Shown here: one piece after another, positions 1 to 64,000 of the stretch
How the letters are laid out: every line of letters starts with the position of its first letter
How positions within the stretch are numbered: position 1 is the stretch's first letter
DNA from: an uncultured Candidatus Saccharibacteria bacterium
GTDB taxonomy: Bacteria > Patescibacteriota > Saccharimonadia > CAILAD01 > JADZBC01
DNA length: 64,000 nt
Assembly (NCBI GenBank): GCA_964413715.1
Contig: CAYPSN010000004.1
Location: 7,501 to 71,500 of the forward strand
Direction of reading: 5' to 3'
Made by a program: the position numbers and the translations under genes
The notes under the pieces: model-generated
The model's input: the letters and a program-made list of their open reading frames with translations, nothing else
Told to the model about the DNA's origin: nothing
The model's database searches: none

Positions 1-402
1 AAAGTTCCCGTTATGATCCATTTTGCCTTACTCGGTTCGATTGAACGTTTCTTGTCGGTATACATTGAGCACACGGCCGGTGCATTCCCGCTGTGGCTGG
101 CGCCCGAACAGGTTCGCGTTCTTCCAGTGTCTGATAAGTTCTCAGAATACGGTAAAAAAGTAGCAACTGAGCTTAAGGCTTCTGGAGTGCGGGCAGTGTG
201 TGACGCCGACAATGAGTCGCTTGGTAAGCGCATACGGGCCGCTGAGGCCTTGAAAGTGCCATATATATTGGTAGTAGGTGAGCGCGAGCAAGCCGCCGGA
301 GAGGTGGCTGTACGTAAGCGAGGCGAGGGTGATAAAGGCAGCAAAGCAGCTGCGGAGTTTGCAAAAGATATCACCCATGAAATTAAGTCCAGAAAGATCT
401 AG
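1..402 (+). CDS. thrS: Threonyl-tRNA synthetase, C-terminal anticodon-binding domain. The gene is 5'-truncated by the window edge.
   Basis: The translation 'LGSIERFLSVYIEHTAGAFPLWLAPEQVRVLPVSDKFSEYG...VPYILVVGERE..GEVAVRKRG' aligns with the ThrRS C-terminus (E. coli '[41 protein letters not shown]...VPYMLVCGDKE'). The frame is open to position 1. Confidence 0.8.
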   Translation, partial: KVPVMIHFALLGSIERFLSVYIEHTAGAFPLWLAPEQVRVLPVSDKFSEYGKKVATELKASGVRAVCDADNESLGKRIRAAEALKVPYILVVGEREQAAGEVAVRKRGEGDKGSKAAAEFAKDITHEIKSRKI

Positions 403-408
403 GCTAGG

Positions 409-903
409 ATGGTAAACCTCCTCCAGGGTAGTAAAGAATTTCCGTATCATGTATCAATTGGTGCGGTGCTTGTAAATGGTGATGGCAAGGTCTGCGTTCA
501 TCACTTTGATACGGTTGAGCACGCAGGTCGCAAAGCCAAGGATATTTATATACTTATGCGGGAAACACCTGAAGGCAACGAGTCGCCGGTCCAAACTCTA
601 GTGCGGGGGTTGAAAGAGGAGTTTGGCGCTACGGCATCCGTTCGACACTATATAGGGAGTCTTACTTGCAGTCCTCGACTGCCCAATAATCAGGAAAAGA
701 CAACCTTGTACTTCCTGTGTGATGTTATTGATCAGGATGTTTCGCGCAGGGAGAACACCGACATTGAGTTTGAAAGTGTGCTTGAATGGCACGATGTAGA
801 CTTCTTAATGACTCGCATGAAGCAGCAGCTTAAAGAAACAGGCTATGAAGATATCGATGAATCAAAAATACTCGAAAGGGCAAAGCAATACATAATCTCA
901 TAG
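409..903 (+). CDS. NUDIX hydrolase-like protein
   Basis: 'ESPVQTLVRGLKEEFGA' approximates the Nudix box E-x7-R-E-U-x-E-E-x-G-U with one deviation. Size and neighbourhood are compatible. Confidence 0.4.
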   Translation: MVNLLQGSKEFPYHVSIGAVLVNGDGKVCVHHFDTVEHAGRKAKDIYILMRETPEGNESPVQTLVRGLKEEFGATASVRHYIGSLTCSPRLPNNQEKTTLYFLCDVIDQDVSRRENTDIEFESVLEWHDVDFLMTRMKQQLKETGYEDIDESKILERAKQYIIS

Positions 904-908
904 CAGTT

Positions 909-1751
909 GTGGGTCCGACGGCGAGCGGAAAGTCCGCATTGGCCATGGAGCTGGCGCAGCAGTTTAATGGCGAGATCATCTGCGCTGATTCACGGACGAT
1001 TTATCGAGGTTTTGACATCGGTACTGCAAAGCCAACGAAGCAGGATCAGCAGCTTGTGTCTCATCATCTGCTGGACATTTGCGAGCCTGGTGAGGAATTT
1101 AGCGTAGCAAGGTTTAAGCAGCTAGCCGAAGAGGCCATGCAAGACATATGGAAACGAGGTAGGGTGGCCTTCTTAGTGGGTGGCAGCGGCATGTACATTG
1201 ATGCCGTTTTGTTTAACTACAGCTTTCGCACTGGCGAGGTGCATGATTCAGAGGACTACAGCCAGCTTAGCCTTGAGGAGCTACAGCGTCTTGTGCAGCA
1301 GCGCTACCCTCAAGGGGCAGAGTCGATTGATCTAAAGAATAGGTTACGACTCGAGCAAATCCTAGAGCGCGGGTTGGCGCATGATAGCGACCGAAGGCAA
1401 CTAGCTTATGATTGTCTTATACTGGGCCTTAATCCGGATAGACTTTTATTAAAGCAAAAAATAGTCGATAGGGTCGACGTCATGTTGAACAACGGATTTA
1501 TTCAAGAGGTAAAAGAGCTTTTGAAACGCTATGGTCGGGATTGTCCCCAGCTCAAAATAATTGGCTACAAACACGCCGTTTCCTACCTGGAAGGTGGGAT
1601 TAGCCTCGAGGAAATGCGCGAACTTTTCGCCCACGATGATTTGGCTCTAGCCAAGCGGCAGGCGACATGGTTTAAGCGCAATCAGGCTATTAATTGGCTT
1701 CACAATATGTCTGAGGCTGCAGTGCTCGTCGACAACTATTTGTCGCGTTAG
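909..1751 (+). CDS. miaA: tRNA dimethylallyltransferase (tRNA isopentenyltransferase). GTG start.
   Basis: N-terminal P-loop 'GPTASGKSALAMELAQQFNGEIICADSRTIYRGFDIGTAKPT' is the MiaA signature. The gene is about 280 aa. Confidence 0.85.
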   Translation: MGPTASGKSALAMELAQQFNGEIICADSRTIYRGFDIGTAKPTKQDQQLVSHHLLDICEPGEEFSVARFKQLAEEAMQDIWKRGRVAFLVGGSGMYIDAVLFNYSFRTGEVHDSEDYSQLSLEELQRLVQQRYPQGAESIDLKNRLRLEQILERGLAHDSDRRQLAYDCLILGLNPDRLLLKQKIVDRVDVMLNNGFIQEVKELLKRYGRDCPQLKIIGYKHAVSYLEGGISLEEMRELFAHDDLALAKRQATWFKRNQAINWLHNMSEAAVLVDNYLSR

Positions 1752-1777
1752 TTGTGTAATTATTTACTCAAAAAGTG

Positions 1778-1807
1778 TTGGCTTTTGGCTGACTCAAAGC
1801 TTATAAT
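1778..1807 (+). promoter_or_regulatory. Putative sigma70 promoter: -35 TTGGCT, 18 nt spacer, -10 TATAAT. It lies upstream of the 1872 gene and is followed by an imperfect palindrome 'gtgtgcagcattgtacac'.
   Basis: Read directly: ttggct at 1778-1783, tataat at 1802-1807. Confidence 0.35.
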
Positions 1808-1871
1808 GGTAGCTAGATATAGCAAAAAGTGTGCAGCATTGTACACATTATCGAGGTAGAGGACAGCAAAA

Positions 1872-2579
1872 ATGGGCTTCGAACACTTGTTTGGATCAAA
1901 GACGCGCGTGAAGCTTTTGAGCTTGTTTTATAACAATCCAGAGCGCCCTTTTTACGTCCGTGAAATTACTCGCAAGGTAAATGAACAAATCAACTCTGTA
2001 CGTCGTGAGCTGCAGAACTTACTCAACATTGGGATTGTAAAATCGGTTAACCAATCGAATCGACTTTATTACGAGGTGGATCCGCGCTATAAGTTCCACA
2101 CGCAGCTGCAATCTATATTCCAGCAGATACCTGCAAAGAGTAAAGAAATTAAAGAGACTAAGGAAGAGGATCAGATCCTACGGAAGATTTCGAAGGCCGG
2201 GAATGTAAAGGTGTTGTTCCTGACTGGTGCCTTCGTGCGTGGTAGTAATCAAAACGTCGATATATGCATAGTCGGCGACATGAACAAAGCCCAGCTTGCC
2301 AAGGTGATTGGTGATATGGAGCAAGAAATGAGCCGGGAGCTTAACTATTGGGCGATGCGAGTTGAGGATTTTGATTACCGACGTAATCTTAACGATCGGT
2401 TCCTGATGGACATTCTGGATGCGAAGAAGAAGGTGTTGGTTGATACGCTCGAAGTGTTTGGGGGTAAAAATCAGCACGAGGTGGAGGACGACTCAAGCGA
2501 TGGGTCATTAGACGGCTCGGGGCGCCCACCGTTTACGGGTGAGCCAACAGAAACCATAAAAGTCGAGGTGCAGGGCTAA
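1872..2579 (+). CDS. Hypothetical protein with an N-terminal winged-helix-like region and an acidic, low-complexity C-terminus. Possible regulator.
   Basis: 'VREITRKVNEQINSVRRELQNLLNIGIVKS' looks like a wHTH recognition segment. No catalytic motif was recognised. Confidence 0.35.
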   Translation: MGFEHLFGSKTRVKLLSLFYNNPERPFYVREITRKVNEQINSVRRELQNLLNIGIVKSVNQSNRLYYEVDPRYKFHTQLQSIFQQIPAKSKEIKETKEEDQILRKISKAGNVKVLFLTGAFVRGSNQNVDICIVGDMNKAQLAKVIGDMEQEMSRELNYWAMRVEDFDYRRNLNDRFLMDILDAKKKVLVDTLEVFGGKNQHEVEDDSSDGSLDGSGRPPFTGEPTETIKVEVQG

Positions 2580-3605
2580 ATGGCGCAACGCGAGCGAGTA
2601 ATTGCCGATATATCGCTCCGGTCATACCTGTACTTGCTCGGTGCTTTGGCGGCGGTGGCGTTTTTATGGTTTATTTCTGACATCTTGATTCTGTTATTTG
2701 CCAGTATCGTTTTTGCCGCTGCGCTTGATCCGTCCGTTAAGGCGATTCAGAAGTTTAAGGTGCCTCGGGCGGCCGCAGTGGCCCTCATCTACCTGGCATT
2801 CATTGCATTTGTGGTCGGTACAGTTTTGCTCATCATACCTACAGTTTCAGCCCAGGTTGATATTATTACTAAGAATTTACCGGTCTACACAGAACGTCTC
2901 AAAGAATTCGCACAGCACTGGCCTCAGTTGGAGCAGGTTTATACCAAGCTTACCGAACAGGCATCCAGCCTAGGTGACCAGTTGGTGCGCAATGCGGCTC
3001 CCGTTGCCGCCGGCATATTTAGTGGCGCATTAGGCTTTGTTACCTTCTTGGTTTTGACGTTTTATATGCTTTCTGGGGGCAAGCGTATGGCCGTGGCGGC
3101 ATTTGACTTTATACCTCAGCCGCACCTCAAGAAGCGCTTGATTAACCTTAGTTTGGCAATCTCGACCCGACTGGGCTACTGGTTACGCGGCCAGGCGGTG
3201 TTGGGGCTGATTATATTCGTGGCAAGTTTTATTGGTCTCAGCTTGCTAGGTATTGAGTACGCGCTTACGTTGGCAGTGATTGCCGGCATTATGGAGCTGG
3301 TGCCACTCGTGGGAGCATATCTTGGTGCCATTCCGGCCGTATTAGTAGGAGTTACAACTTCGCCCGGTAAAGGTTTGGCGGTAGCCTTGCTTTTTCTGGC
3401 CATTCAACAGATTGAAGGCCATGTAATCGTTCCGCAGGTTATGAAGCGGGCACTTGGAGTGCCGCCAGTAATTATTCTGTCCGCTGTGCTCATTGGCGGT
3501 AAGCTCTTTGGTCTCGTGGGTGTACTCCTAGCAGCACCGGTGGCTGCGACGATTCTGGTGATCGCTGAAGATATCTTACGACAGCCAGATTTCTCGAAAG
3601 AATAG
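2580..3605 (+). CDS. AI-2E family transporter (PerM/UPF0118)
   Basis: Polytopic membrane protein of about 340 aa ending in the family-typical 'LLAAPVAATILVIAEDIL'. Confidence 0.7.
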   Translation: MAQRERVIADISLRSYLYLLGALAAVAFLWFISDILILLFASIVFAAALDPSVKAIQKFKVPRAAAVALIYLAFIAFVVGTVLLIIPTVSAQVDIITKNLPVYTERLKEFAQHWPQLEQVYTKLTEQASSLGDQLVRNAAPVAAGIFSGALGFVTFLVLTFYMLSGGKRMAVAAFDFIPQPHLKKRLINLSLAISTRLGYWLRGQAVLGLIIFVASFIGLSLLGIEYALTLAVIAGIMELVPLVGAYLGAIPAVLVGVTTSPGKGLAVALLFLAIQQIEGHVIVPQVMKRALGVPPVIILSAVLIGGKLFGLVGVLLAAPVAATILVIAEDILRQPDFSKE

Positions 3606-3662
3606 CTAAAGTCACTGCCTTACACCCTTGGTTATACCTGTAGCTTTTGCTAAAATGGCTAC

Positions 3663-4193
3663 ATGGATATAACATACTCACAAAAAAATGGCGTAAAAAT
3701 TACTGGTAAGAATGTGGCGGTAGCAATTGATGGCTCGGCTGATACGAAAGCAGACGTGCTGCTGTTTTCTGAGCCACAAAGTGAGCTAAAAAGTCTCACC
3801 AGCTTTGACAGCCCTGGTGAATTTGAGGTGAAGGGCTGTATGATCGATGCTCTTAAGGCTGGCGAAGACAAGACAGCCTACCGAGTTGATGTAGAAGAAG
3901 TTCGTTTGGGCTACTTGCCGGCATTCCCGGGCCAAGAAGACAAAACAGCCGATGCGCTAAGCGGCTGCGAGGTGTTATTTGTGCCTCTCAGTGGCGAGAC
4001 AGTAGAGAAGGTAACCAAATTAATTGGTTCGTACGAGCCAAAAATCGTTATCCCAATCCGCTACAGCGATGATGAGCTTAAGGCCTTTTTAGCAGAAATT
4101 GGTGCCAAAGATGTGGCTGCGGTCGAGAAGTATAAGTTTCAGCGCAAAGACATCGCAGATGACAAGCAAGAAGTCGTGGTGCTGGCTGGGTAA
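3663..4193 (+). CDS. MBL-fold (UPF0173/COG2220-like) hydrolase homologue, short and apparently lacking the HxHxDH metal motif
   Basis: N-terminus 'VKITGKNVAVAIDGS..DVLLFSEPQ' and C-terminus 'VLFVPLSGE..IVIPIRY' resemble the beta-lactamase-fold hydrolase family. The position expected for the His motif reads 'SEPQSELKS'. Confidence 0.35.
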   Translation: MDITYSQKNGVKITGKNVAVAIDGSADTKADVLLFSEPQSELKSLTSFDSPGEFEVKGCMIDALKAGEDKTAYRVDVEEVRLGYLPAFPGQEDKTADALSGCEVLFVPLSGETVEKVTKLIGSYEPKIVIPIRYSDDELKAFLAEIGAKDVAAVEKYKFQRKDIADDKQEVVVLAG

Positions 4194-4241
4194 TTCCTGG
4201 CTGATTAGTAATTTTTAGAGTAAAAAGTTTACACTAAAAAG

Positions 4242-4270
4242 AAAAAACCTCCTGATTTAGGAGGTTTTTT
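4242..4270. terminator. Bidirectional rho-independent terminator shared by the convergent 3663 gene and rpmB
   Basis: 'aaaaaacctcc tgattta ggaggtttttt': 6 bp stem flanked by an A-run and a T-run. Confidence 0.6.
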
Positions 4271-4478
4271 GCTCTGGCTGCATGGCAGCTTGCTTTTGGT
4301 ATTTGTTGAGCGTTCGAATCGTCGAAGCGGCAAGCTTAAGACGAACCTTTTGCCCATCAATAATCAGGGTCTTGGTCTGAAGGTTTGGCTTCCAGTCACG
4401 CTTTGTGTGGCGCATAGAGTGGCTTATGTTGTTGCCGAACTGCTTGCCTTTACCTGTGATGTCGCATTTGTATGACAT
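4257..4478 (-). CDS. rpmB: 50S ribosomal protein L28
   Basis: 'MSYKCDITGKGKQFGNNISHSMRHTKRDWKPNLQ' matches the L28 consensus ([33 protein letters not shown]). Confidence 0.85.
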   Translation of the reverse strand: MSYKCDITGKGKQFGNNISHSMRHTKRDWKPNLQTKTLIIDGQKVRLKLAASTIRTLNKYQKQAAMQPEQKTS

Positions 4479-4612
4479 AGTTAATTCCTTTTTCGGCGCG
4501 GTACTTATAATTATTTTGCGCTGAAGTAACCTGAATATACTAGCATAATTGGCAAGAGTTTACAAGAGTTTAGGTGGTTTTATGTGATAGGTATTTCGGT
4601 TATGATAGATGC

Positions 4613-5245
4613 ATGAATACCGACATCATTACTCTGGTTGGCTATGTGGTTACCTTGGTGATTTCGCTCACCGTGCATGAGTTTGCGCATGCGTGGGCTG
4701 GGCACCAACTGGGCGACGTGACAGCCAAAGGTGAAGGCCGTTTAACGCTCAACCCCTTAGCTCACATTGACCCACTTCTTACCTTGGCATTGCCGCTTTT
4801 ACTGATTATTGCCGGTTCTCCAGTGGTGTTTGGCGCGGCCAAGCCAGTGCCGTTTAATCCGTATGCTGTGCGGCATGGTAAATGGGGTGCGGCGCTTGTG
4901 GCAGCTGCTGGCCCACTTAGCAACCTAGTCATGGCTGCCTTCGTAGCACTCTACGTGCGACTTTTTAACTTGCCGAGCGGCGTAGATCAGTTGCTAATCA
5001 GCTTTATCCTCGTTAATCTGGGCTTCTTCGTGTTTAATATGCTGCCAATTCCGCCACTGGATGGCTCCAGGGTGCTTTATGCAGCTGCGCCACCTGCTCT
5101 GGCAGACGTAATGGATCGAATAGAGCGATTTGGTCTTGCCGGCATTATGCTAATACTCTTCTTGTTCTATCAGTTCTTAGGCCCCTTCATTGCTCGAATA
5201 GTCGGTTGGTTGGCCTACCTTTTGCTCGGCACCTCTGTGTTATAA
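4613..5245 (+). CDS. Site-2 protease family (peptidase M50) zinc metalloprotease
   Basis: HExxH in a TM helix ('VHEFAHAWAGHQLGD'), multi-TM, about 210 aa. The start is taken at the ATG 'MNTDII'; the upstream M at 4574 is less likely. Confidence 0.6.
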   Translation: MNTDIITLVGYVVTLVISLTVHEFAHAWAGHQLGDVTAKGEGRLTLNPLAHIDPLLTLALPLLLIIAGSPVVFGAAKPVPFNPYAVRHGKWGAALVAAAGPLSNLVMAAFVALYVRLFNLPSGVDQLLISFILVNLGFFVFNMLPIPPLDGSRVLYAAAPPALADVMDRIERFGLAGIMLILFLFYQFLGPFIARIVGWLAYLLLGTSVL

Positions 5246-5426
5246 TAAACATGTTCTGCGGCTCACGCCCCGAGTGGGTAAGTAACTTTTTCCTGTTAGA
5301 TAGTTACTTTGGGAGCTTTAGATTACCTCGGCTTGTAAAGCCTGAGTGTTGCGAGCACCCACCTGGATATTTCCGGGAAGAGTTAATGCCCTTGCGGAGC
5401 ATGCGGAGCGGATTTATTCCTATAAC

Positions 5427-5456
5427 CAAAAAGCCACCTGTAACGGGTGGTTTTTA
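5427..5456. terminator. Bidirectional terminator between the M50 protease gene (+) and the 5454..5981 gene (-)
   Basis: 'aaaaagccacc tgtaacg ggtggttttta'. Confidence 0.5.
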
Positions 5457-5981
5457 TAATGCAAACTGGTTTTTATAGCTTTCGGATCCGTCGAAGTCTT
5501 TTACAGCAATCACTTTAATCTCTTTTTGTAGGCCAAGGAGCTTGCGTAGGCCTTTTATGTAGGTGGTGGGGTCAAATGGGTACAGCCAGAGGCCCTTGGT
5601 GTAGTTTACAAAGCCTTGTAGCTTCAGCTGCGATGTGAGGTAGTTGCGAGTGACCTTTTGGCTGTCCGGTATTTCAAATGTCACCATATACCACGTACCA
5701 TTCCAGCTAGCGGGCTTTGGCACACCTTTCTTACTCAGGGTGTAAAGCTCTAGGTGGCGGATACCTTTGGGTGTAACTTTATATATTTTCTCGTCATCGA
5801 TTGACCCAACCGAAACAAAGCCTTGCTTGGCTAGCAGGGCGGCAGTATCGATGATACGGCGGCGGCCATTGCTGCCGAATAAGTTCAAAAGGGAACGGGC
5901 AGCTGTTAGTTCATCCTCGACGATGACTCGCTTGCCCGCTATGACTTTCAGCACCTCAGCTGATTTGTTGATCCTTGGCAC
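5454..5981 (-). CDS. PaaX-like putative transcriptional regulator (wHTH plus a PaaX_C-like domain)
   Basis: wHTH-like 'RIIDTAALLAKQGFVSVGS' followed by 'WNGTWYMVTFEIPDSQKVTRNYLTSQLKLQGFVNYTKGLWLYP', which resembles the PaaX C-terminal module. Confidence 0.35.
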   Translation of the reverse strand: MPRINKSAEVLKVIAGKRVIVEDELTAARSLLNLFGSNGRRRIIDTAALLAKQGFVSVGSIDDEKIYKVTPKGIRHLELYTLSKKGVPKPASWNGTWYMVTFEIPDSQKVTRNYLTSQLKLQGFVNYTKGLWLYPFDPTTYIKGLRKLLGLQKEIKVIAVKDFDGSESYKNQFAL

Positions 5982-6064
5982 ACATTTACTCGTTACATAA
6001 GTATTATGTCAAAGCATGAGAGTTATGTAAAGTACTTTTTGGTAGATTTTTGTATCTGTTGGAG

Positions 6065-6073
6065 TGATATAAT
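6065..6073 (+). promoter_or_regulatory. Extended -10 promoter (TGaTATAAT) for tRNA-Pro
   Basis: tgatataat at 6065-6073, 17 nt before the mature tRNA 5' end. Confidence 0.45.
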
Positions 6074-6089
6074 GGGGAAGGATCGACTA

Positions 6090-6165
6090 CAGGGTGTGGC
6101 GCAGTAGGTAGCGCGTACGGCTGGGGGCCGTGAGGTCGCAGGTTCAAGTCCTGTCACCCTGACCA
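6090..6165 (+). tRNA. tRNA-Pro, anticodon GGG, CCA encoded
   Basis: Hand-folded 76 nt cloverleaf: acceptor CAGGGTG/CACCCTG, D-stem GCGC/GCGC, anticodon stem TACGG/CCGTG with loop cTGGGgg (U33, G37), T-stem GCAGG/CCTGT, T-loop TTCAAGT, discriminator A, CCA. The minus-strand ORF 6023..6229 ('GLEPAT..') is its translation shadow. Confidence 0.85.
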
Positions 6166-6192
6166 AGCAATTATTTAGATGCTTAAATATAC

Positions 6193-6221
6193 TTGTTGCA
6201 ACCTTATTTTCTCGATATAAT
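6193..6221 (+). promoter_or_regulatory. Putative promoter of giant gene 1: -35 TTGTTG, 17 nt spacer, -10 TATAAT. The predicted transcript starts at the conserved leader 'aagcattattaa'.
   Basis: Read directly. The paralog at 26888-26916 has an analogous -10 at the same distance from the conserved leader. Confidence 0.4.
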
Positions 6222-6287
6222 AACCACAAGCATTATTAATGGAGAAGTAAGGCGGCTTTTCTCCTAAAGCGTCCAGCACAAACAAAA

Positions 6288-9200
6288 ATGGCCGATAAAG
6301 CCAAAACACTACTACAAAAACTCCACCTCAAGCCTTCAACTACTTTGAAGGTGAGTAAGAGTGCAGTATTTATTCTGCTTGGACTCATTTCGATTCAGAC
6401 GGTAGCTGGCGGATTGCTGTGGTATGCCAAGAAGATCAGGGCCAGCGGTGGCATAGTGCAGACCTCTACACTTGTTGCAAGCATACCTGGCTCAAATGGG
6501 GCAGCGTTTGGTAATAGCGTCACGGTAGATGCTAGTGGCAATAAGTATGTTATGGAGTGGTTTAGTGGCATTATCCATAAATATAACAGCTCGGGCGTGC
6601 AGTTGGTGCAATGGGGTGGTAGAAGTAGCAACTTTCTAAATGAGTATGTCCAGGGACAGTTCTATACTGGTGAGTGGAGTTATGCGATAGCCGCCAGCCC
6701 ATCTGGCGATATTTATGCCACGAACGTAGACCATATAGAACGATTTACTAATACAGGTACTTCTGTGACAAGCTGGATCTTGCCGGACGGCTATAGAACT
6801 ATGGGCGGAATAACAGTGGACTCACTTGGCAACGTATACGTAGCCGCTGGACCAAATATCCAAGATCAGCAGTTCGCGCCAAATCAAATTATGAAGTTTG
6901 GCCCTAATGGTGGTGCGACATTGGCACGATGGGGAAGCACGGGCAGTGGGGATGGTCAGTTTTTCAACTCAAATCTATCCCTTGCGAGCCTTCAGCTAGC
7001 TACTGATAGTTCTAATAATGTTTATGTAGTCGACTCCGGGAATTATAGGGTTCAGAAGTTTAATTCAACAGGTAACTATATAGCGCAGTGGGGGTCGCAG
7101 GGGTCAAATGGAAATCAGTTTTTGGGCCCATTTGGAATTGTTGTTACGGCCGATAACAATGTGTACGTTCAAGATGTTGACCAAAATATAGCTGGTGCAC
7201 AGACCTTGAAGAAATTTACGTCATCAGGTCAATTTTTGGCCCAAGCAGCACTACCCAGCTCACAATCAAGTCTGCTTTATGCTCTGGCGAGTGATGGAGG
7301 TAAGTACTTTGTTGCAACAATTCTCGAACCGATTGATGGTAATACATCTGTCGCTAAACTTATCCGTTTGCAAGATACTCTTTCAATAGAGATCACGGCT
7401 AATTCCCTGCCAAATGGTGCGGTTGGCCAGGCCTATTCACAGCAGATTAACGTGGCCGATGCGCAGGGTGATGTTGCATATACAACAACTTCAGGTTCTT
7501 TGCCTGCTGGGCTAAGCCTGAATAGTTCTACTGGTGCGATTACTGGTACGCCGACTACAGCTGGAACATACTCATTTACCGTCCAGGCCGCTGACAATGA
7601 GGCGAGTGACACGCAGGCGTTTGTAATTGTGGTCGATGCTGTAGGTAGGCAGGTTACAACCTTGCAGGTTACAGCAACGAATGAGGATTCGGTAACTATG
7701 AAGGGCACTACGAACCTACCGAGCGATGTTTTACAAGCCGGATTTCAGTATGGCCTAGATACCAACTACGGCTCCAGCCTCTCTTATGATCCAGGTAATA
7801 ACTTTCAAAATTCTTTTTCTTATGAACGTCAAGCTGGCGGATACGGTTCAGGCAATGGTCAAATGAACCAGCCGCTCGATGTGGCGACTGATGCACTAGG
7901 AAAAGTCTACGTTGTGGACACCCAGAATAACAGAATCCAGACTTTTACCTTGTCGGGTGAGTACGTTGGGCAATGGGGTAGTGCAGGATCCGGAAACGGT
8001 CAGTTCAACACTCCTACTCATGTTACCGTTGGGCAAAATGGCAACATTTATGTACTAGATTACGGCAACCAGAGGGTGCAGGTATTTGACTCGTCAGGCG
8101 CCTACATTGCACAGTGGGGCGGGTATGGTTCGGGCAATGGGCAGTTCATCAATCCTCAAGGGGGTATTGATACCGACAGTCAGGGTAATGTGTATGTTGG
8201 AGATACAGCGAACAATCGGGTGCAGAAGTTTGACGCAGCAGGGCTGTATCTTGGGCAGTGGGCCGTTACCAACCCCAAAGGATTGGCCGTGAATTCGGTT
8301 GACAGCGTTTATGTATCCCAAGGAGGATACAATACAATTAGGAAGTTCAGTTCTACGGGCACCCCTCAAGGAGTTATTGGTGGCACAGGCGGTGGATTAT
8401 ATGGCGCTGGTTCGGCTAACGGTGAGTTTGATGGTGTGTACGGTATTGATATAGATCTCGATACAAATCGCATCTTTGCTGCTGACGAAGGGAACTCTCG
8501 AGTTCAGGTGCTTGATGCTGATGGGGTATATATAGCAAAGTTTGGCGCCGCTGGGGCAGGGAATGGCCAGTTTGGAAACGAACGACTAGAAGTCGCTGTT
8601 GCCCCAGATGGGACGGTATTTGTCTCGGACGCTGCGAATGATAGAGTTCAGAAATTTGCAGGACCAATACAAGTGTTCACTAACGGGCTAACTTGTAATA
8701 CAACATATCACTACCGCGCCTTTGCTACAGATACAAACGGGACTGTTTACGGAAATGATGCAGCATTTACAACAAATGCCTGCCCTGACGTCCCGATAAA
8801 TATTACGAATCTTACGCTGCAAGATGGTATGGAATTGGTTGAGTATCAAGACCTAATAAACGTCGAGAATGCCACTGGTCCCGTAGGGTATTATGTAACG
8901 AGCGGTGATCTACCTCCGGGCTTAAGCCTGAATGCGACTACGGGCTACATTAATGGTACGCCAACTACTGCCGGCACATATAATTTCGATGTGACAGTGA
9001 GTGATAGTAATTCTCAAGATATCGTTAATTACAATCTTACTATTTTGAACTACACACCTCCTTTGGAAATAACTACAGCGGCGCTTCCTGATGCACAGTT
9101 AGTGGACTACTCTTTGACGTATAACGAGTATGTATACACTGCGAATAATCAGGGGAACGTGCAGTTTAGTGTTGTGAGTGGCTCATTGCCTCCCGGTATG

Positions 9201-11474
9201 GCGCTTGATAGCGGTTCTACTTCCGCTCACTTGCTTGGATTTACGGGCATACCGGTCGCAGGCACCTATACATTTACTATTCAGGCGCAGGATGAAAGAG
9301 GGAACGGCATAGGAGGTACAGATACTCAGGAATACACCATTGTAGTACCATCTTTACCAAACATTAACATCACAACTACGACACTAGACAATGGTCGAGT
9401 AGGTATACCGTACAATAAGACTATTACCTACGAATGGTATGTGGATCAGCCCACCTTCTCTGTCATATCAGGCTCTTTACCCGATGGCATTTCCCTCACC
9501 CTCAATGGTTACCTTCAGGGTACCCCTACGCAAGTCGGTACTTACACATTCACAGTTCAGGCTGATGACGGTTTTAGCTCTGACACTCAAGAACTAACCT
9601 TAATCGTTGACCCCGCCCCTCCTGCAATCGTAAATACACCTTTCGTCACCATTACCTCACCATCATCTGGTGCTACCTTCACTGGAGGAACCAGTGTCAT
9701 AACAGGTACTGGTCCTGCTAACCAAACCATTGCCTTATTCGTAGACAGCAAGCAGATAGGCACAACCACTGCTAACTCACAGGGTATATGGAGCTACACG
9801 GCCCAAAATATTGCCACAGGCGAGCATACTCTAGATGCCAAATGGATTCCTGGATCAGAGATAATGTTTATTCCCGGCCTCGACCCCTCGGGGGACTTTG
9901 ATGTGCTGAAGGTGATTGACAGCGGCTCCGGAGCGATCGTTAAGACAATTACTCTTAATAACAATGGTTTTATCCCAATCAGTGCAACCTTGGCTAAAGA
10001 TGGTGGCAGTGTATTGGTTTCCGGCCTCAATCAATATTCGGGCAAAGCCGGCATTAAGAATGTTCGGCTAAGTGACATGTCGATAACTACCCTGGAATCA
10101 AATCAAGTAGGAAGAGTCTTCGAAGATGTCGTATTGTCTCCGAATGGTGATATCGGTTACGTCGTCGATGCGTCAATATTTAGTTTATCGGCTCAACTTA
10201 GGAAGTTTGACGTTAGTACTATGACGTTGGATGCCAGCTACGTTGATTTAGGCGACAAATTTAATGCCTCAACGTTGGTGGGCAATGGTCACTTCATTGT
10301 CTTGTCGGACGATGGAACGCAGCTAGCAGTAGCCAATACGGCAGGCGGAGCTAGTTTCACCGTGGTTAACACTAGTGATTTCTCAAGTCAGACAACCCCG
10401 CCAATTAGCCCCCAGGTAGGAGGGAATGGTGTAGTAATCACTGGATTTGATAGAAAAGGCAATACAGCTGTATTGTCACTTATGGACACTTTGGGTCCGT
10501 CGAATAACTACCTGACAGAAACTTCGAGAGTATTTGTCGTAAATACCGACACTCAAGCCGTGACAAGTATACCGACAGCTGGATCTGTCTGGCTGAGTCT
10601 ACACATACTAGGAAATGGTGCAACGTATTTGCAGGGTTTTGACAGTAATAATGCTATTGTTGGCAGACTCAATTCGGACAACGTCCTTACATCTACATCG
10701 GTTCCATTTGGTGATGTGGGTGCTTATGGCGGGTCGAGCCTTCGCTACCTCATTGGTTCCAATGCGTCTCAAGACAAACTGTATACGGCTCTAAGTGATT
10801 CTGATGGAGGTGGTGTGTATGCGAATGTTGTTGAGTGGAACATTACAGGGGCGACTCCTGCATTCGCTAAGCTAATTCGTTTGTCGGGCGTGGCGTCTTA
10901 TGCTGCAGGTTTTGACTTCCTTGGCAGCATTGTGCCGCCAAAAGACAGCATTACCTTTACAGTTCCCGGCTTGCCCAATGAAGATTGTACCAAGACCAAC
11001 ACCTGTGCATGTCAGCAATTAGGCACTTGCCCCAAGCCATGTGGCAGTGTTGGCGGAACTTGCCCTGTATCATGTACCGCTACCAACTCTTGTCCAGTCA
11101 CTACGACGACCGGCGGAAACACGACTATACCTAATATAATAAAGACACCGTTCCCATCTGATGCTGCGCCTACCACGAGTAGACTTGGTTGGTTTGATCG
11201 CAGCGTGTTGTCACTTGCACGCTTTATTCCTGAACAAGCTGCGATTGGCTTCCCATACCTGCTCTTTATCCTTCTGCTTATCTTTGCCTTATCTCTCTAC
11301 TATCAAAGTAGTAATGAGATCCGTAAAGATGCCTTAAACAAACAATTCCTCGCTAAACGTAAATCTATTCGTGCCCAGCAAGACAACTTCATAGCCCTGG
11401 CCTCACACTACATTAACACCCCCATCACCATCATCCAGGGTGGAGTAGAGAATGAGGGGAGGAAATCGAAATGA
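6288..11474 (+). CDS. Giant (1728 aa) two-TM cell-surface protein. Architecture: N-terminal signal-anchor TM, NHL-repeat beta-propellers, several Ig-like (He_PIG/cadherin-like) domains, a further propeller-like region, a Cys/Pro-rich stalk, a C-terminal TM, and a cytoplasmic tail bearing a HisKA H-box-like helix.
   Basis: TM1 'AVFILLGLISIQTVAGGLLWY'. NHL repeats such as 'VVDTQNNRIQTFTLSGEYVGQWGSAGSGNGQFNTP' and 'YVGDTANNRVQKFDAAGLY'. Ig-like 'SGSLPAGLSLNSSTGAITGTPTTAGTYSFTVQAAD'. Stalk 'CTKTNTCACQQLGTCPKPCGSVGGTCPVSCTATNSCP'. TM2 'FPYLLFILLLIFALSLYY'. Tail 'QDNFIALASHYINTPITIIQGG' compares closely with PhoR '[22 protein letters not shown]'. Confidence 0.8.
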   Translation: MADKAKTLLQKLHLKPSTTLKVSKSAVFILLGLISIQTVAGGLLWYAKKIRASGGIVQTSTLVASIPGSNGAAFGNSVTVDASGNKYVMEWFSGIIHKYNSSGVQLVQWGGRSSNFLNEYVQGQFYTGEWSYAIAASPSGDIYATNVDHIERFTNTGTSVTSWILPDGYRTMGGITVDSLGNVYVAAGPNIQDQQFAPNQIMKFGPNGGATLARWGSTGSGDGQFFNSNLSLASLQLATDSSNNVYVVDSGNYRVQKFNSTGNYIAQWGSQGSNGNQFLGPFGIVVTADNNVYVQDVDQNIAGAQTLKKFTSSGQFLAQAALPSSQSSLLYALASDGGKYFVATILEPIDGNTSVAKLIRLQDTLSIEITANSLPNGAVGQAYSQQINVADAQGDVAYTTTSGSLPAGLSLNSSTGAITGTPTTAGTYSFTVQAADNEASDTQAFVIVVDAVGRQVTTLQVTATNEDSVTMKGTTNLPSDVLQAGFQYGLDTNYGSSLSYDPGNNFQNSFSYERQAGGYGSGNGQMNQPLDVATDALGKVYVVDTQNNRIQTFTLSGEYVGQWGSAGSGNGQFNTPTHVTVGQNGNIYVLDYGNQRVQVFDSSGAYIAQWGGYGSGNGQFINPQGGIDTDSQGNVYVGDTANNRVQKFDAAGLYLGQWAVTNPKGLAVNSVDSVYVSQGGYNTIRKFSSTGTPQGVIGGTGGGLYGAGSANGEFDGVYGIDIDLDTNRIFAADEGNSRVQVLDADGVYIAKFGAAGAGNGQFGNERLEVAVAPDGTVFVSDAANDRVQKFAGPIQVFTNGLTCNTTYHYRAFATDTNGTVYGNDAAFTTNACPDVPINITNLTLQDGMELVEYQDLINVENATGPVGYYVTSGDLPPGLSLNATTGYINGTPTTAGTYNFDVTVSDSNSQDIVNYNLTILNYTPPLEITTAALPDAQLVDYSLTYNEYVYTANNQGNVQFSVVSGSLPPGMALDSGSTSAHLLGFTGIPVAGTYTFTIQAQDERGNGIGGTDTQEYTIVVPSLPNINITTTTLDNGRVGIPYNKTITYEWYVDQPTFSVISGSLPDGISLTLNGYLQGTPTQVGTYTFTVQADDGFSSDTQELTLIVDPAPPAIVNTPFVTITSPSSGATFTGGTSVITGTGPANQTIALFVDSKQIGTTTANSQGIWSYTAQNIATGEHTLDAKWIPGSEIMFIPGLDPSGDFDVLKVIDSGSGAIVKTITLNNNGFIPISATLAKDGGSVLVSGLNQYSGKAGIKNVRLSDMSITTLESNQVGRVFEDVVLSPNGDIGYVVDASIFSLSAQLRKFDVSTMTLDASYVDLGDKFNASTLVGNGHFIVLSDDGTQLAVANTAGGASFTVVNTSDFSSQTTPPISPQVGGNGVVITGFDRKGNTAVLSLMDTLGPSNNYLTETSRVFVVNTDTQAVTSIPTAGSVWLSLHILGNGATYLQGFDSNNAIVGRLNSDNVLTSTSVPFGDVGAYGGSSLRYLIGSNASQDKLYTALSDSDGGGVYANVVEWNITGATPAFAKLIRLSGVASYAAGFDFLGSIVPPKDSITFTVPGLPNEDCTKTNTCACQQLGTCPKPCGSVGGTCPVSCTATNSCPVTTTTGGNTTIPNIIKTPFPSDAAPTTSRLGWFDRSVLSLARFIPEQAAIGFPYLLFILLLIFALSLYYQSSNEIRKDALNKQFLAKRKSIRAQQDNFIALASHYINTPITIIQGGVENEGRKSK

Positions 11475-11755
11475 CCCTTATGCTCGCTCACATAGCTATG
11501 GTGGAGTACACTCTAGGCAGGAGTAGTATCATGAAGTTAAGAATCTTAACCCTGGCTTTATTGTTAGCGGCCTATGGCTATTACCTGCAAGGCACAAAAG
11601 CAGCAATTGACAGTCAAATAAGTAAAATTTCTGCTATGTATTCGCAGGCTGCAATGTTTTCGCCTGCGACCGGCCAAGTCGATGAAAATGCGGATGTGAG
11701 TATAAAAAGTGATCATTCTCTTTCAGGTGTATATAGGGAGGATGTAGGGCGATGA
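11471..11755 (+). CDS. Small hypothetical protein with an N-terminal hydrophobic segment. Possibly the remnant of the kinase gene that follows the paralog.
   Basis: ATGA overlap with the giant gene stop and with the HIT gene start. 'MKLRILTLALLLAAYGYY' is hydrophobic. Its 5' nucleotides loosely align with the 5' end of 33450..34721. Confidence 0.3.
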   Translation: MTLMLAHIAMVEYTLGRSSIMKLRILTLALLLAAYGYYLQGTKAAIDSQISKISAMYSQAAMFSPATGQVDENADVSIKSDHSLSGVYREDVGR

Positions 11756-12171
11756 GTCAAAGTATTTTTTCACGCATAATTAGCGGTGAAGAGCCGGGCG
11801 AAATAGTGTACGAAGACAGTCTGCACGCCATTTTGCTCAGTCGCGCGCCGCAGCGGCCGGGTCATAGTTTGGTTGTGCCGAAACGCGAAGTTACACGGTT
11901 TTATGAAATGGACAGCGAGGCGTATATATCAATGATGCAGCTCGTGCGCGCGTATGCTCAACGACTGAATGAAATTTACAAGCCCAAGGTAGTTGCACTG
12001 GAGGTGATGGGCTTGGGTGTCGATCACGTCCATGTTCACGTCGTGCCAATAGAGGACGAACATGACCTGGATCAGGATAGGGCAAAGTTCGTGGGCTTAG
12101 AAATAATTCGCCCGGAAGGCAAGAAGATCCGTTCATACCTTGCTCAGCACCCGCTTAGAGAGCTACAATAA
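11752..12171 (+). CDS. HIT family (histidine triad) nucleotide hydrolase
   Basis: Histidine triad 'GVDHVHVHVVP' (HxHxHxx), 139 aa. Confidence 0.8.
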   Translation: MSQSIFSRIISGEEPGEIVYEDSLHAILLSRAPQRPGHSLVVPKREVTRFYEMDSEAYISMMQLVRAYAQRLNEIYKPKVVALEVMGLGVDHVHVHVVPIEDEHDLDQDRAKFVGLEIIRPEGKKIRSYLAQHPLRELQ

Positions 12172-12176
12172 CTATT

Positions 12177-12962
12177 ATGCTTATCGTTCTATTACTTTCC
12201 GTCGTGCAGGGGATTAGTGAATTTTTGCCTATCTCGTCTTCTGCTCATTTGCTAGTTGTGCCTTGGCTTTTTAACCTACAAGATTTAGGCCTTACATTCG
12301 ATGCAGCCATTCACATCGGTACAGCAATAGCGCTTTTATTATTTTTCTACAAAGATTTCTGGCGACTTGTTAAGGAGAAAAACCCCTTGCTCTGGTACAT
12401 TGTAGTGGCTTCGGTGCCGGCAGCACTCTTTGGATTCCTCGGTGATAAATGGATTGAATCTGTCTTGCACGAAAGCTCGATAGCACCGCTTGTGGTTGGT
12501 TTGGGCATGATTTTGTTCAGCTTTTTGCTGCTTTACATCGACAACACGGCCAAGCTAGAGCACACAAGCAAAGACATAACGCTCAAGGATACGTTAATCA
12601 TTGGGTTTGCACAGGCTTTAGCATTGATTCCGGGTACATCACGATCAGGAATTACTATGACTGCCGGATTATGGCGCGGGCTAAAGCGCGAAGATGCTGC
12701 ACGGTTTAGCTTCTTGCTGGCTGCACCAATTAGCCTCGGCGCAGGACTATATAAAACCCTTGGATTGGTTAAAAATCCTAACCCAGATCTGTCTATTTTA
12801 CAGCTTGTGGTTGGCATCGTCGCGTCCTGCTTGGTGGGCTTGGCTGTCATACGGTGGCTGATACGCTATGTTGGTTCACATAATTTGCGTCTTTTTGTGG
12901 TTTATCGGGTAGCATTTGGCGTAATCGTGATCGCCATATGGCTATGGCGGGCTGTTCTATGA
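12177..12962 (+). CDS. uppP: Undecaprenyl-diphosphate phosphatase
   Basis: N-terminal 'GISEFLPISSSAHL' is the UppP/BacA signature. Polytopic, 261 aa. Confidence 0.85.
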   Translation: MLIVLLLSVVQGISEFLPISSSAHLLVVPWLFNLQDLGLTFDAAIHIGTAIALLLFFYKDFWRLVKEKNPLLWYIVVASVPAALFGFLGDKWIESVLHESSIAPLVVGLGMILFSFLLLYIDNTAKLEHTSKDITLKDTLIIGFAQALALIPGTSRSGITMTAGLWRGLKREDAARFSFLLAAPISLGAGLYKTLGLVKNPNPDLSILQLVVGIVASCLVGLAVIRWLIRYVGSHNLRLFVVYRVAFGVIVIAIWLWRAVL

Positions 12963-13378
12963 AGCTACCAGCCGAAATTAAGGTTTTTTGCGACGGTGGT
13001 TCACGCGGTAATCCAGGACCAGCAGCAGCAGGCGTAGTAATAACTACAACAGATGATAAAGTCTTGCTCGAAGTAAATAAATACTTAGGTATACGTACAA
13101 ATAATTACGCAGAGTATCAAGCGGTTATATTGGCGCTTGAGACAATTTTCGAGCATGGAGTCGAGCAGGCTAATTTTTACCTGGACAGCGAGCTGGTTAC
13201 GAAGCAGCTCAACGGCGAATACCGCGTGAAGCACCCCGACATGCAGCCACTTTACCTTCGGGTGCAAGAGCTTGTGGGCGTGGTGGGGGCTCACAAAGTG
13301 CGTTTTGTCCACGTGCGTAGAGAGTTTAATAAGCTCGCCGATGCACAGGTCAATAAGTGTCTCGACGAGCAGATTTAG
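12959..13378 (+). CDS. rnhA: Ribonuclease HI
   Basis: 'IKVFCDGGSRGNPGPAAAGVVI...NNYAEYQAVILAL' carries the RNase H catalytic D/E motifs. The start is chosen at the ATG overlapping the uppP stop (ATGA). Confidence 0.8.
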   Translation: MKLPAEIKVFCDGGSRGNPGPAAAGVVITTTDDKVLLEVNKYLGIRTNNYAEYQAVILALETIFEHGVEQANFYLDSELVTKQLNGEYRVKHPDMQPLYLRVQELVGVVGAHKVRFVHVRREFNKLADAQVNKCLDEQI

Positions 13379-13381
13379 ACG

Positions 13382-13410
13382 TCGACAAATAGGCCATATT
13401 ATGGTAGAAT
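13382..13410 (+). promoter_or_regulatory. Putative promoter of RNase P RNA: -35 TCGACA, 17 nt spacer, extended -10 TGgTAGAAT
   Basis: tcgaca at 13382-13387; tggtagaat at 13402-13410. Confidence 0.4.
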
Positions 13411-13417
13411 ATTGATC

Positions 13418-13850
13418 TAGCTAGTTAATGTGCGATCGCTCCCTTCCGAGGGAGAGGAAAGTCCGAACAGCATAGAGCAGAGTGGTTGCTAACGGCAACC
13501 GGGGGCAACCCTAGGGAAAGTGCCACAGAGACAATACCGCCCCTCACCATTTTGTATAGTTACTGGTTATAGACTTGTTCTGAGCGTAAGTGTATGAAAT
13601 GGTGAGGGGTAAGGGTGAAAAGAGTGCGGTAAAAGCGCACAGCATGCGTGGGTGACCACGTGTGGAGGTAAACCCCACTTGCTGCAAGACTATGGGCCCA
13701 GCCATTTGGCAGAGCTGCTCGCTCTTTATGGGTTTGTCGCACGATCTGCCTTTACCGGCAGACGCGGGCGTTGTTATGACGCATGAGATAGATGATCGCT
13801 AGCTTCTTTATCGAAGCAAAACAGAATTCGGCTTATACGTTATCTAGCTA
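13418..13850 (+). ncRNA. rnpB: RNase P RNA (bacterial type)
   Basis: 5' P4 strand 'GAGGAAAGTCCGaac' at about 13454-13468. Conserved core 'CATAGAGCAGAGTGGTTGCTAACGGCAACCGGGGGCAACCCTAGGGAAAGTGCCACAGAGACAATACCGCC' (compare E. coli M1 'CAUAGGGCAGGUGCCAGGUAACGCCUGGGGGGGAAACCCACGACCAGUGCAACAGAGAGCAAACCGCC'). 3' P4 strand 'ACAGAATTCGGCTTAT' at 13821-13836 pairs with the 5' strand and leaves the conserved bulged U. No protein ORF is present; the minus-strand ORF 13560..13742 is spurious. Confidence 0.85.
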
Positions 13851-13857
13851 GGCAAAG

Positions 13858-13890
13858 TGCCCAACCCTAATAGGAGTGTTGGGCTTTTTG
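13858..13890 (+). terminator. Rho-independent terminator after rnpB
   Basis: 'gcccaac cctaataggagt gttgggc ttttt'. Confidence 0.6.
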
Positions 13891-13918
13891 TATGCTAGAA
13901 TAGAGCAAGAAGCAACTA

Positions 13919-15327
13919 TGAAAAAACACAGCGAACTCGCTTTTAGTTTAATACTCGTGCCGATTGATTATCTTATGATGATTCTTGGCTTTGTTGCAGC
14001 GTATTTTTATCGAGCCGGCAGCTCTAAGCCGCTTGCCTATAACATTGGTGGCTATACGTACTTAAAATACATCCTCATTTTGCTGCCAATCTGGGTGTTG
14101 ATCTTTGCAATTTTGGGCTTATACTCGCTCGAAAGTACCCGTCGTCGTATTGATGAGATTGTGAAGGTCTTCATAGCAAGCGCCTGCAGCGTAATGGCCT
14201 TGGTAGTCTTGGACTTTTTCAATGCTCAGCCACTTTTTCCTTCGAAAAGTATCGTAATTTATGGCTTTGCCTTTTCCGTCGTGTTAGTTGTGGCGGCACG
14301 TTTGCTGGTAAGTGCCATTCAGCGACTGCTGTTTAACTACGGCATTGGTGTGCACCAGGCATTAGTTGTTGGTCCTCAGAAGGTGGTTGCCAATCTGAAA
14401 AACGGTCTTGGTAAGGGCTTTGCGCTCGTTAATGACCAGGTTGACATTGGGGACTACCGCAGTGTTGATGTAGAACAGCTTAAAAAAATCCAAGCCCAAC
14501 ATCATCTCGATGAGCTGATCCATGTACAAACGGGCGGTAATAGAGACGTTGAGATAATTGGTTTTTGTGAGAGTCGACAAATTGCCTATCGATTTGTGCC
14601 GAGCATTGTAGGCTTGTTGAATGCTAACGTCCAAACATCGCTTTACGGCGGGGTTCCAGTGCTGGAGATACGTACAACTCCACTAGAAGGTTGGGGTAGA
14701 ATTGTAAAAAGAATAATTGATGTGATTATTGCAACGTTTGGCCTCATTGTACTGAGTCCGCTGTTTGCCGTACTCGCTATTTTAACCAAGATAATCGATC
14801 CGGGTCCAATTTTTTACCCTCATCGACGCTTAGCTCGCAATGGTAAAAAGATTAACATTTATAAGTTCCGTTCTATGAAGGCTGAGTATTCGGATGGTGG
14901 AAAGTTTGCCCACAAGAGCCCTGAAGAAATTTTGGCAAGCTTTGGTGATCCAAAGATTGTCGAGGAGTTTCGTAAGACGCAGAAAGTTAAGAATGACCCA
15001 AGGGTTAGTGTAATTGGTAAGTTTACGCGCAAAACCAGCATTGATGAATTACCGCAGCTGTTCAATGTGCTTAAAGGTGATTTAAGCTTAGTCGGCCCGA
15101 GGCCAATTATCGAGGCGGAGCTCGAACGATATGGAGAAATGGGCGGCAAGTTTTTGCACGTTAAACCTGGTTTAACCGGCCTCTGGCAGGTCTCTGGTCG
15201 TAATGATGTGGGTTACAAGGAGCGGGTTGAGCTTGATATATATTATGTAGAAAACTGGAGCTTATGGCTGGACTTGGTGATTTTATGGCGAACAATTGGG
15301 GTGGTGGTACGTGGCCGGGGCTACTAA
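13919..15327 (+). CDS. Polyprenyl-phosphate sugar phosphotransferase (WbaP/EPS 'bacterial sugar transferase' family), the initiating enzyme of a glycan pathway
   Basis: N-terminal TM helices plus the C-terminal signature 'DELPQLFNVLKGDLSLVGPRP'. The start is taken at ATG 13919 because the 13876 ATG lies inside the rnpB terminator. Confidence 0.8.
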
Positions 15328-16429
15328 AAAAATCCGTGTAGCCATTGTGCACGATTGGCTCACCAACATCGGTGGGGCCGAAAGAGTCGTGGAGTCGCTC
15401 CTAAAGGCGTATCCAGATGCAGACCTGTACACGAGCGTCTATAATGAGGAAAAATTACCGCAGTTTAAAGGTAAAGTAAGGACATCTTTCTTGCAGCATT
15501 GGCCTTTGGCGAAGCGCAAGCATCAGCTATTTCCTGTACTCAGAACTTTGGCCTTTGAAAGCTTTGATTTTTCTAACTATGACGTGGTTATATCTAGCAG
15601 CAGTGCTGAAGCCAAGGGTATAATAACCCCCACCGAAATTACGCATATTTCCTATATACATACTCCGGTGCGATACTATTGGAGCAATTACGATCAATAC
15701 CTCAAAGACCCTGGTTTTGGTTTACTAAACTCGCTTGTGCGTGCCATTACGCCGTTTTTTGTGCGTAAGATGCGGCGCTGGGACTATGCTGCTGCCCAGC
15801 GACCTGACGTACTTGTGGCAAACTCTCAAACTGTCGCCGAGCGTATTAAAAAATACTACAAGCGGGAGGCAAAAGTTATTTTCCCACCAGTAGACACAAA
15901 GCGTTTTCAACTGCAAAGCGCCAAAGATGGCGACTACTTTTTGGTCGTTTCGCGACTTGTTCCTTATAAACGATTCGATTTAGCAGTCCAGGCTTGTAGT
16001 GAATTAGGGGTGAAGCTTATTGTGGCTGGCACTGGGCCGGAGTTAGCCCGACTGAAAAAGCTAGCTGGCCCAACTATCGAATTTAGGGGTCAGCAGAGCG
16101 ATGAGGAAATTACAGAGTTGTTTGAAGGCTGCAAGGGATTTATATTTCCGGGAGAAGAGGACTTTGGCATTACGCCCGTAGAGGCCATGGCGTGTGGTAA
16201 ACCGGTGATTGCTTATGGTAAAGGTGGCGCTGCAGAGAGTGTAATACACGGCAAGACTGGCGTACATTTTCAAACGCAGACCGTAGCCAGCTTAAAACAA
16301 GCTATCGAGGATTTTAATAGTACTAATTGGGAATCATCTGTCATTCGCAAGAGAGCAGAGGAGTTTAGCGAAGAAAGATTTATTGATGAAATTAAAGCGA
16401 CAGTCGAAGCGCAGCTCAAAAAGCAATAA
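15296..16429 (+). CDS. Glycosyltransferase family 4 (GT-B)
   Basis: 'IRVAIVHDWL' N-terminus and C-terminal 'E..EAMACGKPVIAYGKGGAAE' (E-x7-E region). The exact start is uncertain because of overlap with the upstream gene. Confidence 0.75.
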   Translation: MGWWYVAGATKKIRVAIVHDWLTNIGGAERVVESLLKAYPDADLYTSVYNEEKLPQFKGKVRTSFLQHWPLAKRKHQLFPVLRTLAFESFDFSNYDVVISSSSAEAKGIITPTEITHISYIHTPVRYYWSNYDQYLKDPGFGLLNSLVRAITPFFVRKMRRWDYAAAQRPDVLVANSQTVAERIKKYYKREAKVIFPPVDTKRFQLQSAKDGDYFLVVSRLVPYKRFDLAVQACSELGVKLIVAGTGPELARLKKLAGPTIEFRGQQSDEEITELFEGCKGFIFPGEEDFGITPVEAMACGKPVIAYGKGGAAESVIHGKTGVHFQTQTVASLKQAIEDFNSTNWESSVIRKRAEEFSEERFIDEIKATVEAQLKKQ

Positions 16430-17816
16430 GCTAGGTAAATATCTTCTCGTGGCCGCGCTGTGTCTCGTAGCAGTTGTGATGGGCGGTAAAATTATTAGTT
16501 TTGTTGAGAAAAAAACTACAAAAGCTGCCAATCTAGCAGATATTGTCAGCTATCTAGGAGGCAGCAAGGGTCAAACCCGCACGCTCATACTGTTTAGTAA
16601 CAATGCCGAAATGCGCTATGGCGGCGGTTTTATTGGGTCGGTCGGGTATTTAGAAGCAAAAAGTACTGGTAAAGTTTCGGTCGACCCCATTCATAGTGTC
16701 TATTATTATGACCATCGGCTGCCAATTGATGACAGTAGGCTGGAAGGGGCGACTCCTGAGCTGATTCTGATGCCAAAAATCTATCTGCGTGACAGCGGGG
16801 TTGATTTGGACTGGAAATCTAATGCTCGTCGCGCCGCAAAACTGTTTGAATTGGAGTCAGGAAAGAAAGTTGATAATGTTGTAATGCTTACACCAAATGT
16901 TGTCCGGCAACTCCTTGGCATAACTGGTCCTATCTACTTAAGTGACTATAAATTGACCGTCACTCAAGATAACTTTTTAAGCAAAGTTCAGCTAGAAGTA
17001 GAGAGTGGCACGGATAAGCAGGCCGGCAAAGATCCGAAGACTATTTTAGGAGTATTGGCTAACCAGCTTTTACTTCGGTTGGTTGAATCGGGTAACATTG
17101 CCCAAGCCGATGATTATTACCGTTTGACAAAAAGCATGATTCAACAAAAGCAACTGGCAATTTATAGCAAGAACGGCAGTATGCAGCGCAAGCTGGAAAG
17201 TTTGGATATGGATGGTGGTCTAGCACCGGCAGAGGGAAATTATTTGATGGTAGCCGAAGCTAATATGGGTGTAAACAAAAGTAGCCCATTCATACAACAA
17301 GATGTGTCGCAGAAAGTAATTGTAGATTCTGCAACTGGCAAGGCACGGGTAGAGCTCACAGTTCGGCGACAACACAATGGCCAGTATTTGCATCAGTACG
17401 TTGACCCACATGATGGTCAGACAAAATGGCTGGTGGGTGATAATGCGAGCTTCGTAAAAATAGCCGTGCCCGCTGGATCAAAGGTTATTAGTAGCTCTCA
17501 GGAGCTTTCGCGCCCCAGCTACAACGAATCTGGCAGGACAGTCTATACCTACTTCGCGTCGATCGCGCCCGGACAAGCACATGAGTTTAAGATCTCATAT
17601 AGTTTGCCCTTTCGATATGATGTATCTGGCGATGTTGTAATAAGAGGCATGGTCGAGAAGCCAATCGGTAGTTTTAACCAGAATATTCAGCAGCAGGTTG
17701 AATTTGAGGGGGCGAAGTATGGCGCGAAGCGCGGGAGTTTGGTCCAGGGTGTGCAGCAGGGCGACGCTATTTACGAAGCAGTTTTTGGTCGGTCTAATGG
17801 GCTAAGGGGTTTGTAG
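16383..17816 (+). CDS. Membrane-anchored DUF4012-like protein (family recalled as neighbouring polysaccharide-synthesis genes)
   Basis: Basic N-terminus plus TM 'YLLVAALCLVAVVMGG', then 'LILFSNNAEMRYGGGFIGSVG', which I recall as characteristic of DUF4012. The identification is from memory only. Confidence 0.4.
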   Translation: MMKLKRQSKRSSKSNKLGKYLLVAALCLVAVVMGGKIISFVEKKTTKAANLADIVSYLGGSKGQTRTLILFSNNAEMRYGGGFIGSVGYLEAKSTGKVSVDPIHSVYYYDHRLPIDDSRLEGATPELILMPKIYLRDSGVDLDWKSNARRAAKLFELESGKKVDNVVMLTPNVVRQLLGITGPIYLSDYKLTVTQDNFLSKVQLEVESGTDKQAGKDPKTILGVLANQLLLRLVESGNIAQADDYYRLTKSMIQQKQLAIYSKNGSMQRKLESLDMDGGLAPAEGNYLMVAEANMGVNKSSPFIQQDVSQKVIVDSATGKARVELTVRRQHNGQYLHQYVDPHDGQTKWLVGDNASFVKIAVPAGSKVISSSQELSRPSYNESGRTVYTYFASIAPGQAHEFKISYSLPFRYDVSGDVVIRGMVEKPIGSFNQNIQQQVEFEGAKYGAKRGSLVQGVQQGDAIYEAVFGRSNGLRGL

Positions 17817-17842
17817 TCAGCTAGCGCACTGCATATATAAGC

Positions 17843-17871
17843 AAAAACCTCGGTGAGAACCCGAGGTTTTT
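17843..17871. terminator. Bidirectional terminator between the 16383 gene (+) and rplT (-)
   Basis: 'aaaaacctcgg tgagaac ccgaggttttt'. Confidence 0.6.
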
Positions 17872-17900
17872 GCCACTCATTGCACCATGAGGGAGGAATG

Positions 17901-18245
17901 TTATTTTTCGCTAGCTTTTACGACCGCCGTGAAGGCTTTTGGCTGGTTTACCGCTAGTTCGGCCAGTACTTTACGGTTTAGCTTTACTTGCGCTTTACTG
18001 AGCTGTGAAATGAGCTGAGAATAAGTAATGCCATTTTGCTTGGCAGCGGCGCTGATTCTGGTGATCCAGAGGCTTCGCATGTCGCGCTTAAGGTTACGTC
18101 GATCACGATATTGGTAGGAAAGTGCTTTAAGAACTGCTTCGTGTGCTTTACGGTACGACGAAGTTCGCGCATGGCTCATGCCCTTGGCGGCTTTTAATAC
18201 CTTTTTGTGTCGTTTTCTGGCTGTTACGCCTCGTTTTACTCTCAT
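17901..18245 (-). CDS. rplT: 50S ribosomal protein L20
   Basis: '[47 protein letters not shown]' matches L20. Confidence 0.9.
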
Positions 18246-18248
18246 TTG

Positions 18249-18443
18249 TTATAACCCCAGCATTTTCTTGATGTTTTTACTGTCACCTAAGCTAACCCCG
18301 TGTTCCAGGGTGAATGATCTTTTGCGACTCGCTGACTTAATAGTTAGCTTATGGGCACGAGTAGCTTTACGGCGAAGGATTTTTCCACCACCAGTGACCT
18401 TAACTCGCTTACTCATAGTTTTATTCGTTTTTAGCTTGGGCAT
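18249..18443 (-). CDS. rpmI: 50S ribosomal protein L35
   Basis: 'MPKLKTNKTMSKRVKVTGGGKILRRKATRAHKL', 64 aa. Confidence 0.9.
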   Translation of the reverse strand: MPKLKTNKTMSKRVKVTGGGKILRRKATRAHKLTIKSASRKRSFTLEHGVSLGDSKNIKKMLGL

Positions 18444-18951
18444 CTTTTCTCCTTGCTATCACCATCGAGAGTTCGCGACCTGATAGGCTCGGTTCCTGCT
18501 CTTTGACGGCGATTTCTGCAATCTGGTTGTAGAAATCGTCTAGAATAGCTCTTCCTAGTTCTGGGTGAGTGATCTCTCTGCCCTTAAAACGTAGGTTTAC
18601 TTTTACTTTATTGCCTTGCTCAAGGAATTTTACAGCCGCTTTTTGCTTGACACTAATGTCGTGAACGCCAGTCTTGAGTCCGAGGCGGACTTGCTTAACT
18701 TCAACGTTCTTTTGATTGCGTCGGCTTTTTTGCAGCTGCTTCTCTTGTTCGTACCGATACTTGCCCCAATCTAGTAGTTTTACTACTGGGGGATCGGCGT
18801 TTGGAGATACTTCGGCTAGGTCTAGTCCTTTTTCCTCTGCAGTAGTAAGGGCCTCTCGAATAGAGACTACCCCTAGCTGCTGTGAATCGGAGTCGAGCAA
18901 TCTAACTGTTGGTGCAGTTATCTCGTGATTCAGCCGAATTCTTCCTTTTAT
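18421..18951 (-). CDS. infC: Translation initiation factor IF-3, probable non-AUG (ATA or ATT) start
   Basis: 'IRLNHEITAPTVRLLDSDSQQLGVVSIREALTTAEEKGLDLAEVSPNADPPVVKLLDWGKYRYE' is IF-3. The frame is open upstream of the tracked TTG to a stop. 'AAGGAGAtctcttATA' gives an SD plus 6 nt plus ATA at 18949-18951; ATT at 18937-18939 is an alternative. infC classically uses AUU/AUA for autoregulation. Confidence 0.75.
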   Translation of the reverse strand: MKGRIRLNHEITAPTVRLLDSDSQQLGVVSIREALTTAEEKGLDLAEVSPNADPPVVKLLDWGKYRYEQEKQLQKSRRNQKNVEVKQVRLGLKTGVHDISVKQKAAVKFLEQGNKVKVNLRFKGREITHPELGRAILDDFYNQIAEIAVKEQEPSLSGRELSMVIARRKDAQAKNE

Positions 18952-19013
18952 AAGAGATCTCCTTAAAGCTCAAAAGCTATGTTAACATTTCTTGGTCAGT
19001 AAATCAATACAAT

Positions 19014-19829
19014 TTATGCTAAAGCGCTGCTTTTTGCTTGGACGATAAACTGCTGTGTTTTAGTAAGTTTTTCTATCTTGATGTCGTTTCTTAGTTGAAC
19101 AATACCCTGAAGCAGTAAAGGCGCTTCAAGTGACAGCTTGGCGCTATTCGCTTTCAGCTTCAAGATCGATTGGTGCGATGGCGCAATAATCTTTGTTGCC
19201 AAATCTAAGCGCTGCCTGGCTTCTTTTTTATGCCGCTCGGCAATTGAAAGAATTCTAGCTTCTATGCAGAAGGCTTTGGGCTGCATCTGTCTGTCGGCGT
19301 CATGCTGGAGATTGGTGATGCGCCATGATGCGCGCGGAACGCTCAGTTCAAGCCGAGCATCTAGTCTTACTACGCTGTTAATTGCGGACGAAGGGGCGTC
19401 TGTATCGCTTTGTATAGGCTGCAATTCGCACTCCGATAAAATGGTAAAGTCCTCAACACGCAACAAGGGCATTGCAGCTCGCTTTGCTTTTAATAATGCA
19501 TCGCATGCTTGCTTCCAGTTTGTATAACCAAGCAGGGTGGAGCTCGGAGTCTCATTTTTTAGCGGGATATAGCCCAAAGCGATATCACGCTGATCATCAA
19601 GCAGGGCAGTAATAGCCGTATCAAGGCTAAAGTCATCTCCAATCACGACAATCGTTGGCTTCGTATGCATAGCGGCGGTTTTTTGAACCTGCTCGACAAT
19701 TTGTTGGGGGCTTTTCAGGTCATATTGCTGGCCGGCAATATGACTTGCCTTTATCCAGGCTTGAATTTTTGCTAGCTGTGCTCCAGAAGTTACTTTGGCT
19801 GCTCGGGAATCCAATAGGTAGTGGTGCAT
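19014..19829 (-). CDS. Hypothetical protein, possibly a degenerate DAGK_cat/YegS-like lipid-kinase fold
   Basis: 'PTIVVIGDDFSLDTAITALL...DIALGYIPL' resembles the GGDGT...G(I/L)PxGT motif but with substitutions (GGDGT becomes GDDFS). Confidence 0.3.
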   Translation of the reverse strand: MHHYLLDSRAAKVTSGAQLAKIQAWIKASHIAGQQYDLKSPQQIVEQVQKTAAMHTKPTIVVIGDDFSLDTAITALLDDQRDIALGYIPLKNETPSSTLLGYTNWKQACDALLKAKRAAMPLLRVEDFTILSECELQPIQSDTDAPSSAINSVVRLDARLELSVPRASWRITNLQHDADRQMQPKAFCIEARILSIAERHKKEARQRLDLATKIIAPSHQSILKLKANSAKLSLEAPLLLQGIVQLRNDIKIEKLTKTQQFIVQAKSSALA

Positions 19830-20203
19830 TATTTTGTTGTAATCCTTACATCTTTTAGTGTGCTACCGGGTTGAACATCAACTTTTTCGGCAACTATAGT
19901 CACTTGATTGAGTTTTGAACCGCCCTGAACAACAGCAGTGTCTTTGGCAGAAACCTTGCCACTCATAGCTCCCTGTATGTGGGTGACTCGGGAGGAAACA
20001 TTCCCGTTAAAAATAGCATTCGGGCCAATCGTAATATGCCCATCGCTCGCAACATTACCCGAGAAAGTGCTGTCGATAACGATATCTTCTTCACTGGCAT
20101 AATTGCCCTTCGCGGCAATTGGCTGCAGAATGTAGAGCTCATTCTCTGCAAGACTGGTTTTTTGGCGTACCTTTTTGAAATTATGTAGTAATTGAGACAA
20201 CAT
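19829..20203 (-). CDS. Bactofilin (CcmA/DUF583) cytoskeletal beta-helix protein
   Basis: Periodic beta-helix pattern 'IDSTFSGNVASDGHITIGPNAIFNGNVSSRVTHIQGAMSGKVSAKDTAVVQGGSKLNQVTIVAEKVDVQPGSTL'. Confidence 0.7.
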   Translation of the reverse strand: MLSQLLHNFKKVRQKTSLAENELYILQPIAAKGNYASEEDIVIDSTFSGNVASDGHITIGPNAIFNGNVSSRVTHIQGAMSGKVSAKDTAVVQGGSKLNQVTIVAEKVDVQPGSTLKDVRITTK

Positions 20204-20207
20204 TACC

Positions 20208-20672
20208 TTATTCGTCTCGGTTTGTCATAGCTTTTTGAATGGCTCGAACTTCTTCATCGGAAAGGTGGTGTTTGCTTTTTCCTTCGTTGATTTCTTTGGC
20301 ATAAAGGCGCGCGCCGGTTCGTGAATGGATTGCCGACAAGACAAAGCCATCTAAGTGGCGATTAAGAGCTGCTAGGCAGAAGCTCTGGTCTCCACCTTTG
20401 TCGTTAAATGGGTTAAAGCGTACCATGCCTACCCTCGTTAAGCCGCGCGAGCTCAGTTTATGGAGGCTTGCGCTGAAGGTTGCAAGCTCATCAAGCTTGT
20501 GGGCAGTCTCTTTTACTTCAAGATCATACTTTTTTAAGAGCTGCTCAATTGATTTTGGGTCTTGTTTGTCAAAAAACACTCCATAGGACTTCTTAAGTGC
20601 AAAAATTTGCGCCAAGCAGTAGGCGGCAGTCAAAACAGATATAAGGCTTATGACAATTAGAATGATGTCCAC
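20208..20672 (-). CDS. Small membrane-anchored protein, DUF4446-like. Family assignment is from memory and uncertain.
   Basis: N-terminal TM 'IILIVISLISVLTAAYCLAQIF' then 'GMVRFNPFNDKGGDQSFCLAALNRHLDGFVLSAIHSRTGARLYAKEI'. Confidence 0.35.
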   Translation of the reverse strand: MDIILIVISLISVLTAAYCLAQIFALKKSYGVFFDKQDPKSIEQLLKKYDLEVKETAHKLDELATFSASLHKLSSRGLTRVGMVRFNPFNDKGGDQSFCLAALNRHLDGFVLSAIHSRTGARLYAKEINEGKSKHHLSDEEVRAIQKAMTNRDE

Positions 20673-20765
20673 AAAATCTCGACTTTACAGTCCTACCATT
20701 ATAGCGAGAACATGGTACTATTGGCAACGAGAATCAGATGGTACAATAATAGGTGATAGTGAGGA

Positions 20766-21113
20766 GTGAAGGATATGGCAAAGAAAAAGAAGCGAAACCG
20801 AAAAAGATCTACGTATAAACAGCAGCCAAGTACAGTTCGACGGTCCGAGAATAATCAGGAAGTACAACAAGAAAGCCCTGTGGCAGTAGGTTCTCAGACA
20901 GCTGCGCCTAATCAAGTTAAGCAAGCGAAAACTAATGTTCAGGCTAAAGTTGAGAAGAAAGTTGACGATGAGGTTGGAGACAGGGCACGCCGGGAAGTTC
21001 GTCACTCACTTCTTATTGCTGCGGCCGTGATGGCTGGCTTGATTGGTCTATGGTGCTTGTTTAGCTTTACGAGTCTAGGACGCGAAGTTTATAAATTGTT
21101 CCTCATCAAATAG
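20766..21113 (+). CDS. Hypothetical protein: very basic N-terminus (K/R-rich) with a C-terminal TM helix
   Basis: 'KKKKRNRKRSTYKQQ...' and C-terminal 'LLIAAAVMAGLIGLWCLFSF'. No homology recognised. Confidence 0.3.
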   Translation: MKDMAKKKKRNRKRSTYKQQPSTVRRSENNQEVQQESPVAVGSQTAAPNQVKQAKTNVQAKVEKKVDDEVGDRARREVRHSLLIAAAVMAGLIGLWCLFSFTSLGREVYKLFLIK

Positions 21114-21137
21114 ACTTAGCAAGCTGTAGGCTGCAGG

Positions 21138-22634
21138 TTAGAGCCGGTATTGCAGCGCTTCGGCAAAGTGTGTTTGTTGGATAGACTGGCTGTCGGCTAA
21201 ATCTGCAATTGTGCGACTAACCTTTAATATCCGCATATATGATCGGGCAGAAAGCGACAGCTTACGAACTGCTTGGTCTGCCAGCGCCTGGGTTGCAGAG
21301 TCAAGTTGGCAGAAATCTTTGATGTGTTTGTTGGTAAGACCACTGTTTGCCATAACATGACCATTGGTTTGTCGCATTTGTTGACGCTTGCGAGCTTGCA
21401 TGACGCGGAGTTTCACTTCTTTGCTAGATTCACCACGCTTTTGCTCGAGTAGCTCGGGGCTTTCTATCCGACTCATTTGAACCTTTAGGTCAATCCTATC
21501 CAGCAGGGGGCCAGAAACCTTGTTTTGGTAACGATTAATTTGGTTCGGGCTACACTGGCAGGTGGTTGATGGATCGCCGGCGTAGCCACATGGGCATGGG
21601 TTCTGGGTTGCTACAAGCATGAAATTTGCCGGGAATTGATATGTGGCCTGGGCTCGAGCAATGCTTACCACGCCATCTTCGATCGGTTGACGTAGTACCT
21701 CTAGAACGTGGCGAGGAAATTCTGGCAACTCATCAAGGAATAGTACGCCGTGGTGGGCGAGGCTGATTTCTCCAGGTTTTGGCCACTGGCCGCCGCCGGT
21801 AAGTGCTATGCTGCTTGCCGTGTGATGTGGTGATCGAAACGGCCGTGCAGTTACAAGCTCCTCACTCGGGCTGCATAAGCCATGTATACGGGTTACATCT
21901 ATCATTTCCTGATACGTTAAGTCAGGTAAGATTCCGGCAATTGCTTTTGCCAACATCGTTTTTCCTGAACCTGGCGGGCCTGATAATAAGATGTTGTGTC
22001 CACCGGCTGCGGCTATTTCAGCAGCTCTTTTGGCATGCTCTTGGCCATAGATGTCTGCTAGATCGATTTCATGTACTCTGGACTCTGGGTTGTGGCTTAC
22101 ACCTCGAGAGGTGGCTGGTATACATACTTCCCCTATGAGATGCAAGTAAAGCTGTTGAAGATTCTTAACCGGATAAATATCGATATCATTAATAAGCGCA
22201 GCACTGTTGGCGTTCTGGTGGGGTACAAAAATCTGCTTGAAGCCTCTGGTCGCCGCAGCTTGTGCTGCAGCCAAACAACCCGAGACGCCACGGGTTGTGC
22301 CATCGAGCGCCAGTTCGCCATAAAAGATTGTTTCTGAAAGGTCGGTTGAAATTTGACCAGATGACACCAAGATTGCAATGGCGATACCTAGGTCAAAGGC
22401 GCTGCCGGTTTTGGGTAAATCGGCTGGAGCTAAGTTAACTGTTAGCCGCTTGGGCGGGAAGTTGAGTCCTGAGTTCTTGATGGCGCTCCGAACTCGCTCT
22501 TTTGATTCCTCAACGGCTTTATTGGCCAGTCCAACCACTGTAAAGCCGGGTAGGCCATTGCTCATGTCGGATTCGATATCGATTATTTGGGCGTCAAGCC
22601 CAATGTGGGCCACGCTTCGAACTGTCGCCAGCAT
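21138..22634 (-). CDS. comM: YifB/ComM family Mg-chelatase-like AAA+ ATPase
   Basis: N-terminus 'VAHIGLDAQIIDIE.DMSNGLPGFTVVGL' (Lon-like/ChlI), Walker A 'LSGPPGSGKTMLAKAI', about 500 aa. Confidence 0.85.
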   Translation of the reverse strand: MLATVRSVAHIGLDAQIIDIESDMSNGLPGFTVVGLANKAVEESKERVRSAIKNSGLNFPPKRLTVNLAPADLPKTGSAFDLGIAIAILVSSGQISTDLSETIFYGELALDGTTRGVSGCLAAAQAAATRGFKQIFVPHQNANSAALINDIDIYPVKNLQQLYLHLIGEVCIPATSRGVSHNPESRVHEIDLADIYGQEHAKRAAEIAAAGGHNILLSGPPGSGKTMLAKAIAGILPDLTYQEMIDVTRIHGLCSPSEELVTARPFRSPHHTASSIALTGGGQWPKPGEISLAHHGVLFLDELPEFPRHVLEVLRQPIEDGVVSIARAQATYQFPANFMLVATQNPCPCGYAGDPSTTCQCSPNQINRYQNKVSGPLLDRIDLKVQMSRIESPELLEQKRGESSKEVKLRVMQARKRQQMRQTNGHVMANSGLTNKHIKDFCQLDSATQALADQAVRKLSLSARSYMRILKVSRTIADLADSQSIQQTHFAEALQYRL

Positions 22635-22639
22635 AAAAA

Positions 22640-22668
22640 CCTCCTTTTGAAAGGAGAATAACGAATGA
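22640..22668 (-). promoter_or_regulatory. Hairpin overlapping the comM Shine-Dalgarno. It could act as an intrinsic terminator for the upstream GalT-like gene and/or as an RBS-sequestering element.
   Basis: Minus-sense 'tctcctttcaaaaggagg tttttATG': stem CTCCTT/AAGGAG contains AAGGAGG, 6 nt from the comM ATG, followed by a U-run. Confidence 0.35.
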
Positions 22669-22691
22669 AAACCGAACTGTCAACACTATCT

Positions 22692-23798
22692 TTATTGGCT
22701 TTTATACCACCTTGCAGCGTCTTCTGGAGATATGGTATTTATCATGACGCCGGTAGAAACTTCAAGGCCGCCCAGGGGGCTGACCACATTGCGTCCATAT
22801 ATTTTCATAACACAGCGCTGGTTGGGGGAAAGCGCGTTTTCAATAAAATAATTGTAGTTTATTCCAAATTTGTTGAGTTTATGTAGAAGTTTTAACAACG
22901 TATCTGCAAAACTTTTAATTTCTTTTTTGTTTAATTCCTCAAAGCTCATAATCTGTCGCTTTGGGATTATCCAGGTTTCGAGCGACCATTGCGAAGCATA
23001 CGGGGCAATACACAGAAGCTCATCGCTATCAAAAATAACTCGCTGTTTTTGCTTGAGTTCATAAGCAATAATGTCGTCGAATGGATGGCTATGCTGTTTA
23101 GAGGCATAAGTATCGGCGACTCTTGCCTTTTCTTGCAGGTGAGGCGGCACAATTGGGAGAGCAAAAATCTGTGTGTGGGCATGGGCAAGAGAGGCGCCAG
23201 CATGGTGACCATCATTCTTAAATATCTGTACGTATTGAATATGAGGTACTCTCTTTAAGGCGCTAAGGCGCTTTTGAAACATCATGAGTACGTCCTCGGT
23301 AGATTCTAAGCTTAGCTTGCCCGGAGGCATATTACTAAGCGGCGTGTCTACAACGATCTCTTGCTGGCCATAGGCCTTAACGTTATCCAGGGTGATGGCG
23401 GGAAATTTGTTCTTTACTACGCGGACAGGCCAGCCACCAAGTGGTGATTTTAGCTCGTCTATAAGGCCTTGTTCGTCCAAATGGGGGCTCGAAGCCGTTT
23501 CAATGAGCGGATGGTCGTTGCCCCGAAAATCAAATGGACGGTTATGGCGCTTGGGGGCAATAATCACGTATTCGTCATAAATGTAATCTCGCCGTATTTC
23601 GGCTTCGGTATCGGTAATTGTCAGGCCGATCGAGCTTTCTTTTGCTGGCTTACGGTCTTTAGGGGGTGTGCTTTTGCTGAGGGCTGGCTGGGTCTGGTTT
23701 GATTTTGGTGCATTTTGTGGCACGGAAACAGAAGCCCCTGACTTTTTGTGTAATGAATTAGCCTTTTTCCCGCGCAATGTTGCTCCGCCCAAGTTCAA
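22692..23798 (-). CDS. Galactose-1-phosphate uridylyltransferase (GalT)-like HIT-superfamily nucleotidyltransferase, with a long low-complexity N-terminal extension
   Basis: Two GalT-like halves: 'YVIIAPKRHNRPF', the 'AHAHTQIF' HxHxQ motif, and 'IAPYASQWSLETWIIPKRQIMSFEEL'. The first roughly 80 aa are S/P/K-rich and the true start may lie downstream. Confidence 0.5.
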   Translation of the reverse strand: MNLGGATLRGKKANSLHKKSGASVSVPQNAPKSNQTQPALSKSTPPKDRKPAKESSIGLTITDTEAEIRRDYIYDEYVIIAPKRHNRPFDFRGNDHPLIETASSPHLDEQGLIDELKSPLGGWPVRVVKNKFPAITLDNVKAYGQQEIVVDTPLSNMPPGKLSLESTEDVLMMFQKRLSALKRVPHIQYVQIFKNDGHHAGASLAHAHTQIFALPIVPPHLQEKARVADTYASKQHSHPFDDIIAYELKQKQRVIFDSDELLCIAPYASQWSLETWIIPKRQIMSFEELNKKEIKSFADTLLKLLHKLNKFGINYNYFIENALSPNQRCVMKIYGRNVVSPLGGLEVSTGVMINTISPEDAARWYKSQ

Positions 23799-23830
23799 TT
23801 ACCCTAATGATAGCAGCTTACTTCTTATGT

Positions 23831-25090
23831 TTAAAGGTTATGGCTGCGCTTCTCGATGACTTCTTTATACATTTCTATCAGTTGTTTGGCTTGATTGGTG
23901 CCTGAGTAGTTCTGGGCAAGCTCAAGGCTTTTTACGCCGAATTGCTCAATCAGTCGAGGGTGCTTGAGGAGCTTTAGACATTTATGAGCAAAGTCTCTGG
24001 GATGGTTGCGGGCATGGAGGCCATTATGGTTGTTTTGAGTAAGCTCGGAGATCTTGTTGTCGACAAACACAACTGGTTTGCTCTGCGCGCAGGCTTCGTT
24101 AATGACAAGCCCTTGAGTGTCGGTGATAGAAGGGAATACAAACACATCACAGCTACGTAGAGCGCCTATGACCTGCGTTCGGTTTAGTCCGCCGGTAAAG
24201 ATGACAGAATTATCTAATCCAAGCTCTTGAGCAAGCCCGTTCAGTCGCTCGCGTTCTTCTTCGCCTGGCCCAGCGAGAACAAGCTTCGCATTAGGCTCTT
24301 TATGGAGAATATGCGGCAAACTGCGAACCAGAAGTTCTAGATTTTTTTCTTGGCCAATACGACCAAGGTAGAGCAAAACGCGCGCTGTCTTATCAAGGTC
24401 ATATTGCTTACGCAGGTCATAGTCGCTTTTACTCTTGGTCTCGGCTAGGTCTATACCTGTCGGCAGCACTTTGATAGGGGCTGGTGTGTGGTATTTATGC
24501 AGAAGTCGTTCGATTTTACGCGATGGCGCAATAACTAGGTCAAAGTTCTGGTGAAGGGCGTTTAGGGTTTCGCGAATAAGCTTGCTGCTCCAGCTAACGT
24601 TGTCCTCGCTGTTGCGCATGGATGCAATACGGTCACGTAACCCAACTGGCGCATTCAAAATCAATGGCCCGACAAGGGTGCCCACCACAAAACCACCCAA
24701 GAGGCGCTTATATATCTTGGCGTATTGTTCGATGTCGGTGTGGTAGGTGGTGATGAGCGGTATGTTGTCAGCAATAGCAATGCGCGCACCCATAAAGCCA
24801 ATTGGTGTAGGAGTGTGAACATGGATTACATCGAGGTTATAGGAGCGAATCAGCCGTGCGTTAGCTGGAGTCCAGGGCATTGTGTCGCGATGATCAGGGT
24901 GGAATATGCTTTTAACTGAGCGAAAACGAATGATATTGGCAGGTTCATGGGTGACTTTTTTTGCTGGAGCAGGGCAGAATATAAAAACTTCGTGACCAAG
25001 CTTTTCTAGCTCGCGCGCAAAGATATCAATTGAAACACTTACGCCGTCAATCAGCGGGAAGTATCGGTCGGTAAAAAAGCCTATCTTCAT
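23831..25090 (-). CDS. Glycosyltransferase family 4
   Basis: 'MKIGFFTDRYFPLIDGVSV' N-terminal GT-B start and C-terminal 'FPSITDTQGLVINEACAQSKPVV'. Confidence 0.75.
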   Translation of the reverse strand: MKIGFFTDRYFPLIDGVSVSIDIFARELEKLGHEVFIFCPAPAKKVTHEPANIIRFRSVKSIFHPDHRDTMPWTPANARLIRSYNLDVIHVHTPTPIGFMGARIAIADNIPLITTYHTDIEQYAKIYKRLLGGFVVGTLVGPLILNAPVGLRDRIASMRNSEDNVSWSSKLIRETLNALHQNFDLVIAPSRKIERLLHKYHTPAPIKVLPTGIDLAETKSKSDYDLRKQYDLDKTARVLLYLGRIGQEKNLELLVRSLPHILHKEPNAKLVLAGPGEEERERLNGLAQELGLDNSVIFTGGLNRTQVIGALRSCDVFVFPSITDTQGLVINEACAQSKPVVFVDNKISELTQNNHNGLHARNHPRDFAHKCLKLLKHPRLIEQFGVKSLELAQNYSGTNQAKQLIEMYKEVIEKRSHNL

Positions 25091-26247
25091 GGCAGGAGTT
25101 TCTTATAAATTGCTTCGTAGGTGTCGAACATGACGTCGGTAGAGTGGCTGGTTTGGACAATTTTTAGACTTTCTTTGCCAAACGATGTTCTTTTTACATC
25201 ATCTCTCAACAGGTCAATAAGCCGTTTTGCCAGCTCTTGATGTTGGTTTTCGCTAAATAAATAGCCATTTTCGCCATCATGCACAAGTTCTTTAAGGGCC
25301 GCTACGTCAACTGCGACAACAGGGCGAGCTGTCGCCATGGCTTCTAGCGTAACAATGCTCTGAAGCTCTGCCGGTGAGCTAATCACGAAGATGTCGCATA
25401 GGTTATAAAACAATGGCTTGTCGCTTTCATCGATGTAGCCCGTGAAGGTTACCGACTTTTCGATACGCAGTGACTTGGTAAGCTTTTTTAGGTTATCCAT
25501 TTCTTTGCCGAAGCCAACAATCATCAGGTGGCACTTGTTGTTCTTCAGTACCTCTGGCATGGCGCGTAGAATGATGTCGATTCGCTTCTCGCCATCCACT
25601 CTGCCTAAGTAGAGTAATACTGGCAGGTTTGGTAGGCCATATTTCTTCTTCAAAGCTGAAGCGTCCAGGCCTGGTTTGAACACACCCAGGTCTATGCCGT
25701 TACTGACCGGTTGCAAAGGTTTTGTAACACCGAATTTTTCTAGAAATTCGGTTGCCGTTGGGGTGGGTGAGGTGACAAAATCACAGCGATTATGGAACCA
25801 GACCAAGTACTTCCAGACGATCTTGTAGAGAGCGGCATACAAAAACTTTGTCCACTTCAGATTGAGCAAGATGTTTTCGGGCATTAAGTGGTTTGTAGCA
25901 ACAATAGGTATGCCATGCTTGCGGGCGTAGCGTTGCGCAGTCAGGCCGAGAAGGCCGGGGTTGTGAATGTGGATTACATCTGGTTTAGTCGCCTTGAAAA
26001 TCTTCTTGGTATGCATTGCTGGCCAAAAGCTAACCTTGTACTTACGGTTAAATATCAGCGTTATGGCTCGTTCGCGATAGATCGTAGTTTTACCATCCGG
26101 TTCGGTGTAGTTGGAGAAGTTCTTGGCTGGAGCCCAAATCGACACCTTATGACCCTTGTCGGCTAGACCAAGCGCCAGGCGTCGCTCAAACAAAGCACCG
26201 CCGTCTGCATTGGGCCAGTATGATTCGGTTACGAGCAGGATGTTCAT
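25087..26247 (-). CDS. Glycosyltransferase family 4
   Basis: 'MNILLVTESYWPNADGGALF' and 'SPAELQSIVTLEAMATARPVVA'. Its start overlaps the upstream GT4 gene, suggesting an operon. Confidence 0.75.
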   Translation of the reverse strand: MNILLVTESYWPNADGGALFERRLALGLADKGHKVSIWAPAKNFSNYTEPDGKTTIYRERAITLIFNRKYKVSFWPAMHTKKIFKATKPDVIHIHNPGLLGLTAQRYARKHGIPIVATNHLMPENILLNLKWTKFLYAALYKIVWKYLVWFHNRCDFVTSPTPTATEFLEKFGVTKPLQPVSNGIDLGVFKPGLDASALKKKYGLPNLPVLLYLGRVDGEKRIDIILRAMPEVLKNNKCHLMIVGFGKEMDNLKKLTKSLRIEKSVTFTGYIDESDKPLFYNLCDIFVISSPAELQSIVTLEAMATARPVVAVDVAALKELVHDGENGYLFSENQHQELAKRLIDLLRDDVKRTSFGKESLKIVQTSHSTDVMFDTYEAIYKKLLP

Positions 26248-26327
26248 AATGATTATTATGGCTGTTTTCGAGGCATCTGCCTAGTCTTTATGACACTAAA
26301 ACACTAGCGTTTTAGCTTAAAATAAGG

Positions 26328-26333
26328 TATAAT
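26328..26333 (+). promoter_or_regulatory. -10 element (TATAAT) positioned 9 nt upstream of the tmRNA 5' end
   Basis: 'aaataaggTATAATtgtgttatGGGGCTG'. Confidence 0.35.
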
Positions 26334-26341
26334 TGTGTTAT

Positions 26342-26729
26342 GGGGCTGATCAGCTTCGACGTTGGAATCTTGAAATATAACTGCAGGTCGCCTAATCGAC
26401 GTTACAGATTAAACCCAATAAGTGTAAACACACTCGTTAGCAAAGTAAAAGCTGCTTTTCGCATGCCAAGCTTTGCGCCAGCTTTCGCTTAATTGATGAA
26501 AGCCGTTTTCGTAGCTGACGTCAGATACGCTACAAGACGTCACTTTATCTGACTGCCTAATGGTCGTTCTGTCCGATTGTTGTTAAGACAAAGAACAGAA
26601 AAGTGTTGCGTGCGTTTCGCTTACTTATAGCGCGCAAACCTTTTGAAACAAAGCTCAAGTAAGCTAAGCCTGTAGTAGGTTATATAGATGGACTAGCGGA
26701 CCAGGGTGCGATTCCCTGCAGCTCCACCA
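26342..26729 (+). ncRNA. ssrA: tmRNA (SsrA)
   Basis: 5' end 'GGGGCTGATCAGCTTCGACGTTGG' matches the tmRNA 5' consensus (E. coli GGGGCUGAUUCUGGAUUCGACGGG). 3' end has T-arm 'cAGGGtgcgattCCCTg', acceptor strand 'CAGCTCC', then A-CCA. The 7 bp acceptor stem includes the G3:U70 alanine identity pair. Candidate tag ORF '(A)AFRMPSFAPAFA' ends at TAA 26490-26492. The structure is bracketed by a promoter and a terminator and contains no long ORF. Confidence 0.8.
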
Positions 26730-26744
26730 GTAATTTTCTATAAA

Positions 26745-26776
26745 AGACCCCCTAAGCTTCCGTGGGGGTCTTTTAT
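26745..26776. terminator. Strong rho-independent terminator after ssrA (potentially bidirectional)
   Basis: 'aaaagaccccc taagcttccgt gggggtctttt'. Confidence 0.6.
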
Positions 26777-26887
26777 ATTTGTATTTGTAATGTAGAAATT
26801 ACAACATGCATTAACAGGTTGGGGGCGTGAAAAATTGGGATCGAATATGAATTGTGTTCAATTAGCAGAAAATGATAATTTTTCTCC

Positions 26888-26916
26888 TGGACTTATCCTG
26901 TTGGGAAGGCTAAAAT
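26888..26916 (+). promoter_or_regulatory. Putative promoter of giant gene 2 (-10 TAAAAT), placing the TSS at the conserved leader 'aagcattattaa'
   Basis: Read directly. Position relative to the conserved leader is the same as in paralog 1. Confidence 0.35.
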
Positions 26917-26994
26917 ATACATAAGCATTATTAACAGGGAATAGATGGTGGCTTTTCTCCTGTAAAAGAGATACCATCAAAAACAAAACAACCC

Positions 26995-29900
26995 ATGGCC
27001 GATAAAGCCAAATTATTACTACAAAGATTCCATCTCAAACCTTCTACTACCCTGAAGGTGAGTAAAGGTGCGGTTTTTGTACTCCTTGCCATGATTTCTA
27101 TTCAGACCGTAGCGGGCGGCTTATTGTGGTATGCAAAGCAAATCAGGGCGGCGAGTGGCCTGCAACATGTGAAGAGCTACGCTGAAGGTGATGGGTCGGG
27201 TAAAATTATCGCGGCTGATAGTCAAAATAACTTTTACGTTTTTGACTTAAGTGATTATGTAGTTAAGAAATATGATGCTGGCGGCAACTTACTTGGTCAA
27301 GTAGGTGCTTCGGGGAGCGACCCAGGGCAGTATGCAAATGTAAGCGGCATGGCAACCGATAGCTCAGGCAACCTATATGTTTTAGATTCTGGCAACAATC
27401 GAGTTATCAAGTATAGTTCAAATGGTAGCTACAGCGGCACTAGTTGGGGGAGTTATGGTACGGGGGATGGTGAATTTGGCTCGTTGGGGTCAATTGCGAT
27501 TAGCTCCGCTGATGACATCTATATAGTCGATGCAGGCAACAGTCGCATCCAGAGGTTTAATTCTTCTGGTGGTTTTGTAAATAAGTGGGGTTCGGCAGGC
27601 TCTGGCGCAGGGCAGTTTAATTACCCATACGGGATTACCACCGATTCTACAGGTTCGGTATATGTGTCGGAAGGTTTTTCTGGTCGTGTGCAGAAGTTTG
27701 GTGCAGCTGGGGGGGCACCTACGGCCACTTGGACGCCAGGAGGGTGGGGTGGTTATATGGCGCGTGGCCCAGGAGATGTAATTTATGTAACTAGCTTGGG
27801 TGGCCTCGTAATAAGGAGTTATAATACCAGCGGAATCTTGCAGAACAGTTGGGGAGGAAGTGGCGGTGGTGCCGGAACATTTAGCGGTCCGTACCTCGAT
27901 GGGACCCTAGCCCTAGATACGTCTGGGAATGTTTACGTGGCTGATTATGGTAATGCGCATATCCAAAAGTTCACTGCTGCAGGATCATATGTAGGTGTCT
28001 ATATTGGTCGTGGTAAGGCAAGCGGCGTGCAGGATGTGGCAACAGACGGTTCTGGTGGTAACATTTACCAGGTAGGCAATGGCTACCTGCGTAAGATTCG
28101 GCGTTCTGATGGTAAGCTAGTCTTCTCTACAAGCATTACAGGGAGTTCTGTAGATGTATCTCCTGACGGCAACTATGTATATGTACTTGCCTCAGGCTGG
28201 GCTGATCCAAATGCACGGGTTACAAAGCTTACATCTTCAGGCACAGTGGTGACACAATGGGGTACTTTTGGTGAGGCAGAAAACCAGTTCAAGGGGGCAG
28301 AGGCACTTGCCGTTGGTGAAGATGGCAGCGTGTATGTGGCGGACACAGCCAACCACCGTATTCAAAAGTTCGATGCGAACGGAAGCTTCTTGCTCATGTG
28401 GGGCTGGGGTGTTCAAAATGGCACAGCTGAGTTTCAAACCTGCACTTCTGGCTGTCAAACTGGTATAGCAGGTAACGGCGACGGGCAATTCGACATGACC
28501 GACTGGTATGGTACAGGCCCCAACCGAGGCCTCGATGTCGACAGCCAAGGGAACGTTTATGTAGCGGACATGCATAACGCCCGAATCCAAAAATTCAGTT
28601 CTACAGGGTCATTTTTTGGTAAATGGGGTTCATTTAGTGATGCCCAGGGCGGCTTTAAATATCCCTATGCCATATCAATTGATTCTCAAGATAATATTTA
28701 CGTATCTTGTATTCTTGGGGCGGGTGAGCGGATTCAGCGCTTTAATTCAAATATGCAGTTTGTGTCAGAATTTACAACAGCAGGTAATTTAGTCCTTTCT
28801 AACCCTCAGGGGATTGCCGTTGATGAACAAGGCCACTTATATGTAGCAGACACTTCAAACAATCGAATCCAGCAATTTAAATACAATTTCTGGTTATCAA
28901 TATCTAATACAGGAGGCGGTGATGGCGTGACCGGCCAGCCATACACAAGCACAGTAGGTATAGACGATCCTCAGGGTCCCACAACGTTCACTGTGACGAG
29001 CGGTAGTTTGCCGCCCGGCCTCTCCCTCAATAGTTCGACCGGCGTAATTAGTGGTACCCCTACTTTGGCTGGCCAGTATACCTCATATATAACCGTCAGT
29101 GATGGCCAGACTTCTGCAGTTACACCAGGCACTACAATTACGATTACTGACCCTCCTCCTGCACCACTCGCGTTTTCTTCTGCTCCGCTGCCCCATGCAA
29201 GAGTTGGCCGCTCGTACTCCCAGCACGTCGACTTAAACAATGTAGTGGGGACGGCGCATTATGAATTAATCAATGCACAACCTTGGAATTCTGGCCTCAG
29301 CTTTAATCCTCAGACGGGGATGATTACTGGAACACCTAATTCAAACAGTCCTACAGTGAGGTTCTCCTTGGAAGCATATGACGATAGATGGTGGGTTACA
29401 AGCACTACAGTCACCGTCACTATAGAATCCGCACATACTGTTACAACGCTGCCAGCCACAGGTTTAGAGGATACAATTACGGGCATAAAGGCGGTTTTAA
29501 ATGGTGCCACCAACTATCCGGACGAGATAACAAATCGAGGTTTTGAATATGGCCTCGATACGAATTATGGCAATACAGTTGTTGATAATACAGCAAATTC
29601 TAGCTACAAAGCTGCTCAGACTTGGAATACAGTTGCGAGCGGCACCACCATGTCAAATGCCAATGAGAGTATGACAATGGATGCAGGTGGGAATAGTTAT
29701 ATCGTCGATTCGTTTAATAGTCGTATACTCAAGTATTCTAAGACCGGCGTTCTTCTCGCAACTTGGGGGTCAGCAGGAACGGGACAAGTAGAATTTAACG
29801 CCCCAGCTGATATTGCTATTGGACCGAGTGGCAACTTCTACGTGGTCGATGCAGGCAATAATCGAGTGCAAATTTTAAACTCATCTGGGTTGTATGTTGG

Positions 29901-32900
29901 TGAATTCGCCCTGCCTTCAGAGGGAGGGAAAGCTATTGCAGTAGACTCGCAAGAGCACATCTACGTAAGTGGCGATGAGTGGAGTGGGCCTTGGTACTTG
30001 AGGGAGGGCAGGCCATATATCCGAAAATATGATTCTCAAGGCAACTTGCTACTAGATTGGGGCACGGAAGGTACCGGAGACTCTCAGTTTAGGGTGACTG
30101 CTCCGCATGATCTTGCTATTGATGGCAATGATGATCTGTATGCTGCAGACATGTATAACAATAGCGTTAAGAAATTCGATAGCAATGGTAGTTTTATCTT
30201 GAAGATTGGCGGAATGGGCCCATATATATATGGAGCAGGTCAGAGTAATGGGGAGTTTGATCATCCCGCCTCATTGGCTGTTGATGCGAATAACAATGTA
30301 TTTGTAGGTGACTATAGCTGGAGAATTCAAAAGTTTGGCATCTCTGGTGTATTTAAATCCAGCTCGCATATTGCAAATGGTGGCTTGTCTTTTGATGTGG
30401 ATGCTGAAGAGAATCTCTTTGTGGCTACTTGGGGTAATCCAAATCAACTTATCAAATATTCCTCAGGTATTGAATCCGCTATCTCAGGCCTAGTATGTGG
30501 CAACACTTATCACTACCGTGCCTTTGCAACAAGCACTGATGGTACGAAATATGGTGACGATGAAGTATTTACAACAGACGCTTGTCCTGACACTCCAATT
30601 TCAATAACGACGTCCTCCCTCTCTACAGGGTATGTGGGGCAGAATTATAGCGAGATCATTAATGTCACTGGTGCTACTGGAAACGTATCATATTTCCTAT
30701 CAGGCGGATCGGACTACCTGCCCTCTGGTTTAAGCTTGGACCCAAACACAGGTGTTATCTCCGGCAACCCGCAAGCCTCTGGAACCGCCAACATTTGTAT
30801 CCGGGCAATGGACGACAACTCGGATGACTTGAGGTGTTGGGATTTAACCATACAGAATATCGTTCCACAGCTAGAAATTACGACCCCGTTATTGCCGGAT
30901 GCCACCCTGTCTGGTATGCAATACGATTACTACAATTCGAACATTTATGTGCAGGGTGCTATAACTAACGACGTTGCGTTTACAGTAGTTAGCGGTGAAT
31001 TGCCTCCCGGACTTAGCCTCCAAGACAACACTTATTATGCAGCTATAATTGGCACTCCAACACAGGCCGGAGTATATACGTTCACAGTCGAGGCAAACGA
31101 TGGCTGGAGAGGATCACCTGGGTTTGCGTGGCAAGAATATACTATTGTTGTTCCTCCTACTTCACTTCCTAGTCTCTATATTGATACCACTTCACTCAGC
31201 AATGGCCTTGTAGGTATCCCATATAATTCCACTATTTACTATCAAGATGCTCAATCTCAACCTGTCTTCTCTCTTGTTTCCGGCTCGTTGCCACCAGGTA
31301 TTTCTTTAAGCCTGGAAGGCTACCTCCAGGGTACACCTACTGAGGCTGGCACCTACACCTTCACAGTCCAAGTTGACGATGGCTTTAGCAGTGACACCCA
31401 AGAACTCACCTTGACTATAGCCCCGCCTCCACTGCCTATAGTAAACACCCCATTCGTAACCATTACCTCACCAACTACAGGATCTACCTTTGCCGGTGGA
31501 ACAAGCGTTATAACTGGTACTGGTCCTGCCAATCAGACTATTACTATCTTCGTAGATAACCAGCAAATAGGTACTACCGCTGCCAACTCTGAAGGAATAT
31601 GGACGTATACTGCACAGAACATTGCAGCCGGTAGCCACAACTTGGACGCCAAGTGGGTGCCGGGAGCAGAGGTGATGTTTAGAACCTCTCTGGACTTTGC
31701 TGCTCTCACTACAAAGCTGACAGTTTACGACACGGCGACTGACACTGTAGTCAAAGAGTTGGCGTTGCCCCCATACGCATTTGCATGGGGCGCGTATGTT
31801 CCGCCTCAAGGTCAAAAAATTGTGGCCTATGGTATAGATGCGAGTTCTACATTCGGGACTTACTGGCAAATAGATCTAAATTCTGGCGCCATCACTACTA
31901 TTTCTACTGGCAGTACCGTTTATCCCAATGACATGGCAGCTAACAGAGATACTATGTTTACATCGGTAGCTGGCGGACTTTTTGCGACTCGGGTGTCAGA
32001 TGGCTCCTCACTTGGTCCGATTAATCTTGGCATCCCTTCAGAGCTGAACATTCCTTTTAACTTACAGCTCTCTGAAGACGGTACACGACTTTACGCCTAC
32101 TCGGGTATCGTAACTGGTTTGCCTTCTTTCCTTTCATACTCAAATAATTGGCTCGAGCAAGCCCTGCCATACATGGGGAAGATATTCGTCATTAATACGT
32201 CTGACCTGAGTGTTATTAGTAGTTATAATACAATTGATAATACTAATTGGCAGACAGAAGGGTATGAAGTTCCATTTGGGTTTGCCTATGCCAATGGAGT
32301 CGCATATGTGCCATCTGGAAGTTATCCTGCGACTCAAACCCCTCCTGACTTTGAGGTAGAAACTAATTTCAAGGCATATTCCTTGTCAAGTGGCGCATTA
32401 TTATACAGTCACAATATCTCTGCTGATTACCCGCAGGATGATATCCTTGCAGGGGGGGGTTACATCGATTCTACTCGCGGCAATGTATTCTTTAAGACTA
32501 TTAGTATTGATAATGACCAGTCAGTGCTTAAACCTGGCCTTGCTCGATGGAATTTAGTAAGTAATTCGGTCGATCAATACACGGTTGTATCTGATCAGAT
32601 TCAAGAAGGGCAGGATAACGCCTCCCTGGCCGACATGTATCTATTGAACTTTTTGAGTTGGGGTATGGATGGGGGGGGAAATAATGAGCGCTTGTATCTT
32701 ACAGGTCTAGGGGGCAATTATACTGGCGTTACTTACGCATTCTCACTTTCTAATAATCAATTTGTAGAGGGTAGCGGCTATCCGCTTACACACGGCACAC
32801 CTGGTAGTTCCATTGCATACCAATTTGGCCCCAACTTCATCGGTCCTATCACCCCACCTAAGGACAGTATGGCCTTCTCTGTACCATCGACTCCTGAGCC

Positions 32901-33450
32901 TCCCGCCTGCCAGCAACAGGGCAATTGCCCTCCAGTAGACTGTAATGCAACCAATACCTGTCCTAAGCCCTGTACTCTGACGAGTGGCACCTGCCCCCAG
33001 CCATGTACTGCCACCAACTCATGTCCTCAGCCTCCACTAACAGACTGTACCACCACCAACTCCTGCCCTGGTACTACTACCACCGGTGGCACTACAACCA
33101 CTCCTACCATTATCTCCACACCATTCCCTCCAGCCTCCAAGGCTACACCCACGAACTCACGCCTGGGTTGGTTTGACCGTAGCGTCCTCTCGCTTGCACG
33201 CTTTATCCCCGAGCAAGCTGCCATTGGCTTCCCATATCTCTTGTTTATGCTTCTGCTTGTCTTTGCTTTATCTCTCTATTACCAGAGTAGTAATGAAATA
33301 CGCAAAGATGCCTTAAACAAACAGTTCCTCGCTAAACGTAAATCTATTCGTGCCCAACAGGACAACTTCATAGCTCTAGCCTCGCACTACCTCAACACTC
33401 CTATCACCATCATCCAGGGCGGAGTAGAGAATGAGGAGAGGAAACGTTGA
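26995..33450 (+). CDS. Giant (2151 aa) two-TM cell-surface protein paralogous to 6288..11474. Same architecture: TM, NHL propellers, Ig-like domains, Cys/Pro stalk, TM, HisKA H-box tail.
   Basis: Near-identical N-terminus ('MADKAKLLLQRFHLKPSTTLKVSKGAVFVLLAMISIQTVAGGLLWYAKQIRA'). NHL repeats ('LDSGNNRVIKYSSNGSY', 'VADTANHRIQKFDANGSF', 'ADMHNARIQKFSSTGSF'). Ig-like 'SGSLPPGLSLNSSTGVISGTPTLAGQY'. Stalk 'CPKPCTLTSGTCPQPCTATNSCPQPPLTDCTTTNSCP'. TM2 'FPYLLFMLLLVFALSLYY'. Tail 'QDNFIALASHYLNTPITIIQGGVENEERKR*'. Confidence 0.8.
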   Translation: MADKAKLLLQRFHLKPSTTLKVSKGAVFVLLAMISIQTVAGGLLWYAKQIRAASGLQHVKSYAEGDGSGKIIAADSQNNFYVFDLSDYVVKKYDAGGNLLGQVGASGSDPGQYANVSGMATDSSGNLYVLDSGNNRVIKYSSNGSYSGTSWGSYGTGDGEFGSLGSIAISSADDIYIVDAGNSRIQRFNSSGGFVNKWGSAGSGAGQFNYPYGITTDSTGSVYVSEGFSGRVQKFGAAGGAPTATWTPGGWGGYMARGPGDVIYVTSLGGLVIRSYNTSGILQNSWGGSGGGAGTFSGPYLDGTLALDTSGNVYVADYGNAHIQKFTAAGSYVGVYIGRGKASGVQDVATDGSGGNIYQVGNGYLRKIRRSDGKLVFSTSITGSSVDVSPDGNYVYVLASGWADPNARVTKLTSSGTVVTQWGTFGEAENQFKGAEALAVGEDGSVYVADTANHRIQKFDANGSFLLMWGWGVQNGTAEFQTCTSGCQTGIAGNGDGQFDMTDWYGTGPNRGLDVDSQGNVYVADMHNARIQKFSSTGSFFGKWGSFSDAQGGFKYPYAISIDSQDNIYVSCILGAGERIQRFNSNMQFVSEFTTAGNLVLSNPQGIAVDEQGHLYVADTSNNRIQQFKYNFWLSISNTGGGDGVTGQPYTSTVGIDDPQGPTTFTVTSGSLPPGLSLNSSTGVISGTPTLAGQYTSYITVSDGQTSAVTPGTTITITDPPPAPLAFSSAPLPHARVGRSYSQHVDLNNVVGTAHYELINAQPWNSGLSFNPQTGMITGTPNSNSPTVRFSLEAYDDRWWVTSTTVTVTIESAHTVTTLPATGLEDTITGIKAVLNGATNYPDEITNRGFEYGLDTNYGNTVVDNTANSSYKAAQTWNTVASGTTMSNANESMTMDAGGNSYIVDSFNSRILKYSKTGVLLATWGSAGTGQVEFNAPADIAIGPSGNFYVVDAGNNRVQILNSSGLYVGEFALPSEGGKAIAVDSQEHIYVSGDEWSGPWYLREGRPYIRKYDSQGNLLLDWGTEGTGDSQFRVTAPHDLAIDGNDDLYAADMYNNSVKKFDSNGSFILKIGGMGPYIYGAGQSNGEFDHPASLAVDANNNVFVGDYSWRIQKFGISGVFKSSSHIANGGLSFDVDAEENLFVATWGNPNQLIKYSSGIESAISGLVCGNTYHYRAFATSTDGTKYGDDEVFTTDACPDTPISITTSSLSTGYVGQNYSEIINVTGATGNVSYFLSGGSDYLPSGLSLDPNTGVISGNPQASGTANICIRAMDDNSDDLRCWDLTIQNIVPQLEITTPLLPDATLSGMQYDYYNSNIYVQGAITNDVAFTVVSGELPPGLSLQDNTYYAAIIGTPTQAGVYTFTVEANDGWRGSPGFAWQEYTIVVPPTSLPSLYIDTTSLSNGLVGIPYNSTIYYQDAQSQPVFSLVSGSLPPGISLSLEGYLQGTPTEAGTYTFTVQVDDGFSSDTQELTLTIAPPPLPIVNTPFVTITSPTTGSTFAGGTSVITGTGPANQTITIFVDNQQIGTTAANSEGIWTYTAQNIAAGSHNLDAKWVPGAEVMFRTSLDFAALTTKLTVYDTATDTVVKELALPPYAFAWGAYVPPQGQKIVAYGIDASSTFGTYWQIDLNSGAITTISTGSTVYPNDMAANRDTMFTSVAGGLFATRVSDGSSLGPINLGIPSELNIPFNLQLSEDGTRLYAYSGIVTGLPSFLSYSNNWLEQALPYMGKIFVINTSDLSVISSYNTIDNTNWQTEGYEVPFGFAYANGVAYVPSGSYPATQTPPDFEVETNFKAYSLSSGALLYSHNISADYPQDDILAGGGYIDSTRGNVFFKTISIDNDQSVLKPGLARWNLVSNSVDQYTVVSDQIQEGQDNASLADMYLLNFLSWGMDGGGNNERLYLTGLGGNYTGVTYAFSLSNNQFVEGSGYPLTHGTPGSSIAYQFGPNFIGPITPPKDSMAFSVPSTPEPPACQQQGNCPPVDCNATNTCPKPCTLTSGTCPQPCTATNSCPQPPLTDCTTTNSCPGTTTTGGTTTTPTIISTPFPPASKATPTNSRLGWFDRSVLSLARFIPEQAAIGFPYLLFMLLLVFALSLYYQSSNEIRKDALNKQFLAKRKSIRAQQDNFIALASHYLNTPITIIQGGVENEERKR

Positions 33451-34721
33451 TGAGCGACGCAGTAGCTCGTATACTAGAGCATAAGCAAGATATGAAGACA
33501 ATACCACCCATTACATCTAAGCCAAAGCAGCTGGAGAAGGATGTTGCTAAGGCCTCTGACAATCAGCTTAACGCCGAAGTAGCCAAGACTGCACAGGTCG
33601 TGGCAGAGTATGCTCAAGAGCACGGCAATGCTGCCGCAGAGTTGAGCGAACATACCGAAGCGATGGCTAAGATTGTAGCTACGCTTTCTGCCAAGATTAA
33701 CGCTGTAGAGAATAGCTCTGATCATGATTACATAATCCCTGAAACTAAAAACCCCCTCCTTAGCCTAGCATTCTTGGTGCCCGCCCTTGTTTTGGTAGGG
33801 ATCATTACAGTCGGGATATGGCTCTTTAGTTTGGCAGGCATACTAAAGGCAGATACTGTCTACCTGCTCACCGTGGGCGTTGCTGCGCTACTTGTGCTGC
33901 AGGTATTAGTAAGCAACATTCGTAATTTTCAGCTTCATCATCGTATAGCCAAGCAGTCCCGCCTGGCGGTAGAAGACGAGCTAAAGCTCGAAAAAGCCCG
34001 CGCAGAACTCTTTAGTAGCGCTACCGAGGAGCTACAGGGCCATTTATTCGCCATAACAAGTGCGATACCACCTGGGCAGAACAAGTCGATCGACGACGCT
34101 ACTAATCGCTTAATGGAGCTGCTCGACCGTATGAGCTTAATTTCGAACCTAACCCGTCGGGGGGCTGATTATGTATTGAATACTGAAGAGATTGAGCTAT
34201 CATCACAACTGGCGCACATTATTGCGGATTGTAAGGCAAAGTATCGCGACGCCAGTGTAGAGGTGCAGTTGCATGCACAGCAGCATAAAGCGACACTCGA
34301 CCCCCTCTTGTTTGAGCAAGCAATCAGCCCGGTTATTAATAACGCCATTAAATTTAGCCAGCATGCGGAGGGTGGGGGTAAGGTTGTCGTCCAATTAGAG
34401 GCCCTCAGGGGTGGCTTTAAGCTGCAGGTGATAGATAATGGCCCTGGTATCGCTCCGGAGCGTCGTAGTCAGCTATTCAAGCCGTTCTCGCGCGGTGAGG
34501 ATGCTCTAAGGTTCAACTATGAAGGTGCAGGCCTAGGTTTGTATTTGGCAAGCTTGGCAACTGGTTTGCTCGGGGGTAGTCTTGCAATCGCCGACAGTAA
34601 GCAAGGCTCAGTGTTTGAATGGACGTTTACCGGTCTAGAGGTTCAGCATCATGAGGCAACAAAGCACAACTCGGCAGACAAGTCGAAAGCTGGCAGCCGA
34701 CACCTTGCAGCCCATGCCTAA
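33450..34721 (+). CDS. Membrane-bound histidine-kinase ATPase subunit (HATPase_c with N, G1, F, G2 boxes) lacking a canonical H-box of its own. Its start overlaps the giant gene's stop (TGATG).
   Basis: Two TM helices ('LAFLVPALVLVGIITVGIWLF', 'VYLLTVGVAALLVLQVLV'). N-box 'INNAIKFSQH', G1 'VIDNGPGI', F 'FKPFSRGE', G2 'GAGLGLYLA'. No 'SHELRTPL'-like motif was found in this ORF. Confidence 0.7.
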   Translation: MSDAVARILEHKQDMKTIPPITSKPKQLEKDVAKASDNQLNAEVAKTAQVVAEYAQEHGNAAAELSEHTEAMAKIVATLSAKINAVENSSDHDYIIPETKNPLLSLAFLVPALVLVGIITVGIWLFSLAGILKADTVYLLTVGVAALLVLQVLVSNIRNFQLHHRIAKQSRLAVEDELKLEKARAELFSSATEELQGHLFAITSAIPPGQNKSIDDATNRLMELLDRMSLISNLTRRGADYVLNTEEIELSSQLAHIIADCKAKYRDASVEVQLHAQQHKATLDPLLFEQAISPVINNAIKFSQHAEGGGKVVVQLEALRGGFKLQVIDNGPGIAPERRSQLFKPFSRGEDALRFNYEGAGLGLYLASLATGLLGGSLAIADSKQGSVFEWTFTGLEVQHHEATKHNSADKSKAGSRHLAAHA

Positions 34722-34758
34722 AATCTCACTTGTTTATCTAGTTTGAAGGTATATACTT

Positions 34759-35133
34759 GTGCGCAGAACTATTAATAACAAAAGTGAGGCGTCTATGCGT
34801 TTTTCTAAAGGTGAGCGAGCAGTACTCGTAGCGAGTAGTATTCTGCCAGCCATGTATGCAGCAGGGATGGCAGTAGGGCAGATGTATAAGCACTATAATC
34901 CCGCAGGGGTAGATATTAATTCGGGCTTAGCCTACCTGCGCGAAGGCTTAGTTGCTGGGTTTGGCACTGGGCTTGCGCTTGCAGCTGTTAGTTTAGCAAT
35001 GATCTTAAAACTTAGAGCGGGCGAGGAGCGATCGTACGCACGCGTTGCGGGGGTAATTATGGGCATCCAGGCGAGTGTATTTGTGTTTGTGCTGATTCTG
35101 ACCAAGTTGTTCCCATTGCCTCCGCTTGGGTAG
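34759..35133 (+). CDS. Small hypothetical membrane protein
   Basis: Hydrophobic helices ('AVLVASSILPAMYAAGMAV', 'VAGFGTGLALAAVSLAMIL', 'IMGIQASVFVFVLIL'). No recognised family. Confidence 0.3.
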   Translation: MRRTINNKSEASMRFSKGERAVLVASSILPAMYAAGMAVGQMYKHYNPAGVDINSGLAYLREGLVAGFGTGLALAAVSLAMILKLRAGEERSYARVAGVIMGIQASVFVFVLILTKLFPLPPLG

Positions 35134-35146
35134 TCAGCGCTCCTTA

Positions 35147-35182
35147 TTAAAAACTCCCTCGGCATAGTCCGGGGAGTTTTTA
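35147..35182. terminator. Rho-independent terminator after the kinase operon
   Basis: 'aaaaactccc tcggcatagtcc ggggagttttt'. Confidence 0.55.
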
Positions 35183-35221
35183 ATTTCATCTAAATGACTT
35201 TGGCTATATTTTACTGTTAAA

Positions 35222-35260
35222 GCGAAGCCCCGCTTCAGTTTAACCTGTTGCGGGGCTTCG
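35222..35260. repeat. Perfect 11 bp inverted repeat (cgaagccccgc / gcggggcttcg) with a 16 nt loop, followed by a T-rich tract
   Basis: Read directly. It sits between the kinase operon terminator and the 3' end of the convergent aldolase gene. Confidence 0.5.
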
Positions 35261-35382
35261 TGAGAACTTTGTTTTTGTTTTTGAGTAATTTATGTGTGCA
35301 GCACTGAATTCATGATAAAGCTTAAGCCTAGGTGCTGTCAACAACTTTTTTGAAAAAAGTTGTGGATAAATATAAAAAACTT

Positions 35383-36429
35383 TTAGCTAGGAAATATCTC
35401 CATGTGGTCAGAGTAGGCACCATCGTGAGCGGCACTGTTACAGGCCAGGCGATGGTAGAAGATGTTTTGGGCTTTTGTGACGTCTGCGGCGTTGCCCTGC
35501 CAGGCCTTCATAGCGGGGTCTTGAACGGCTCGTGAGAATGAGTAGGTGATTGGCCAAGGCTGCTTGTGTTGCTGGATTAATTGGCCTATGGCGTTAAAAT
35601 TGGCGGTGGCTTGCTGCGGACTCTGTCCACCTGACAGGAATACAACAGCACCCACTTGCTTTGGCACGGCTTGATTCAAGGTTTCTAGGGTTGCATGAGC
35701 AACCTCTGTAGGAGTGGATTGCACTGAATGTTGATTGCCAGCTAACACCATACTGGTTTTGACAATGATGCCTCGTAGATCGACTTTGTAGGCTGCAACA
35801 ATGGCAAGAATAGTAGAGAGCACCTCTTTGGTCACTGATTTTGCTTGCTGCAGGCTATGAGAGCCTTCGTAGAGCACCTCAGGCTCAATAATGGGTACAA
35901 TGCCGTTGCGCTGACATATACTCGCGTAAAGGCCTAGTACGTTGCCATTGGCATGAATTGCCGCCTCGCTGGGTGTGTCGGTGCCAATTGTGAATGCGGC
36001 GCGCCACTTCGCAAAACGTGCGCCCATACGGTAGTAGTCCTTCAGCCTGTTGTCCAGATCGTCTAGTCCTTGAGTGAATGTCTCATTAGGGAAATTGGTG
36101 AGCTCTATTAGGCCTAAATCAACTTTTATACCAGGCAAGATACCCTTGTCGGCCAAGGCTTTGGTAAAAGGCCTTCCAGTTGAGTCCATTTGCTGGATTG
36201 TTTCGTCATAGAGGATAACACCACTAATGAAGTCTTCAAGTTCAGGGGTAGTAAATAGCAGCTCGCGCCATTTGCGCCGGCTTTCACTCGTGGTGGGTAT
36301 ATCGAGGCTGGCTAGGCGCTTATTGGCGCTGTTTGTGCTTTCGTCGGCAGCAAGCAGGCCCTTATTGCCATCTGTTAAGTGGTCAATGGTTGCATACAGG
36401 CGAGCGTGGTGTTGTGGGTCTACGGGCAT
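35383..36429 (-). CDS. Fructose-bisphosphate aldolase, class I
   Basis: 'GNKGLLAADESTNSANKRLASLDI' matches the class I FBA N-terminal signature (GILAADESTGT..KRL). 348 aa. Confidence 0.8.
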   Translation of the reverse strand: MPVDPQHHARLYATIDHLTDGNKGLLAADESTNSANKRLASLDIPTTSESRRKWRELLFTTPELEDFISGVILYDETIQQMDSTGRPFTKALADKGILPGIKVDLGLIELTNFPNETFTQGLDDLDNRLKDYYRMGARFAKWRAAFTIGTDTPSEAAIHANGNVLGLYASICQRNGIVPIIEPEVLYEGSHSLQQAKSVTKEVLSTILAIVAAYKVDLRGIIVKTSMVLAGNQHSVQSTPTEVAHATLETLNQAVPKQVGAVVFLSGGQSPQQATANFNAIGQLIQQHKQPWPITYSFSRAVQDPAMKAWQGNAADVTKAQNIFYHRLACNSAAHDGAYSDHMEIFPS

Positions 36430-36537
36430 ATGTTCTTCTCGAGATATATTCGCTTATAAGCATAGCATAAGGACTATCCAGATGTAAAACTATCTACATA
36501 TGTTTAATGCTAAAGCATAAAAGTTAAGTAGCAGAAC

Positions 36538-36993
36538 TTATCGGGCTTTTCCAGGTTTAATTTCGCGATCGGCATCGCGCAACATGTCTCTTTTCTTTAT
36601 GGTTTCGCGCTTATCGTGACGTTTTTTACCTCGTCCCACGCCAAGTTCAACTTTCACTAGCCCGCGCTCTACGCCGATGGCTAGCGGTACTACGCTGAGG
36701 CCTTGTGTTTTAGAACTGCTGAATATTTGATCAAGTTCTTTGCGGTGCAACAGGAGTTTACGGCTACGAACCGGGTCATAACCCTTAATATTGGCTGCAT
36801 TGCTATACAGTGTAATATGGGCATTCGTTAAGTAGGCTTCGCTGTTTTTTACACTAACGAAGCTGCCCTTGAGGCTAATATGCCCAGCTTTGACGCTCTT
36901 TACCTCGTGTCCTGACAACACAATGCCTGCGCTATAGACTTCTTTGATGACATAGTCGAAGCGTGCACGTTTGTTTTTTGCAATAATTCTCAT
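36538..36993 (-). CDS. smpB: SsrA-binding protein
   Basis: 'IAKNKRARFDY.I.E.YSAGIVL.G.EVKS.K.G..SL..S.V......AYL.NAHI..Y' is the SmpB family signature. Confidence 0.9.
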   Translation of the reverse strand: MRIIAKNKRARFDYVIKEVYSAGIVLSGHEVKSVKAGHISLKGSFVSVKNSEAYLTNAHITLYSNAANIKGYDPVRSRKLLLHRKELDQIFSSSKTQGLSVVPLAIGVERGLVKVELGVGRGKKRHDKRETIKKRDMLRDADREIKPGKAR

Positions 36994-37064
36994 GGTATTG
37001 TCTCTGTATGATTATAGCATTCTTGCTGCAGGTCTCGCTCCGAGTTGGGGTAGTAAGGTATAAT

Positions 37065-38789
37065 ATGCCCATGCAAAAAATTCGCCACCAGATAGCAGAG
37101 AAGGTGCATGTCGCCCTCCAGGCCGCTTACCCTACTGAGGGCATAACACCCGATATTGTTGAGGAGAGTATTGATTTTCCCGAACAACAGTTTGGTGATG
37201 TGGCTTCTAGTATTGCCTTACGCGTAGCCAGCATACACAAAACTAACCCACGAGAGGCGGCCGATGCTATTAAGCATGAGCTAGCAATTGACGATGTAGT
37301 GCATGAAGTCACGATTGCAGGCCCGGGCTATCTTAATTTTAGACTTCAACCTACTTATCTCTCTAGCGTGTTAGCGCAATACACCACCAAAACAGCCCCT
37401 TTGAGCGATTTTGGTGCTGGTAAGCGGGCTGTTATGGACTACTCGCATCCAAATATTGGTAAGCCGATGGGTGTTCACCATCTGCTTTCCACGATCATTG
37501 GTGACGCAATCAAGCGGACAATGCGCCAAGCAGGCTATGAGGTCATAGCTGATAACTTTATTGGAGACTTGGGCACGCAATTCGGTAAGCTGATATGGGC
37601 GGTCAAACAATGGGGCGACACTGAGGCAATTGAGGCAAACCCTATCGATGAATTACAAAAACTCTATGTAAAATTCCATATTGAAGCCGATAGCGATGTG
37701 GCCTTGGACGACGCTGGTCGGGCTGAGTATCTGAAGCTAGAGCAGGGCGACGAAGAAAATCGTCAGCTCTGGCGCAAGATAGTGGAGTGGAGCAAGGCAG
37801 AGATTCAGCCCATTTACGACGCGCTCGGGGTTGAGTTCGACTACATGCACGGCGAGAGTTTTTATGAAGAAAAAATGACATCAATCCTGAAGGCTGGCAA
37901 GGATGCTGGGGTACTAGAGGAGAGTGAAGGTGCTCTGGTGTGTTTCTCGGACAACGAAGACCAGCCACCAGCTATATTGCGCAAGAGTGACGGCGCTACA
38001 CTGTACATTACGCGCGATTTGGCACGAATTGATTACTGGGAGAAGACTTGGCAGCCGGACGTGATGCTGGTTGTTGTGGATGCTGCGCAGCAATTCGCCC
38101 AAAAACAGCTGTATGAAGTCGCACGCAAGCTTAAATTGACTGATGCTGAATTGGTACAAGTGAACTTTGGCCGCATGCGTTTCGCCGACGGCTCAATGAG
38201 TACCCGAAAGGGCAACATACTCTTACTTAAAGACCTCATTACAGAAGCCCGTACACGCGCTTTGCAGATTGTGAAAGACAATTCACGGGCAATCACTAGT
38301 GACGAACAGCAAGATGCAGCAGAGAAAATAGCTATTAGTAGTATTAAATACAACATTTTATCTCAAAATCGTCTTTCTGATATCGTTTTTGACTGGGATA
38401 CGATCTTGAAATTCGACGGCAACAGTGTTCCGTACCTTGCTTACACTGCCGCCAGAATACAATCGCTCCTTACTAAGTCAGGCGAGGACTTAACGGGCGT
38501 GAACACGCAGCAATATTCTTGGAATAATCAGGTAGAGCGTGAGCTCGTCATTCTACTTGATAATTACGATCGTGAGCTAAAACGAGCCATTCTTGAGTAT
38601 AAACCGAGTACAATTACTACATGCATCTTCTCGCTCGCTCAGCTGTACAACAATCTCTATAATAACTTCCCAATCTTAACGGCGGACGAAGCTGATAAGC
38701 AGGCACGTTTGCAACTCAGCAAGGCTGTTGGATTAACACTCAATCACGCATTTGCCTGCCTAGGCCTAGAAGTTCCGAGTAAGATGTAG
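37065..38789 (+). CDS. argS: Arginine--tRNA ligase
   Basis: Class I 'HIGH' region 'DYSHPNIGKPMGVHHLLSTIIGDAIKR' and C-terminal DALR anticodon-binding region. The start is taken at ATG 37065, preceded by 'AAGG'. The upstream M at 37008 overlaps the smpB start. Confidence 0.85.
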   Translation: MPMQKIRHQIAEKVHVALQAAYPTEGITPDIVEESIDFPEQQFGDVASSIALRVASIHKTNPREAADAIKHELAIDDVVHEVTIAGPGYLNFRLQPTYLSSVLAQYTTKTAPLSDFGAGKRAVMDYSHPNIGKPMGVHHLLSTIIGDAIKRTMRQAGYEVIADNFIGDLGTQFGKLIWAVKQWGDTEAIEANPIDELQKLYVKFHIEADSDVALDDAGRAEYLKLEQGDEENRQLWRKIVEWSKAEIQPIYDALGVEFDYMHGESFYEEKMTSILKAGKDAGVLEESEGALVCFSDNEDQPPAILRKSDGATLYITRDLARIDYWEKTWQPDVMLVVVDAAQQFAQKQLYEVARKLKLTDAELVQVNFGRMRFADGSMSTRKGNILLLKDLITEARTRALQIVKDNSRAITSDEQQDAAEKIAISSIKYNILSQNRLSDIVFDWDTILKFDGNSVPYLAYTAARIQSLLTKSGEDLTGVNTQQYSWNNQVERELVILLDNYDRELKRAILEYKPSTITTCIFSLAQLYNNLYNNFPILTADEADKQARLQLSKAVGLTLNHAFACLGLEVPSKM

Positions 38790-38795
38790 TGAACT

Positions 38796-40856
38796 CTACT
38801 GGAGTTTGCTCGTAAGAATCCTTTGACCGCTCAGTAAGTACGCAGTATTGTCTTTAACTATGAAAGAAGTAGTCTTCGTGGAGCTTGGCAAGGCAAACTC
38901 TTTCGTAAACTTTGGCGTATCATCACCGATGTCGAGCGACACAATGCCTTGCTTGCTGTTCGTTAGCGCATAGAGCGTATCGTTGCTGCCGAGGGCAAGC
39001 AGCGTGAGTCCTGCAATTGAACGGGGTAGCTTGCTGACAGCTATGCTCTCACCAATACCATTGCTAAATAGTTTTAAATCTCTCGAAGCATTGGCTACTA
39101 GGATTGATCCGTTGACGGCTAAGCCGGTGGCCGAGCTAATACTGACGTCATTGGATCGCTTGATGTAGCTTGAGCTGGCGCTGAAACCAACCGAAGTGGG
39201 GCTGTGACGATATATTTGATTATTTTCAGGAGAGAGTATGTAGAGATTGCCAATGTAACTGGCGATGGCGTTTCCATTTGACCAATCACCGGCACTAAGC
39301 TGCACCTGCTTAAGGCTTTTGCCTGGGCTATACTGCCATACGCTTGGCTCTGAAGTTAATATATAGAGTGTCGAGCCACTTGATGAGGTGGTGGCTGCAA
39401 CTGCTTTCTTGAGCGACGAGTCTTTTGCTACCTGAGTGTAGGACTTTTTGGCAGTATCAATCTGATATAGACTGCCGGAATTAGTATCAACGGAGTAGAG
39501 TCGGTCGTCAATTTGCGTTATAAAATTTGCTTTAAAACCTGAAATCGATGAGAAATCTACAACAACATCGGGTTTAAGCCTGGTGATGTTGTTCAGTTTA
39601 TCTTCGATATCGCTCAAGCGTTGATTGAGATTATCAAGACTTGCAGCTTGCTGCGAGGCCAGGTAGGTATCGTCTTTTTTGACGCGAGCAATCTGGGCTG
39701 GTGTGTATTCTTTGCGTATGTAGGCGATTTTCGTCTTTGCTGCAGCGACTGAAGCCTGACTTGGTTCTGACTTGCCAAGGCTCAGTTGAGCTTCGGCGCT
39801 TTCAGTAAGGGCAATAGCCTCCTTATAGGAGGTTACGAGGTTCTTGCGATTGTAATTATTGTTTGAAGCAAACATATAGCCGCCAATTAGGACAGCAACA
39901 ATCGTGAGCGCAATAATCAAGGCACGCTTTGGATTTGGGTTAATATGATTGGTCCAGAGCTTGTTCCAGAAGTTTTTACTCTTGTCCTTCACGCCTGGTG
40001 CTAACGAATGTTTCACCCAATGATGACCTCGCCCTAAAGTAGTCTTCAGGCTACCAGCAGCTTTGCTGGCTGTAGGGGCTAGGGCTCCTTTGAGGCTATC
40101 AATTTTTGTCTTTGGTTTGCCTACCATGGCAGTTTCGGGTTCGTGTTCTAGGGGTTGATCGGCTGCGCTATCCCAGTTCGTTAGCTCTACCGCTAGGGCG
40201 GCACAGCGGGCGGCGTTTTGGTCGTTTTTCAGAAGAGCTTTGAGCTTTTGGGCGGTGGAAGTTGGGGAGTTGTCTTGAATAATGCTATTAAGTGTATTCG
40301 TTTCAAACTCAAACATAACTGCTGGAGTAGCAAAAAACAGCTTGTCGGCCTCGTGGAGGCTGCCTTCGGCTACACCCTGAAATACTTTCGCTTGATTCTT
40401 GCTGTCAAAGAGCCCGCTTGCTAGGTCAATGATGGATTTTTTGCGATACAATCGCGCATGGGCTTTGCCACAGGAGGTAAGATAGAGCTCAGACTGGTTG
40501 ATGACGGCGATTACGGCATGGATGTCGCTAAGCTGTTTCCCATGGTGCGATGCCTTAAGCTGCGTTATCTGCTTGTTAAGTACTGCAATGGCTTTTTCAA
40601 ACCGGTTCTCTGCTTCAGCTGTGTATTTTTTATTGTAATATTCCTCGCCAATCGTTCTGATTACCATATCGACAACTTGACTAGCCAGACTGTCCTTGGC
40701 CAGCACTTCAATAACGATATAGAGGCTGCCTAGCTGGTTGTCTTGCTCGATTGGTGGCTCAAAGTGGTAGGAGAAGGCGAGACCAGGGGTGGTGCTTGGC
40801 TGTGATGCCGTGTATGGCAAAAGCTTGCCGACTCGGTGGAGAAAAAGAGGATTCAT
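38796..40856 (-). CDS. Hypothetical bitopic membrane protein: a cytoplasmic N-terminal domain of about 330 aa, one TM, and an extracellular C-terminal beta-rich (propeller-like) domain of about 340 aa
   Basis: Central TM 'ALIIALTIVAVLIGGYMFA'. C-terminal repeats such as 'LYSVDTNSGSLYQID', 'LYILTSEPSVWQYS', 'LYILSPENNQIYRHS'. No family recognised. Confidence 0.4.
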   Translation of the reverse strand: MNPLFLHRVGKLLPYTASQPSTTPGLAFSYHFEPPIEQDNQLGSLYIVIEVLAKDSLASQVVDMVIRTIGEEYYNKKYTAEAENRFEKAIAVLNKQITQLKASHHGKQLSDIHAVIAVINQSELYLTSCGKAHARLYRKKSIIDLASGLFDSKNQAKVFQGVAEGSLHEADKLFFATPAVMFEFETNTLNSIIQDNSPTSTAQKLKALLKNDQNAARCAALAVELTNWDSAADQPLEHEPETAMVGKPKTKIDSLKGALAPTASKAAGSLKTTLGRGHHWVKHSLAPGVKDKSKNFWNKLWTNHINPNPKRALIIALTIVAVLIGGYMFASNNNYNRKNLVTSYKEAIALTESAEAQLSLGKSEPSQASVAAAKTKIAYIRKEYTPAQIARVKKDDTYLASQQAASLDNLNQRLSDIEDKLNNITRLKPDVVVDFSSISGFKANFITQIDDRLYSVDTNSGSLYQIDTAKKSYTQVAKDSSLKKAVAATTSSSGSTLYILTSEPSVWQYSPGKSLKQVQLSAGDWSNGNAIASYIGNLYILSPENNQIYRHSPTSVGFSASSSYIKRSNDVSISSATGLAVNGSILVANASRDLKLFSNGIGESIAVSKLPRSIAGLTLLALGSNDTLYALTNSKQGIVSLDIGDDTPKFTKEFALPSSTKTTSFIVKDNTAYLLSGQRILTSKLQ

Positions 40857-40961
40857 ATCTTGGATTATCTTAAAGCTTAAGCTATAGCAGTAGCATACCA
40901 TTTTTTACAGTGCTTAACCAGGTAGACGCTGATATAATAATAGGTATGAAGAGGGTGGAGA

Positions 40962-43808
40962 ATGAGTGAGCACACCAGCGGCTTAAATAAGAATCAAGCA
41001 AAGGCCGTTATGCATAATAAAGGGCCGGCTTTAGTTGTGGCAGGTGCGGGTACGGGCAAGACCACTGTGATTACTCGGCGCATCGCCTGGCTTATCGGCA
41101 GTGGAAAGGCGAAGCCTGAGGAGATTTTGGCACTTACATTCACCGATAAGGCCGCACGCGAGATGGAGGAGCGTGTAGACCATCTTTTACCCTATGGAGT
41201 GGTTAGCACCAACATCATGACGTTTCATGCCTTGGGGGATCAGATTCTGCGCGACCAGGCTCTGGAAATTGGTATATCGACTGATTTTAAAGTCATGAGT
41301 GGGTTCCAGCAGCTTATTTTTCTGCAAGAAATCCTGCCAGACATGGAGCTTGATTACTATGCGCCACTTGGGAATCCTTTTCAGTTCCTAGAGGCACTTA
41401 TGCAACACTTTTCGCGGCTGAAAGATGAGTGTATTAGCCCTGATATTTACCAGCAATTTGCCCATTCGCTGCTAAGTAAGGCGGTGAGTGAGCAGGAGCG
41501 CGATGAGGCGAACCGAGTGAGTGAATTGGCGCGCGCCTACGCCGTCTATACGCAGTTGGCGCGCGAACAGGCGAGGCTTGATTTTGGTGATCAAATTAGC
41601 CTGACCATCGAGCTCTTTAAAAAGCGGCCAAACTTACTCAAAAAGTACCAAGATACCTTCAAATACATAATGGTTGACGAGTTTCAAGACACAAATTACG
41701 CACAAAACGAGCTAATAAAAATGTTGTCAAAAAGTCATCAAAACATTATGGTTGTAGGTGATGATGACCAGTCAATTTATCGTTTTCGAGGTGCTGCAAT
41801 TACTAATATTCTGCAGTTTAAGCAACATTATCCAAAAACCAAGCAAATTGTGCTGAATGAGAACTATCGATCCTCGCAAGAGGTCCTGGATGCGAGCTAT
41901 AGGTTGATTCGGCACAACGATCCAGATCGTCTTGAGGTGAAAAACAATATTGATAAGCGCCTGGTAGGCTTTAGCAATGGCCCTACACCAGAACTTATTC
42001 AGGCTACGACGCTACCCGAGGAAATGCAGGCTGTAGCTCGAAAGATAGCCGAGTTGATCGATCAGGGTGCACAGCCCAAGGATATTGCGGTTTTACTACG
42101 CAAAAACAGCCAAGCGCAGGCAATAATGCTGGCTCTAGAATCAGAAGGGGTAGCTGCAGAATCGTCTCAGAGAGCCAGCCTGTTTGATCAGGCAGAGATT
42201 AAAGCGCTCCTTAATTTTATAGCTGTTATTAATGACCCGAACGATTCTGGCGCCCTATATGGTTTGTTAGCGGGTGACATGTATCGCTTAACGCTCAATT
42301 CCTTGGCCGATGTAAGCTCAGCTGCCCATCGTGAACGGGTTAGCCTTGAAGCTCATCTGAAGTCTTTGGGAGAGAAACATCCAACGGTTCTGGATGTGCT
42401 CACGGCAATTGATGCCTATAGGGACTTTGCTTCCGAGCTGACAGCTGGCCAATTGCTGTATAAGTTCATTCACGACCAGGGATATTTGGCTTCACTGCTG
42501 TCTGCCGCCGAACAGAGCAGTGAGGCAGTCAGGAAAATCCAGAACATAGCTCACTTTTTTGGCATAATTCGTGAATTCGAGGGTACAAGCATAGACCCCA
42601 CGGTCTATCATTTCTGGAACTATGTCTCGAAAATGAAGGCCGCCGAATCAGATATCTTGGCAGAAGAATCGCCGCTAGACCAGAATGTTGTAAAAATCAT
42701 GACAGTTCATAAGGCTAAGGGCTTGGAATTTGATTCGGTCTTTGTGATTGGCCTGGTAAGTGATGTTTTTCCTTCTCGAAGAATGAGCGAAAAAATCAGT
42801 ATTCCAGATGGGCTTATCAAGGTTGACTCTTCGAGAGAGTGGCATGTAGCCGAGGAGAGGAGATTGTTTTATGTAGCGATGACGCGAGCGCGCAAAAACC
42901 TATTTTTAAGCTGCTCGTTCGATCATGGCGGTGCTCGCTTGCGCAAAATATCGCCATTTGTTAGCGAAGCACTTGGTGATGTTACGCCAATTGAGCTATC
43001 TACGAAAACTGGCTCACTGGAGCTTATTGGGCAATTTGCCCCGACGCAAGCGCAAAAGTCCTCCTATGATGGTGTGGCACACCTGTACGATGGCGAGTGG
43101 CTGAATTTAACGCCACATCAAATAGATGATTACCTGCGCGACCCAGAAAAGTTTTGGCTCTTTCATGTTCTGAGGCTACCGCAAGGTCCGTTTCATGCCC
43201 TAGCGTATGGTTCGGCGATTCACCATGCGATCGAGTTCTATTATCGCAATAAGTTAGCTGGGCATACTCCGTCGCTCAAGGACGTACAACAAGCTTTTGA
43301 GGATGGGTGGCGCAGTGAAGGCTTTGTTTCTAAGCTGCACGAGCAGCAGCGTTTAACGAGAGGTCGCGAGGTGGTAAAGGAATTTTTGGCTCGCCATGGT
43401 GATTCTCCGCTGCCTAAGCTTGTAGAGCAACCCTTCAGCTTGCTGCTGCCCGAGTATAAAGTGCGGATTTCGGGGCGCTACGATGCTGTCTTCGGAGTTG
43501 AAGAAGCGCAAGGCGCCGTTGAGATACGTGATTTTAAGACCTCGCAGGTCAAAGACGAAGCGGCCGCCAAGCGCAAGCTGAAAGAAAATATTCAGCTGCC
43601 GATATATGCTTTGGCTTGGGAGAGAACTGCTAAGACTCCTGTAGCCCGAGTGGCGCTTGATTTCGTTGAGCCAGGCATTGTGGTTAGCCAATCCGACATT
43701 GATCATGCCAAAACCCTAGAGCAAATTAAGAAAGTGGCTGATGGCATAGCCAGGCGAGATTTTAGGGGCGGCAAAAATTCCATCTACAGGGTACAGCAGC
43801 CCTGGTAA
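40962..43808 (+). CDS. UvrD/PcrA/AddA-like superfamily I DNA helicase with a C-terminal PD-(D/E)xK (RecB-type) nuclease domain
   Basis: 'LNKNQAKAV....GPALVVAGAGTGKTTVI' (motif I), 'DEFQDTN' (motif II), and C-terminal 'RYDAVFG...VEIRDFKTSQ...QLPIYALAW' nuclease motifs. Confidence 0.75.
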   Translation: MSEHTSGLNKNQAKAVMHNKGPALVVAGAGTGKTTVITRRIAWLIGSGKAKPEEILALTFTDKAAREMEERVDHLLPYGVVSTNIMTFHALGDQILRDQALEIGISTDFKVMSGFQQLIFLQEILPDMELDYYAPLGNPFQFLEALMQHFSRLKDECISPDIYQQFAHSLLSKAVSEQERDEANRVSELARAYAVYTQLAREQARLDFGDQISLTIELFKKRPNLLKKYQDTFKYIMVDEFQDTNYAQNELIKMLSKSHQNIMVVGDDDQSIYRFRGAAITNILQFKQHYPKTKQIVLNENYRSSQEVLDASYRLIRHNDPDRLEVKNNIDKRLVGFSNGPTPELIQATTLPEEMQAVARKIAELIDQGAQPKDIAVLLRKNSQAQAIMLALESEGVAAESSQRASLFDQAEIKALLNFIAVINDPNDSGALYGLLAGDMYRLTLNSLADVSSAAHRERVSLEAHLKSLGEKHPTVLDVLTAIDAYRDFASELTAGQLLYKFIHDQGYLASLLSAAEQSSEAVRKIQNIAHFFGIIREFEGTSIDPTVYHFWNYVSKMKAAESDILAEESPLDQNVVKIMTVHKAKGLEFDSVFVIGLVSDVFPSRRMSEKISIPDGLIKVDSSREWHVAEERRLFYVAMTRARKNLFLSCSFDHGGARLRKISPFVSEALGDVTPIELSTKTGSLELIGQFAPTQAQKSSYDGVAHLYDGEWLNLTPHQIDDYLRDPEKFWLFHVLRLPQGPFHALAYGSAIHHAIEFYYRNKLAGHTPSLKDVQQAFEDGWRSEGFVSKLHEQQRLTRGREVVKEFLARHGDSPLPKLVEQPFSLLLPEYKVRISGRYDAVFGVEEAQGAVEIRDFKTSQVKDEAAAKRKLKENIQLPIYALAWERTAKTPVARVALDFVEPGIVVSQSDIDHAKTLEQIKKVADGIARRDFRGGKNSIYRVQQPW

Positions 43809-43836
43809 TTCTGGTTCGCGCTGTTATACTTATGGC

Positions 43837-44352
43837 ATGAGTGGCAAGCGCTATCTGAGCTATCGAGACCAAGAATGGCTAGAGAACATGCTAGCAGAGG
43901 TTTGGTATGCTCATTTCGAAGACGTGCCACAGAGAAACGAAGTTCGTATCGTCTATGGCAGGAAGGCGAGGCGGCGGTTAGGTTCGATTGGTTGGGATAA
44001 GCACGACAAGAGCATTAGTGTAATCACTATTAACCCAATATTCCAAGACCTAGAAGTTCCAGAATACGTTGTAAAAGCAACAATTGTTCATGAAATGACA
44101 CACTATGCCCATGGCTTTAATTCTCCACTTGAACAAAAGCACAAACATCCGCACAGTGGCGGGGTAATTCGCCGAGAGTTTGCCGAAAGAGGGCTCGAGC
44201 AGTTGTTTTTGGATCAGCAGGCTTGGCTGCAGGAACATTGGGTGGAGATCCTGATAAAGCATTATCCAAACGAGCGATTCGTTGCGCGACCAACTAATGG
44301 TGGCCGCCGACCATCTGAGCCGATGCCATGGTGGATGGGTGGTTTACGCTAA
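43837..44352 (+). CDS. SprT/DUF45-like putative zinc metalloprotease
   Basis: 'ATIVHEMTHYAHG' HExxH motif in a protein of about 170 aa with an SprT-like layout. Confidence 0.45.
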   Translation: MSGKRYLSYRDQEWLENMLAEVWYAHFEDVPQRNEVRIVYGRKARRRLGSIGWDKHDKSISVITINPIFQDLEVPEYVVKATIVHEMTHYAHGFNSPLEQKHKHPHSGGVIRREFAERGLEQLFLDQQAWLQEHWVEILIKHYPNERFVARPTNGGRRPSEPMPWWMGGLR

Positions 44353-44464
44353 AGCTTGTAAAATTATGTAAAATGTGCTAGAGTATCACTACTGTTCTTG
44401 CAGTAACTTTGGTGCATCCCGCGCCGAAGAGGACCTATCCGCTACGGCGGGAAAGAAGGTTAGG

Positions 44465-44803
44465 ATGGCTACCATCACGGCAACTTGCAGTGACTGCGGG
44501 GATGTCGAACTGACCAGTGCAGACGTCACCGTACGTGTCTGCAGTGCCAACTCGGCAGGGAGCTACAGCTTCGCATGCCCCACTTGTGGACGTCTCGTGG
44601 TCAAGTCCGCAGAGCCACGCATCGTGGAACTGCTGGTGACGTCAGGTGTCCGTCTGGTCACCTGGCATCTCCCCGACGAGATGTATGAGGCCTTCGGTCG
44701 AGAAGGCGATCCAGAAATCGATCACGATGACCTGCTGGACTTCCATGCACTCCTGCAGCGTGACGACTGGATCGATGTGCTGCGCAGGATGACGCCTGGC
44801 TGA
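44465..44803 (+). CDS. GC-rich small CxxC...CxxC zinc-ribbon protein of apparently foreign (high-GC Gram-positive-like) composition
   Basis: 'MATITATCSDCGDVELTSADVTVRVCSANSAGSYSFACPTCGRLVVKSAEPRIVELLV...'. Codons are strongly GC3-biased, by eye around 60% GC against high-40s % around it. RBS 'AAGAAGG' lies 7 nt upstream. The 44375 ATG of the ORF track is probably not the start. Confidence 0.45.
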   Translation: MATITATCSDCGDVELTSADVTVRVCSANSAGSYSFACPTCGRLVVKSAEPRIVELLVTSGVRLVTWHLPDEMYEAFGREGDPEIDHDDLLDFHALLQRDDWIDVLRRMTPG

Positions 44804-44840
44804 GCTGGGCGAGAACAACAGAGGGGCGTACCTCTCACGT

Positions 44841-44875
44841 GGGCCCGATCAACTTCGATCGGGCCCCTTGCTTTG
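44841..44875 (+). terminator. GC-rich perfect 10 bp stem terminator closing the GC-rich gene
   Basis: 'gggcccgatc aacttc gatcgggccc' followed by a T-rich tract. Confidence 0.55.
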
Positions 44876-44922
44876 TAGTAATTTCGTTTTGTGTTCGTAT
44901 TGGCGTGGTGTATAATACGCTT

Positions 44923-45996
44923 ATGGAAGTTTTGGTGGGCATACTTATACTTGTTATGATATTGGGCTTTGGTGCAGTTCTGTTTGTGCTGTCGCGCAAA
45001 GGTGGCAACACTGCGGCTGATGGCTCGTTGGCTATGCTCAAGCAAGATTTGCAAGGTATGAGCCAACTCCTTGCCCAAACGCAGTCTCAGTTGGGTGAGA
45101 GGCTCGATAAAAATAACGATGCTATGCGCGATTCGATTCATAAGCAGATGAGCGAGTCGGCTAGGCTGATTTCGGACGTTACAGAGCGCCTGACGAAGCT
45201 TGATGACACTAATAAGCGCGTTGTAGACGTGGCAGATGAACTTAAAACGTTACAGAATGTACTGCAGAACCCCAAGCAACGCGGTGTATTAGGCGAATAT
45301 TACCTCGATACTGTTCTAAAGAACGTTTTACCACCGGATAGGTACAAACTACAGTATAAGTTTAGTGACGGCGAAACGGTCGACGCGGTAATTTTCTTGG
45401 AGCAAGATAAGATTCTGCCGATTGATTCGAAGTTTAGCTTAGAAAACTACAATCGGCTGGTCGATGAGCAAGACAAAACGCAGCGTGAGATTCTTATAAA
45501 ATCATTCAAGCAAGATTTGAAGAACCGCATTGACGAAACATCTAAGTACATTCGGCCAAATGAGGGTACGATGGACTTCGCCTTTATGTTTATTCCATCC
45601 GAAGCTATTTACTATGATTTGCTCGTTAATAAGGTAGGGATGGTGCAAACATCGTCGCGTGACCTTATCGAATATGCATTTCGAGACAAGAAGGTGATTA
45701 TAGTATCGCCCACGTCATTCATGGCCTACTTGCAGACCGTCCTGCAGGGCTTACGCTCTTTGCAGATCGAAGAGCAGGCCAAAGAGATCCAGCTGCGCGT
45801 TGGGCAACTTGGCCAGCATTTGAGAGCATTCGACACCTTTATGCAGAAGCTCGGTAACTCGTTGGGCACCACCGTAAATCACTTTAATAGTGCCCACAAA
45901 GAGCTGAAAAAGGTTGATAAAGACGTAGTGAAGATTTCGGGCACAACCCCTGCCGTAGAGAACCTGCTGGTTGATAAGCCGAGTATGGACGAGTAA
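44923..45996 (+). CDS. rmuC: DNA recombination protein RmuC
   Basis: N-terminal TM and coiled coil, then 'QRGVLGEYYLDTVLKNVLPPDRYKLQYKFSDGETVDAVIFL..DKILPIDSKF' (RmuC core). The start is taken at the ATG 'MEVLVGILIL', not inside the upstream terminator. Confidence 0.75.
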   Translation: MEVLVGILILVMILGFGAVLFVLSRKGGNTAADGSLAMLKQDLQGMSQLLAQTQSQLGERLDKNNDAMRDSIHKQMSESARLISDVTERLTKLDDTNKRVVDVADELKTLQNVLQNPKQRGVLGEYYLDTVLKNVLPPDRYKLQYKFSDGETVDAVIFLEQDKILPIDSKFSLENYNRLVDEQDKTQREILIKSFKQDLKNRIDETSKYIRPNEGTMDFAFMFIPSEAIYYDLLVNKVGMVQTSSRDLIEYAFRDKKVIIVSPTSFMAYLQTVLQGLRSLQIEEQAKEIQLRVGQLGQHLRAFDTFMQKLGNSLGTTVNHFNSAHKELKKVDKDVVKISGTTPAVENLLVDKPSMDE

Positions 45997-46016
45997 AGTA
46001 GGGTAAGAGGAATAGT

Positions 46017-46997
46017 ATGAGAATCTTATCAGGAATACAAGCAACAGGTAAGTTGCATATTGGCAATTATCTTGGCATGGTAAAGCCTTTCGTGGCCATG
46101 CAGGACCAGGGGGAAGCTTTTTATTTCATCCCTAATCTTCATTCGCTCAATGTCCGCCCTGATCCAGCTACTTTACGTCGTGATACCTTGGCAAACGCTG
46201 CTTGGTTCCTAGCGGCTGGCGTAGATCCAAAGAAATCCGTCATCTTCACTCAGTCTGATGTGCCCGCCCATTCAGAGTTATGCTGGATACTGAATAATTT
46301 CGTAACTATTGGTGAGTTAAATCGTATGACCGCCTACAAAGACAAGAGTGTGAAACGAGGCCCAGAAGGGCAGCTTGCCGCTTTGTTTACCTACCCAGTC
46401 CTTATGGCGGCAGATATTATTCTCTATGATGCCGAACTTGTACCGGTAGGAGAGGATCAAAAACAGCACGTCGAGCTGACGCGAGATATCGTAGCTCGCT
46501 TTAATAAGCTATATGGTGACACTTTTGTAGCACCAAAGGCCGTTTTACCATCTGTCGGGGGCCGTATTATGAGTTTGCAGGACCCCACAAGCAAGATGAG
46601 TAAGAGTGACGAAAACCAAAATGGCAATATAATGCTGCTGGATGATGAGAAGACCATTCGGCTTAAGGTAAAACGCGCTGTTACCGACGACAAAAGTGAA
46701 GTGAAGGCTGATTCTAATGGCGGCGCCATAACCAATTTAATAGAGATCTACGCTGGTTTTAGTGGAAAAGACACTGGTCAGATAGAAGAAGAGTTCCGAG
46801 GTAAGGGATACGGTGAATTCAAAGCCGCTTTGGCAGACGTACTCGTAGAAAACCTCGGTGATTTGGCTCGTACTTTTCACGCACTTATGGCTGATGAGGA
46901 CTATTTAATGAAAATCTTGGGCGAGGGAGCAGAAAAAGCTAACCAAGTAGCCCAAGCAAAGCTCAAAATAGTCAAACAAAAGTTAGGTATCTTGTAA
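46017..46997 (+). CDS. trpS: Tryptophan--tRNA ligase
   Basis: 'ILSGIQATGKLHIGNYLG' and 'KMSKS' (SKMSKSDEN), 326 aa. Confidence 0.9.
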   Translation: MRILSGIQATGKLHIGNYLGMVKPFVAMQDQGEAFYFIPNLHSLNVRPDPATLRRDTLANAAWFLAAGVDPKKSVIFTQSDVPAHSELCWILNNFVTIGELNRMTAYKDKSVKRGPEGQLAALFTYPVLMAADIILYDAELVPVGEDQKQHVELTRDIVARFNKLYGDTFVAPKAVLPSVGGRIMSLQDPTSKMSKSDENQNGNIMLLDDEKTIRLKVKRAVTDDKSEVKADSNGGAITNLIEIYAGFSGKDTGQIEEEFRGKGYGEFKAALADVLVENLGDLARTFHALMADEDYLMKILGEGAEKANQVAQAKLKIVKQKLGIL

Positions 46998-47048
46998 AAT
47001 ATACAACACTTACAACAGGTTAGAGGGCCCCAAAAAGCATAAAAAGTA

Positions 47049-47077
47049 TTGACATAAGCATAAGCGTTTGCTATACT
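47049..47077 (+). promoter_or_regulatory. Near-consensus sigma70 promoter: -35 TTGACA, 17 nt spacer, -10 TATACT
   Basis: ttgaca at 47049-47054; tatact at 47072-47077. The predicted TSS at about 47085 opens onto an ORF-free region. Confidence 0.5.
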
Positions 47078-47084
47078 TGTATCA

Positions 47085-47562
47085 ACATAAGTTAGTTCAT
47101 TAAAACAAAAATAAAAACAAAATGAAATCCGCAATACCTCCATAAGGTAGCCCTGATCTCAAAGGGCGCTTTTCAGTAGGGGAAGCCCGGCATAGAAATA
47201 ACCCCCTTATTTCTAGTCGGACTCTCCCTACTGTTCTAGGGTTAGCAAACGCTCGTATGGTTTGCTAGCACACTACCCGCAGGATTAGTCAGCAGATTGA
47301 GTTTGATCACAACCGTGGTGAACTTGGTTTTCTGACTAAACCGTACGGATGGTGGGGAAGCGTTGACCAAATGACAAAAGCAGTGATGCTTGTGTCAAAG
47401 ATAGTTCGGTCTCACTCGCGTTTTTAGCCTCATTGGCTAGAGATGCTTACCGGGCCTCCGCGTGCCAGTTTAGTTCCATAACTTTTTGGGCAGATGCGAT
47501 TAGAGGCCCGTAACCATTGCTATTATCAATATTTCTTAACTTCGCACAATGCGAAGTTTTTT
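47085..47562 (+). ncRNA. Candidate structured non-coding RNA of unknown class, about 480 nt, bounded by a promoter and a terminator
   Basis: No ORF of 60 aa or more on either strand across about 700 nt. Strong nested hairpins, for example cagtagggga...tctccctactg enclosing tagaaataa-ccccc-ttatttcta. The motif 'ggggaagc' occurs twice. The region ends in an intrinsic terminator. Confidence 0.4.
47540..47562 (+). terminator. Rho-independent terminator ending the candidate ncRNA
   Basis: 'cttcgc acaat gcgaag tttttt'. Confidence 0.55.
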
Positions 47563-47778
47563 AGTATAGAAAAATTTTTGAATTATTCATACATTACGTC
47601 GAGTCTAAGGCCTTACATAATGCAGCACATTGTCATGAATATAAATGAATAAAATAGTAGTCCAATAGGCTACTAAACTTAAGGCAAATATAACATGTAT
47701 ACAATTTATTTGCTGCCTTGTTCGATAATGAGTACTGGTATCGTGTTTTTCCACAGGTAGGCTGGGGATAGTCTTACC

Positions 47779-48219
47779 TTGAGAAAACCACCTAAATCTG
47801 CGATAATATCAAGCAATATGCAGTTAATGAATAAGATAAAAAAGGGAATGCTTGGTGCAGGATTACTGGTGGTTAGCGCTGTTTCGACTACCATTGTTTT
47901 GTCATTGCTATTCTTAGCTTCACCTAACTCCATCGGCCCAGCTGGGGTGACCATCTGGTTTGTGTTACTTCTGGCGGCACTCACGTCTAGTTTAATGCTA
48001 TTGCTTTTGGCCAACAAAAAGCGACGCGGCAAACTTATTACGCCGGCTGAATTTAAAGCTACTTTTAAATTGGCCCTGGTTCCAGCTGCGGCTGTGACGC
48101 TAGTATTGGCTCTGAGCAGCTTAGGTTCGCTTGGAGCAGTCGATTTGCTTCTGATTGCCGGTGTCACTTTGGTTGTGGGTGTATATTTCTTTACGACTGA
48201 TCGGAGACAGACACTATGA
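47779..48219 (+). CDS. Small polytopic membrane protein, translationally coupled (ATGA) to pheS
   Basis: Three to four hydrophobic helices ('GLLVVSAVSTTIVLSLLFLA', 'VTIWFVLLLAALTSSLMLLLLA', 'LALVPAAAVTLVLALSSLG', 'LLLIAGVTLVVGVYFF'). The start may be an internal ATG (MQLM or MNKI). The antisense ORF 47706..48167 is judged spurious. Confidence 0.45.
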   Translation: MRKPPKSAIISSNMQLMNKIKKGMLGAGLLVVSAVSTTIVLSLLFLASPNSIGPAGVTIWFVLLLAALTSSLMLLLLANKKRRGKLITPAEFKATFKLALVPAAAVTLVLALSSLGSLGAVDLLLIAGVTLVVGVYFFTTDRRQTL

Positions 48220-49196
48220 AGCCAGCAGATATTATTTCACGAGCTCAGCAGGAGGCGTCGAATGCAAAGCGACAGAACGACCTACAGTTAGTGAAGGCCC
48301 AGTATTTGGGCAAGAAAAGCGTACTACAGGCAGAAATGAAGGCACTAGGCGGTCTCTCGTCTGAAGAGCGCAAGAAGAAGGGGCGAGAGCTCAATCAGCT
48401 TAAGCAAGAGCTGGAAAGGCTTTTTACTGAGCGTGAAAAATCTCTGATTATTGAACTCGATAGCCTACCGCCGATGGACCTTTCGACACCAGGAATCGGA
48501 ACGCAGTATGGCCATGCCCATCCGGTTACACTCGTAATGGAAGAGCTGTACGCAGCTTTTACACGACTTGGTTTTGCGATTGTAGATAGTAATGAGATCG
48601 AAGACGATTGGCATAATTTTGAAGCACTCAATATGCCACCGCATCATCCAGCACGGGATATGCAAGATACTTTTTATATTAAAGACAAGCAGGCAACCAA
48701 TACAATTTTGCCGCGAACTCATACATCTGGTATGCAAGTACGTTTCATGAAAGAAAATAAGCCGCCTTTTAAGATCATTGTGCCGGGTAAAGTTTTTCGT
48801 AACGAAGACGAAGACAAGACTCACTTGTGGTCATTCACACAGGTTGAAGGTCTGGTGGTGGGCGAGGGTGTCTCGGTAGCGCACCTTAAAGGTACGTTAC
48901 TAGCAGTAATGCAGGATCTGCTTGGCGAAGAAACCGAAATTCGCTTGCGACCAAGCTATTTTCCGTACACCGAGCCCTCGATTGAGATAGATGTGAGTTA
49001 CAAAGGCGAGTGGTTGGAGTTACTGGGGGCAGGCATGGTGCACCCTAAGGTGCTGCAGAATGCGGGGATTGATCCGGAGATTTACACTGGCTTTGCTTTT
49101 GGGCTTGGCCCTGAGCGCATTGCCATGGTGAAGTATGGCATAACTGATTTACGGCATTTTTGGCGACCGAATCTGTCCTACCTGGAGCAATTTTAA
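48216..49196 (+). CDS. pheS: Phenylalanine--tRNA ligase alpha subunit
   Basis: Class II motifs: 'FRNE' (motif 2 region), 'RPSYFPYTEPSIEIDV', and 'GAGMVHP...GFAFGLGPERIAM' (motif 3). Confidence 0.9.
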   Translation: MKPADIISRAQQEASNAKRQNDLQLVKAQYLGKKSVLQAEMKALGGLSSEERKKKGRELNQLKQELERLFTEREKSLIIELDSLPPMDLSTPGIGTQYGHAHPVTLVMEELYAAFTRLGFAIVDSNEIEDDWHNFEALNMPPHHPARDMQDTFYIKDKQATNTILPRTHTSGMQVRFMKENKPPFKIIVPGKVFRNEDEDKTHLWSFTQVEGLVVGEGVSVAHLKGTLLAVMQDLLGEETEIRLRPSYFPYTEPSIEIDVSYKGEWLELLGAGMVHPKVLQNAGIDPEIYTGFAFGLGPERIAMVKYGITDLRHFWRPNLSYLEQF

Positions 49197-52009
49197 TGAA
49201 AATATCTGTAAACTCACTTAATTCTTACCTGAAAAACAAGCTTTCAGCTGAACAGATGGTGGAGCGTCTGCTGATGACCGAAGTGGAGGTGGAAGAGATT
49301 ATAACTCCTCATCAGGAGTGGGACGAGCGCATCATTGTGGCGCACGTCGTGACAGTACAGCCGCATCCGGATGCAGACAAGTTACGCTTAGCGCAAGTAG
49401 AAACTGGCAGCGGCAAAGTTGAGGTTGTTTGTGGCGCGCCAAATTTGGCCGAAGGGCAAATGGTGGTGCTGGCGCAAGAAGGTGCAGTTTTGCCAGACGG
49501 TTTAAAAATCAAAGCTAGCAAGCTGCGTGGCGTTATTTCGCACGGCATGCTGTGTTCAGCCAAGGAGCTGGGTATTTCAGACGACCACAACGGTATTCTG
49601 GTTCTGCCAGAAGACTCACCTGTTGGAACAACATTGTGCGACATATGGCAAAAGGGGAATGTCTTGGATATAAAGACGCCTGCAAATAGGTGGGATTACC
49701 TCAGTTTGATCGGTTTGGCTAGGGAAGTCGCAGCCAAAGATAAGGGTAATCAGCTGATTTTGCCTAAATCTAAGCAATTAACATATAAAGACACAGAAAT
49801 TGTAGATGTCAAGGAAAGCGGGGAGTGTAGACGCTTCGTTAGTGTGAAAATGAGGGTAGACAATTCCGTGAAAAGTCCGCAGTGGATTGTGGATAACTTA
49901 GAAGAGAACGGTTTGCGCAGTATTAATCCTGTTGTAGATATTACGAACTTTGTAATGCTCGAAACCGGCCAGCCCTCTCATGCGTATGACGCCAAGAAAA
50001 TCACTGATGGGCTTTGTGTACGCTTTGCCTCCCCTGCCGAAAAACTTACAACATTAGATGACGTAGAACGAACGCTAACCAGTGAGGATCTTGTGATAGC
50101 AGATGGACGTGGTCCAGTGGCACTAGCTGGTGTGATTGGTGGAGCTAACAGCGAAGTCGATACCAGTACAAGCGAAATAATCCTGGAAGTGGCGAATTTT
50201 GATAAAACGCGGGTGCGCAAGGCCGCAATTCGCCATGGGGTACGAACTGAAGCATCGGCTCGATTTGAGCGCTCTCTCCCCTTGCCACTTCCCCTGCAGG
50301 CAGCGGAACGTTTGGTGGATTTATTATGTCAGGTGGCGCAGGCCGAAGTCATTGACTCCCCTGTCGATCAGCTCTATGGTTGGCCCTGGGTACAGCACGT
50401 TGGTTTACGCCTGCGTAAGGCCGAGCGAATATTGGGCGTTAAGTTAGATGAGCGTGAAGTGGTCGATGGCCTCAGTCGACTTGGCTTTGACGTAGAACAC
50501 TTTAGTATTACTAAGGAACTGCGCAAGCATTTGGGAAAACCTTATATCTGGGGTGCGAATTTTAAACAGCATGGAGATACAGGTTTTGACTGCTCTTATC
50601 TGATAGACAGGGTGTATTCGAAAATTGGCGTACGGGTTGGGCACACCGCATTGGGTCAGTATCATCATGGCCGGCCAGTTGAAGTTGGTGATCTGAAGCC
50701 TGGTGATGTAGTGTTTTATGGTGGCAAAATCGAAAATTCAGTAACGGACCACTACTATACGACAGATGATGCCGGTAAGCACACTAAGGTGACATTGCCG
50801 AAGCCACTGGCTGTAGGGCATAACGGAATTTATATAGGTCAAAACAAGGTTATTACCGCTATTCAATACGAGCGAAAGGGTGACGACTGGGTAAAGCGAG
50901 AAAAGCAAGGCGTTTTAGAAGTGCCTCTGAGCGATTTTGTGAACGATCCAACGTATCTTGGCGCACGTCGATACGTGGAGAACTTTAATCATATTCTGGC
51001 AGTAGTGGCACCATGGTGGAGGCTGGACATTCGTAATGAGGAAGATTTGGTGGAAGAAATCGTTAAAATCGTAGGCTATGACGCCATTGCCGCCGAGATC
51101 CCTTCCCTGCCGCCAACAAGCTCACACAAGCATCAACTTTTACCAAGCCTGCAAAATCTTAAGAAGGTTATGATAGCCAGCGGCTTACAAGAAATCGTGA
51201 CATATTCATTCATTAGCCAGGCCGCACTCGATGCACTCCAAGACACACGTGAGCATTTGGAAATAGCCAACCCGCTGAGCAGCGAACAGCAGTTTTTGCG
51301 CCGCAGTATGCTGCCTAGCCACCTAAAGGTTATCCAAGACAACCAGGGTTACAGTAAGCAGTTTGGCTGCTTTGAAATAGCCAGAACGTATCAGCCGACT
51401 CAGGACGGTGCGTTACCACAAGAAGAATGGAAGATAGCAATTTTCGCAGTTGGTAAGGACAGCTTGATGCGCGTAAAGGGCGCAGTTGATCTGCTGGCAC
51501 GCCACACGCAACTTGATTATGATGTGAAGCCGACTGATTTGATTAACTTTGTTGCTGGCCGATCGGCCGAACTAAATATAGAGAAACAGAACATCGGCTT
51601 GATTGGTCAAGTCGGCAAAACTCTATTGGCCACCTATGATATTCGCCATGAAGTGAGTGTGGCCGAAATAATCTTATCGGAGAACATCTTTACTCATTTA
51701 CCTAATGCTGTGGTGGACTTACCACCCTATCAGCTTATTCAGCGCGACATGTCGTTTATTTGTAATCAAGACATTCTATGGCAAGAGGTTGAATCGTTAC
51801 TCAAGCAAGCAGGCAACGTCTGGTCGGTTCAGTATCTGGGAGTATACGAGGATGACAAGCTAGTGCGGGATAAGCGAAAAAACATTACTTGCCGCATGAA
51901 GCTCGATTTAGGCGCCAATCCAACTGCCGAACAGATTCAAGAGGCAATGGGTAAACTGGGTAATAAGCTGGTGCGAGGTTTGCCGGCAGGAAATATTGTA
52001 ATCAACTAG
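49196..52009 (+). CDS. pheT: Phenylalanine--tRNA ligase beta subunit carrying an inserted NlpC/P60 papain-like peptidase domain in the B5 region
   Basis: 'MKISVNSLNSYL' N-terminus (TAATG overlap with pheS). tRNA-binding, B3/4 and B5 ('LSRLGFDVEHF') domains, and the C-terminal catalytic-like and anticodon-binding regions ('WRLDIRNEEDLVEEIVKIVGYD'). Inserted at about 50503-51000: 'KPYIWGANFKQHGDTGFDCSYLIDRVYSKIGVRVGHTALGQY...GDLKPGDVVFYGG...GHNGIYIGQNKVITAI'. Confidence 0.85.
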   Translation: MKISVNSLNSYLKNKLSAEQMVERLLMTEVEVEEIITPHQEWDERIIVAHVVTVQPHPDADKLRLAQVETGSGKVEVVCGAPNLAEGQMVVLAQEGAVLPDGLKIKASKLRGVISHGMLCSAKELGISDDHNGILVLPEDSPVGTTLCDIWQKGNVLDIKTPANRWDYLSLIGLAREVAAKDKGNQLILPKSKQLTYKDTEIVDVKESGECRRFVSVKMRVDNSVKSPQWIVDNLEENGLRSINPVVDITNFVMLETGQPSHAYDAKKITDGLCVRFASPAEKLTTLDDVERTLTSEDLVIADGRGPVALAGVIGGANSEVDTSTSEIILEVANFDKTRVRKAAIRHGVRTEASARFERSLPLPLPLQAAERLVDLLCQVAQAEVIDSPVDQLYGWPWVQHVGLRLRKAERILGVKLDEREVVDGLSRLGFDVEHFSITKELRKHLGKPYIWGANFKQHGDTGFDCSYLIDRVYSKIGVRVGHTALGQYHHGRPVEVGDLKPGDVVFYGGKIENSVTDHYYTTDDAGKHTKVTLPKPLAVGHNGIYIGQNKVITAIQYERKGDDWVKREKQGVLEVPLSDFVNDPTYLGARRYVENFNHILAVVAPWWRLDIRNEEDLVEEIVKIVGYDAIAAEIPSLPPTSSHKHQLLPSLQNLKKVMIASGLQEIVTYSFISQAALDALQDTREHLEIANPLSSEQQFLRRSMLPSHLKVIQDNQGYSKQFGCFEIARTYQPTQDGALPQEEWKIAIFAVGKDSLMRVKGAVDLLARHTQLDYDVKPTDLINFVAGRSAELNIEKQNIGLIGQVGKTLLATYDIRHEVSVAEIILSENIFTHLPNAVVDLPPYQLIQRDMSFICNQDILWQEVESLLKQAGNVWSVQYLGVYEDDKLVRDKRKNITCRMKLDLGANPTAEQIQEAMGKLGNKLVRGLPAGNIVIN

Positions 52010-52049
52010 AAAGTTCTCGCCGCGACATCTATAATAAAGCATAACTACT

Positions 52050-53510
52050 ATGAGGCGGCACGAAAACCACATTACTAATACCGCGGGGCAGCCTAGGAAA
52101 CTAGAGATTCTGGCCTGGACGGTTGGTGGACTTATTCTAGGGCTTGCAGCTGTCAATTTACTATTGTCGGCAGCTTTGACGGGGGTGATTTATCCTGGTG
52201 TTCGGCTAGCAGACCGTAGTGTAGCGCTAAAAACCCGAGCTGAGGCTACTACATTATTACGAGGAGTGAATGCTTCGCACAAAATCACCATACGCATTGG
52301 CGAACGGACGTACAGGGTGAGCAGTGAGCAACTAGGGGCGAAGCGTGATGACGCGGTGAGTGTTGATACTGCTTATCAAGTTGGTCGCACAACACCCTTC
52401 CCGCTCGTTGGTATAGCGCAAGCATTGCGTTCTAACCCAGCTCGTTTCTCCTACCGACTTGATGCTGCAAAGCTTGAGAGGTTTACCCAGCAACTTACAA
52501 ACGATATCGGACGCTCCCCTGTGAACGCCAAGATCGAGGTGGTAAATGGCGAATTCGTAACCACTCCTGACAAAGATGGCGTGGCGATTGATCAAACCAA
52601 ATTAACCCAAACTCTCCAAGCCGCTTTGGGTGAAGGTGCCGATAAGTCGGTTGCGCTTGAGCCTACGTCGGTTAAAGCCGATGTAGTGTTGGCCGCAACC
52701 GCGCCGGTAGTCGCCGAAGCCAAGTCTATTTCGCAGCAATCTTTGACGTTTACATACCAAGATCGAACATTCAGGCCAGATGCAGCTACAATTGCAAGTT
52801 GGCTCGTATTCCCAGCTGAAAAAAATAGCGCATCAGGAAAAGTCGACCTACATGCAGCAATTGATGACGCCAAGATTCGTGGCTATTTGCAATCGCTTGC
52901 TAATGAAATTAACGTAGCGCCAGTTACCAAGAAGGTGACGATTAAAAACGGCGTTAGTCAGACCGACCAGGAGGGACAGGATGGCTTGGCGGTTAACCAA
53001 GATGACGCCTTCACTGCTGTTAAAAAGGCCCTAACTGATAAGGCAGCTCTGGCGTACACCGTTACCACTCGTCCGGTAGCCTATAAGACCCAATACAATC
53101 GTGTCACGACTCTCGACATTGGTCGATATATTGAGATCAATCTGTCCACCCAGCAACTATGGGTATATCAGGATAACCAGGTTATCTATACCTCGCCAAT
53201 CACTAGCGGCGCTACCGGTATGGGCTTCCCTACGGTAACGGGCCTGTTTAGTATCTATTCGAAAGCCCAGAACATTTGGCTGGATGGTAGAGCCTATGGT
53301 GATCGCTACAACTATCGCGTCTTAGTTGATTATTGGATGCCTTTTTATGGTGGATTTGGGCTGCATGATGCTTGGCGCTGGCGCAGTACATTCGGCGGAG
53401 CTGATTATTACTATAATGGCAGCCACGGCTGTGTTAATCTGCCACTCGCGACAGCTGCATTTATTTACAATTGGGCGGAGATTGGTACGCCTGTTTGGGT
53501 GCATACCTAA
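52050..53510 (+). CDS. Membrane-anchored L,D-transpeptidase (YkuD-domain) family protein
   Basis: N-terminal TM 'ILAWTVGGLILGLAAVNLLLSAAL'. C-terminal catalytic domain 'GFPTVTGLFSIYSKAQN...GFGLHDAWRW...NGSHGCVNLP' (His/Cys dyad). Confidence 0.75.
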   Translation: MRRHENHITNTAGQPRKLEILAWTVGGLILGLAAVNLLLSAALTGVIYPGVRLADRSVALKTRAEATTLLRGVNASHKITIRIGERTYRVSSEQLGAKRDDAVSVDTAYQVGRTTPFPLVGIAQALRSNPARFSYRLDAAKLERFTQQLTNDIGRSPVNAKIEVVNGEFVTTPDKDGVAIDQTKLTQTLQAALGEGADKSVALEPTSVKADVVLAATAPVVAEAKSISQQSLTFTYQDRTFRPDAATIASWLVFPAEKNSASGKVDLHAAIDDAKIRGYLQSLANEINVAPVTKKVTIKNGVSQTDQEGQDGLAVNQDDAFTAVKKALTDKAALAYTVTTRPVAYKTQYNRVTTLDIGRYIEINLSTQQLWVYQDNQVIYTSPITSGATGMGFPTVTGLFSIYSKAQNIWLDGRAYGDRYNYRVLVDYWMPFYGGFGLHDAWRWRSTFGGADYYYNGSHGCVNLPLATAAFIYNWAEIGTPVWVHT

Positions 53511-53555
53511 TCAATTCCTGCCCACTACTGGTCGAGCATAAGCTTTATTGCTATA

Positions 53556-54014
53556 ATGAGTGCCAGAAGGCAAAGGCATATGCAACCAATAATCACACCT
53601 GATAATCAGAACATTCGTGCTGCTACTGGGCCGAGTGAACCGAGGCAGCCCAGCGGGCAATCTGCTGAGCAGCTGCCGGTACAAGAAAAGCAGGTGGTTT
53701 CAGCTGCCGAAACTGCACCGCCTACTCCACAAGGTCAGCCAGTCGCCGTACCGATGGCTCAAGCGCCATCTCAACCGGCAGTGGCTGCCAGCTCGACACC
53801 CGCAGCCCCAGCCAATACTCCAAAGCATGCCGACCTTCAAACTGCTGGCGGAGACGACATCGAAAAGGAATGGGTTGATCGAGCAGATGCCATTATTCAG
53901 CAATACAGTAACGACCCCTATGCCGAAGATATGGAGCACGAAGACTTGAGTGCGGCGTATTTAAAAAAGCGTTTTGGCTTAGAAATTAAGCGGAGTACTG
54001 ACGGGGCGAAGTAA
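53556..54014 (+). CDS. Hypothetical Pro/Ala/Gln-rich low-complexity protein with a conserved-looking acidic C-terminal module
   Basis: 'APPTPQGQPVAVPMAQAPSQPAVAASSTPAAPANTP' then 'DIEKEWVDRADAIIQQYSNDPYAEDMEHEDLSAAYLKKRFG'. No family recognised. Confidence 0.3.
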   Translation: MSARRQRHMQPIITPDNQNIRAATGPSEPRQPSGQSAEQLPVQEKQVVSAAETAPPTPQGQPVAVPMAQAPSQPAVAASSTPAAPANTPKHADLQTAGGDDIEKEWVDRADAIIQQYSNDPYAEDMEHEDLSAAYLKKRFGLEIKRSTDGAK

Positions 54015-54035
54015 AGCAAATTAATCCGGGCGGTT

Positions 54036-56570
54036 ATGGAATCACAAAATCAACTCTTTATCCTTTTTACTAGTCTCCTCGCCGTAGGGTTTTTGGGGTT
54101 ACTTGGTTTTGTATGCTTTCTGGTGTATCGCAAAATGGTTCGTCGCACGAAAGACATTGAACGCAGTTTAAAGCTCGTTCCGTTACAAATTAAACTACCC
54201 CCAGCCGAGGCCAGTGAAGCTGGTGGGCGCGACGTCCGCGAGCTGTTTAAGGAGAACATCTCAAAGGCCGAAGGGATTTTTAACTTACTCTCGGGTATCA
54301 CCGCTAATAAATCGCTCGTTTACGGCAATCGCTATGTCAGTTTCGAAATCATTGCCGATGGAACGATGATATATTTTTACGTTGCAGTGCCGGTGACGCT
54401 TTTATCGACCGTACAGAAGGCTTTGGTGTCTGGTTATCCAACTGTCCAGATTGAACAGGTGGATGATCCGAATATTTTTTCGCAAAAGAGTAAGCTTGAA
54501 GGCATAGCTGGCGGAGAGTTGGCGCTTGCCAACGAATCATACTTCCCCATAGCGACGTATAAGAATCGTGACAGTGATCCGTTGGCGGGGGTGCTTAGCG
54601 CGCTTTCGGCGCTCAAAGAGGGTGAAGGCGCGGGCATTCAAATTATGGTGCGTCCAGCGGACAAAAAATGGGCCAAGAATGCTCAGAAAAAAGCCAAAGC
54701 CTTGCTCGACCCCGAGGAGATTGCCAAGCGCAAATATACAGGTAAAAAGTTGTTACGTGACATCGCCATGGCCCCAGTGAAGCAACCAGGTTACTCCAAG
54801 AAGCTACAAGATGGCACCGTCCGCGAAGATCAAAAATTCCAGCCCGATGCCATTGATCAAAAAATGAGCCAACTGGTTGAAGAAAAGTACAGTGTGCCGG
54901 CTTTTGAAACTATGGTTCGGATAATTGCAAGCTCCGATGACCCACATCGCTCGCGAGCTACCGTTCAGTCAGTGCTGACTGGCTTTGCTCAGTTAGCGCT
55001 GCCAAACTCAAACCAGTTCAAGTTCGAACAAGCGAAGAGCCCTCAGCAGCTAGCAACAGATTTTATCTTCCGGTTCTTTCCTGCTGGCAAGAACAAGACC
55101 GTGCTGAACTCAACTGAGCTGGCTGGCTTGTTTCATTTTCCCGGTGAAGACATGCAGGTTTCAACGCCGGTGGTGCGTAAAGGTGCCCGCGAGGTGGCAG
55201 CACCACCCGACCTACCAAACGAAGGGCTCATCTTGGGGAGCAACATGTATCGCGGTCAAGAAACAGTGGTGCGTCTAACCGACGATGACCGCCGCCGCCA
55301 CGTTTACATAATTGGTCAAACAGGTACAGGTAAATCCATTTTTTTAGAGAACTGTATTGTACAAGATTTACACATGGGCAAGGGCCTCTGCTGCATGGAT
55401 CCACACGGTGAACTGGCAGAAAAGATTATGGCAAAAATTCCACCCCATCGACTTAAGGACGTGGTTTACTTTAATCCTGCCGACACCGATTACCCCCTCG
55501 GCTTTAATCTGCTTGAGTTTGATCCAGCGCACCCTGAGCAAAAGGACTTTCTGGTTCTTGAAGCTATCAATATGTTCTACAAGCTTTATGACCCTAAGGG
55601 CCAAGGTTTTGTTGGGCCGATGTTTGTGGATTGGTTCCGCAACGCTGCCCTAACGGTTATGTCTGACCCAGAGGGTGGGACGCTTATTGAAGTACCAAAG
55701 CTATTCACTAATGACGATTACTTAAAGCAAAAGTTCCGTCATGTAAAAGACCCTATCGTGCAGGAATTCTGGACAGGGCAAATGGCGCAAACCAGCGAGC
55801 ATAGCAAGAGTGAAATGCTTGGCTACTTTACTTCAAAATTCGGGGACTTTGCGAATAACGAGATTATGCGCAATATCATTGGTCAAAAGCACTCTAGCTT
55901 TAACCTGAGAGAAATTATGGATAATCGAAAAATTCTCCTCGTTAATCTGTCGAAGGGTTTACTCGGAGATATGAACTCAAAGATTTTGGGTATTGTTTTT
56001 ATCATTAAGTTTCAAATGGCCGCCATGAGTAGGTCTGACATGGACGAGAAAGATCGACAAGATTTTAGTCTGTACATTGATGAATTCCAGAACTATGCTA
56101 CTGATTCGATCTCAACCATTCTGTCTGAAGCACGTAAGTATCGCTTGAGCATGATCATGGCCAACCAGTTTATCTCGCAGCTCGAGGAGCCAATTCGCGA
56201 TGCTGTATTCGGTAACGTCGGTAATATGGTCGGATTCCGTGTTGGTCCCGAGGATGCGGAGTTTATGGCCAAGCAGTTTGCGCCACAATTCGATAAAGAT
56301 GACATTATTAACACTCCAAACTTCAATGCAGTAGCTCGCATTATCAATCGCGGTGTAGTTACACCGTCATTTTCACTCAAAGAAATATTTCCTCCAATTG
56401 GGGTAAAGACACCAGGTATTTACGAGCAGATGGTTCAGATTTCTCGCCAAAACTATGCGCGCCCTAAAGCCGAAGTAGCTGCCGAAATTGCCAAGGCACT
56501 CGAGGTCGTGCCATCTACGCCTCAGCCGGAACCGGGCAAAATGCCTATTAGTACTGGCCGACAGGGCTAG
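54036..56570 (+). CDS. Type IV secretion-type AAA ATPase (VirB4-like, possibly with a fused VirB3-like N-terminal TM, or a VirD4/TraG-like coupling protein)
   Basis: N-terminal TM 'LFILFTSLLAVGFLGLLGFVCFLVY'. Central Walker A 'IIGQTGTGKSIF' followed by 'MDPHGEL'. Walker B 'LYIDEFQNY'. 844 aa with the P-loop at mid-protein, as in VirB4. Confidence 0.5.
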   Translation: MESQNQLFILFTSLLAVGFLGLLGFVCFLVYRKMVRRTKDIERSLKLVPLQIKLPPAEASEAGGRDVRELFKENISKAEGIFNLLSGITANKSLVYGNRYVSFEIIADGTMIYFYVAVPVTLLSTVQKALVSGYPTVQIEQVDDPNIFSQKSKLEGIAGGELALANESYFPIATYKNRDSDPLAGVLSALSALKEGEGAGIQIMVRPADKKWAKNAQKKAKALLDPEEIAKRKYTGKKLLRDIAMAPVKQPGYSKKLQDGTVREDQKFQPDAIDQKMSQLVEEKYSVPAFETMVRIIASSDDPHRSRATVQSVLTGFAQLALPNSNQFKFEQAKSPQQLATDFIFRFFPAGKNKTVLNSTELAGLFHFPGEDMQVSTPVVRKGAREVAAPPDLPNEGLILGSNMYRGQETVVRLTDDDRRRHVYIIGQTGTGKSIFLENCIVQDLHMGKGLCCMDPHGELAEKIMAKIPPHRLKDVVYFNPADTDYPLGFNLLEFDPAHPEQKDFLVLEAINMFYKLYDPKGQGFVGPMFVDWFRNAALTVMSDPEGGTLIEVPKLFTNDDYLKQKFRHVKDPIVQEFWTGQMAQTSEHSKSEMLGYFTSKFGDFANNEIMRNIIGQKHSSFNLREIMDNRKILLVNLSKGLLGDMNSKILGIVFIIKFQMAAMSRSDMDEKDRQDFSLYIDEFQNYATDSISTILSEARKYRLSMIMANQFISQLEEPIRDAVFGNVGNMVGFRVGPEDAEFMAKQFAPQFDKDDIINTPNFNAVARIINRGVVTPSFSLKEIFPPIGVKTPGIYEQMVQISRQNYARPKAEVAAEIAKALEVVPSTPQPEPGKMPISTGRQG

Positions 56571-56652
56571 TAATACTTGCCCGCCCATTATCAGGTAGGG
56601 TATACTATGTATTATCTGTTGTCGCCCTGGTGACAATCTAATGACTAAGTGA

Positions 56653-58746
<2,094 letters not shown>

Positions 58747-58754
58747 GAGTAGAT

Positions 58755-61334
58755 ATGGCAGACATTAAGGACAACAACATTCCAGAACCAGACAAATCAT
58801 CTGCTGCTGAGCAGGCCAATCAGGCTATGGTAGAAAGCGGTATTGGCCAGGTAGAGTTTCGTACTATCGAAACCGAAATGGAGAAGAGCTACCTTGACTA
58901 CTCCATGAGTGTTATTGTGTCACGTGCTTTGCCTGATGTTCGCGATGGGCTTAAGCCAGTTCATCGCCGTATTCTGTATGTCATGAACAATCTTGGGTTG
59001 CGTCATGGCTCGAAGTTCCGTAAGAGTGCTACCGTGGTTGGTGACGTAATGGGTAGCTACCACCCTCATGGTGACTCGGCAATTTACGATGCCATGGCTC
59101 GCATGGCACAGGATTTCTCGATGCGCTATATGTTGGTCGATGGCCAGGGTAACTTTGGTTCGATCGACGGCGATATGCCGGCTGCCATGCGTTACACCGA
59201 AGCGCGCATGCAAAAACTAACCGAAGAGCTGCTCGTTGATATCGACAAAGACACGGTAGACTTCCAGCCCAACTACGATGGAAACAAGCGAGAGCCAACC
59301 GTGCTGCCGGCCAAGCTTCCTAATTTACTCCTCAATGGCGTGCAGGGAATCGCGGTCGGTATGGCCACCAACATCCCCCCTCACAATCTAGGTGAGATTG
59401 TCGATGCGACGGTGCATCTAATTGATAACCCTGAAGCTACGGTTGCGGACCTGATTGGTATTGTGAAAGGTCCTGATTTTCCAGGTGGTGGAATTATTTT
59501 TGACGACGGCGGTATTGCGCAGGCATACGGCACAGGTAAAGGCAGCATCATTATGCGAGCTGATGCCGAAATTGTAGAAGACAAAAAGGGTAAACAGCGC
59601 ATCGTGGTTACTTCGATCCCCTTCCAGGTAAATAAATCGACGTTGGTGCAAAAAATCGCTGACTTGTATCACGAAAAGAAGCTCATTGGCATAGCTGACG
59701 TGCGCGACGAATCGTCGGACCGTGTTGGTGTGCGAATCATCATTGATCTCAAGAAAGACGCTTACGCACAGAAGCTATTAAACCAGCTCTTTAGGCTTAC
59801 GCCTTTACAGACAACCTTCCACGTAAACATGCTGGCCTTGGTCGATGGCATTCAGCCACGTGTTTTGAATTTAGAAATGGTACTCCGTCATTACCTCGAT
59901 CATCGCAAAGTTGTAGTACGTCGCCGTACGGAATTTGAACTTAAAAAGGCCCAGGCTCGAGCCCACATTCTAGAAGGACTGCGCATTGCACTTGATCAGA
60001 TCGATAAGGTGATCTCGACGATTCGTAATAGTGCCACGAAGGAAGAAGCTCTAACCAATTTAGTCAAAAACTTCAAACTAACTGAAATTCAAGCCAAAGC
60101 AATTCTAGACATGCAGCTGCGTACTCTGGCCGGACTTGAACGCAAGAAAATTGAAGATGAATATACGGCCTTGATGGCACTGATAAAAGAGCTGGAAACC
60201 ATCTTGTCTGACGAAGTCAACATTATGGCGGTAATTCGTGAAGAACTCATTGAGCTGAAAGAAAAGCATGGCGACGAGCGTCGCACTAAGGTAGTCAAGT
60301 CGGCGATTGGCAAATTCTCCGACGAAGATTTGATTCCAAACGAAGAAGTAATTATTACTCTGACCGCAGGTAATTACATTAAGCGTATGCCATCGAACAC
60401 CTACACGGCGCAAGCCAGGGGTGGTAAGGGAAAAATCGGTATGGCTACCAAAGAAGAAGACGTTGTGGAGCACATGGTACAGACCAATAACCACGATACG
60501 GTACTCTTTTTCACCTCATTGGGGCGTGCCTTTAAACTAAAAGCGCACGAAGTACCAGCAGCTTCGCGAACGGCCAAAGGTCAGGCAATTGTGAACTTGT
60601 TGAATCTTAGCCCCGAAGAGCGGGTCACTTCCCTGCTCACACTGGAAAAAGACAACTCAGCTAAATTCCTATTTATGACTACCAAATGTGGGGTAATTAA
60701 GAAAACCGCAATTGCTGAATACCAAAATGTTCGCTCAAGTGGGCTGATTGCCATCAAGCTCGATAAGGGTGACGAGCTAAAGTGGGTAAAGAAAACGCAT
60801 GGTAGTGACGACATCATCATCTCGACTGCTATGGCGCAGGCGATTCGGTTTAAAGAAGCTGATGCACGGCCAATGGGCCGAGCAACCCGCGGTGTACGTG
60901 GTATTCGGTTGCGCAGTGGCGACACGGTTGTTGGCATGGATGTATTGGGCGTGGGCGACGACGGCATGATGCTGGTCGTCATGGAGAACGGCTACGGCAA
61001 GATAACCAAAACTGCCCAATTTAGTCCTCATAATCGAGGTGGGGTTGGTATTAAGGCCGGTGTGGTAAGCACGAAGACCGGCAAGGTAGTTGACGTACGA
61101 GTGCTCGAAGACATTGGCCAAGATGTGCTTATTATCTCCAAACAAGGTCAGGTGATTCGTTTGCACGCCAATAAGATTCCAGTTATCAGTCGTGCTACTC
61201 AAGGCGTACGCATCATGCGCATGGCCGAGGCCGACAGCGTGGCGTCTGTTACCCTACTGCCAGGCGGAATAGTTGGAGACACTGCTGATAGCGCTGAAGC
61301 TACAGCTGAGCCGACTGAAGAGGTCAAAGACTAA
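58755..61334 (+). CDS. gyrA: DNA gyrase subunit A
   Basis: '[30 protein letters not shown]' (active-site Tyr region), 859 aa, immediately downstream of gyrB. Confidence 0.95.
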
Positions 61335-61388
61335 ACTAGCTATTGCACAAAAATTACGGCATAATAAAAGCATAAGCAGGGTGGGAAA

Positions 61389-61979
61389 ATGCTCAGTGCC
61401 TTACCGCGCAAGATACTTAGCCGGGTTAGCAATCGATTTATTAGTCCGCAAAGTTTGGTTCAAGAAGCCGGTTTGGCTTCTGGTCAAACTGTGCTCGAAT
61501 TAGGTTCCCCCGTCGGTTTTTTTGCAGGAGCTGCCCTGGCAAGCGTTGGCGAAAGCGGCACCGTTTATGTAGCTGGGCCAGACAATGAATCTCTAGAAAC
61601 GGTGAGTCATTTTGCCCATCATGAAAACCTCCTTCCTGTGCTCTTACGCGACGTGTTGCTTGGCAAAAATATTCCGCTGCACAAGGTTGATTTTGTTATT
61701 CTAACCAATCTCCTCTCAAGCTCTATGCACCCAGCTGAGTTTTGTGTTTCTATCAATCAATACCTCAGCTCGAGCAGTAAAGTTGTATTGATCGATTGGG
61801 ACAGTGAAGTCAAAGAAGTTGGGCCAGACCCTGCTAAGCGAGTTTCGCGTGAGCAAGCGGTAAAGCTCATGAGTCAGTGTGGTATGGAATTTGAGCGGGT
61901 ATTAAAAACTCCAGGTTACCATTATGGACTTATTTTTCGTCCTACTGGTCAGAATGATAATAAAAGTGATAATCTATAA
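61389..61979 (+). CDS. Class I SAM-dependent methyltransferase-like protein
   Basis: Motif I-like 'VLELGSPVGFFAGAAL', motif II-like 'VYVAGPDNE', motif IV-like 'VDFVILTNLL'. Low-confidence fold call. Confidence 0.35.
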   Translation: MLSALPRKILSRVSNRFISPQSLVQEAGLASGQTVLELGSPVGFFAGAALASVGESGTVYVAGPDNESLETVSHFAHHENLLPVLLRDVLLGKNIPLHKVDFVILTNLLSSSMHPAEFCVSINQYLSSSSKVVLIDWDSEVKEVGPDPAKRVSREQAVKLMSQCGMEFERVLKTPGYHYGLIFRPTGQNDNKSDNL

Positions 61980-61981
61980 CT

Positions 61982-62821
61982 ATGATTCAGATTACCCCAC
62001 TTCTCATTATTCCTTTCCTGGTCTGGGTGATTGCCCAGGGTATTAAATTCAGCTTAGCACTCGTTCGTGGTGAATTCGATTTGCGTTATCTGTTTGCCTC
62101 TGGCGGCATGCCAAGCGTTCATTCGGCGGTCGTGTGCTCCCTAGCGACAGCCGCATTCATAGAATATGGCCTGATGAGCCCAGTGTTTGGTATTGCTGCG
62201 GTGTATGCTGGTATCGTTATGTACGACTCATTTGGGGTGCGTAGAGCTACCGGCGAACAAGCTCATGCCCTGAATAAGCTCCTTGATGAGCTGACCGATA
62301 AAGGCACTATTGCCGATCGTGCGCGTTACGGCAAATTGCGCGAGGTTCTGGGTCACAAGCCAGCCGAAGTTATTGTGGGCGCCGTATTAGGTGTAGTCTC
62401 GGCAGCACTGATGGAATACAACAAAGTAAGCCCGTATCTCAGCTTCTTAGCCGATCGCCCTTATCGCTACGAATTAATTTTTTACGCCATCGTTAGCGCA
62501 GTCCTGGCTGTAAGTGGTGCAGCAGCATTGATTGGTCAGCGCAAAAAGCGCTCAGAGCGCGCCAAGGTGATTCGACGATTAGGCTCGCTTAATATTGTGG
62601 CGGGTATTACTCTGGGCTTTTTGGCAGTAAGTCAGTATGAAAAAATTAACATTCTAGGTGGTCGCGGACTTGCTTGGCTTGTGCTGCTAGCCTGGCTTGG
62701 TTGGAACGCAGTCTACATCTACAATAATGCCAAAGCGCTCAAGCGCACTACTGCCTCTGACGAAGACGAAGCGCGCAAAGCCAAGTGGCTCAAAAAAGCC
62801 AAGCGCACACATAAGAAATAA
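61982..62821 (+). CDS. Divergent PAP2 family protein (YuiD/DUF212-like) with an extra C-terminal membrane region
   Basis: 'GGMPSVHSAVVCSLATAAF...AVYAGIVMYDSFGVRRATGEQAHALNKLL...LREVLGHKPAEVIVGAVLG' matches the YuiD/DUF212 pattern. Confidence 0.6.
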   Translation: MIQITPLLIIPFLVWVIAQGIKFSLALVRGEFDLRYLFASGGMPSVHSAVVCSLATAAFIEYGLMSPVFGIAAVYAGIVMYDSFGVRRATGEQAHALNKLLDELTDKGTIADRARYGKLREVLGHKPAEVIVGAVLGVVSAALMEYNKVSPYLSFLADRPYRYELIFYAIVSAVLAVSGAAALIGQRKKRSERAKVIRRLGSLNIVAGITLGFLAVSQYEKINILGGRGLAWLVLLAWLGWNAVYIYNNAKALKRTTASDEDEARKAKWLKKAKRTHKK

Positions 62822-62824
62822 ACC

Positions 62825-63910
62825 ATGGGTGAACCGGATGAATCTAGCATAACGAGTGATTTTACCGGAGTTCAAAGAGTAAGACCGGAACTACGCCTCA
62901 GTTCTGAAGTTGAGACGAAGAAGGAATCAGCCTGTGATGCTTTTGCCGGCAAGCTCATTACGGACTTTGTTGCTGAAAAAATTGCCAGTCAGAGTACAGA
63001 GCCTCAAATTCCTCTAGAAGTAAGACTAGGTCTGTGCAAGATTAAAGACGGGCGAATCGAAGTATTCAAGCCAAGTTCATTTGATGAGTCGAGAAAAAGA
63101 GCTATTGCTTATGTAGCCAAAGGTGGTCCAGAGTGGCAGAAAAAGGACGGGAGCCCAGATAGGCCAAAAAAGGCAATGGAGATTTTGCAGAAGCATTGGC
63201 ATCGTCTCCAGGTGCTTTACAAGAATGGTGACGTGCCTACCGACGCCATTGAGGCGTACGCAGCATTCATGACTGGTGGTGTTGAGGTTGCGGCAGGCTG
63301 GTATGGCCGGTACTCCCAAGATCACACGCTCTCAGGCACTGTTGATCATGCGACCCATGTGCGCCATCGTGAGAAACTACGAGCGAAAACGAGCGAGATG
63401 ATAAGGAGCGGCGAATATAAGACGTTGACTGATGGGGACTGGAGGTATTTTAATCATTCCAGTGAGGCAGTAACAGGAACTCGAGATCGAATATACATCT
63501 CTGCTAAAGCATACGGTGATTCAAGCGCTGTAGTTGGCTATTGGGATGCAGCTTTGAAGCAAGTAGGAATAGGTCATGAACTGATGTATAAAGTCAGCAA
63601 CTATCCATCGCGCCTTGATACCATAGTTGTATATCCCTCTCCGGGTATTGATCCAGGGAAGTTGCGTCTGGCAATCGAACTGTTCCATAGTACTTGCCCA
63701 CCAGAATTATTGAACGAAACCGGGGTAAATACAGGGAACATGATCGCTGGCGGCATATCTTATGGCCCGGAATATTTTGAGCATGGGAGTATGAACCGCT
63801 TAATGTTTGGCGAAAAAATATCATTCGGTACTGAAGTGACAAGCTTGCTAGATCTTGCCCTGAAGCTTGCTTTTGCCAGGCTCTATACGTCTAAGGTTGA
63901 ATCAGGCTAG
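62825..63910 (+). CDS. Hypothetical protein (361 aa)
   Basis: Long ORF with codon usage like its neighbours. No motif recognised. Confidence 0.4.
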   Translation: MGEPDESSITSDFTGVQRVRPELRLSSEVETKKESACDAFAGKLITDFVAEKIASQSTEPQIPLEVRLGLCKIKDGRIEVFKPSSFDESRKRAIAYVAKGGPEWQKKDGSPDRPKKAMEILQKHWHRLQVLYKNGDVPTDAIEAYAAFMTGGVEVAAGWYGRYSQDHTLSGTVDHATHVRHREKLRAKTSEMIRSGEYKTLTDGDWRYFNHSSEAVTGTRDRIYISAKAYGDSSAVVGYWDAALKQVGIGHELMYKVSNYPSRLDTIVVYPSPGIDPGKLRLAIELFHSTCPPELLNETGVNTGNMIAGGISYGPEYFEHGSMNRLMFGEKISFGTEVTSLLDLALKLAFARLYTSKVESG

Positions 63911-64000
63911 ACTAGTAAAGAGGCTCGTATCTCGCAAGAAGAGTTAACGAGTGCTGCGAAACAGTCTTTTCGTGAGCTGTTAATTTGTGCTGATATTAAT

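Follow-up and report, generated by a model that had tools for sequence, protein, structure and literature searches.

The window, the 64,000-nucleotide stretch of DNA that was analysed, carries two giant genes, here called A and B, and raises the question of how some parts of two such proteins have remained similar while others have diverged, and what this implies about their function. The original prediction, made by reading the sequence, was that the two genes form a mosaic of three shared blocks maintained by module shuffling or gene conversion. The relatives used for comparison, all of them MAG or metagenome contigs, belong to Saccharibacteria, in line with the epibiont-like organism that had been envisaged, in which the two proteins might serve host recognition.

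Organization of the two loci

The features discussed in the text are as follows.

6090-6165, + strand: tRNA-Pro(GGG), immediately 5' of gene A (ARAGORN, Rfam)
6216-6287, + strand: -10 region and 5' leader of gene A, non-coding part of block i (blastn; alignment with four relatives)
6288-11474, + strand: gene A, 1728 aa (ORF; Pfam NHL 4e-31, He_PIG 6e-37; hydropathy)
6288-6442, + strand: coding part of block i of A, holding the cytoplasmic motif LHLKPSTTLKVSK and TM1 (hydropathy)
9455-9870, + strand: block ii of A, last He_PIG repeat and a Big_7/Big_3_5-like Ig domain
9852-10980, + strand: membrane-proximal propeller-like domain (MPD) of A, a hypervariable cassette
10986-11093, + strand: Cys-rich stalk of A, tandem C-x-x-T-N-T/S-C-P units
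11073-11465, + strand: block iii of A, tail with TM2 and the H-box helix DNFIALASHYINTPITIIQ (blastn, 80%)
11531-11755, + strand: small membrane protein downstream of A, TM and helix (conserved in L001, L003, L004, L006, L007)
26342-26729, + strand: tmRNA gene, immediately 5' of gene B (ARAGORN, Rfam)
26911-26994, + strand: -10 region and 5' leader of gene B, in common with A (blastn)
26995-33450, + strand: gene B, 2151 aa (ORF; Pfam NHL 1e-62, He_PIG 6e-31)
31266-31681, + strand: block ii of B, He_PIG and Big_7-like Ig
31666-32904, + strand: MPD of B
33046-33444, + strand: block iii of B, tail with TM2 and H-box (blastn, hydropathy, profile search)
33450-34721, + strand: B-ds kinase subunit gene, 423 aa (Pfam HATPase_c 1.8e-18)

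The gene A protein consists of an N-peptide, TM1 (nt 6351-6428 by hydropathy), NHL propellers, a He_PIG Ig array, a Big_7-like Ig domain, the MPD, the Cys-rich stalk (with eight of the ten cysteines of the protein), TM2 (nt 11223-11315) and the H-box, followed by the stop codon. Gene B, which is identical in an independent assembly (L021), has the same order of modules with more NHL blades, and its TM2 is at nt 33205-33285. Both genes exceed the Pfam gathering cut-offs for NHL (105.9 and 205.1 bits, cut-off 20) and He_PIG (126.4 and 107.2 bits, cut-off 24); the Big_7 match in block ii of A is weak (E 1.4e-4), as is a Y_Y_Y match in gene A (E 3e-5, below the Pfam cut-off). The MPD has no Pfam or NCBIfam match, but a profile of seven MPDs against PDB retrieved almost only beta-propellers (best E 2.7e-5).

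The leader of gene A, in which AAGCATTATT lies at the probable start site, includes a CA-rich tract and lacks an SD ahead of the ATG. It could also form a weak hairpin (GGAGAA..TTCTCC) with three covarying pairs, but the z-score is about 0. A promoter-like TGGACT-17-TAAAAT lies ahead of gene B at 26888-26916.

Distribution of similarity between genes A and B

Self-blastn of the whole 64-kb window (E<=1e-6) identified exactly three repeated DNA blocks, each between A and B: block i, the leader and N-terminus (6216-6442 vs 26911-27149, 76% over 239 nt), block ii, the Ig-like middle module (9455-9870 vs 31266-31681, 72% over 417 nt), and block iii, the TM2/H-box tail (11073-11465 vs 33046-33444, 80% over 399 nt). 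A weaker fourth patch pairs 8703-8789 with 30505-30591 (87 nt, 72%). Protein identity is 82% over aa 1-45, 75-85% between A 1066-1190 and B 1434-1555, and 81-97% between A 1600-1728 and B ~2030-2151, against 15-60% outside the blocks. This block structure far exceeds chance expectation: the variance of identity among 50-column windows is 0.041, whereas 2000 column shuffles gave 0.0048 on average and 0.0137 at most. Self-blastn, protein alignment and column shuffles thus all bear out the predicted mosaic, and the uniform divergence that would have spoken against it is not seen. The blocks are somewhat shorter than first drawn, and the strings AAGCATTATTAA, GGCTTTTCTCCT and ATGGCCGATAAAGCCAAA are indeed found in both leaders; the DNA identity of 80-90% estimated by eye, however, fits the protein level only, the measured DNA values being 72-80%.

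Evidence for gene conversion in the tail and leader

The suggested synonymous and nonsynonymous comparison, run as pS and pN by block, sets the tail apart. In the tail core the window paralogues have a pS of 0.49 and a pN of 0.028, both below the orthologue values (pS 0.61-0.66, pN 0.10-0.16), while pS elsewhere between A and B is 0.77-0.86, i.e. at saturation. The tail DNA tree unites A and B of the window with 100% bootstrap support and places MAG_140 B with the A genes of MAG_140 and CAYTBW (95.5%), leaving CAYTBW B outside; the protein tail tree also groups by genome. The neighbouring He_PIG array, on the other hand, splits by locus (A clade 100%, B clade 99%). Quartet sites in the tail favour genome over locus by 17 to 2, and synonymous third positions by 6 to 1 (informative sites 6:1:3). 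The clustering of the tail by genome rather than locus, in two Saccharibacteria lineages, indicates gene conversion. In the source genome this conversion dates far back (dS about 0.8), and taken by itself the signal from synonymous sites is modest. Sequence divergence shows it to be more recent in MAG_140, where the paralogue tails have a pS of 0.27 and are 93% identical, and where the 3' end of the tract is sharp, about 10 nt ahead of the stop codon.

The other two blocks differ from the tail in this respect. Block ii has 78% aa identity between A and B at a saturated pS of 0.77, is 74-82% identical in all paralogue and orthologue pairs alike, and gives an unresolved, star-like tree. As its synonymous sites are saturated, purifying selection alone suffices to explain it, and the proposal of conversion is not upheld for this block. 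The coding part of block i (85% aa identity, pS 0.56) is ambiguous in the source genome, as paralogue identity of the N block (79-80%) equals orthologue identity, such that conversion and constraint cannot be separated there from the sequences. In MAG_140, A and B share a leader with 100% identity and agree at 91% over the first 50 codons, which indicates that leader and N-terminus were homogenised by gene conversion. The proposed conversion therefore stands for the tail, on phylogenetic incongruence, and for the MAG_140 leader and N-terminus.

Diversification of the ectodomain

The NHL propellers, which had been read as part of the diverged centre, are 70-90% conserved among B orthologues, and the main hot spot is instead the MPD. 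MPD identity is only 20-44% in every pair over about 400 aa, indels included, and the MPD of B has just two true homologues among 1.84 billion representatives. In a 99.2% identical strain variant, which covers gene B only in 29631-33450, all four differences fall in the MPD and alter the protein.

Comparison of loci between genomes points to exchange of segments. The A genes of CAYTBW and MAG_140, from genomes of ~90% ANI, have flanks that are 92% and 90% identical and tails 99% identical at the protein level, with no detectable DNA similarity in the MPD; the alignment shows them to differ by a replaced MPD cassette. In L031, a sister species, the flanks of the A locus are 88-94% identical to the window, while the gene itself is only 42% identical to A of the window. 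A-type alleles match residues 1-310 of this gene at 83-90% identity, and a B-type allele matches residues 314-510 at 84-94%, a pattern that marks the gene as a chimera in which A-type and B-type segments are joined. It is identical in two assemblies made with different assemblers from two samples. The gene also has 82% DNA identity to MAG_140 A, with flanks at 69%. The chimera and the replaced cassette give substance to the idea of module shuffling, and natural competence in Saccharibacteria (PMC10633639) offers a route for DNA exchange.

Kinase ancestry of the tail and the B-ds subunit

The reading of the tail as a histidine-kinase H-box is supported by PDB profile and NCBIfam evidence. The top 20 PDB matches of a tail profile are mostly DHp domains of histidine kinases, with the phospho-His as the point of alignment (best match HK853, E 0.008), and the H-box also gives weak matches to the NCBIfam models PhoR and PnpS. 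The putative phospho-acceptors are H1707 of A (nt 11406-11408) and H2131 of B (nt 33385-33387). The string NFIALASHY.NTPITIIQ, His included, is invariant in all close family members with the tail, A-only lineages among them. In the fused relative L009 both HisKA and HATPase_c are matched, the HisKA match at the tail motif falling just below the cut-off (E 3e-5, 24.3 bits, cut-off 26.9).

Neither A nor B carries a complete DHp and HATPase_c in one polypeptide; the proteins end 10-11 residues past the H-box (11 in A), and HATPase_c is found only on B-ds. In the latter, a helical N-part and two TM segments are followed by a further helical region that lacks a conserved His and then by HATPase_c, whose N, G1, F and G2 boxes are all intact. 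The sensor thus has the His without the ATPase, and B-ds the ATPase without an acceptor His. B tail and B-ds are collinear with the fused relatives L009, L014, L015 and L017, the sole conserved His being in the tail, and they correspond to positions 107-137 and 156-333 of the PhoR model, respectively. The ATG of B-ds overlaps the TGA of gene B by 1 nt (TGATG), an arrangement conserved in three genomes (also in MAG_140 and CAYTBW) that suggests co-expression.

No equivalent of the kinase part lies 3' of gene A, and the small membrane protein encoded there has no similarity to fused kinase C-termini. No Response_reg match was found in the scanned window ORFs of at least 150 aa, which comprised all but the last two (61982-63910). 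L006 and L007, which keep the synteny of tRNA-Pro(GGG) and gene A, yielded an A-type locus alone, without a kinase gene in its vicinity.

The whole is best explained, in our view with good probability, by selection and a recombination mosaic together with a split-kinase model. A and B would both belong to a rare family of giant two-pass membrane sensors in Saccharibacteria, within which they are paralogues of long standing. The family would descend from giant sensor histidine kinases, each of which is one polypeptide in distant relatives. Purifying selection would keep the N-peptide, TM1, TM2, the H-box helix and the Ig-like module before the last ectodomain domain. Recurrent homologous recombination would act alongside it: intragenomic conversion homogenising the tail in both the source genome and a relative, and in the latter the leader and N-terminus as well, and further events swapping ectodomain segments between loci and replacing alleles between lineages, with the MPD as the hot spot of diversification. 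B and the overlapping B-ds are predicted to form a split histidine kinase, with the His helix on the sensor and the ATPase on a membrane subunit. Gene A may have lost its own kinase part, retaining only the H-box tail; that its tail is kept matched to that of B suggests that both sensors could dock on, and be phosphorylated by, the same B-ds. Obligate use of B-ds is difficult to square with the A-only loci of L006 and L007, except if these MAGs are incomplete.

Alternative explanations

The blocks could be merely the most constrained parts of ancient paralogues, with genome-specific tail residues that arose in parallel as the tails co-evolved with a partner particular to each genome. The saturated, star-like block ii, the orthologue-level identity of the N block in the source genome and a synonymous support of only 6:1:3 for tail conversion there agree with this, but we consider it unlikely, given that tail DNA groups by genome with 100% bootstrap support, that pS is reduced along with pN in paralogue tails, and that MAG_140 combines 93% identical tails and a fully identical non-coding leader with a sharp 3' tract end. 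Constraint also cannot yield the L031 chimera, nor a gene closer than its flanks between genomes. That metagenome assembly or binning produced the conversions and chimeras spuriously, through shared repeats, is very improbable, though with MAG or metagenome contigs for all relatives a small chance of chimeric assembly at conserved blocks stays. Converted tails lie inside contigs, and as they are 90-93% and not 100% identical they are not collapsed repeats; independent assemblies contain the B region of the window with 100% and 99.2% identity, and the L031 chimera came from two assemblers and two samples. This is despite both MAG_140 contigs (A and B) beginning within the shared leader, at ~126 identical nt, several assemblies breaking at the gene A 5' end, and the L031 crossover lying near a conserved patch. 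As for the MPD, the four protein-altering differences of the strain variant (in 29631-33450) might recall targeted mutagenesis by a diversity-generating retroelement or silent-cassette antigenic variation. The window, however, has neither the reverse transcriptase with matching template repeat that defines such an element (the one RVT_3 match is an RNase H) nor a silent cassette, its only repeats being the three A/B blocks, and divergence to 20-44% over ~400 aa with indels is unlike adenine-specific variation, making this origin extremely improbable.

With regard to function, the giants might be adhesins or surface-layer-like anchors, with a vestigial H-box tail that does not signal and ends conserved for membrane anchoring or insertion only. 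Multiple adhesins are needed for epibiotic growth of Saccharibacteria (PMC10633639), NHL, He_PIG and Ig modules are typical of adhesin ectodomains, gene A lacks a kinase domain, two genomes show an A-type gene only, and no response regulator is nearby among the scanned ORFs. Against this, the H-box string is invariant including its His, tail pN is very low, and the TGATG split and all four ATPase boxes of B-ds are kept in three genomes; we therefore find a purely adhesive or anchoring role rather unlikely.

Comparison with known systems

Under the favoured sensor model, A and B resemble HK853, EnvZ and PhoR in the order of TM1, extracytoplasmic sensor, TM2 and H-box helix, and the H-box aligns. 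They differ from these classical two-TM kinases in an ectodomain of 1600-2000 aa vs about 150, in polypeptides that stop after DHp helix 1, and in the two extra TM segments and helical region that fused relatives have between DHp and ATPase. Bacteroides hybrid two-component sensors carry periplasmic beta-propeller and Y_Y_Y domains on a histidine kinase. The shared beta-propeller and Ig-like sensing domains are a likeness drawn from general background and the weak Y_Y_Y match; A and B have no fused receiver or AraC output, and their propellers are of NHL type. Separation of His and ATP-binding domain onto two complex-forming proteins is known from CheA3/CheA4 of Rhodobacter sphaeroides and from predicted split kinases (PMC3591291, PMC6829392), and the placement of the sole conserved His on the sensor tail and of HATPase_c on B-ds would be comparable. 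CheA3/CheA4 are of CheA/Hpt type, whereas B/B-ds is of HisKA/DHp type and split inside the DHp just past helix 1, both partners are membrane proteins, and a second sensor, A, carries the His helix only.

In Helicobacter pylori, intragenomic recombination and gene conversion among the bab (babA/babB/babC) and hom adhesins produce chimeras and concerted evolution (PMC3444412, PMC4552749, PMC2795765). As in bab/hom, A and B are surface-receptor paralogues at separate loci with similar ends (near-identical in bab/hom) and divergent middles. Unlike these beta-barrel outer-membrane proteins, they are two-pass inner-membrane proteins of 1700-2150 aa with an H-box tail; conversion in the source genome goes far back (dS about 0.8), selection alone apparently holds one internal block, and exchange occurs between lineages as well. 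Concerted evolution in surface-receptor paralogues is thus already known, and the A/B pair would be a new variant of it.

Shared blocks and genomic setting of the two giant genes

Genes A and B encode the largest proteins of the window and are alike in three blocks, on which blastn of locus against locus and self-blastn of the entire window agree (cut-off E<=1e-6 for both).

Genes A and B and the blocks shared between them (identities from blastn)
6288-11474, + strand: gene A, ORF of 1728 aa
26995-33450, + strand: gene B, ORF of 2151 aa
6216-6442 versus 26911-27149, + strand: block i (leader and N-terminus), 76% identity
9455-9870 versus 31266-31681, + strand: block ii (middle block; He_PIG repeat and Big_7-like Ig domain), 72% identity
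11073-11465 versus 33046-33444, + strand: block iii (tail; TM2 and H-box), 80% identity

The locus comparison also returned a weak 87-nt patch (8703-8789 versus 30505-30591). Self-blastn at this cut-off found no further repeats in the window, nor is there a third copy of any A/B module within it. Protein identity between A and B is 82% over aa 1-45, 75-85% over A 1066-1190 and 81-97% over the final ~130 aa, against 15-60% outside the blocks. The variance of identity across windows is 0.041, compared with at most 0.0137 in 2000 shuffles, so that heterogeneity lies far above chance and divergence is not uniform along the genes. Because blastn (including self-blastn), protein identity and the shuffle results agree, the three-block mosaic described in the original prediction is real. 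The 80-90% block identity proposed there applies to protein but overstates that of DNA (72-80%), and the blocks are somewhat shorter than had been thought.

The shared leader (6224-6287 and 26919-26994) carries a CA-rich tract in place of a Shine-Dalgarno sequence before the ATG, and contains a 9-bp hairpin with three covarying pairs among five sequences. It was rejected as a structured RNA, given no Rfam match and folding z-scores of about 0, and is retained as a shared promoter-proximal leader; additional copies of its motifs were not found within the window. Each giant gene lies directly 3' of a structured RNA gene, tRNA-Pro (6090-6165) for A and tmRNA (26342-26729) for B. Genes for tRNA and tmRNA are classic insertion sites of islands; an integrative island was rejected here, as att-like direct repeats copying the ends of the RNA genes are absent and the scanned ORFs include no integrase. 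Several assemblies have contigs that begin or end (L004:1, L005:1 and L025-L030) in the 5' leader or the initial codons of a giant gene, which points to repeats or strain heterogeneity as the cause of the breaks.

Protein architecture

Translation, Pfam and hydropathy give A and B a common order of modules.

Modules of A and B, from the N-terminus
Module 1: short Lys-rich N-peptide, then TM1 (aa ~25-47)
Module 2: NHL propeller blades and He_PIG Ig repeats
Module 3: Big_7/Big_3_5-like Ig domain (weak Pfam match, under cut-off)
Module 4: membrane-proximal propeller-like domain (MPD), ~380-410 aa, without Pfam or NCBIfam match
Module 5: Cys-rich stalk, carrying nearly all Cys
Modules 6-7: TM2, then a cytoplasmic helix ending DNFIALASHY(I/L)NTPITIIQ

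Hydropathy shows a two-pass topology. Surface exposure is predicted for both proteins, with wiring to a histidine-kinase output. In a PDB profile search, an MPD profile of seven homologues matches almost only beta-propellers (RACK1 at 2.7e-5, YncE, quinohemoprotein amine dehydrogenase). An AlphaFold2 model of the B MPD, from a two-sequence alignment, has a pLDDT of 32 and is unusable, so the propeller assignment rests on the profile search. The Cys-rich stalk (10986-11093 in A and 32908-33066 in B) is made of tandem C-x-x-T-N-(T/S)-C-P-x-P units, equivalent to 24-nt DNA repeats, and unit copy number differs between paralogues and genomes (~8 Cys in A, 10 in B).

Distribution of the family

Against 5.8 billion proteins, word-indexed searching yielded two tail fragments; over all word-indexed queries, made with tail, MPD and middle block, these fragments and generic proteins with He_PIG were the only matches. 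The word index apparently misses the giant proteins, though they are present in the collection. In an exhaustive search with the B MPD, P0003 and P0004 were the two true homologues among 1.84 billion representatives, and a one-genome-per-species scan found seven close loci, in MAGs of Saccharibacteria/Patescibacteria. The first metagenome scan found nothing and the second distant fused relatives only. Altogether there are ~20 distinct loci or proteins (~15 with a close tail, the others distant fused forms) from ~185,000 species genomes, JGI metagenomes and the 1.84 billion representatives. In public data the family is very rare, and it was probably overlooked; literature searches brought up no account of these proteins for Saccharibacteria.

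Two of the MAGs from the one-genome-per-species scan, MAG_140 and CAYTBW, have two copies each, one per synteny type: A-type, in which the tail is followed by a small ORF, HIT and BacA, and B-type, in which it is followed by an overlapping HATPase_c gene. The small ORF lies directly 3' of A in the window.

11531-11755, + strand: small conserved membrane protein with an N-terminal TM (..AYGYYLQ..) and a helix

It follows every A-type gene (L001, L003, L004, L006 and L007) and is without family match; we rejected it as a relic of a kinase gene, since it has no similarity to the kinase subunit.

A probable split histidine kinase

At the level of profile comparison, the tails of A and B show H-box homology. 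The tail profile, searched against PDB sequences, matches mostly histidine-kinase DHp domains (HK853, EnvZ, SrrB), aligned at the phospho-acceptor His, and the NCBIfam models PhoR and PnpS weakly match the tail motif. The remainder of a kinase is encoded directly 3' of B.

33450-34721, + strand: kinase-subunit gene B-ds, 423 aa, its ATG overlapped by one base by the TGA of B

This TGATG junction between a B-type gene and an HATPase_c gene is also present in MAG_140 and CAYTBW. The N, G1, F and G2 boxes of B-ds are intact, and on the PhoR model the B tail covers positions 107-137 and B-ds positions 156-333. In more distant, fused relatives (L009, L013/L014 and L015-L017) one polypeptide carries ectodomain, TM2, H-box DHp, two TM, helical region and HATPase_c. 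A virtual fusion of B tail and B-ds aligns collinearly with the fused proteins of L009, L014, L015 and L017; the sole conserved His of the alignment is that of the tail, and the helical region before the ATPase domain has none. From the collinear alignment, the PhoR model coverage and the TGATG junction, it appears that an ancestral giant histidine kinase is divided here between B and B-ds. Fusion of the two by UGA read-through is ruled out, since a second consecutive in-frame TGA follows the stop of B; B-ds is also in a different frame. A ends at the same point as B, and a kinase partner is absent beside it. The A and B polypeptides thus fall outside complete histidine kinases and are sensor subunits of one.

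Among the fused forms, L014 lies at a BacA-linked (A-type) locus, and L009 appears, by its neighbours, to lie at a B-type locus. These giant histidine kinases (~1000-2150 aa; L009:4991-11329, L014:4850-11293, L015:8291-11341, L017:5429-11257) have an unusual domain order with a His-less helical region, and contig Ga0154020_10001663 carries two giant fused kinase genes. The ORFs of the window that were scanned include no response regulator. A further ORF lies 3' of B-ds, is called in all independent assemblies of the locus (L018-L024) and has no family hit.

34795-35133, + strand: ORF of 112 aa

Selection and gene conversion

The original prediction took the block pattern to suggest module shuffling or gene conversion, and per-block synonymous and nonsynonymous divergence (Nei-Gojobori) separates the middle block from the tail. 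In the middle block, A and B have 78% aa identity, a saturated pS of 0.77 and identity at 20/59 fourfold sites; all paralogue and orthologue pairs are 74-82% alike, and the tree is unresolved. Purifying selection is enough there, and conversion is upheld for the tail, where the A/B pS is 0.49 and trees group by genome. DNA and protein trees of the tail place A and B of the window together with 100% bootstrap support, and join MAG_140 B to the A genes of MAG_140 and CAYTBW (95.5%), apart from CAYTBW B. The tree of the He_PIG array is the opposite, with grouping by locus (A clade 100%, B clade 99%). Quartet sites favour grouping of tails by genome, at 17:2:4 in all and, for synonymous third positions alone, at 6:1:3, and tail pS and pN are 0.49 and 0.028 for paralogues, compared with 0.61-0.66 and 0.10-0.16 for orthologues. 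In MAG_140 the converted tract is recent (pS 0.27); it extends from the stalk almost to the stop, and B-type sequence resumes ~10 nt short of that codon. By these trees and substitution patterns, the tail has evolved in concert.

At the 5' end, the MAG_140 paralogues share 100% identity in the leader and 91% in the first 50 codons. In the window genome, paralogue identity of the N block is 79-80%, no higher than orthologue identity, and conversion of the leader and N block (pS 0.56) is possible.

Ectodomain exchange and variation of the MPD

The A genes of CAYTBW and MAG_140, whose genomes are ~90% identical, share 92-100% identity in the NHL and He_PIG part. The Ig domain falls to 63-77% at DNA level, DNA similarity is undetectable in the MPD (41% aa identity), and the tail is back at 85-93%, a profile of cassette replacement at the MPD. 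In a sister species the flanks agree with the window at 88% (HIT/BacA) and, on the upstream side as far as codon 43 of gene A, at 93-94%, yet its A-locus gene (L031/L032, recovered alike by two assemblers from two samples) has just 42% identity to gene A. MAG_140/CAYTBW A match aa 1-310 of this gene at 83-90% identity, and MAG_140 B matches aa 314-510 at 84-94%. In the MPD it comes nearest to MAG_140 B; stalk and tail follow the MAG_140/CAYTBW type. The gene is chimeric. Since its 5' part is closer to MAG_140 A (82% DNA identity) than the flanking genes are (only 69%), transfer between lineages is indicated. Module shuffling, the other process put forward in the original prediction, is borne out by this A/B chimera and by the MPD cassette replacement.

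Between strains, the variant contig L022 (99.2% identical) covers 3.8 kb of gene B with four differences, two non-synonymous SNPs and two 3-nt indels, all in the MPD and all protein-changing (p ~0.01 for four of four if random along the 3.8 kb). By these comparisons the MPD shows itself hypervariable, and the A/B-type genes show recombinational mosaicism. A DGR or silent cassettes as diversifier of the MPD were rejected after searches of the window. Saccharibacteria are naturally competent (PMC10633639) and a ComM-like gene sits between A and B, a plausible route for exchange.

Two further genes of the window were noted.

38796-40901, - strand: unannotated ORF, 701 aa, no Pfam match
49160-52009, + strand: phenylalanyl-tRNA synthetase beta chain, with an NlpC/P60 (and C92-like) peptidase domain inserted at aa ~459-608

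The first has 73 of the 82 L022 differences within 38986-40053; local divergence there is ~7% in a contig otherwise 99.9% identical, pointing to a second hypervariable or recombined gene.

Proposed mechanism and significance

The signalling core would consist of N-peptide, TM1, TM2 and H-box helix. The tail His would be phosphorylated in trans by B-ds, which A would share with B, and conversion of the A tail may be tolerated or favoured because A would use the same B-ds. The MPD, perhaps with other ectodomain parts, may bind a partner-cell ligand that varies. Tentatively, and with considerable doubt, we propose a modular sensor kinase of an epibiont, in which A and B would be interchangeable giant sensors carrying only the phospho-acceptor helix and both using membrane-bound B-ds; conversion would keep the docking/phospho-acceptor tail compatible, and natural transformation and inter-paralogue recombination would swap propeller cassettes that recognise host or partner surfaces. 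The main weak points are two genomes (L006 and L007) with an A-type locus only, and the want of a response regulator among the scanned ORFs of the window.

With conserved ends, divergent middles and gene conversion, A and B resemble the bab/hom adhesin paralogues of H. pylori (PMC3444412, PMC4552749, PMC2795765). In signalling, B and B-ds resemble split kinases such as CheA3/CheA4 (PMC3591291, PMC6829392); unlike CheA3/CheA4, they are of HisKA type and are cut inside the DHp.

A kinase split in two, together with a second sensor that lacks a kinase, makes for an unusual signalling architecture, and it is directly testable because Saccharibacteria are genetically tractable via natural competence. 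Variation of the MPD reaches down to strains that are 99% identical, and close species have it replaced, which is what diversifying selection on a recognition surface would be expected to produce. Little is known of how ultrasmall epibiotic Patescibacteria recognise their host cells and react to them, and the A/B pair is a concrete candidate for this role.

What the first reader, a model, noticed from the sequence alone, without database searches (positions are those of the whole stretch)
6288..11755. Paralogous giant sensor-like protein that retains the H-box tail but has lost the kinase ATPase partner
Seen in sequence: 6288..11474 (1728 aa) has the same TM-NHL/Ig-stalk-TM layout and an almost identical tail ('QDNFIALASHYINTPITIIQGGVENEGRKSK*'; His codon 11406-11408). 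What follows is only a 94 aa ORF (11471..11755) whose 5' nucleotides loosely align with the 5' end of the kinase gene 33450..34721, and then a HIT gene. Inference: the kinase partner was deleted after duplication, leaving a giant surface protein with an orphan phospho-acceptor helix. That helix might still be served in trans by the single kinase at 33450..34721. One CA subunit partnering two different giant sensors would be an unusual signalling arrangement.
Basis: partly seen in the sequence, partly recalled or inferred. Interest (0 to 1): 0.6.

Follow-up and report, generated by a model that had tools for sequence, protein, structure and literature searches.

The report
Giant sensor sharing a split kinase
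A giant surface protein of a Saccharibacteria-type bacterium ends in only the histidine-bearing helix of a histidine kinase, and related genomes show it has long sat apart from the one gene encoding the rest of that kinase, so it most likely signals through a kinase core shared with a second giant protein.

Summary
The observation largely holds. 6288..11474 encodes a 1728-aa, two-TM NHL/Ig surface protein. Its 56-aa cytoplasmic tail is an H-box helix (His1707, 11406..11408), 97% identical to the tail of giant B (26995..33450). No kinase gene follows it.

The tail is helix alpha1 of the first DHp of a Saccharimonadia kinase family. Unsplit members read sensor-TM-DHp1(His)-TM hairpin-His-less DHp2-ATPase. 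Tail plus 33450..34721 aligns collinearly with them (E 5e-51).

Giant A shows no sign of having lost a partner. Its locus (tRNA-Pro, giant, small ORF, HIT, BacA) lacks a kinase in all five genomes that have it. In two of them it is the only giant found, 18-19 kb from the only kinase found. The 94-aa ORF is an unrelated, conserved small membrane protein.

The tail is under strong purifying selection (omega 0.04-0.08), and the His is invariant in 137/137 relatives.

Best reading: a split histidine kinase in which one His-less kinase core serves one or two giant sensor subunits in trans. A related lineage split independently after alpha2 and also has kinase-less giants. No response regulator is linked. 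Phosphorylation is inferred, not shown.

The parts
6216..6287 (+). Promoter-like TATAATA box and 5' leader of giant A, shared with giant B. It includes the inverted repeat GGAGAA...TTCTCC.
   Evidence: The alignment of 6166-6340 with 26820-27047 is conserved from the TA(T/A)AATA box to the ATG. blastn of the upstream regions gives 76% identity.
6288..11474 (+). Giant A: 1728-aa bitopic surface protein. It is the sensor and phospho-acceptor subunit, at the conserved locus A.
   Evidence: ORF and translation. Pfam NHL, He_PIG and Big_7. The locus is syntenic in L012, L013, L014 and L015.
6360..6428 (+). N-terminal transmembrane segment of giant A (res 25-47). It follows a conserved 24-aa cytoplasmic N-terminus.
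   Evidence: Hydropathy scan, translation, and the conserved N-terminus in relatives.
11235..11303 (+). C-terminal transmembrane segment of giant A (QAAIGFPYLLFILLLIFALSLYY).
   Evidence: Hydropathy scan and translation. GFPY and the hydrophobic core are invariant in the tail alignment.
11304..11471 (+). 56-aa cytoplasmic tail: a juxtamembrane helix followed by the H-box helix (DHp1 alpha1). It ends 21 residues after the His.
   Evidence: Pfam HisKA positions 2-26. The tail profile finds fused kinases and truncated giants. dN/dS is 0.036-0.085.
11379..11444 (+). H-box helix QDNFIALASHYINTPITIIQGG. His1707 is at 11406..11408.
   Evidence: Translation. The homologous His of the fused relative aligns with the phospho-acceptor His of HK853 (His260 in the published numbering, cited from my own knowledge). 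The His is invariant in 137/137 relatives, and His+1 is Tyr in 135/137.
11531..11755 (+). Conserved small membrane ORF (74 aa from the internal ATG of the 94-aa ORF). It is not part of the kinase system by homology.
   Evidence: The region between giant A and HIT aligns in 5 genomes. The MK/R..AYGYYLQ core is conserved, with TTATGCTCGC and TATAAT upstream. It has no similarity to the kinase and no Pfam or NCBIfam hit.
26911..26994 (+). Promoter-like box and 5' leader of giant B, homologous to that of giant A.
26995..33450 (+). Giant B: 2151-aa paralog with the same tail (His2131, 33385..33387). Its stop codon overlaps the start of the kinase gene.
   Evidence: The same giant+kinase junction (TGATG) occurs in L006, L011 and L016.
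33450..34721 (+). Kinase subunit (423 aa): N-terminal helical hairpin, two-TM hairpin, His-less DHp2, HATPase_c.
   Evidence: Pfam HATPase_c E 1.8e-18 and no HisKA. There are 11 orthologs besides the window's own sequence (ten are in alignment A2). AF2 model. Foldseek top hits are CpxA, HK853 and ZraS. hhalign to fused relatives gives E 4.9e-52.
33525..33716 (+). N-terminal cytoplasmic helical hairpin of the kinase (res 26-89). The second helix is the probable counterpart of DHp1 alpha2.
   Evidence: AF2 helices 26-58 and 62-89, pLDDT about 75. The DHp1 profile matches the second helix in the same register in all 11 sequences, but weakly (E 0.002-0.09). hhalign is not significant.
33747..33923 (+). 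Two-TM hairpin of the kinase.
   Evidence: Hydropathy scan, AF2 helices 106-129 and 135-205. It aligns with the TM hairpin of fused relatives.
33924..34169 (+). DHp2, a His-less DHp. Glu193 (34026..34028) occupies the canonical His position. The clade-specific His198 is at 34041..34043.
   Evidence: Alignment A2. hhalign to the fused family. HK853 aligned to the fused relative puts Gly at the position of the HK853 phospho-acceptor His in DHp2. The PDB profile aligns from alpha2 onward.
34299..34628 (+). HATPase_c catalytic (CA) domain.
   Evidence: Pfam, PDB profile hits HK853, AdeS, QseC, CpxA and EnvZ, fold search.

Best explanation
Giant A is the sensor and phospho-acceptor subunit of a split, membrane-embedded histidine kinase.

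Shown:
- Its cytoplasmic tail is the His-bearing first helix (alpha1) of 'DHp1' of a kinase family found in Saccharimonadia and other Patescibacteria. Unsplit members read ectodomain - TM - DHp1 (SHYLxTP H-box) - two-TM hairpin - DHp2 without a His - HATPase_c.
- In the window's clade this architecture is cut just after alpha1. The rest is the 423-aa protein encoded at 33450..34721.
- Giant A lies 22 kb from that gene. This unlinked arrangement is conserved in five genomes.
- Giant B is a second copy placed directly upstream of the kinase, with overlapping stop and start codons.

Inferred:
- The kinase subunit dimerises through its His-less DHp2 and carries the ATPase.
- The tail helix of either giant docks on the cytoplasmic helices of the kinase (the N-terminal hairpin and/or DHp2).
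- This places His1707, 35 residues below the membrane, at the same depth as the vacant His position of DHp2 (Glu193, 36 residues below the membrane), where the CA domain can phosphorylate it in trans.
- Ligand or host-surface binding by the NHL/Ig ectodomain would modulate this reaction.
- One kinase core would therefore read out two different giant sensors. The two giants carry near-identical tails and the same 5' leader.
- The downstream acceptor is unknown.
For: Homology and fission:
- The tail profile (A3) searched against 1.84 billion representatives finds 322 relatives. In the motif census of the 148 listed relatives other than the fragments P0002/P0003, 94 are fused proteins with more than 300 aa after the H-box. 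Seven giants end right after alpha1 and 30 end after alpha2.
- The fused members carry HATPase_c about 235 aa after the H-box.
- Tail B plus the kinase, concatenated, aligns in one collinear HSP with eight fused proteins (E 5e-51 to 2e-27).
- The kinase family aligns with the fused family at E 4.9e-52.
- In the fused protein of L017, HK853 aligns twice. The DHp1 His falls on the HK853 phospho-acceptor His. DHp2 has Gly at that position.

Conservation of the unlinked state:
- Locus A (M50, PaaX, giant, small ORF, HIT, BacA, RNase H, sugar transferase) is syntenic in the window, L012, L013, L014 and L015. None has a kinase gene.
- In GCA_964600985.1 and GCA_041907025.1 the kinase stands alone at locus B. 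It is 17.6 kb and 19 kb downstream of the only tail-bearing giant found.

Selection:
- Over 86 tail codons, A versus B gives pS 0.51, pN 0.03 and omega 0.036. Orthologs give omega 0.075-0.085.
- The last 30 codons (the H-box helix) show 0-2 nonsynonymous against 8-16 synonymous changes in four of the five pairs tested. The fifth pair, SRP285 A versus B, shows 3.5 against 6.5.
- The membrane-proximal ectodomain is only 21-44% identical between copies.
- The His is invariant in 137/137 relatives, including all 37 truncated giants.

The kinase lacks a canonical acceptor:
- There is no HisKA hit.
- Glu or Asp occupies the His position in all 11 aligned sequences.
- The DHp+CA fold is intact.

Coupling and co-regulation:
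- Stop and start codons overlap (TGATG) at giant B/kinase in four genomes.
- Giants A and B share the same leader.

Independent second fission:
- In L027 a giant that ends after alpha2 overlaps a 313-aa kinase that starts at the TM hairpin.
- In L024/L025 three tandem giants of that type have no adjacent kinase.

Precedent: split kinases are known, for example CheA3/CheA4 (PMC3591291, PMC6829392).
Against: - No biochemical or structural evidence exists for a giant-kinase complex or for phosphorylation.
- The residue after the His is Tyr. It is not the Glu/Asp that canonical HisKA kinases use in catalysis (from my own knowledge of HisKA; the motif HE/DxxN/T is quoted in PMC3591291).
- No receiver domain is encoded in the 64-kb window, in any related locus, or next to fused family members. 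The pathway therefore has no visible output.
- The giant keeps only alpha1, yet the kinase already begins with two helices. The simple picture of a 'reconstituted hairpin' does not account for all the helices. The equivalence of the second kinase helix with alpha2 is not statistically significant.
- The kinase clade has an invariant His198, five residues after the canonical position. This could be an acceptor of its own.
- The related genomes are MAGs. 'Only one giant' and 'only one kinase' are therefore lower bounds.
Confidence: 0.55

Rival explanations
1. After duplication of a giant+kinase pair, the kinase copy next to paralog 1 was deleted. This left a recently orphaned H-box tail, with the 94-aa ORF as a relic of the kinase's 5' end.
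For: - Giant B has an adjacent kinase and giant A does not.
- The outgroup L017 has the fused form, so adjacency is ancestral at some depth.
Against: - Locus A lacks a kinase in all five genomes, including those in which the kinase is only 56% identical.
- The A/B similarity ends exactly at the stop codon.
- Nothing in 11401..13900 shows similarity to the kinase at the nucleotide or protein level.
- The 94-aa ORF is a conserved small membrane protein with its own promoter-like box.
Confidence: 0.08
2. The tail is a docking or regulatory helix that is not phosphorylated. It heterodimerises with the helical bundles of the kinase and switches the kinase allosterically, in the manner of DHp-DHp contacts between RetS and GacS. 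Alternatively it only oligomerises the giant adhesins. The His is kept for packing or binding.
For: - Tyr replaces the catalytic acid at His+1 in 135/137 relatives.
- The DHp hairpin in the giant is incomplete.
- No response regulator is linked anywhere in the family.
- RetS and DivL-type non-canonical kinases appear among the structural relatives of the kinase.
Against: - Absolute conservation of the His and of the whole SHYLxTP motif, in fused and truncated forms alike, is what a phospho-acceptor predicts.
- The fused family has no other conserved His, and DHp2 lacks one, while the CA domain keeps its kinase motifs.
Confidence: 0.22
3. In this clade the kinase has become autonomous. Its clade-specific invariant His198 is the acceptor. 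The giants' tails would then be conserved for a reason unrelated to the kinase, such as membrane anchoring, sorting or turnover. Giant A would be simply a surface adhesin.
For: - His198 is invariant in all 11 aligned sequences and is absent from fused relatives and from the class-2 kinase.
- The kinase stands alone, with no adjacent giant, in three related genomes.
Against: - His198 replaces the helix-kinking Pro of the H-box and is not at the position of the canonical acceptor.
- The tail helix is conserved at omega 0.04-0.08, far more tightly than a membrane anchor would need.
- Where contigs allow the test, every genome with the kinase also has a tail-bearing giant.
- Stop and start codons overlap at locus B.
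Confidence: 0.12
4. Artefact or pseudogene. The stop after the H-box is a sequencing or assembly error, or a recent nonsense mutation in what should be a full-length giant kinase.
For: Fused giant kinases of about 2100 aa exist in relatives (P0132, L017).
Against: - The same truncation point occurs in nine gene copies from six independent assemblies and in seven cluster representatives.
- Purifying selection acts on the tail.
- No kinase-like sequence follows in any frame.
Confidence: 0.02

Closest known systems
Split chemotaxis kinase CheA3/CheA4 of Rhodobacter sphaeroides
   Same: The phosphorylatable His module and the ATP-binding kinase module are on two proteins. These form a complex, and the kinase protein phosphorylates the other in trans (PMC3591291, PMC6829392).
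   Different: - CheA uses an Hpt-type P1 domain, not a DHp helix, and both of its parts are soluble.
- Here the cut runs through or next to a HisKA-type DHp.
- The acceptor is a single helix on a giant surface protein with two TM segments.
- The kinase subunit is itself membrane-embedded and keeps a complete but His-less DHp.
Three-protein system HK1/HK2-TcrA (Rv0600c/Rv0601c/Rv0602c) of Mycobacterium tuberculosis
   Same: A HisKA-type kinase is divided into an ATP-binding protein and a His-containing protein encoded by neighbouring genes. The split function is from my own knowledge of the literature. PMC3544749 records only that the system comprises two sensor kinases and one regulator.
   Different: - The mycobacterial parts are small, adjacent, and linked to their response regulator.
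- Here the acceptor sits on giant ectodomain proteins.
- One of the giants is unlinked by about 20 kb in every genome examined.
- Two giants share one kinase, and no regulator is linked.
HisKA-only proteins lacking HATPase_c (genomic surveys of potential split kinases)
   Same: Giant A is, formally, a protein with a HisKA-type H-box and no ATPase. PMC3591291 reports that 3.66% of HisKA-containing proteins belong to this class.
   Different: - Those proteins have a complete HisKA domain, and many carry the HE/DxxN/T motif.
- Giant A has only the first helix (HisKA profile positions 2-26 of 66, below the Pfam threshold), with HY instead of HE/D.
Unsplit relatives with two DHp modules (e.g. P0131 834 aa, P0132 2103 aa, the 2112-aa protein of L017, P0139 605 aa)
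   Same: They share the TM-juxtamembrane-SHYLxTP helix, the two-TM hairpin, the His-less DHp2 and the CA motifs (FKPFSR..AL.F.YEG.GLSLYL). They are collinear with tail+kinase.
   Different: - They are one polypeptide.
- In the window the same modules are spread over three genes (two giants and one kinase).
- No Pfam or NCBIfam model describes this architecture. All NCBIfam hits are far below their cut-offs.
Canonical HisKA sensor kinases (HK853, CpxA, EnvZ, PhoR)
   Same: The fold of DHp2+CA is shared (Foldseek E 1e-12 to CpxA; profile E 6e-17 to HK853). The H-box sequence of the tail is also shared.
   Different: In canonical kinases the His lies in the DHp directly attached to the CA domain. 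Here that DHp has Glu, Asp or Gly at the His position. The His sits in a separate helix on the other side of a membrane hairpin, or on another protein.
RetS-GacS and DivL-type non-canonical kinases
   Same: These are kinases or pseudo-kinases that act through DHp-DHp contacts or lack the acceptor His (from my own knowledge). RetS and DivL chains appear among the sequence relatives of the kinase.
   Different: They are complete single polypeptides. None donates a lone H-box helix from a separate giant receptor.

Membership tests
Canonical HisKA-type sensor histidine kinase (one polypeptide) | H-box helix with the phospho-acceptor His | tested here: met
   The tail matches Pfam HisKA positions 2-26 (E 2e-3 to 4e-3, below the gathering score) and the PhoR/PnpS H-box region. 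The homologous His of the fused relative aligns with the HK853 phospho-acceptor His.
Canonical HisKA-type sensor histidine kinase (one polypeptide) | Complete DHp hairpin (alpha1 + alpha2) in the same protein | tested here: not met
   Giant A ends 21 residues after the His. HisKA profile positions 27-66 are absent.
Canonical HisKA-type sensor histidine kinase (one polypeptide) | HATPase_c catalytic domain in the same protein | tested here: not met
   There is no HATPase_c hit in giant A or giant B. Nothing kinase-like is present in any frame downstream of giant A.
Canonical HisKA-type sensor histidine kinase (one polypeptide) | Acidic residue (Glu/Asp) directly after the His | tested here: not met
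   His+1 is Tyr in the window and in 135/137 relatives.
Split histidine kinase (acceptor and ATPase on separate proteins) | A protein with the acceptor module but no ATPase | tested here: met
   Giants A and B have the H-box tail and no HATPase_c.
Split histidine kinase (acceptor and ATPase on separate proteins) | A separate ATPase-bearing protein that lacks the canonical acceptor His | tested here: met
   33450..34721 has HATPase_c, no HisKA hit, and Glu193 at the His position in an otherwise intact DHp+CA fold. Caveat: the clade-specific His198.
Split histidine kinase (acceptor and ATPase on separate proteins) | Homologs in which the two parts are fused in the same order (Rosetta-stone evidence) | tested here: met
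   Tail plus kinase is collinear with eight fused proteins (E 5e-51 to 2e-27). hhalign gives E 4.9e-52. 94 fused representatives were counted.
Split histidine kinase (acceptor and ATPase on separate proteins) | Physical complex and trans-phosphorylation of the acceptor His | not testable with these tools
   This needs biochemistry or multimer modelling. Only indirect support is available: co-occurrence, stop/start overlap at locus B, and equal membrane-to-His spacing of 35 versus 36 residues.
Split histidine kinase (acceptor and ATPase on separate proteins) | A cognate response regulator | tested here: inconclusive
   A receiver-domain HMM and phmmer probes find nothing in the window or in the Saccharimonadia loci fetched up to that call (L001-L017, L024). 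They find many receivers in the unrelated control loci L018-L023. The Pfam listings for L026-L029 show no receiver domain. Whole genomes were not available.
Kinase family with two DHp modules in Saccharimonadia and other Patescibacteria (delineated here, not a curated family) | TM, then about 35 residues, then the (S/T)HY(L/I)x(T)P H-box | tested here: met
   The tail alignment A3 and 137 relatives share the motif.
Kinase family with two DHp modules in Saccharimonadia and other Patescibacteria (delineated here, not a curated family) | Two-TM hairpin, His-less DHp2 and CA following DHp1 in the same protein | tested here: not met
   These are absent from giant A. They are supplied by the separate gene 33450..34721.

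The most novel reading that the evidence does not exclude
Saccharimonadia may use a modular receptor system. Several interchangeable, fast-evolving giant surface proteins would each contribute nothing to signalling but one His-bearing helix, or one small DHp hairpin. All would plug into a single shared, His-less, membrane-embedded kinase core. This would be a bacterial counterpart of receptors that share a common kinase subunit. The design would have arisen at least twice by cutting a kinase with two DHp modules at different points. It could be how these epibionts couple recognition of the host surface to intracellular signalling.
Probability: 0.35. Interest if true: 0.8.

Novelty: new variant of a known kind. 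Interest (0 to 1): 0.6.

Why it matters
Split histidine kinases are known but rare, and the studied cases are soluble or small.

- Here the cut runs at the acceptor helix of a HisKA-type DHp.
- The acceptor is carried by giant, rapidly diversifying surface proteins of an ultrasmall, probably epibiotic bacterium.
- One ATPase subunit appears to serve one, two or more of these proteins.

If the inference is confirmed, it would do three things:
- Define a new kinase architecture: His-bearing DHp1, a membrane hairpin, a His-less DHp2, then CA.
- Show that a four-helix DHp can be assembled from separate gene products.
- Give a concrete, testable route from host or particle recognition to signalling in Patescibacteria, where signal transduction is almost unexplored.

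There is also a practical point for annotation. These giants are not annotated as signalling proteins at all, because the tail falls below the Pfam threshold.

Tried and rejected
- Kinase relic downstream of giant A: rejected. MAFFT, blastn, blastp and tblastn show nothing above chance.
- The 94-aa ORF as a degenerate DHp alpha2: rejected. It is a conserved small membrane protein with its own start at 11531.
- Recent gene conversion without selection as the cause of tail identity: rejected. The tails differ by 14% in nucleotides and 3% in protein, with omega 0.036. Within-genome copies are nevertheless more alike than between-genome copies in the window and in MAG_140, so older conversion or concerted evolution is likely. 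In SRP285395 the two tails are not homogenised.
- Statistical proof that the kinase N-terminus contains DHp1 alpha2: not obtained. hhalign gives probability 3.9%. A DHp1 HMM gives only marginal E-values, though in a consistent register.
- Similarity of the first kinase helix to the H-box: none found.
- Search for free-standing kinases of other lineages with a TM-hairpin+DHp2 alignment (A4): nothing scored. One such kinase was found instead through the gene context of P0141.
- Scan of metagenome contigs with the tail alignment: no confirmed locus.
- Response-regulator search: negative.
- Literature searches for this architecture in Saccharibacteria or Patescibacteria: nothing relevant. The first search for split kinases also gave nothing relevant. 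A later one found the CheA3/CheA4 papers.
- Programmed frameshift or readthrough fusing giant B to the kinase: considered unlikely. The stop is followed by a second in-frame TGA and then a TAG (read from the junction sequence printed). I also see no slippery heptamer. The TGATG overlap is of the kind usually linked to translational coupling (my own knowledge).
- Order of events: undecided. Either giant B was inserted upstream of a free kinase, or giant B was lost in the group without it. The ectodomain trees are too weak to tell.


Full report
**1. What is at the coordinates**

- ORF 6288..11474 (+) encodes 1728 aa.
- The protein has a conserved 24-residue N-terminus, a TM segment (res 25-47), and an ectodomain of about 1600 aa. 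The ectodomain carries NHL repeats, He_PIG Ig-like domains and a Big_7 domain. A second TM segment follows (res ~1650-1672).
- A 56-residue cytoplasmic tail follows: QSSNEIRKDALNKQFLAKRKSIRAQQDNFIALASHYINTPITIIQGGVENEGRKSK*. His1707 is at 11406..11408.
- Giant B (26995..33450, 2151 aa) has the same plan. The two are 37% identical over most of the ectodomain. Over the last 86 codons before the divergent C-terminal residues they are 97% identical in protein and 86% in nucleotides.
- Pfam HisKA matches both tails at profile positions 2-26 of 66 (E 2e-3 and 4e-3). This is below threshold because only the first helix is present.
- Downstream of giant A lie a 94-aa ORF and a HIT gene. Downstream of giant B lies 33450..34721, which has HATPase_c and no HisKA hit. 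Its start overlaps the stop of giant B by one base.
- The one part of the observation that fails is the 'loose alignment' of the 94-aa ORF with the 5' end of the kinase gene. Identity between the two loci ends at the stop codon. No search finds similarity above chance.

**2. What the tail is**

- A profile of four tails (A3) was searched against 1.84 billion cluster representatives. It found 322 relatives.
- A motif census covered the 148 listed relatives other than the fragments P0002 and P0003. It gave three classes:
  - 94 'fused' proteins with more than 300 residues after the H-box. Their lengths run from about 600 to more than 2100 aa.
  - 7 giants that stop right after the H-box helix, as in the window.
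  - 30 giants that stop about 60 residues after the start of the H-box motif, that is, after a second helix.
- The fused proteins carry HATPase_c about 235 residues after the H-box, far more than in an ordinary kinase.
- Their sequences read: TM, about 35 residues, the SHYLxTP helix (alpha1), a second helix (alpha2), two TM segments, a second DHp-like hairpin, then CA.
- In the fused 2112-aa protein of L017, HK853 aligns twice. Once it aligns to DHp1, where the His falls on the HK853 phospho-acceptor His (His260 in the published numbering, from my own knowledge). Once it aligns to DHp2+CA, where Gly occupies that position.
- The family therefore has a His-bearing DHp1 and a His-less DHp2, separated by a membrane hairpin. 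All three cytoplasmic modules lie on the same side of the membrane.
- The His is invariant in 137/137 members where the motif can be located. The next residue is Tyr in 135 of them.
- No Pfam or NCBIfam model covers this architecture. I found no paper describing it.

**3. What the 'kinase' is**

- The 423-aa product of 33450..34721 has 11 orthologs besides the window's own sequence (55-70% identity). All have HATPase_c only. The next-best hits drop steeply to ordinary kinases.
- The AF2 model (mean pLDDT 65) shows helices 26-58 and 62-89, then TM helices 106-129 and 135 onward. The second TM helix runs on without a break to residue 205. A helix 212-240 and an alpha/beta CA domain follow.
- Foldseek places residues from about 160 onward on CpxA, HK853 and ZraS DHp+CA cores.
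- The position equivalent to the acceptor His is Glu193. It is Glu or Asp in all 11 aligned sequences.
- Tail B and this protein, written one after the other, align in a single collinear HSP with eight fused proteins (E 5e-51 to 2e-27). Profile against profile gives E 4.9e-52 from the TM hairpin to the end.
- Giant B plus the kinase is therefore a fission product of the fused architecture.

**4. Comparative genomics of the two loci**

- Locus A reads M50 protease, PaaX-like (-), tRNA-Pro, giant, small ORF, HIT, BacA, RNase H, RNase P RNA, sugar transferase.
  - It is syntenic in the window and in four Saccharimonadia MAGs: L012, L013, L014 and L015.
  - In none of them does a kinase gene follow the giant.
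- Locus B reads glycosyltransferases (-), tmRNA, [giant B], kinase, small ORF or NUDIX, aldolase (-), SmpB (-).
  - It carries giant B in the window, L006, L011 and L016, always with a TGATG stop/start overlap.
  - In L001, L003 and L009 the kinase stands alone.
- L001 and L014 are parts of one contig (GCA_964600985.1). L003 and L015 are parts of another (GCA_041907025.1). In those genomes the only tail found lies 17.6 kb and 19 kb upstream of the kinase, on the same strand.
- A giant at locus A unlinked from the kinase is therefore the conserved state. Giant B is the variable element.
- The similarity between the paralogs runs from a shared promoter-like box and leader, about 72-85 nt upstream of the ATG, exactly to the stop codon.
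- Whether giant B was added in front of a free kinase, or was lost in the other group, remains open.

**5. Selection**

- Between giants A and B of the window, the 86 tail codons have pS 0.51 and pN 0.03, giving omega 0.036.
- Between orthologs, omega is 0.075-0.085.
- In the last 30 codons (the H-box helix), four of the five pairs tested show 0-2 nonsynonymous against 8-16 synonymous differences. The SRP285 A/B pair shows 3.5 against 6.5.
- The adjacent membrane-proximal ectodomain is only 21-44% identical between copies.
- The tail is thus the most constrained part of these proteins, in copies with and without an adjacent kinase.
- Within-genome tails are more alike than between-genome tails in the window and in MAG_140, but not in SRP285395. 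This suggests occasional homogenisation on top of purifying selection.

**6. A second, independent fission**

- In another lineage the giants end after alpha2 (…THYLHTPLTVMEGEI…ATKLKATLASLSAEAEA…*).
- In L027 such a giant overlaps a 313-aa kinase. That kinase begins just before the TM hairpin and aligns with residues 98-386 of the window kinase (E 4e-23). It has Asp at the His position of DHp2.
- In L024/L025 three such giants lie in tandem, with RmuC and tRNA synthetase genes downstream and no kinase next to them.
- The pattern of several acceptor-bearing giants, with a kinase elsewhere or next to only one of them, therefore recurs.

**7. Mechanism proposed**

The proposed mechanism and which parts are shown or inferred are set out under Best explanation. 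Two points add to it.

- The case for trans-phosphorylation rests partly on geometry. His1707 lies 35 residues below the membrane. Glu193 lies 36 residues below it, counted from the translations.
- Split kinases that work in trans are established for CheA3/CheA4 (PMC3591291, PMC6829392). From my own knowledge they are also established for the mycobacterial HK1/HK2 pair.

**8. Weak points**

- Phosphorylation and complex formation are untested.
- Tyr replaces the catalytic acid next to the His.
- No receiver domain is encoded in the window, in any related locus, or beside fused family members.
- The kinase starts with two helices, although only alpha2 would be expected after a cut behind alpha1.
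  - The second helix matches alpha2 only weakly.
  - The first helix has no detectable similarity to the H-box.
  - One possibility is that the kinase descends from an N-terminally truncated copy of a fused gene whose own alpha1 lost its His.
- The clade-specific invariant His198 could be an alternative acceptor.
- The related genomes are MAGs.

**9. Verdict**

- The finding is real and is neither an artefact nor a pseudogene.
- It is best filed as a new variant of a split histidine kinase.

Noticed in passing
window 6216..6287 and 26911..26994: Giants A and B share a promoter-like TA(T/A)AATA box and a conserved 5' leader. The leader contains AAGCATTATTAA and an inverted repeat GGAGAA...TTCTCC just upstream of the ATG. 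This points to common regulation, possibly through a 5'-UTR hairpin.
   Followed up: partly
window 6090..6165 and 26342..26729: Each giant gene lies directly downstream of a stable-RNA gene: tRNA-Pro(GGG) before giant A and tmRNA before giant B. This could be coincidence, a strong upstream transcription unit, or a preferred integration or recombination site.
   Followed up: no
window 11531..11755: A small conserved membrane ORF (MKLRILTLALLLAAYGYYLQ...) follows giant A in five genomes. A conserved TTATGCTCGC and, in four of the five, a TATAAT box precede it. It has no family match.
   Followed up: partly
window 34041..34043 (His198 of the kinase): An invariant His, specific to this kinase clade, replaces the helix-kinking Pro of the H-box. 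It lies five residues after the canonical His position (Glu193). It is absent from fused relatives and from the class-2 kinase.
   Followed up: partly
window 33525..33716: The kinase starts with a two-helix hairpin (AF2 helices 26-58 and 62-89). This is one helix more than a cut behind DHp1 alpha1 would leave. The invariant residues L40, V44, A50 and Y54 line one face of the first helix.
   Followed up: partly
L024 and L025, 1..11103: Three giants whose tails carry a complete DHp1 (1628, 1260 and 1700 aa) lie in tandem with overlapping or nearly abutting ORFs. RmuC and TrpRS genes follow, and there is no kinase.
   Followed up: partly
L029 2878..6857: Two fused paralogs with two DHp modules (617 and 618 aa) lie on the same strand, separated by a 54-aa ORF on the opposite strand, among housekeeping genes. 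No response regulator is nearby.
   Followed up: no
window 38796..40901 (-): A 701-aa protein whose syntenic counterparts in all related loci (683-692 aa) have no precomputed Pfam hit. Those counterparts lie between ArgRS and a UvrD/PDDEXK helicase gene. The window protein itself was not scanned.
   Followed up: no
window 13421..13851: Bacterial RNase P RNA class A (220.9 bits) lies between the RNase H gene and the sugar transferase gene of locus A. In the relatives a gap of about 470-520 nt separates the same two genes, but the RNA was not searched for there.
   Followed up: no

Follow-up and report, generated by a model that had tools for sequence, protein, structure and literature searches.

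Two-component kinases are usually described as single chains in which a His-bearing DHp is fused to a CA domain. In the 64,000-nucleotide stretch of Candidatus Saccharibacteria DNA analysed here (the window), a giant surface protein gene (ORF A) ends in a cytoplasmic tail resembling the phospho-acceptor helix of histidine kinases, and the adjoining gene (ORF B) encodes an HATPase_c domain. This arrangement raises the questions of whether a single sensor kinase has been divided between two proteins, where its chain has been cut and how the two products might act together.

The gene pair and its catalytic parts

The features of the locus are as follows.

26995..33450, + strand: ORF A, giant surface protein of 2151 aa, the proposed receptor and His-donor subunit
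27067..27132, + strand: TM1 of ORF A, residues 25-46
32908..33072, + strand: Cys/Pro stalk of ORF A
33217..33282, + strand: TM2 of ORF A, AAIGFPYLLFMLLLVFALSLYY, with the FPY motif typical of the family
33283..33447, + strand: cytoplasmic tail of ORF A, assigned to helix alpha1 of DHp1
33358..33432, + strand: H-box of the ORF A tail, QDNFIALASHYLNTPITIIQGG
33385..33387, + strand: codon CAC of the putative phospho-acceptor His2131 in the ORF A tail
33433..33452, + strand: junction, with the purine-rich Shine-Dalgarno-like GAGGAGAGGAAA within the final codons of ORF A, then TGATG
33450..34721, + strand: ORF B, proposed kinase subunit of 423 aa
33627..33707, + strand: helix alpha2 of the split DHp1, ORF B residues 60-86, ELSEHTEAMAKIVATLSAKINAV, homologous to KKLQDMTKRIADKAKLISSNL in the fused protein L017
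33756..33920, + strand: TM hairpin of ORF B (TM3, residues 103-132; TM4, residues 137-157)
33921..34184, + strand: second DHp of ORF B (DHp2), contiguous with the CA domain
34026..34028, + strand: Glu193 of ORF B, at the canonical His position of DHp2
34041..34043, + strand: clade-specific His198 in DHp2 of ORF B
34299..34628, + strand: HATPase_c catalytic domain of ORF B
34329..34358, + strand: N box of ORF B
34434..34451, + strand: G1 box of ORF B (DNGPGI)
34473..34496, + strand: F box of ORF B
34524..34541, + strand: G2 box of ORF B (GAGLGL)
34759..35133, + strand: small membrane protein of 124 aa, downstream of ORF B
35157..35174: terminator-like hairpin 3' of the gene for the 124-aa protein
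6288..11474, + strand: distal giant paralog (1728 aa) that shares its N-terminus, TM2 and tail (ending in NFIALASHYINTPITIIQGGVENEGRKSK and a stop) with ORF A
11406..11408, + strand: codon of the tail His, His1707, of the distal giant

ORF A consists of an N-terminal cytoplasmic peptide, TM1, an NHL/He_PIG/Big ectodomain of ~2030 aa, the Cys/Pro stalk, TM2 and a 55-aa cytoplasmic tail, in this order. Its Pfam matches include NHL in 10 stretches (E 1e-62), He_PIG in 5 stretches (E 6e-31) and Big_7. ORF B matches HATPase_c above the cutoff (residues 284-393, E 1.8e-18) and yields no HisKA match in Pfam. The two ORFs, their TM helices and domains, the stalk, the stop/start overlap and the His codon were thus all present as described in the original prediction, and the NHL, He_PIG and HATPase_c matches that it anticipated were obtained. 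The TGA of ORF A (33448-33450) and the ATG of ORF B have one A in common, and this TGATG overlap, together with the Shine-Dalgarno-like sequence, suggests translational coupling of the two genes. TTG at 33447 is an alternative start to the ATG at 33450. Independent gene calls yielded an identical 423-aa product (P0001). The gene for the 124-aa membrane protein may belong to one operon with ORF B.

Against generic models, the tail of ORF A scored 20.2 bits with Pfam HisKA (E 6e-4), for which the gathering score is 26.9, and E 7e-4 to 2e-3 with the PnpS/PhoR H-box region of NCBIfam; against a profile of fused relatives, described below, it scored 83.7 bits. As judged from these scores, its H-box likeness is weak with generic models and decisive with the fused-relative profile. 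The proposal that the tail is a phospho-acceptor helix is supported by homology to the fused relatives and falls short of the Pfam cutoff.

An H-box with a His was found only in the tail of ORF A, not in ORF B. The original prediction, which could not find an H-box in ORF B, needs amending here: BLASTP aligns an H-box-like DHp helix of ORF B, 'RAELFSSATEELQGHL', with 'MAITHELKTPI' and 'ANLTHELGRPL', which belong to ordinary kinases, and Glu193 replaces the acceptor His. In the canonical His column of this second DHp, A, T, E, D, V and L all occur but His does not. Glu193 is 36 residues below its TM helix and the tail His 35 residues below its own, which places the two at similar depth. The closest solved sequence to ORF B residues ~160-393 is HK853 (E 6e-17). 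Across 11 ORF B orthologs there is little or no variation in the N, G1, F and G2 boxes, and every catalytic box is kept in 12 clusters with identity down to 54%. The N-terminus of ORF B is a variable extension of ~59 aa gained relative to the fused relatives; its helix at residues 36-58 does not significantly resemble alpha1, of which it might have been a degenerate copy (E = 30 for the second HMM domain).

Unsplit relatives and the position of the cut

More than 160 relatives hold all of these parts in one chain, and those with a taxonomic name are Saccharimonadales or Patescibacteria. Their order is a variable ectodomain, a TM helix (FPY), a His-bearing DHp1 (SHYLxTP; alpha1-loop-alpha2), a TM hairpin, the His-less DHp2 and HATPase_c (CA). 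Below the split cluster, the top scorers among 1.84 billion representatives were mostly such fused proteins (435-2301 aa), and 13 additional full-length fused copies were identified in metagenome loci. In a profile built from 154 fused members, the tail of ORF A matches positions 5-84 (E 1e-24) and ORF B matches positions 86-424 (E 2e-63), which places the cut in the gene where helix 1 of DHp1 ends. Every fused-family element, including an 'ARNxF'-type helix in the His-less DHp, was found in order across the tail and ORF B. On these alignments, the cut in the clade of the window falls after DHp1 alpha1, which has been left on the giants, and alpha2, the TM hairpin, DHp2 and CA constitute ORF B. 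The suggestion that DHp helix 1 and the CA domain lie on separate polypeptides thus holds, but ORF B also carries alpha2 of DHp1 at its N-terminus (residues about 60-86) and a second DHp; the cut is therefore not between DHp and CA.

Some unsplit members also have a giant ectodomain. L017 (ORF 985..7320, a 2,112-codon open frame giving 2106 aa from a GTG start), P0124 (2110 aa) and P0130 (2103 aa) have NHL/He_PIG ectodomains, so that such giant ectodomains are not confined to the split form of this kinase type. L017 aligns with both halves, with the tail of ORF A at 48% identity and with residues 60-390 of ORF B at E 2e-33. Its H-box region scores 25.3 bits with Pfam HisKA in a match spanning alpha1 and alpha2. 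An HMM restricted to alpha2 and the TM hairpin recovered few members; among these, only the split ones lacked an H-box. An AlphaFold model of another fused protein, P0219 (pLDDT 83, pTM 0.69), contains continuous TM2-alpha1 and TM4-alpha1 helices (the latter alpha1 being that of DHp2), alpha2 of both DHps and a CA fold, and it matches the cores of HK853, WalK and BceS; DivL and RetS are also among the fold matches. The secondary structure of this model is consistent with the order of parts given for the family. The model of a chimeric chain of tail plus ORF B was uninformative, with pLDDT below 50 in the alpha2 region. Mean-field DCA of the 154 sequences (Neff 122) was noise-dominated, and we do not trust its top pair (H-box position 69 and ATP-lid position 393).

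This tandem-DHp, four-TM Saccharibacteria kinase family is defined in the present analysis and has so far been seen only in records labelled Saccharibacteria or Patescibacteria. Pfam and NCBIfam contain no model dedicated to the fused tandem-DHp architecture. The deposited names of fused relatives (e.g. L017, P0124, P0130, P0219 and P0275) are 'ATP-binding protein', 'hypothetical protein' or 'signal transduction histidine kinase', and annotation pipelines that label such proteins "ATP-binding protein" or "hypothetical" miss the His-bearing tail. The unsplit design, a His-bearing DHp followed by a TM hairpin and a His-less DHp-CA, would be an undescribed kinase architecture; it could fold into a pseudo-dimeric bundle within one molecule, in which phosphorylation in 'trans' would be built in. 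A family in which the His lies on a DHp set apart by a membrane hairpin from the His-less DHp-CA departs from the usual fusion of the His-bearing DHp to the CA domain.

Persistence of the split and its interpretation

The split state spans at least five species-level genomes. The TGATG junction is also present in L006, L007, L011 and L016 with different neighbouring codons, and the tail/ORF B pairs of L007, L011 and L016 show the same complementary profile coverage as the window pair. All five genomes with ORF B also have a tail-bearing giant, and a copy of the distal giant is present in all five genomes examined. In the window, the two giants have divergent ectodomains, near-identical membrane and tail parts and a single ORF B; no kinase gene follows the truncated tail of the distal giant, and the 94-aa ORF that does follow it shows no evident similarity to an alpha2-like partner. 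Two genomes have lost the giant beside ORF B, and the sole giant found in the sequence examined is 17-19 kb from the ORF B gene on the same contig. Scans of metagenome contigs with the tail alignment gave no matches, and those with the ORF B alignment retrieved nothing but ordinary kinases and remote fused members, without one additional split locus; searches of a word-indexed protein database for tail homologs returned three fragments only.

TM2 and the tail are the best-conserved part of the giants (80-93% identity versus 22-60% for the ectodomain); TM1 and the N-terminal peptide, at 60-82% across paralogs and orthologs, also exceed the ectodomain. For the tail, pS is 0.22-0.91, pN is 0-0.14 and pN/pS is about 0.05-0.2, and a comparison of 71 codons between the two window paralogs identified 23 synonymous versus 4 nonsynonymous changes. 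By these measures, the tail is under strong purifying selection. The His is kept in all nine tails examined, as is the DHp1 His in 70 of 70 fused sequences picked without reference to it. In 154 of 154 sequences a Tyr follows this His, where an acidic residue is usual, and the H-box chemistry may therefore be atypical.

Alternatively, the junction could reflect an indel, or a programmed -1 frameshift, with one fused giant kinase being the real product: the two frames overlap by only ~15 nt (33435..33449), so that a single indel there would fuse them, and an A-rich 'AGGAAAC' lies just before the stop. This explanation is extremely improbable. The same stop is found in the paralog that has no downstream kinase gene and in independent assemblies whose junction sequences differ, which also bears out the original view that the split is genuine; a Shine-Dalgarno-like sequence stands ahead of the ATG with which ORF B starts, and the ORF B product is called consistently; and fusion is impossible in the two genomes whose only detected giant is distal. 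We thus rejected a sequencing error or frameshift, as well as programmed -1 frameshifting, for which an X_XXY_YYZ slippery heptamer is also absent from the junction. Stop-codon readthrough was likewise rejected, because the frame meets a TAG four codons past the TGA. As read from these assemblies, the split of the sensor kinase gene is real and conserved. The two ORFs could instead be pseudogene pieces that are being lost after a stop mutation broke an ancestral giant kinase. Reduced-genome Saccharibacteria readily lose genes, and the loss of the adjacent giant in two genomes fits such decay; nevertheless, we consider it very unlikely, given the intact reading frames (2151 and 423 aa), the strong purifying selection on the tail and ORF B, the retention of the ORF B boxes across its diverged clusters and the persistence of the split among species-level genomes.

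A more substantial alternative is that the giants are mainly adhesins. Their conserved TM2 and tail would do no more than anchor them in the membrane, or provide a helix that docks onto ORF B or regulates it, and the tail His would not be phosphorylated. ORF B would then be a DivL/RetS-like pseudokinase or ATPase, or would use its own His198 or His68 as acceptor. These two residues are invariant in the ORF B clade and absent from the fused relatives, and the DHp of ORF B itself lacks the canonical His, like those of the fold matches DivL and RetS. The Tyr after the tail His, atypical for catalysis, also favours this view, as does the failure to see a response regulator: our receiver-domain HMM recovered its positive controls in L018-L023 but gave no match in the window, in the 183 kb of related Saccharibacteria loci L001-L017, in L024/L025 or beside fused members. 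However, every member, split or fused, keeps the entire H-box unchanged, including its His, whereas fused members have Asp or other residues in place of His198. This residue corresponds to the conserved Pro of the H-box, which lies five residues beyond the acceptor position. Furthermore, the ATP-binding motifs of ORF B are fully conserved, and a substrate His is therefore expected for it. We regard the adhesin reading, including this role for ORF B, as rather unlikely.

The reading that we favour, and consider probable, is natural fission of the gene for a membrane sensor histidine kinase, with the giants lending their His helix in trans to a single kinase subunit that they share. With both proteins in the membrane, DHp1 would be rebuilt by packing of a giant's tail helix against alpha2 of ORF B. 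The CA domain, held by DHp2, would then phosphorylate the tail His in trans (His2131 of ORF A or His1707 of the paralog). We infer both this trans-phosphorylation and the giant-ORF B complex, for which the co-occurrence in five of five genomes, the purifying selection on the tail and the overlapping stop and start codons offer indirect support. The giants would be interchangeable receptor subunits for a single ORF B, plausibly sensing surface or host contact, and the adjacent ORF A/ORF B pair may be made in matched amounts via the overlapping stop and start codons.

The fission reading would link the giant surface proteins of episymbiotic Saccharibacteria, which are largely uncharacterized in function, to intracellular signalling and offers a testable route for attachment sensing. 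More tentatively, one kinase could serve several sensors of host or surface contact in an ultra-small epibiotic bacterium, in a receptor plus associated-kinase system whose logic is analogous to that of eukaryotic receptors with non-covalently bound kinases. The split clade would represent nature's "split-protein", cut at a single DHp helix end and strongly selected even when its pieces are ~20 kb apart, and thus approximates a natural complementation experiment on how a DHp bundle assembles and how a CA domain finds its His.

Comparison with known systems

A search of the literature on two-component systems of Saccharibacteria or Patescibacteria returned nothing relevant. The original prediction knew of no described class of split or trans-acting kinase with this architecture, but split, trans-acting kinases as such are already known: CheA3/CheA4 of Rhodobacter sphaeroides are an example, with an estimate of up to 1.7% of kinases being split (PMC3591291), and Synechocystis Hik36/Hik43 is another (PMC7656254). 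In these pairs, as in the window pair, one protein carries the His that can be phosphorylated and another the catalytic domain that binds ATP; the two proteins of split CheA pairs must associate, and their genes may be far apart in the genome. Separate His and catalytic proteins with fused homologs are exactly what the complementary profile matches of the tail and ORF B reveal. The CheA-type (class II) pairs, however, are soluble and cut between whole domains (HPt/P1 versus dimerisation plus kinase), whereas the window pair derives from a transmembrane kinase of the HisKA type, with the cut lying within the helical hairpin of a DHp and the His piece forming the tail of a ~2000-aa protein.

Rv0600c/Rv0601c/TcrA of Mycobacterium tuberculosis is listed as a three-protein system (PMC3544749). 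Like the window pair, Rv0600c/Rv0601c is a class I kinase with the ATP-binding and His-bearing parts on adjacent genes. Shrivastava et al. reportedly described it in 2007, with the ATP-binding part designated HK1 and the His part HK2. Its cut divides a complete DHp from CA, and the response regulator gene is adjacent; in the window pair, the donor has only one DHp helix, no regulator lies nearby and there is an additional DHp that lacks the His.

Thermotoga HK853, PhoR, WalK and BceS have a DHp+CA core like that of ORF B (in sequence) and of the fused homolog (in fold). A class I kinase of this kind carries its His-bearing DHp and CA on one chain, whereas here the stop at 33448..33450 intervenes, as in all five genomes. 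The window pair also differs from canonical HisKA kinases in that the DHp joined to CA in ORF B has no His, Tyr instead of Glu/Asp follows the tail His, and the His is on another DHp upstream of a TM hairpin, which in the window clade is on another protein. DivL and RetS share with ORF B the DHp+CA fold and an attached DHp without the canonical acceptor His; ORF B differs in receiving the canonical His helix, as we propose, from a partner domain or protein and in its intact ATP-binding boxes. Closest are the fused Saccharimonadales/Patescibacteria kinases, which share the FPY TM helix, SHYLxTP, alpha2, the TM hairpin, the His-less DHp and CA with the window pair, from which they differ in that the chain of the latter is cut after DHp1 alpha1 and its receptor part is duplicated. 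Tentatively, and with somewhat less confidence than in the favoured reading, the window pair might be the first natural histidine kinase cut within the DHp helical bundle, with rapidly diverging giants that plug interchangeably into one shared kinase subunit.

Layout of the two giant genes and the kinase gene

The gene for a giant surface protein with an H-box tail (ORF A) overlaps that for an ATP-binding kinase subunit (ORF B), and a second giant gene lies distally in the window:

6288..11474, +: distal giant paralog, 1728 aa; N-terminus same as that of ORF A; C-terminus '...NFIALASHYINTPITIIQGGVENEGRKSK*'
11471..11755, +: 94-aa ORF, one TM helix; shares an ATGA overlap with the stop codon of the distal giant
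26995..33450, +: ORF A, 2151 aa
33450..34721, +: ORF B, 423 aa from the ATG at 33450; a TTG is also present at 33447
34759..35133, +: small membrane protein, 124 aa, approximately three TM helices; directly 3' of ORF B
35157..35174: terminator-like hairpin after the 124-aa membrane protein gene

The TGA of ORF A and the ATG of ORF B have one A in common. Pfam searches matched ORF A to NHL (10 repeats), He_PIG (five domains) and Big_7, and ORF B to HATPase_c (E 1.8e-18) with all of its ATP-binding boxes retained. The ORFs, overlap and domains of the original prediction, together with TM1, TM2, the Cys/Pro stalk, the N, G1, F and G2 boxes and the putative phospho-acceptor His codon (33385..33387), were all confirmed on recheck. 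The isolated 51-aa tail was matched by HisKA positions 2-26 (E 6e-4, 20 bits), a score under the gathering score. In the ORF B ortholog P0012, the G1-box Asp is replaced by Asn (ANNGPGI), a change that may weaken ATP binding or stem from an assembly error.

The distal giant is followed by the 94-aa ORF, a HIT gene, a UppP-like gene and an RNase H-like gene (the latter two labels were read by eye), and no kinase gene was found downstream of it in the window. The 94-aa ORF is kept at the same position in two further genomes (L013 3766..4098 and L015 6275..6556). The two giant genes end in codons (GAGGAGAGGAAA and GAGGGGAGGAAA) that also resemble a Shine-Dalgarno sequence for the ORF overlapping each of them downstream. 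Homologs of the 124-aa membrane protein are present 3' of ORF B in the related loci L007, L011 and L016 and missing in L006, and a NUDIX gene occupies this place in L001 and L004.

Fused relatives and the point of fission

When genomes were scanned with the tail alignment, the matches included L017, a locus where one uninterrupted frame (985..7320; 2112 codons; GTG start giving 2106 aa) encodes an unsplit relative. From N- to C-terminus, this relative consists of an NHL ectodomain, one TM helix, 'NFISLASHYLNTPITIIQGAIDVLYTTKKIPQSTAKKLQDMTKRIADKAKLISSNL', a pair of TM helices, 'RDEFLHETVGELNTDVETL' and HATPase_c. The HisKA match to the first region spans both helices (25.3 bits, E 1.6e-5), and residues 60-390 of ORF B align with L017 from the second helix of this region onward (E 2e-33). 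When 1.84 billion representatives were searched with the ORF B alignment profile, the split cluster ranked first, and the best matches after it were mostly long proteins (435-2301 aa) with a C-terminal match to profile positions ~30-370; the order of parts was identical in every long match read. A further search yielded 401 matches; among the 120 listed, most are ~650 aa, and those with names are 'ATP-binding protein' of Saccharimonadales or Saccharibacteria. Metagenome loci provided 13 additional full-length fused copies. No Pfam or NCBIfam model dedicated to this tandem-DHp architecture was found.

In a profile built from 154 fused members, the ORF A tail covers positions 5-84 (E 1e-24) and ORF B positions 86-424 (E 2e-63), which bears out the predicted homology of the tail to a phospho-acceptor helix. 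The coverage is likewise complementary in L007, L011 and L016, and in the distal giants the match is confined to positions 5 through 84-92. These alignments indicate that the split state is a gene fission located ~14 residues past the His, at the end of helix alpha1 of the first DHp (DHp1). A distant member, P0250 (361 aa), starts with 'MGGIELL...' exactly where alpha1 ends after an H-box; it reflects either a second fission that occurred independently or truncation of the gene call.

The family anatomy was examined using an AlphaFold model of the fused member P0219 with 70 homologs (pLDDT 83.4, pTM 0.69).

Segments of the P0219 model
Residues 18-94: TM2 and alpha1, a single long helix
Residues 104-125: alpha2
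Residues 149-172: TM3
Residues 179-246: TM4 and alpha1* (first helix of the second DHp, DHp2*), a single long helix
Residues 258-280: alpha2*
After alpha2*: catalytic (CA) domain, alpha/beta fold

The DHp and CA portions of this model matched the cores of HK853, WalK, RetS, DivL and BceS in Foldseek. In BLASTP alignments, 'SSATEELQG' of ORF B aligns with 'AITHELKT' and 'NLTHELGR' of ordinary kinases, arguing that the DHp joined to CA in ORF B is genuine but has Glu193 at the His position. This position is Asp in orthologs, Gly in L017 and A/T/E/D/V/L across the family. The split and the homologous acceptor helix of the original prediction stand, but its architecture was misread: the cut falls within DHp1, and ORF B has a DHp of its own joined to CA. 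The His of DHp1 is invariant in 70 of the 70 sequences picked without regard to it. HisKA H-boxes usually have Glu or Asp after the His, whereas the family H-box is SHYL[RN]TP, and Tyr follows the His in all 154 members as in the ORF A tail (33385..33390). This substitution suggests that catalysis or phosphatase chemistry may be unusual.

Recurrence of the split and constraint on the tail

The close cluster relatives of ORF B (n = 12; 54-100% identity, 388-423 aa) all contain HATPase_c as the sole domain. The L007 locus, with a 63% ortholog, has an NHL/He_PIG ORF of 1983 aa whose C-terminus is '...IIQGGVEMEEGKRKH*' and which has the same TGATG overlap; L006 (70%) begins with '...NEERKR' followed by TGATG, and the arrangement is the same in L011 and L016. 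A sequencing or assembly artefact, in which an indel would have divided one conventional gene, is ruled out by this recurrence of TGATG in four loci and by the same tail end in the paralog without a kinase gene; the split predicted originally is therefore genuine. L001 and L004 contain ORF B without an adjacent giant. On each of these contigs, a tail-bearing giant occurs ~17.5 kb (L001) or ~19 kb (L004) upstream of ORF B, at the site that corresponds to the distal paralog of the window. Every one of the five genomes with ORF B therefore has at least one tail-bearing giant, and three have both copies.

The region between a divergent GT4 pair and ORF B (~26248..33449) varies in content among genomes. 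It contains the giant gene in the window, L007 and L011, an alpha/beta hydrolase gene and small ORFs in L001 (7200..10000), and DUF218 and acyltransferase genes in L004 (5750..10000). The flanking synteny (ComM-like, GalT, GT4, GT4 ... FBA, SmpB, ArgRS) is conserved. A 701-aa ORF (38796..40901, -) keeps its syntenic position in all related loci, where its counterparts (685-692 aa) have no Pfam match on record.

Among paralogs and orthologs of the giants, identity is 80-93% in TM2 and the tail, 60-82% in the N-terminus and TM1, and 22-60% over most of the ectodomain, rising to 44-72% over the 75 residues that immediately precede TM2. The 71 codons of TM2 and the H-box give pS values of 0.22-0.91 and pN values of 0-0.14. 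Recent gene conversion could have produced such similar tails in the two window giants, but it is ruled out by their 23 synonymous versus 4 nonsynonymous differences in these codons; the likeness is therefore owed to constraint.

Proposed assembly and comparison with known split kinases

The tail, alpha2, DHp2* and CA are all cytoplasmic by topology. The tail His and Glu193 are located 35 and 36 residues, respectively, below their TM helices, and therefore lie at a similar depth. In the simplest reading, the tail helix would rebuild DHp1 together with alpha2 of ORF B, and CA, scaffolded by the His-less DHp2*, would phosphorylate the tail His in trans. The stretch NFIALASHYLNTPITII, which has a hydrophobic face, is a candidate element for this contact. 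A chimeric model of the tail and ORF B was of poor quality in the alpha2 region. The top coevolving pair was P0219 positions 69 (the Asn of the H-box 'KDN' in DHp1) and 393 (the ATP-lid region of CA), a pairing that would fit CA acting on DHp1, in an analysis (DCA, Neff 122) too noisy to rely on. The N-terminal propeller regions of the window paralogs are 27% identical, and those of the orthologous adjacent copies in the window and L011 are 76% identical. As judged from sequence, the two giants differ in their ectodomains, and they may serve as alternative receptor subunits for one common kinase subunit.

Searches for a receiver domain were negative across the 64-kb window, 183 kb of related loci and the surroundings of fused members. 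Fused members of ~650 aa (L024 5884..9995 and L025 5849..9932) are oriented divergently from an adjoining MacB-type ABC transporter, a pair consisting of a MacB_PCD/FtsX permease and an ABC ATPase. This layout is reminiscent of Bce-type transporter-kinase modules, but has no adjacent response regulator.

In the Rv0600c/Rv0601c/TcrA system, the kinase is cut between whole domains. This system has been listed (PMC3544749). The split kinase CheA3/CheA4 has been described, with up to 1.7% of kinases estimated to be possibly split (PMC3591291), and so has the split CheA Hik36/Hik43 (PMC7656254). The original claim that a split or trans-acting histidine kinase of this architecture is not a described class was too broad, and split histidine kinases are already established. 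CheA3/CheA4 and Hik36/Hik43 are also cut between whole domains, whereas the present cut lies within the DHp hairpin. Unlike these split kinases, the present system has a second, His-less DHp behind a TM hairpin, and its His-bearing piece is the tail of ~1700-2150-aa surface proteins and is duplicated.
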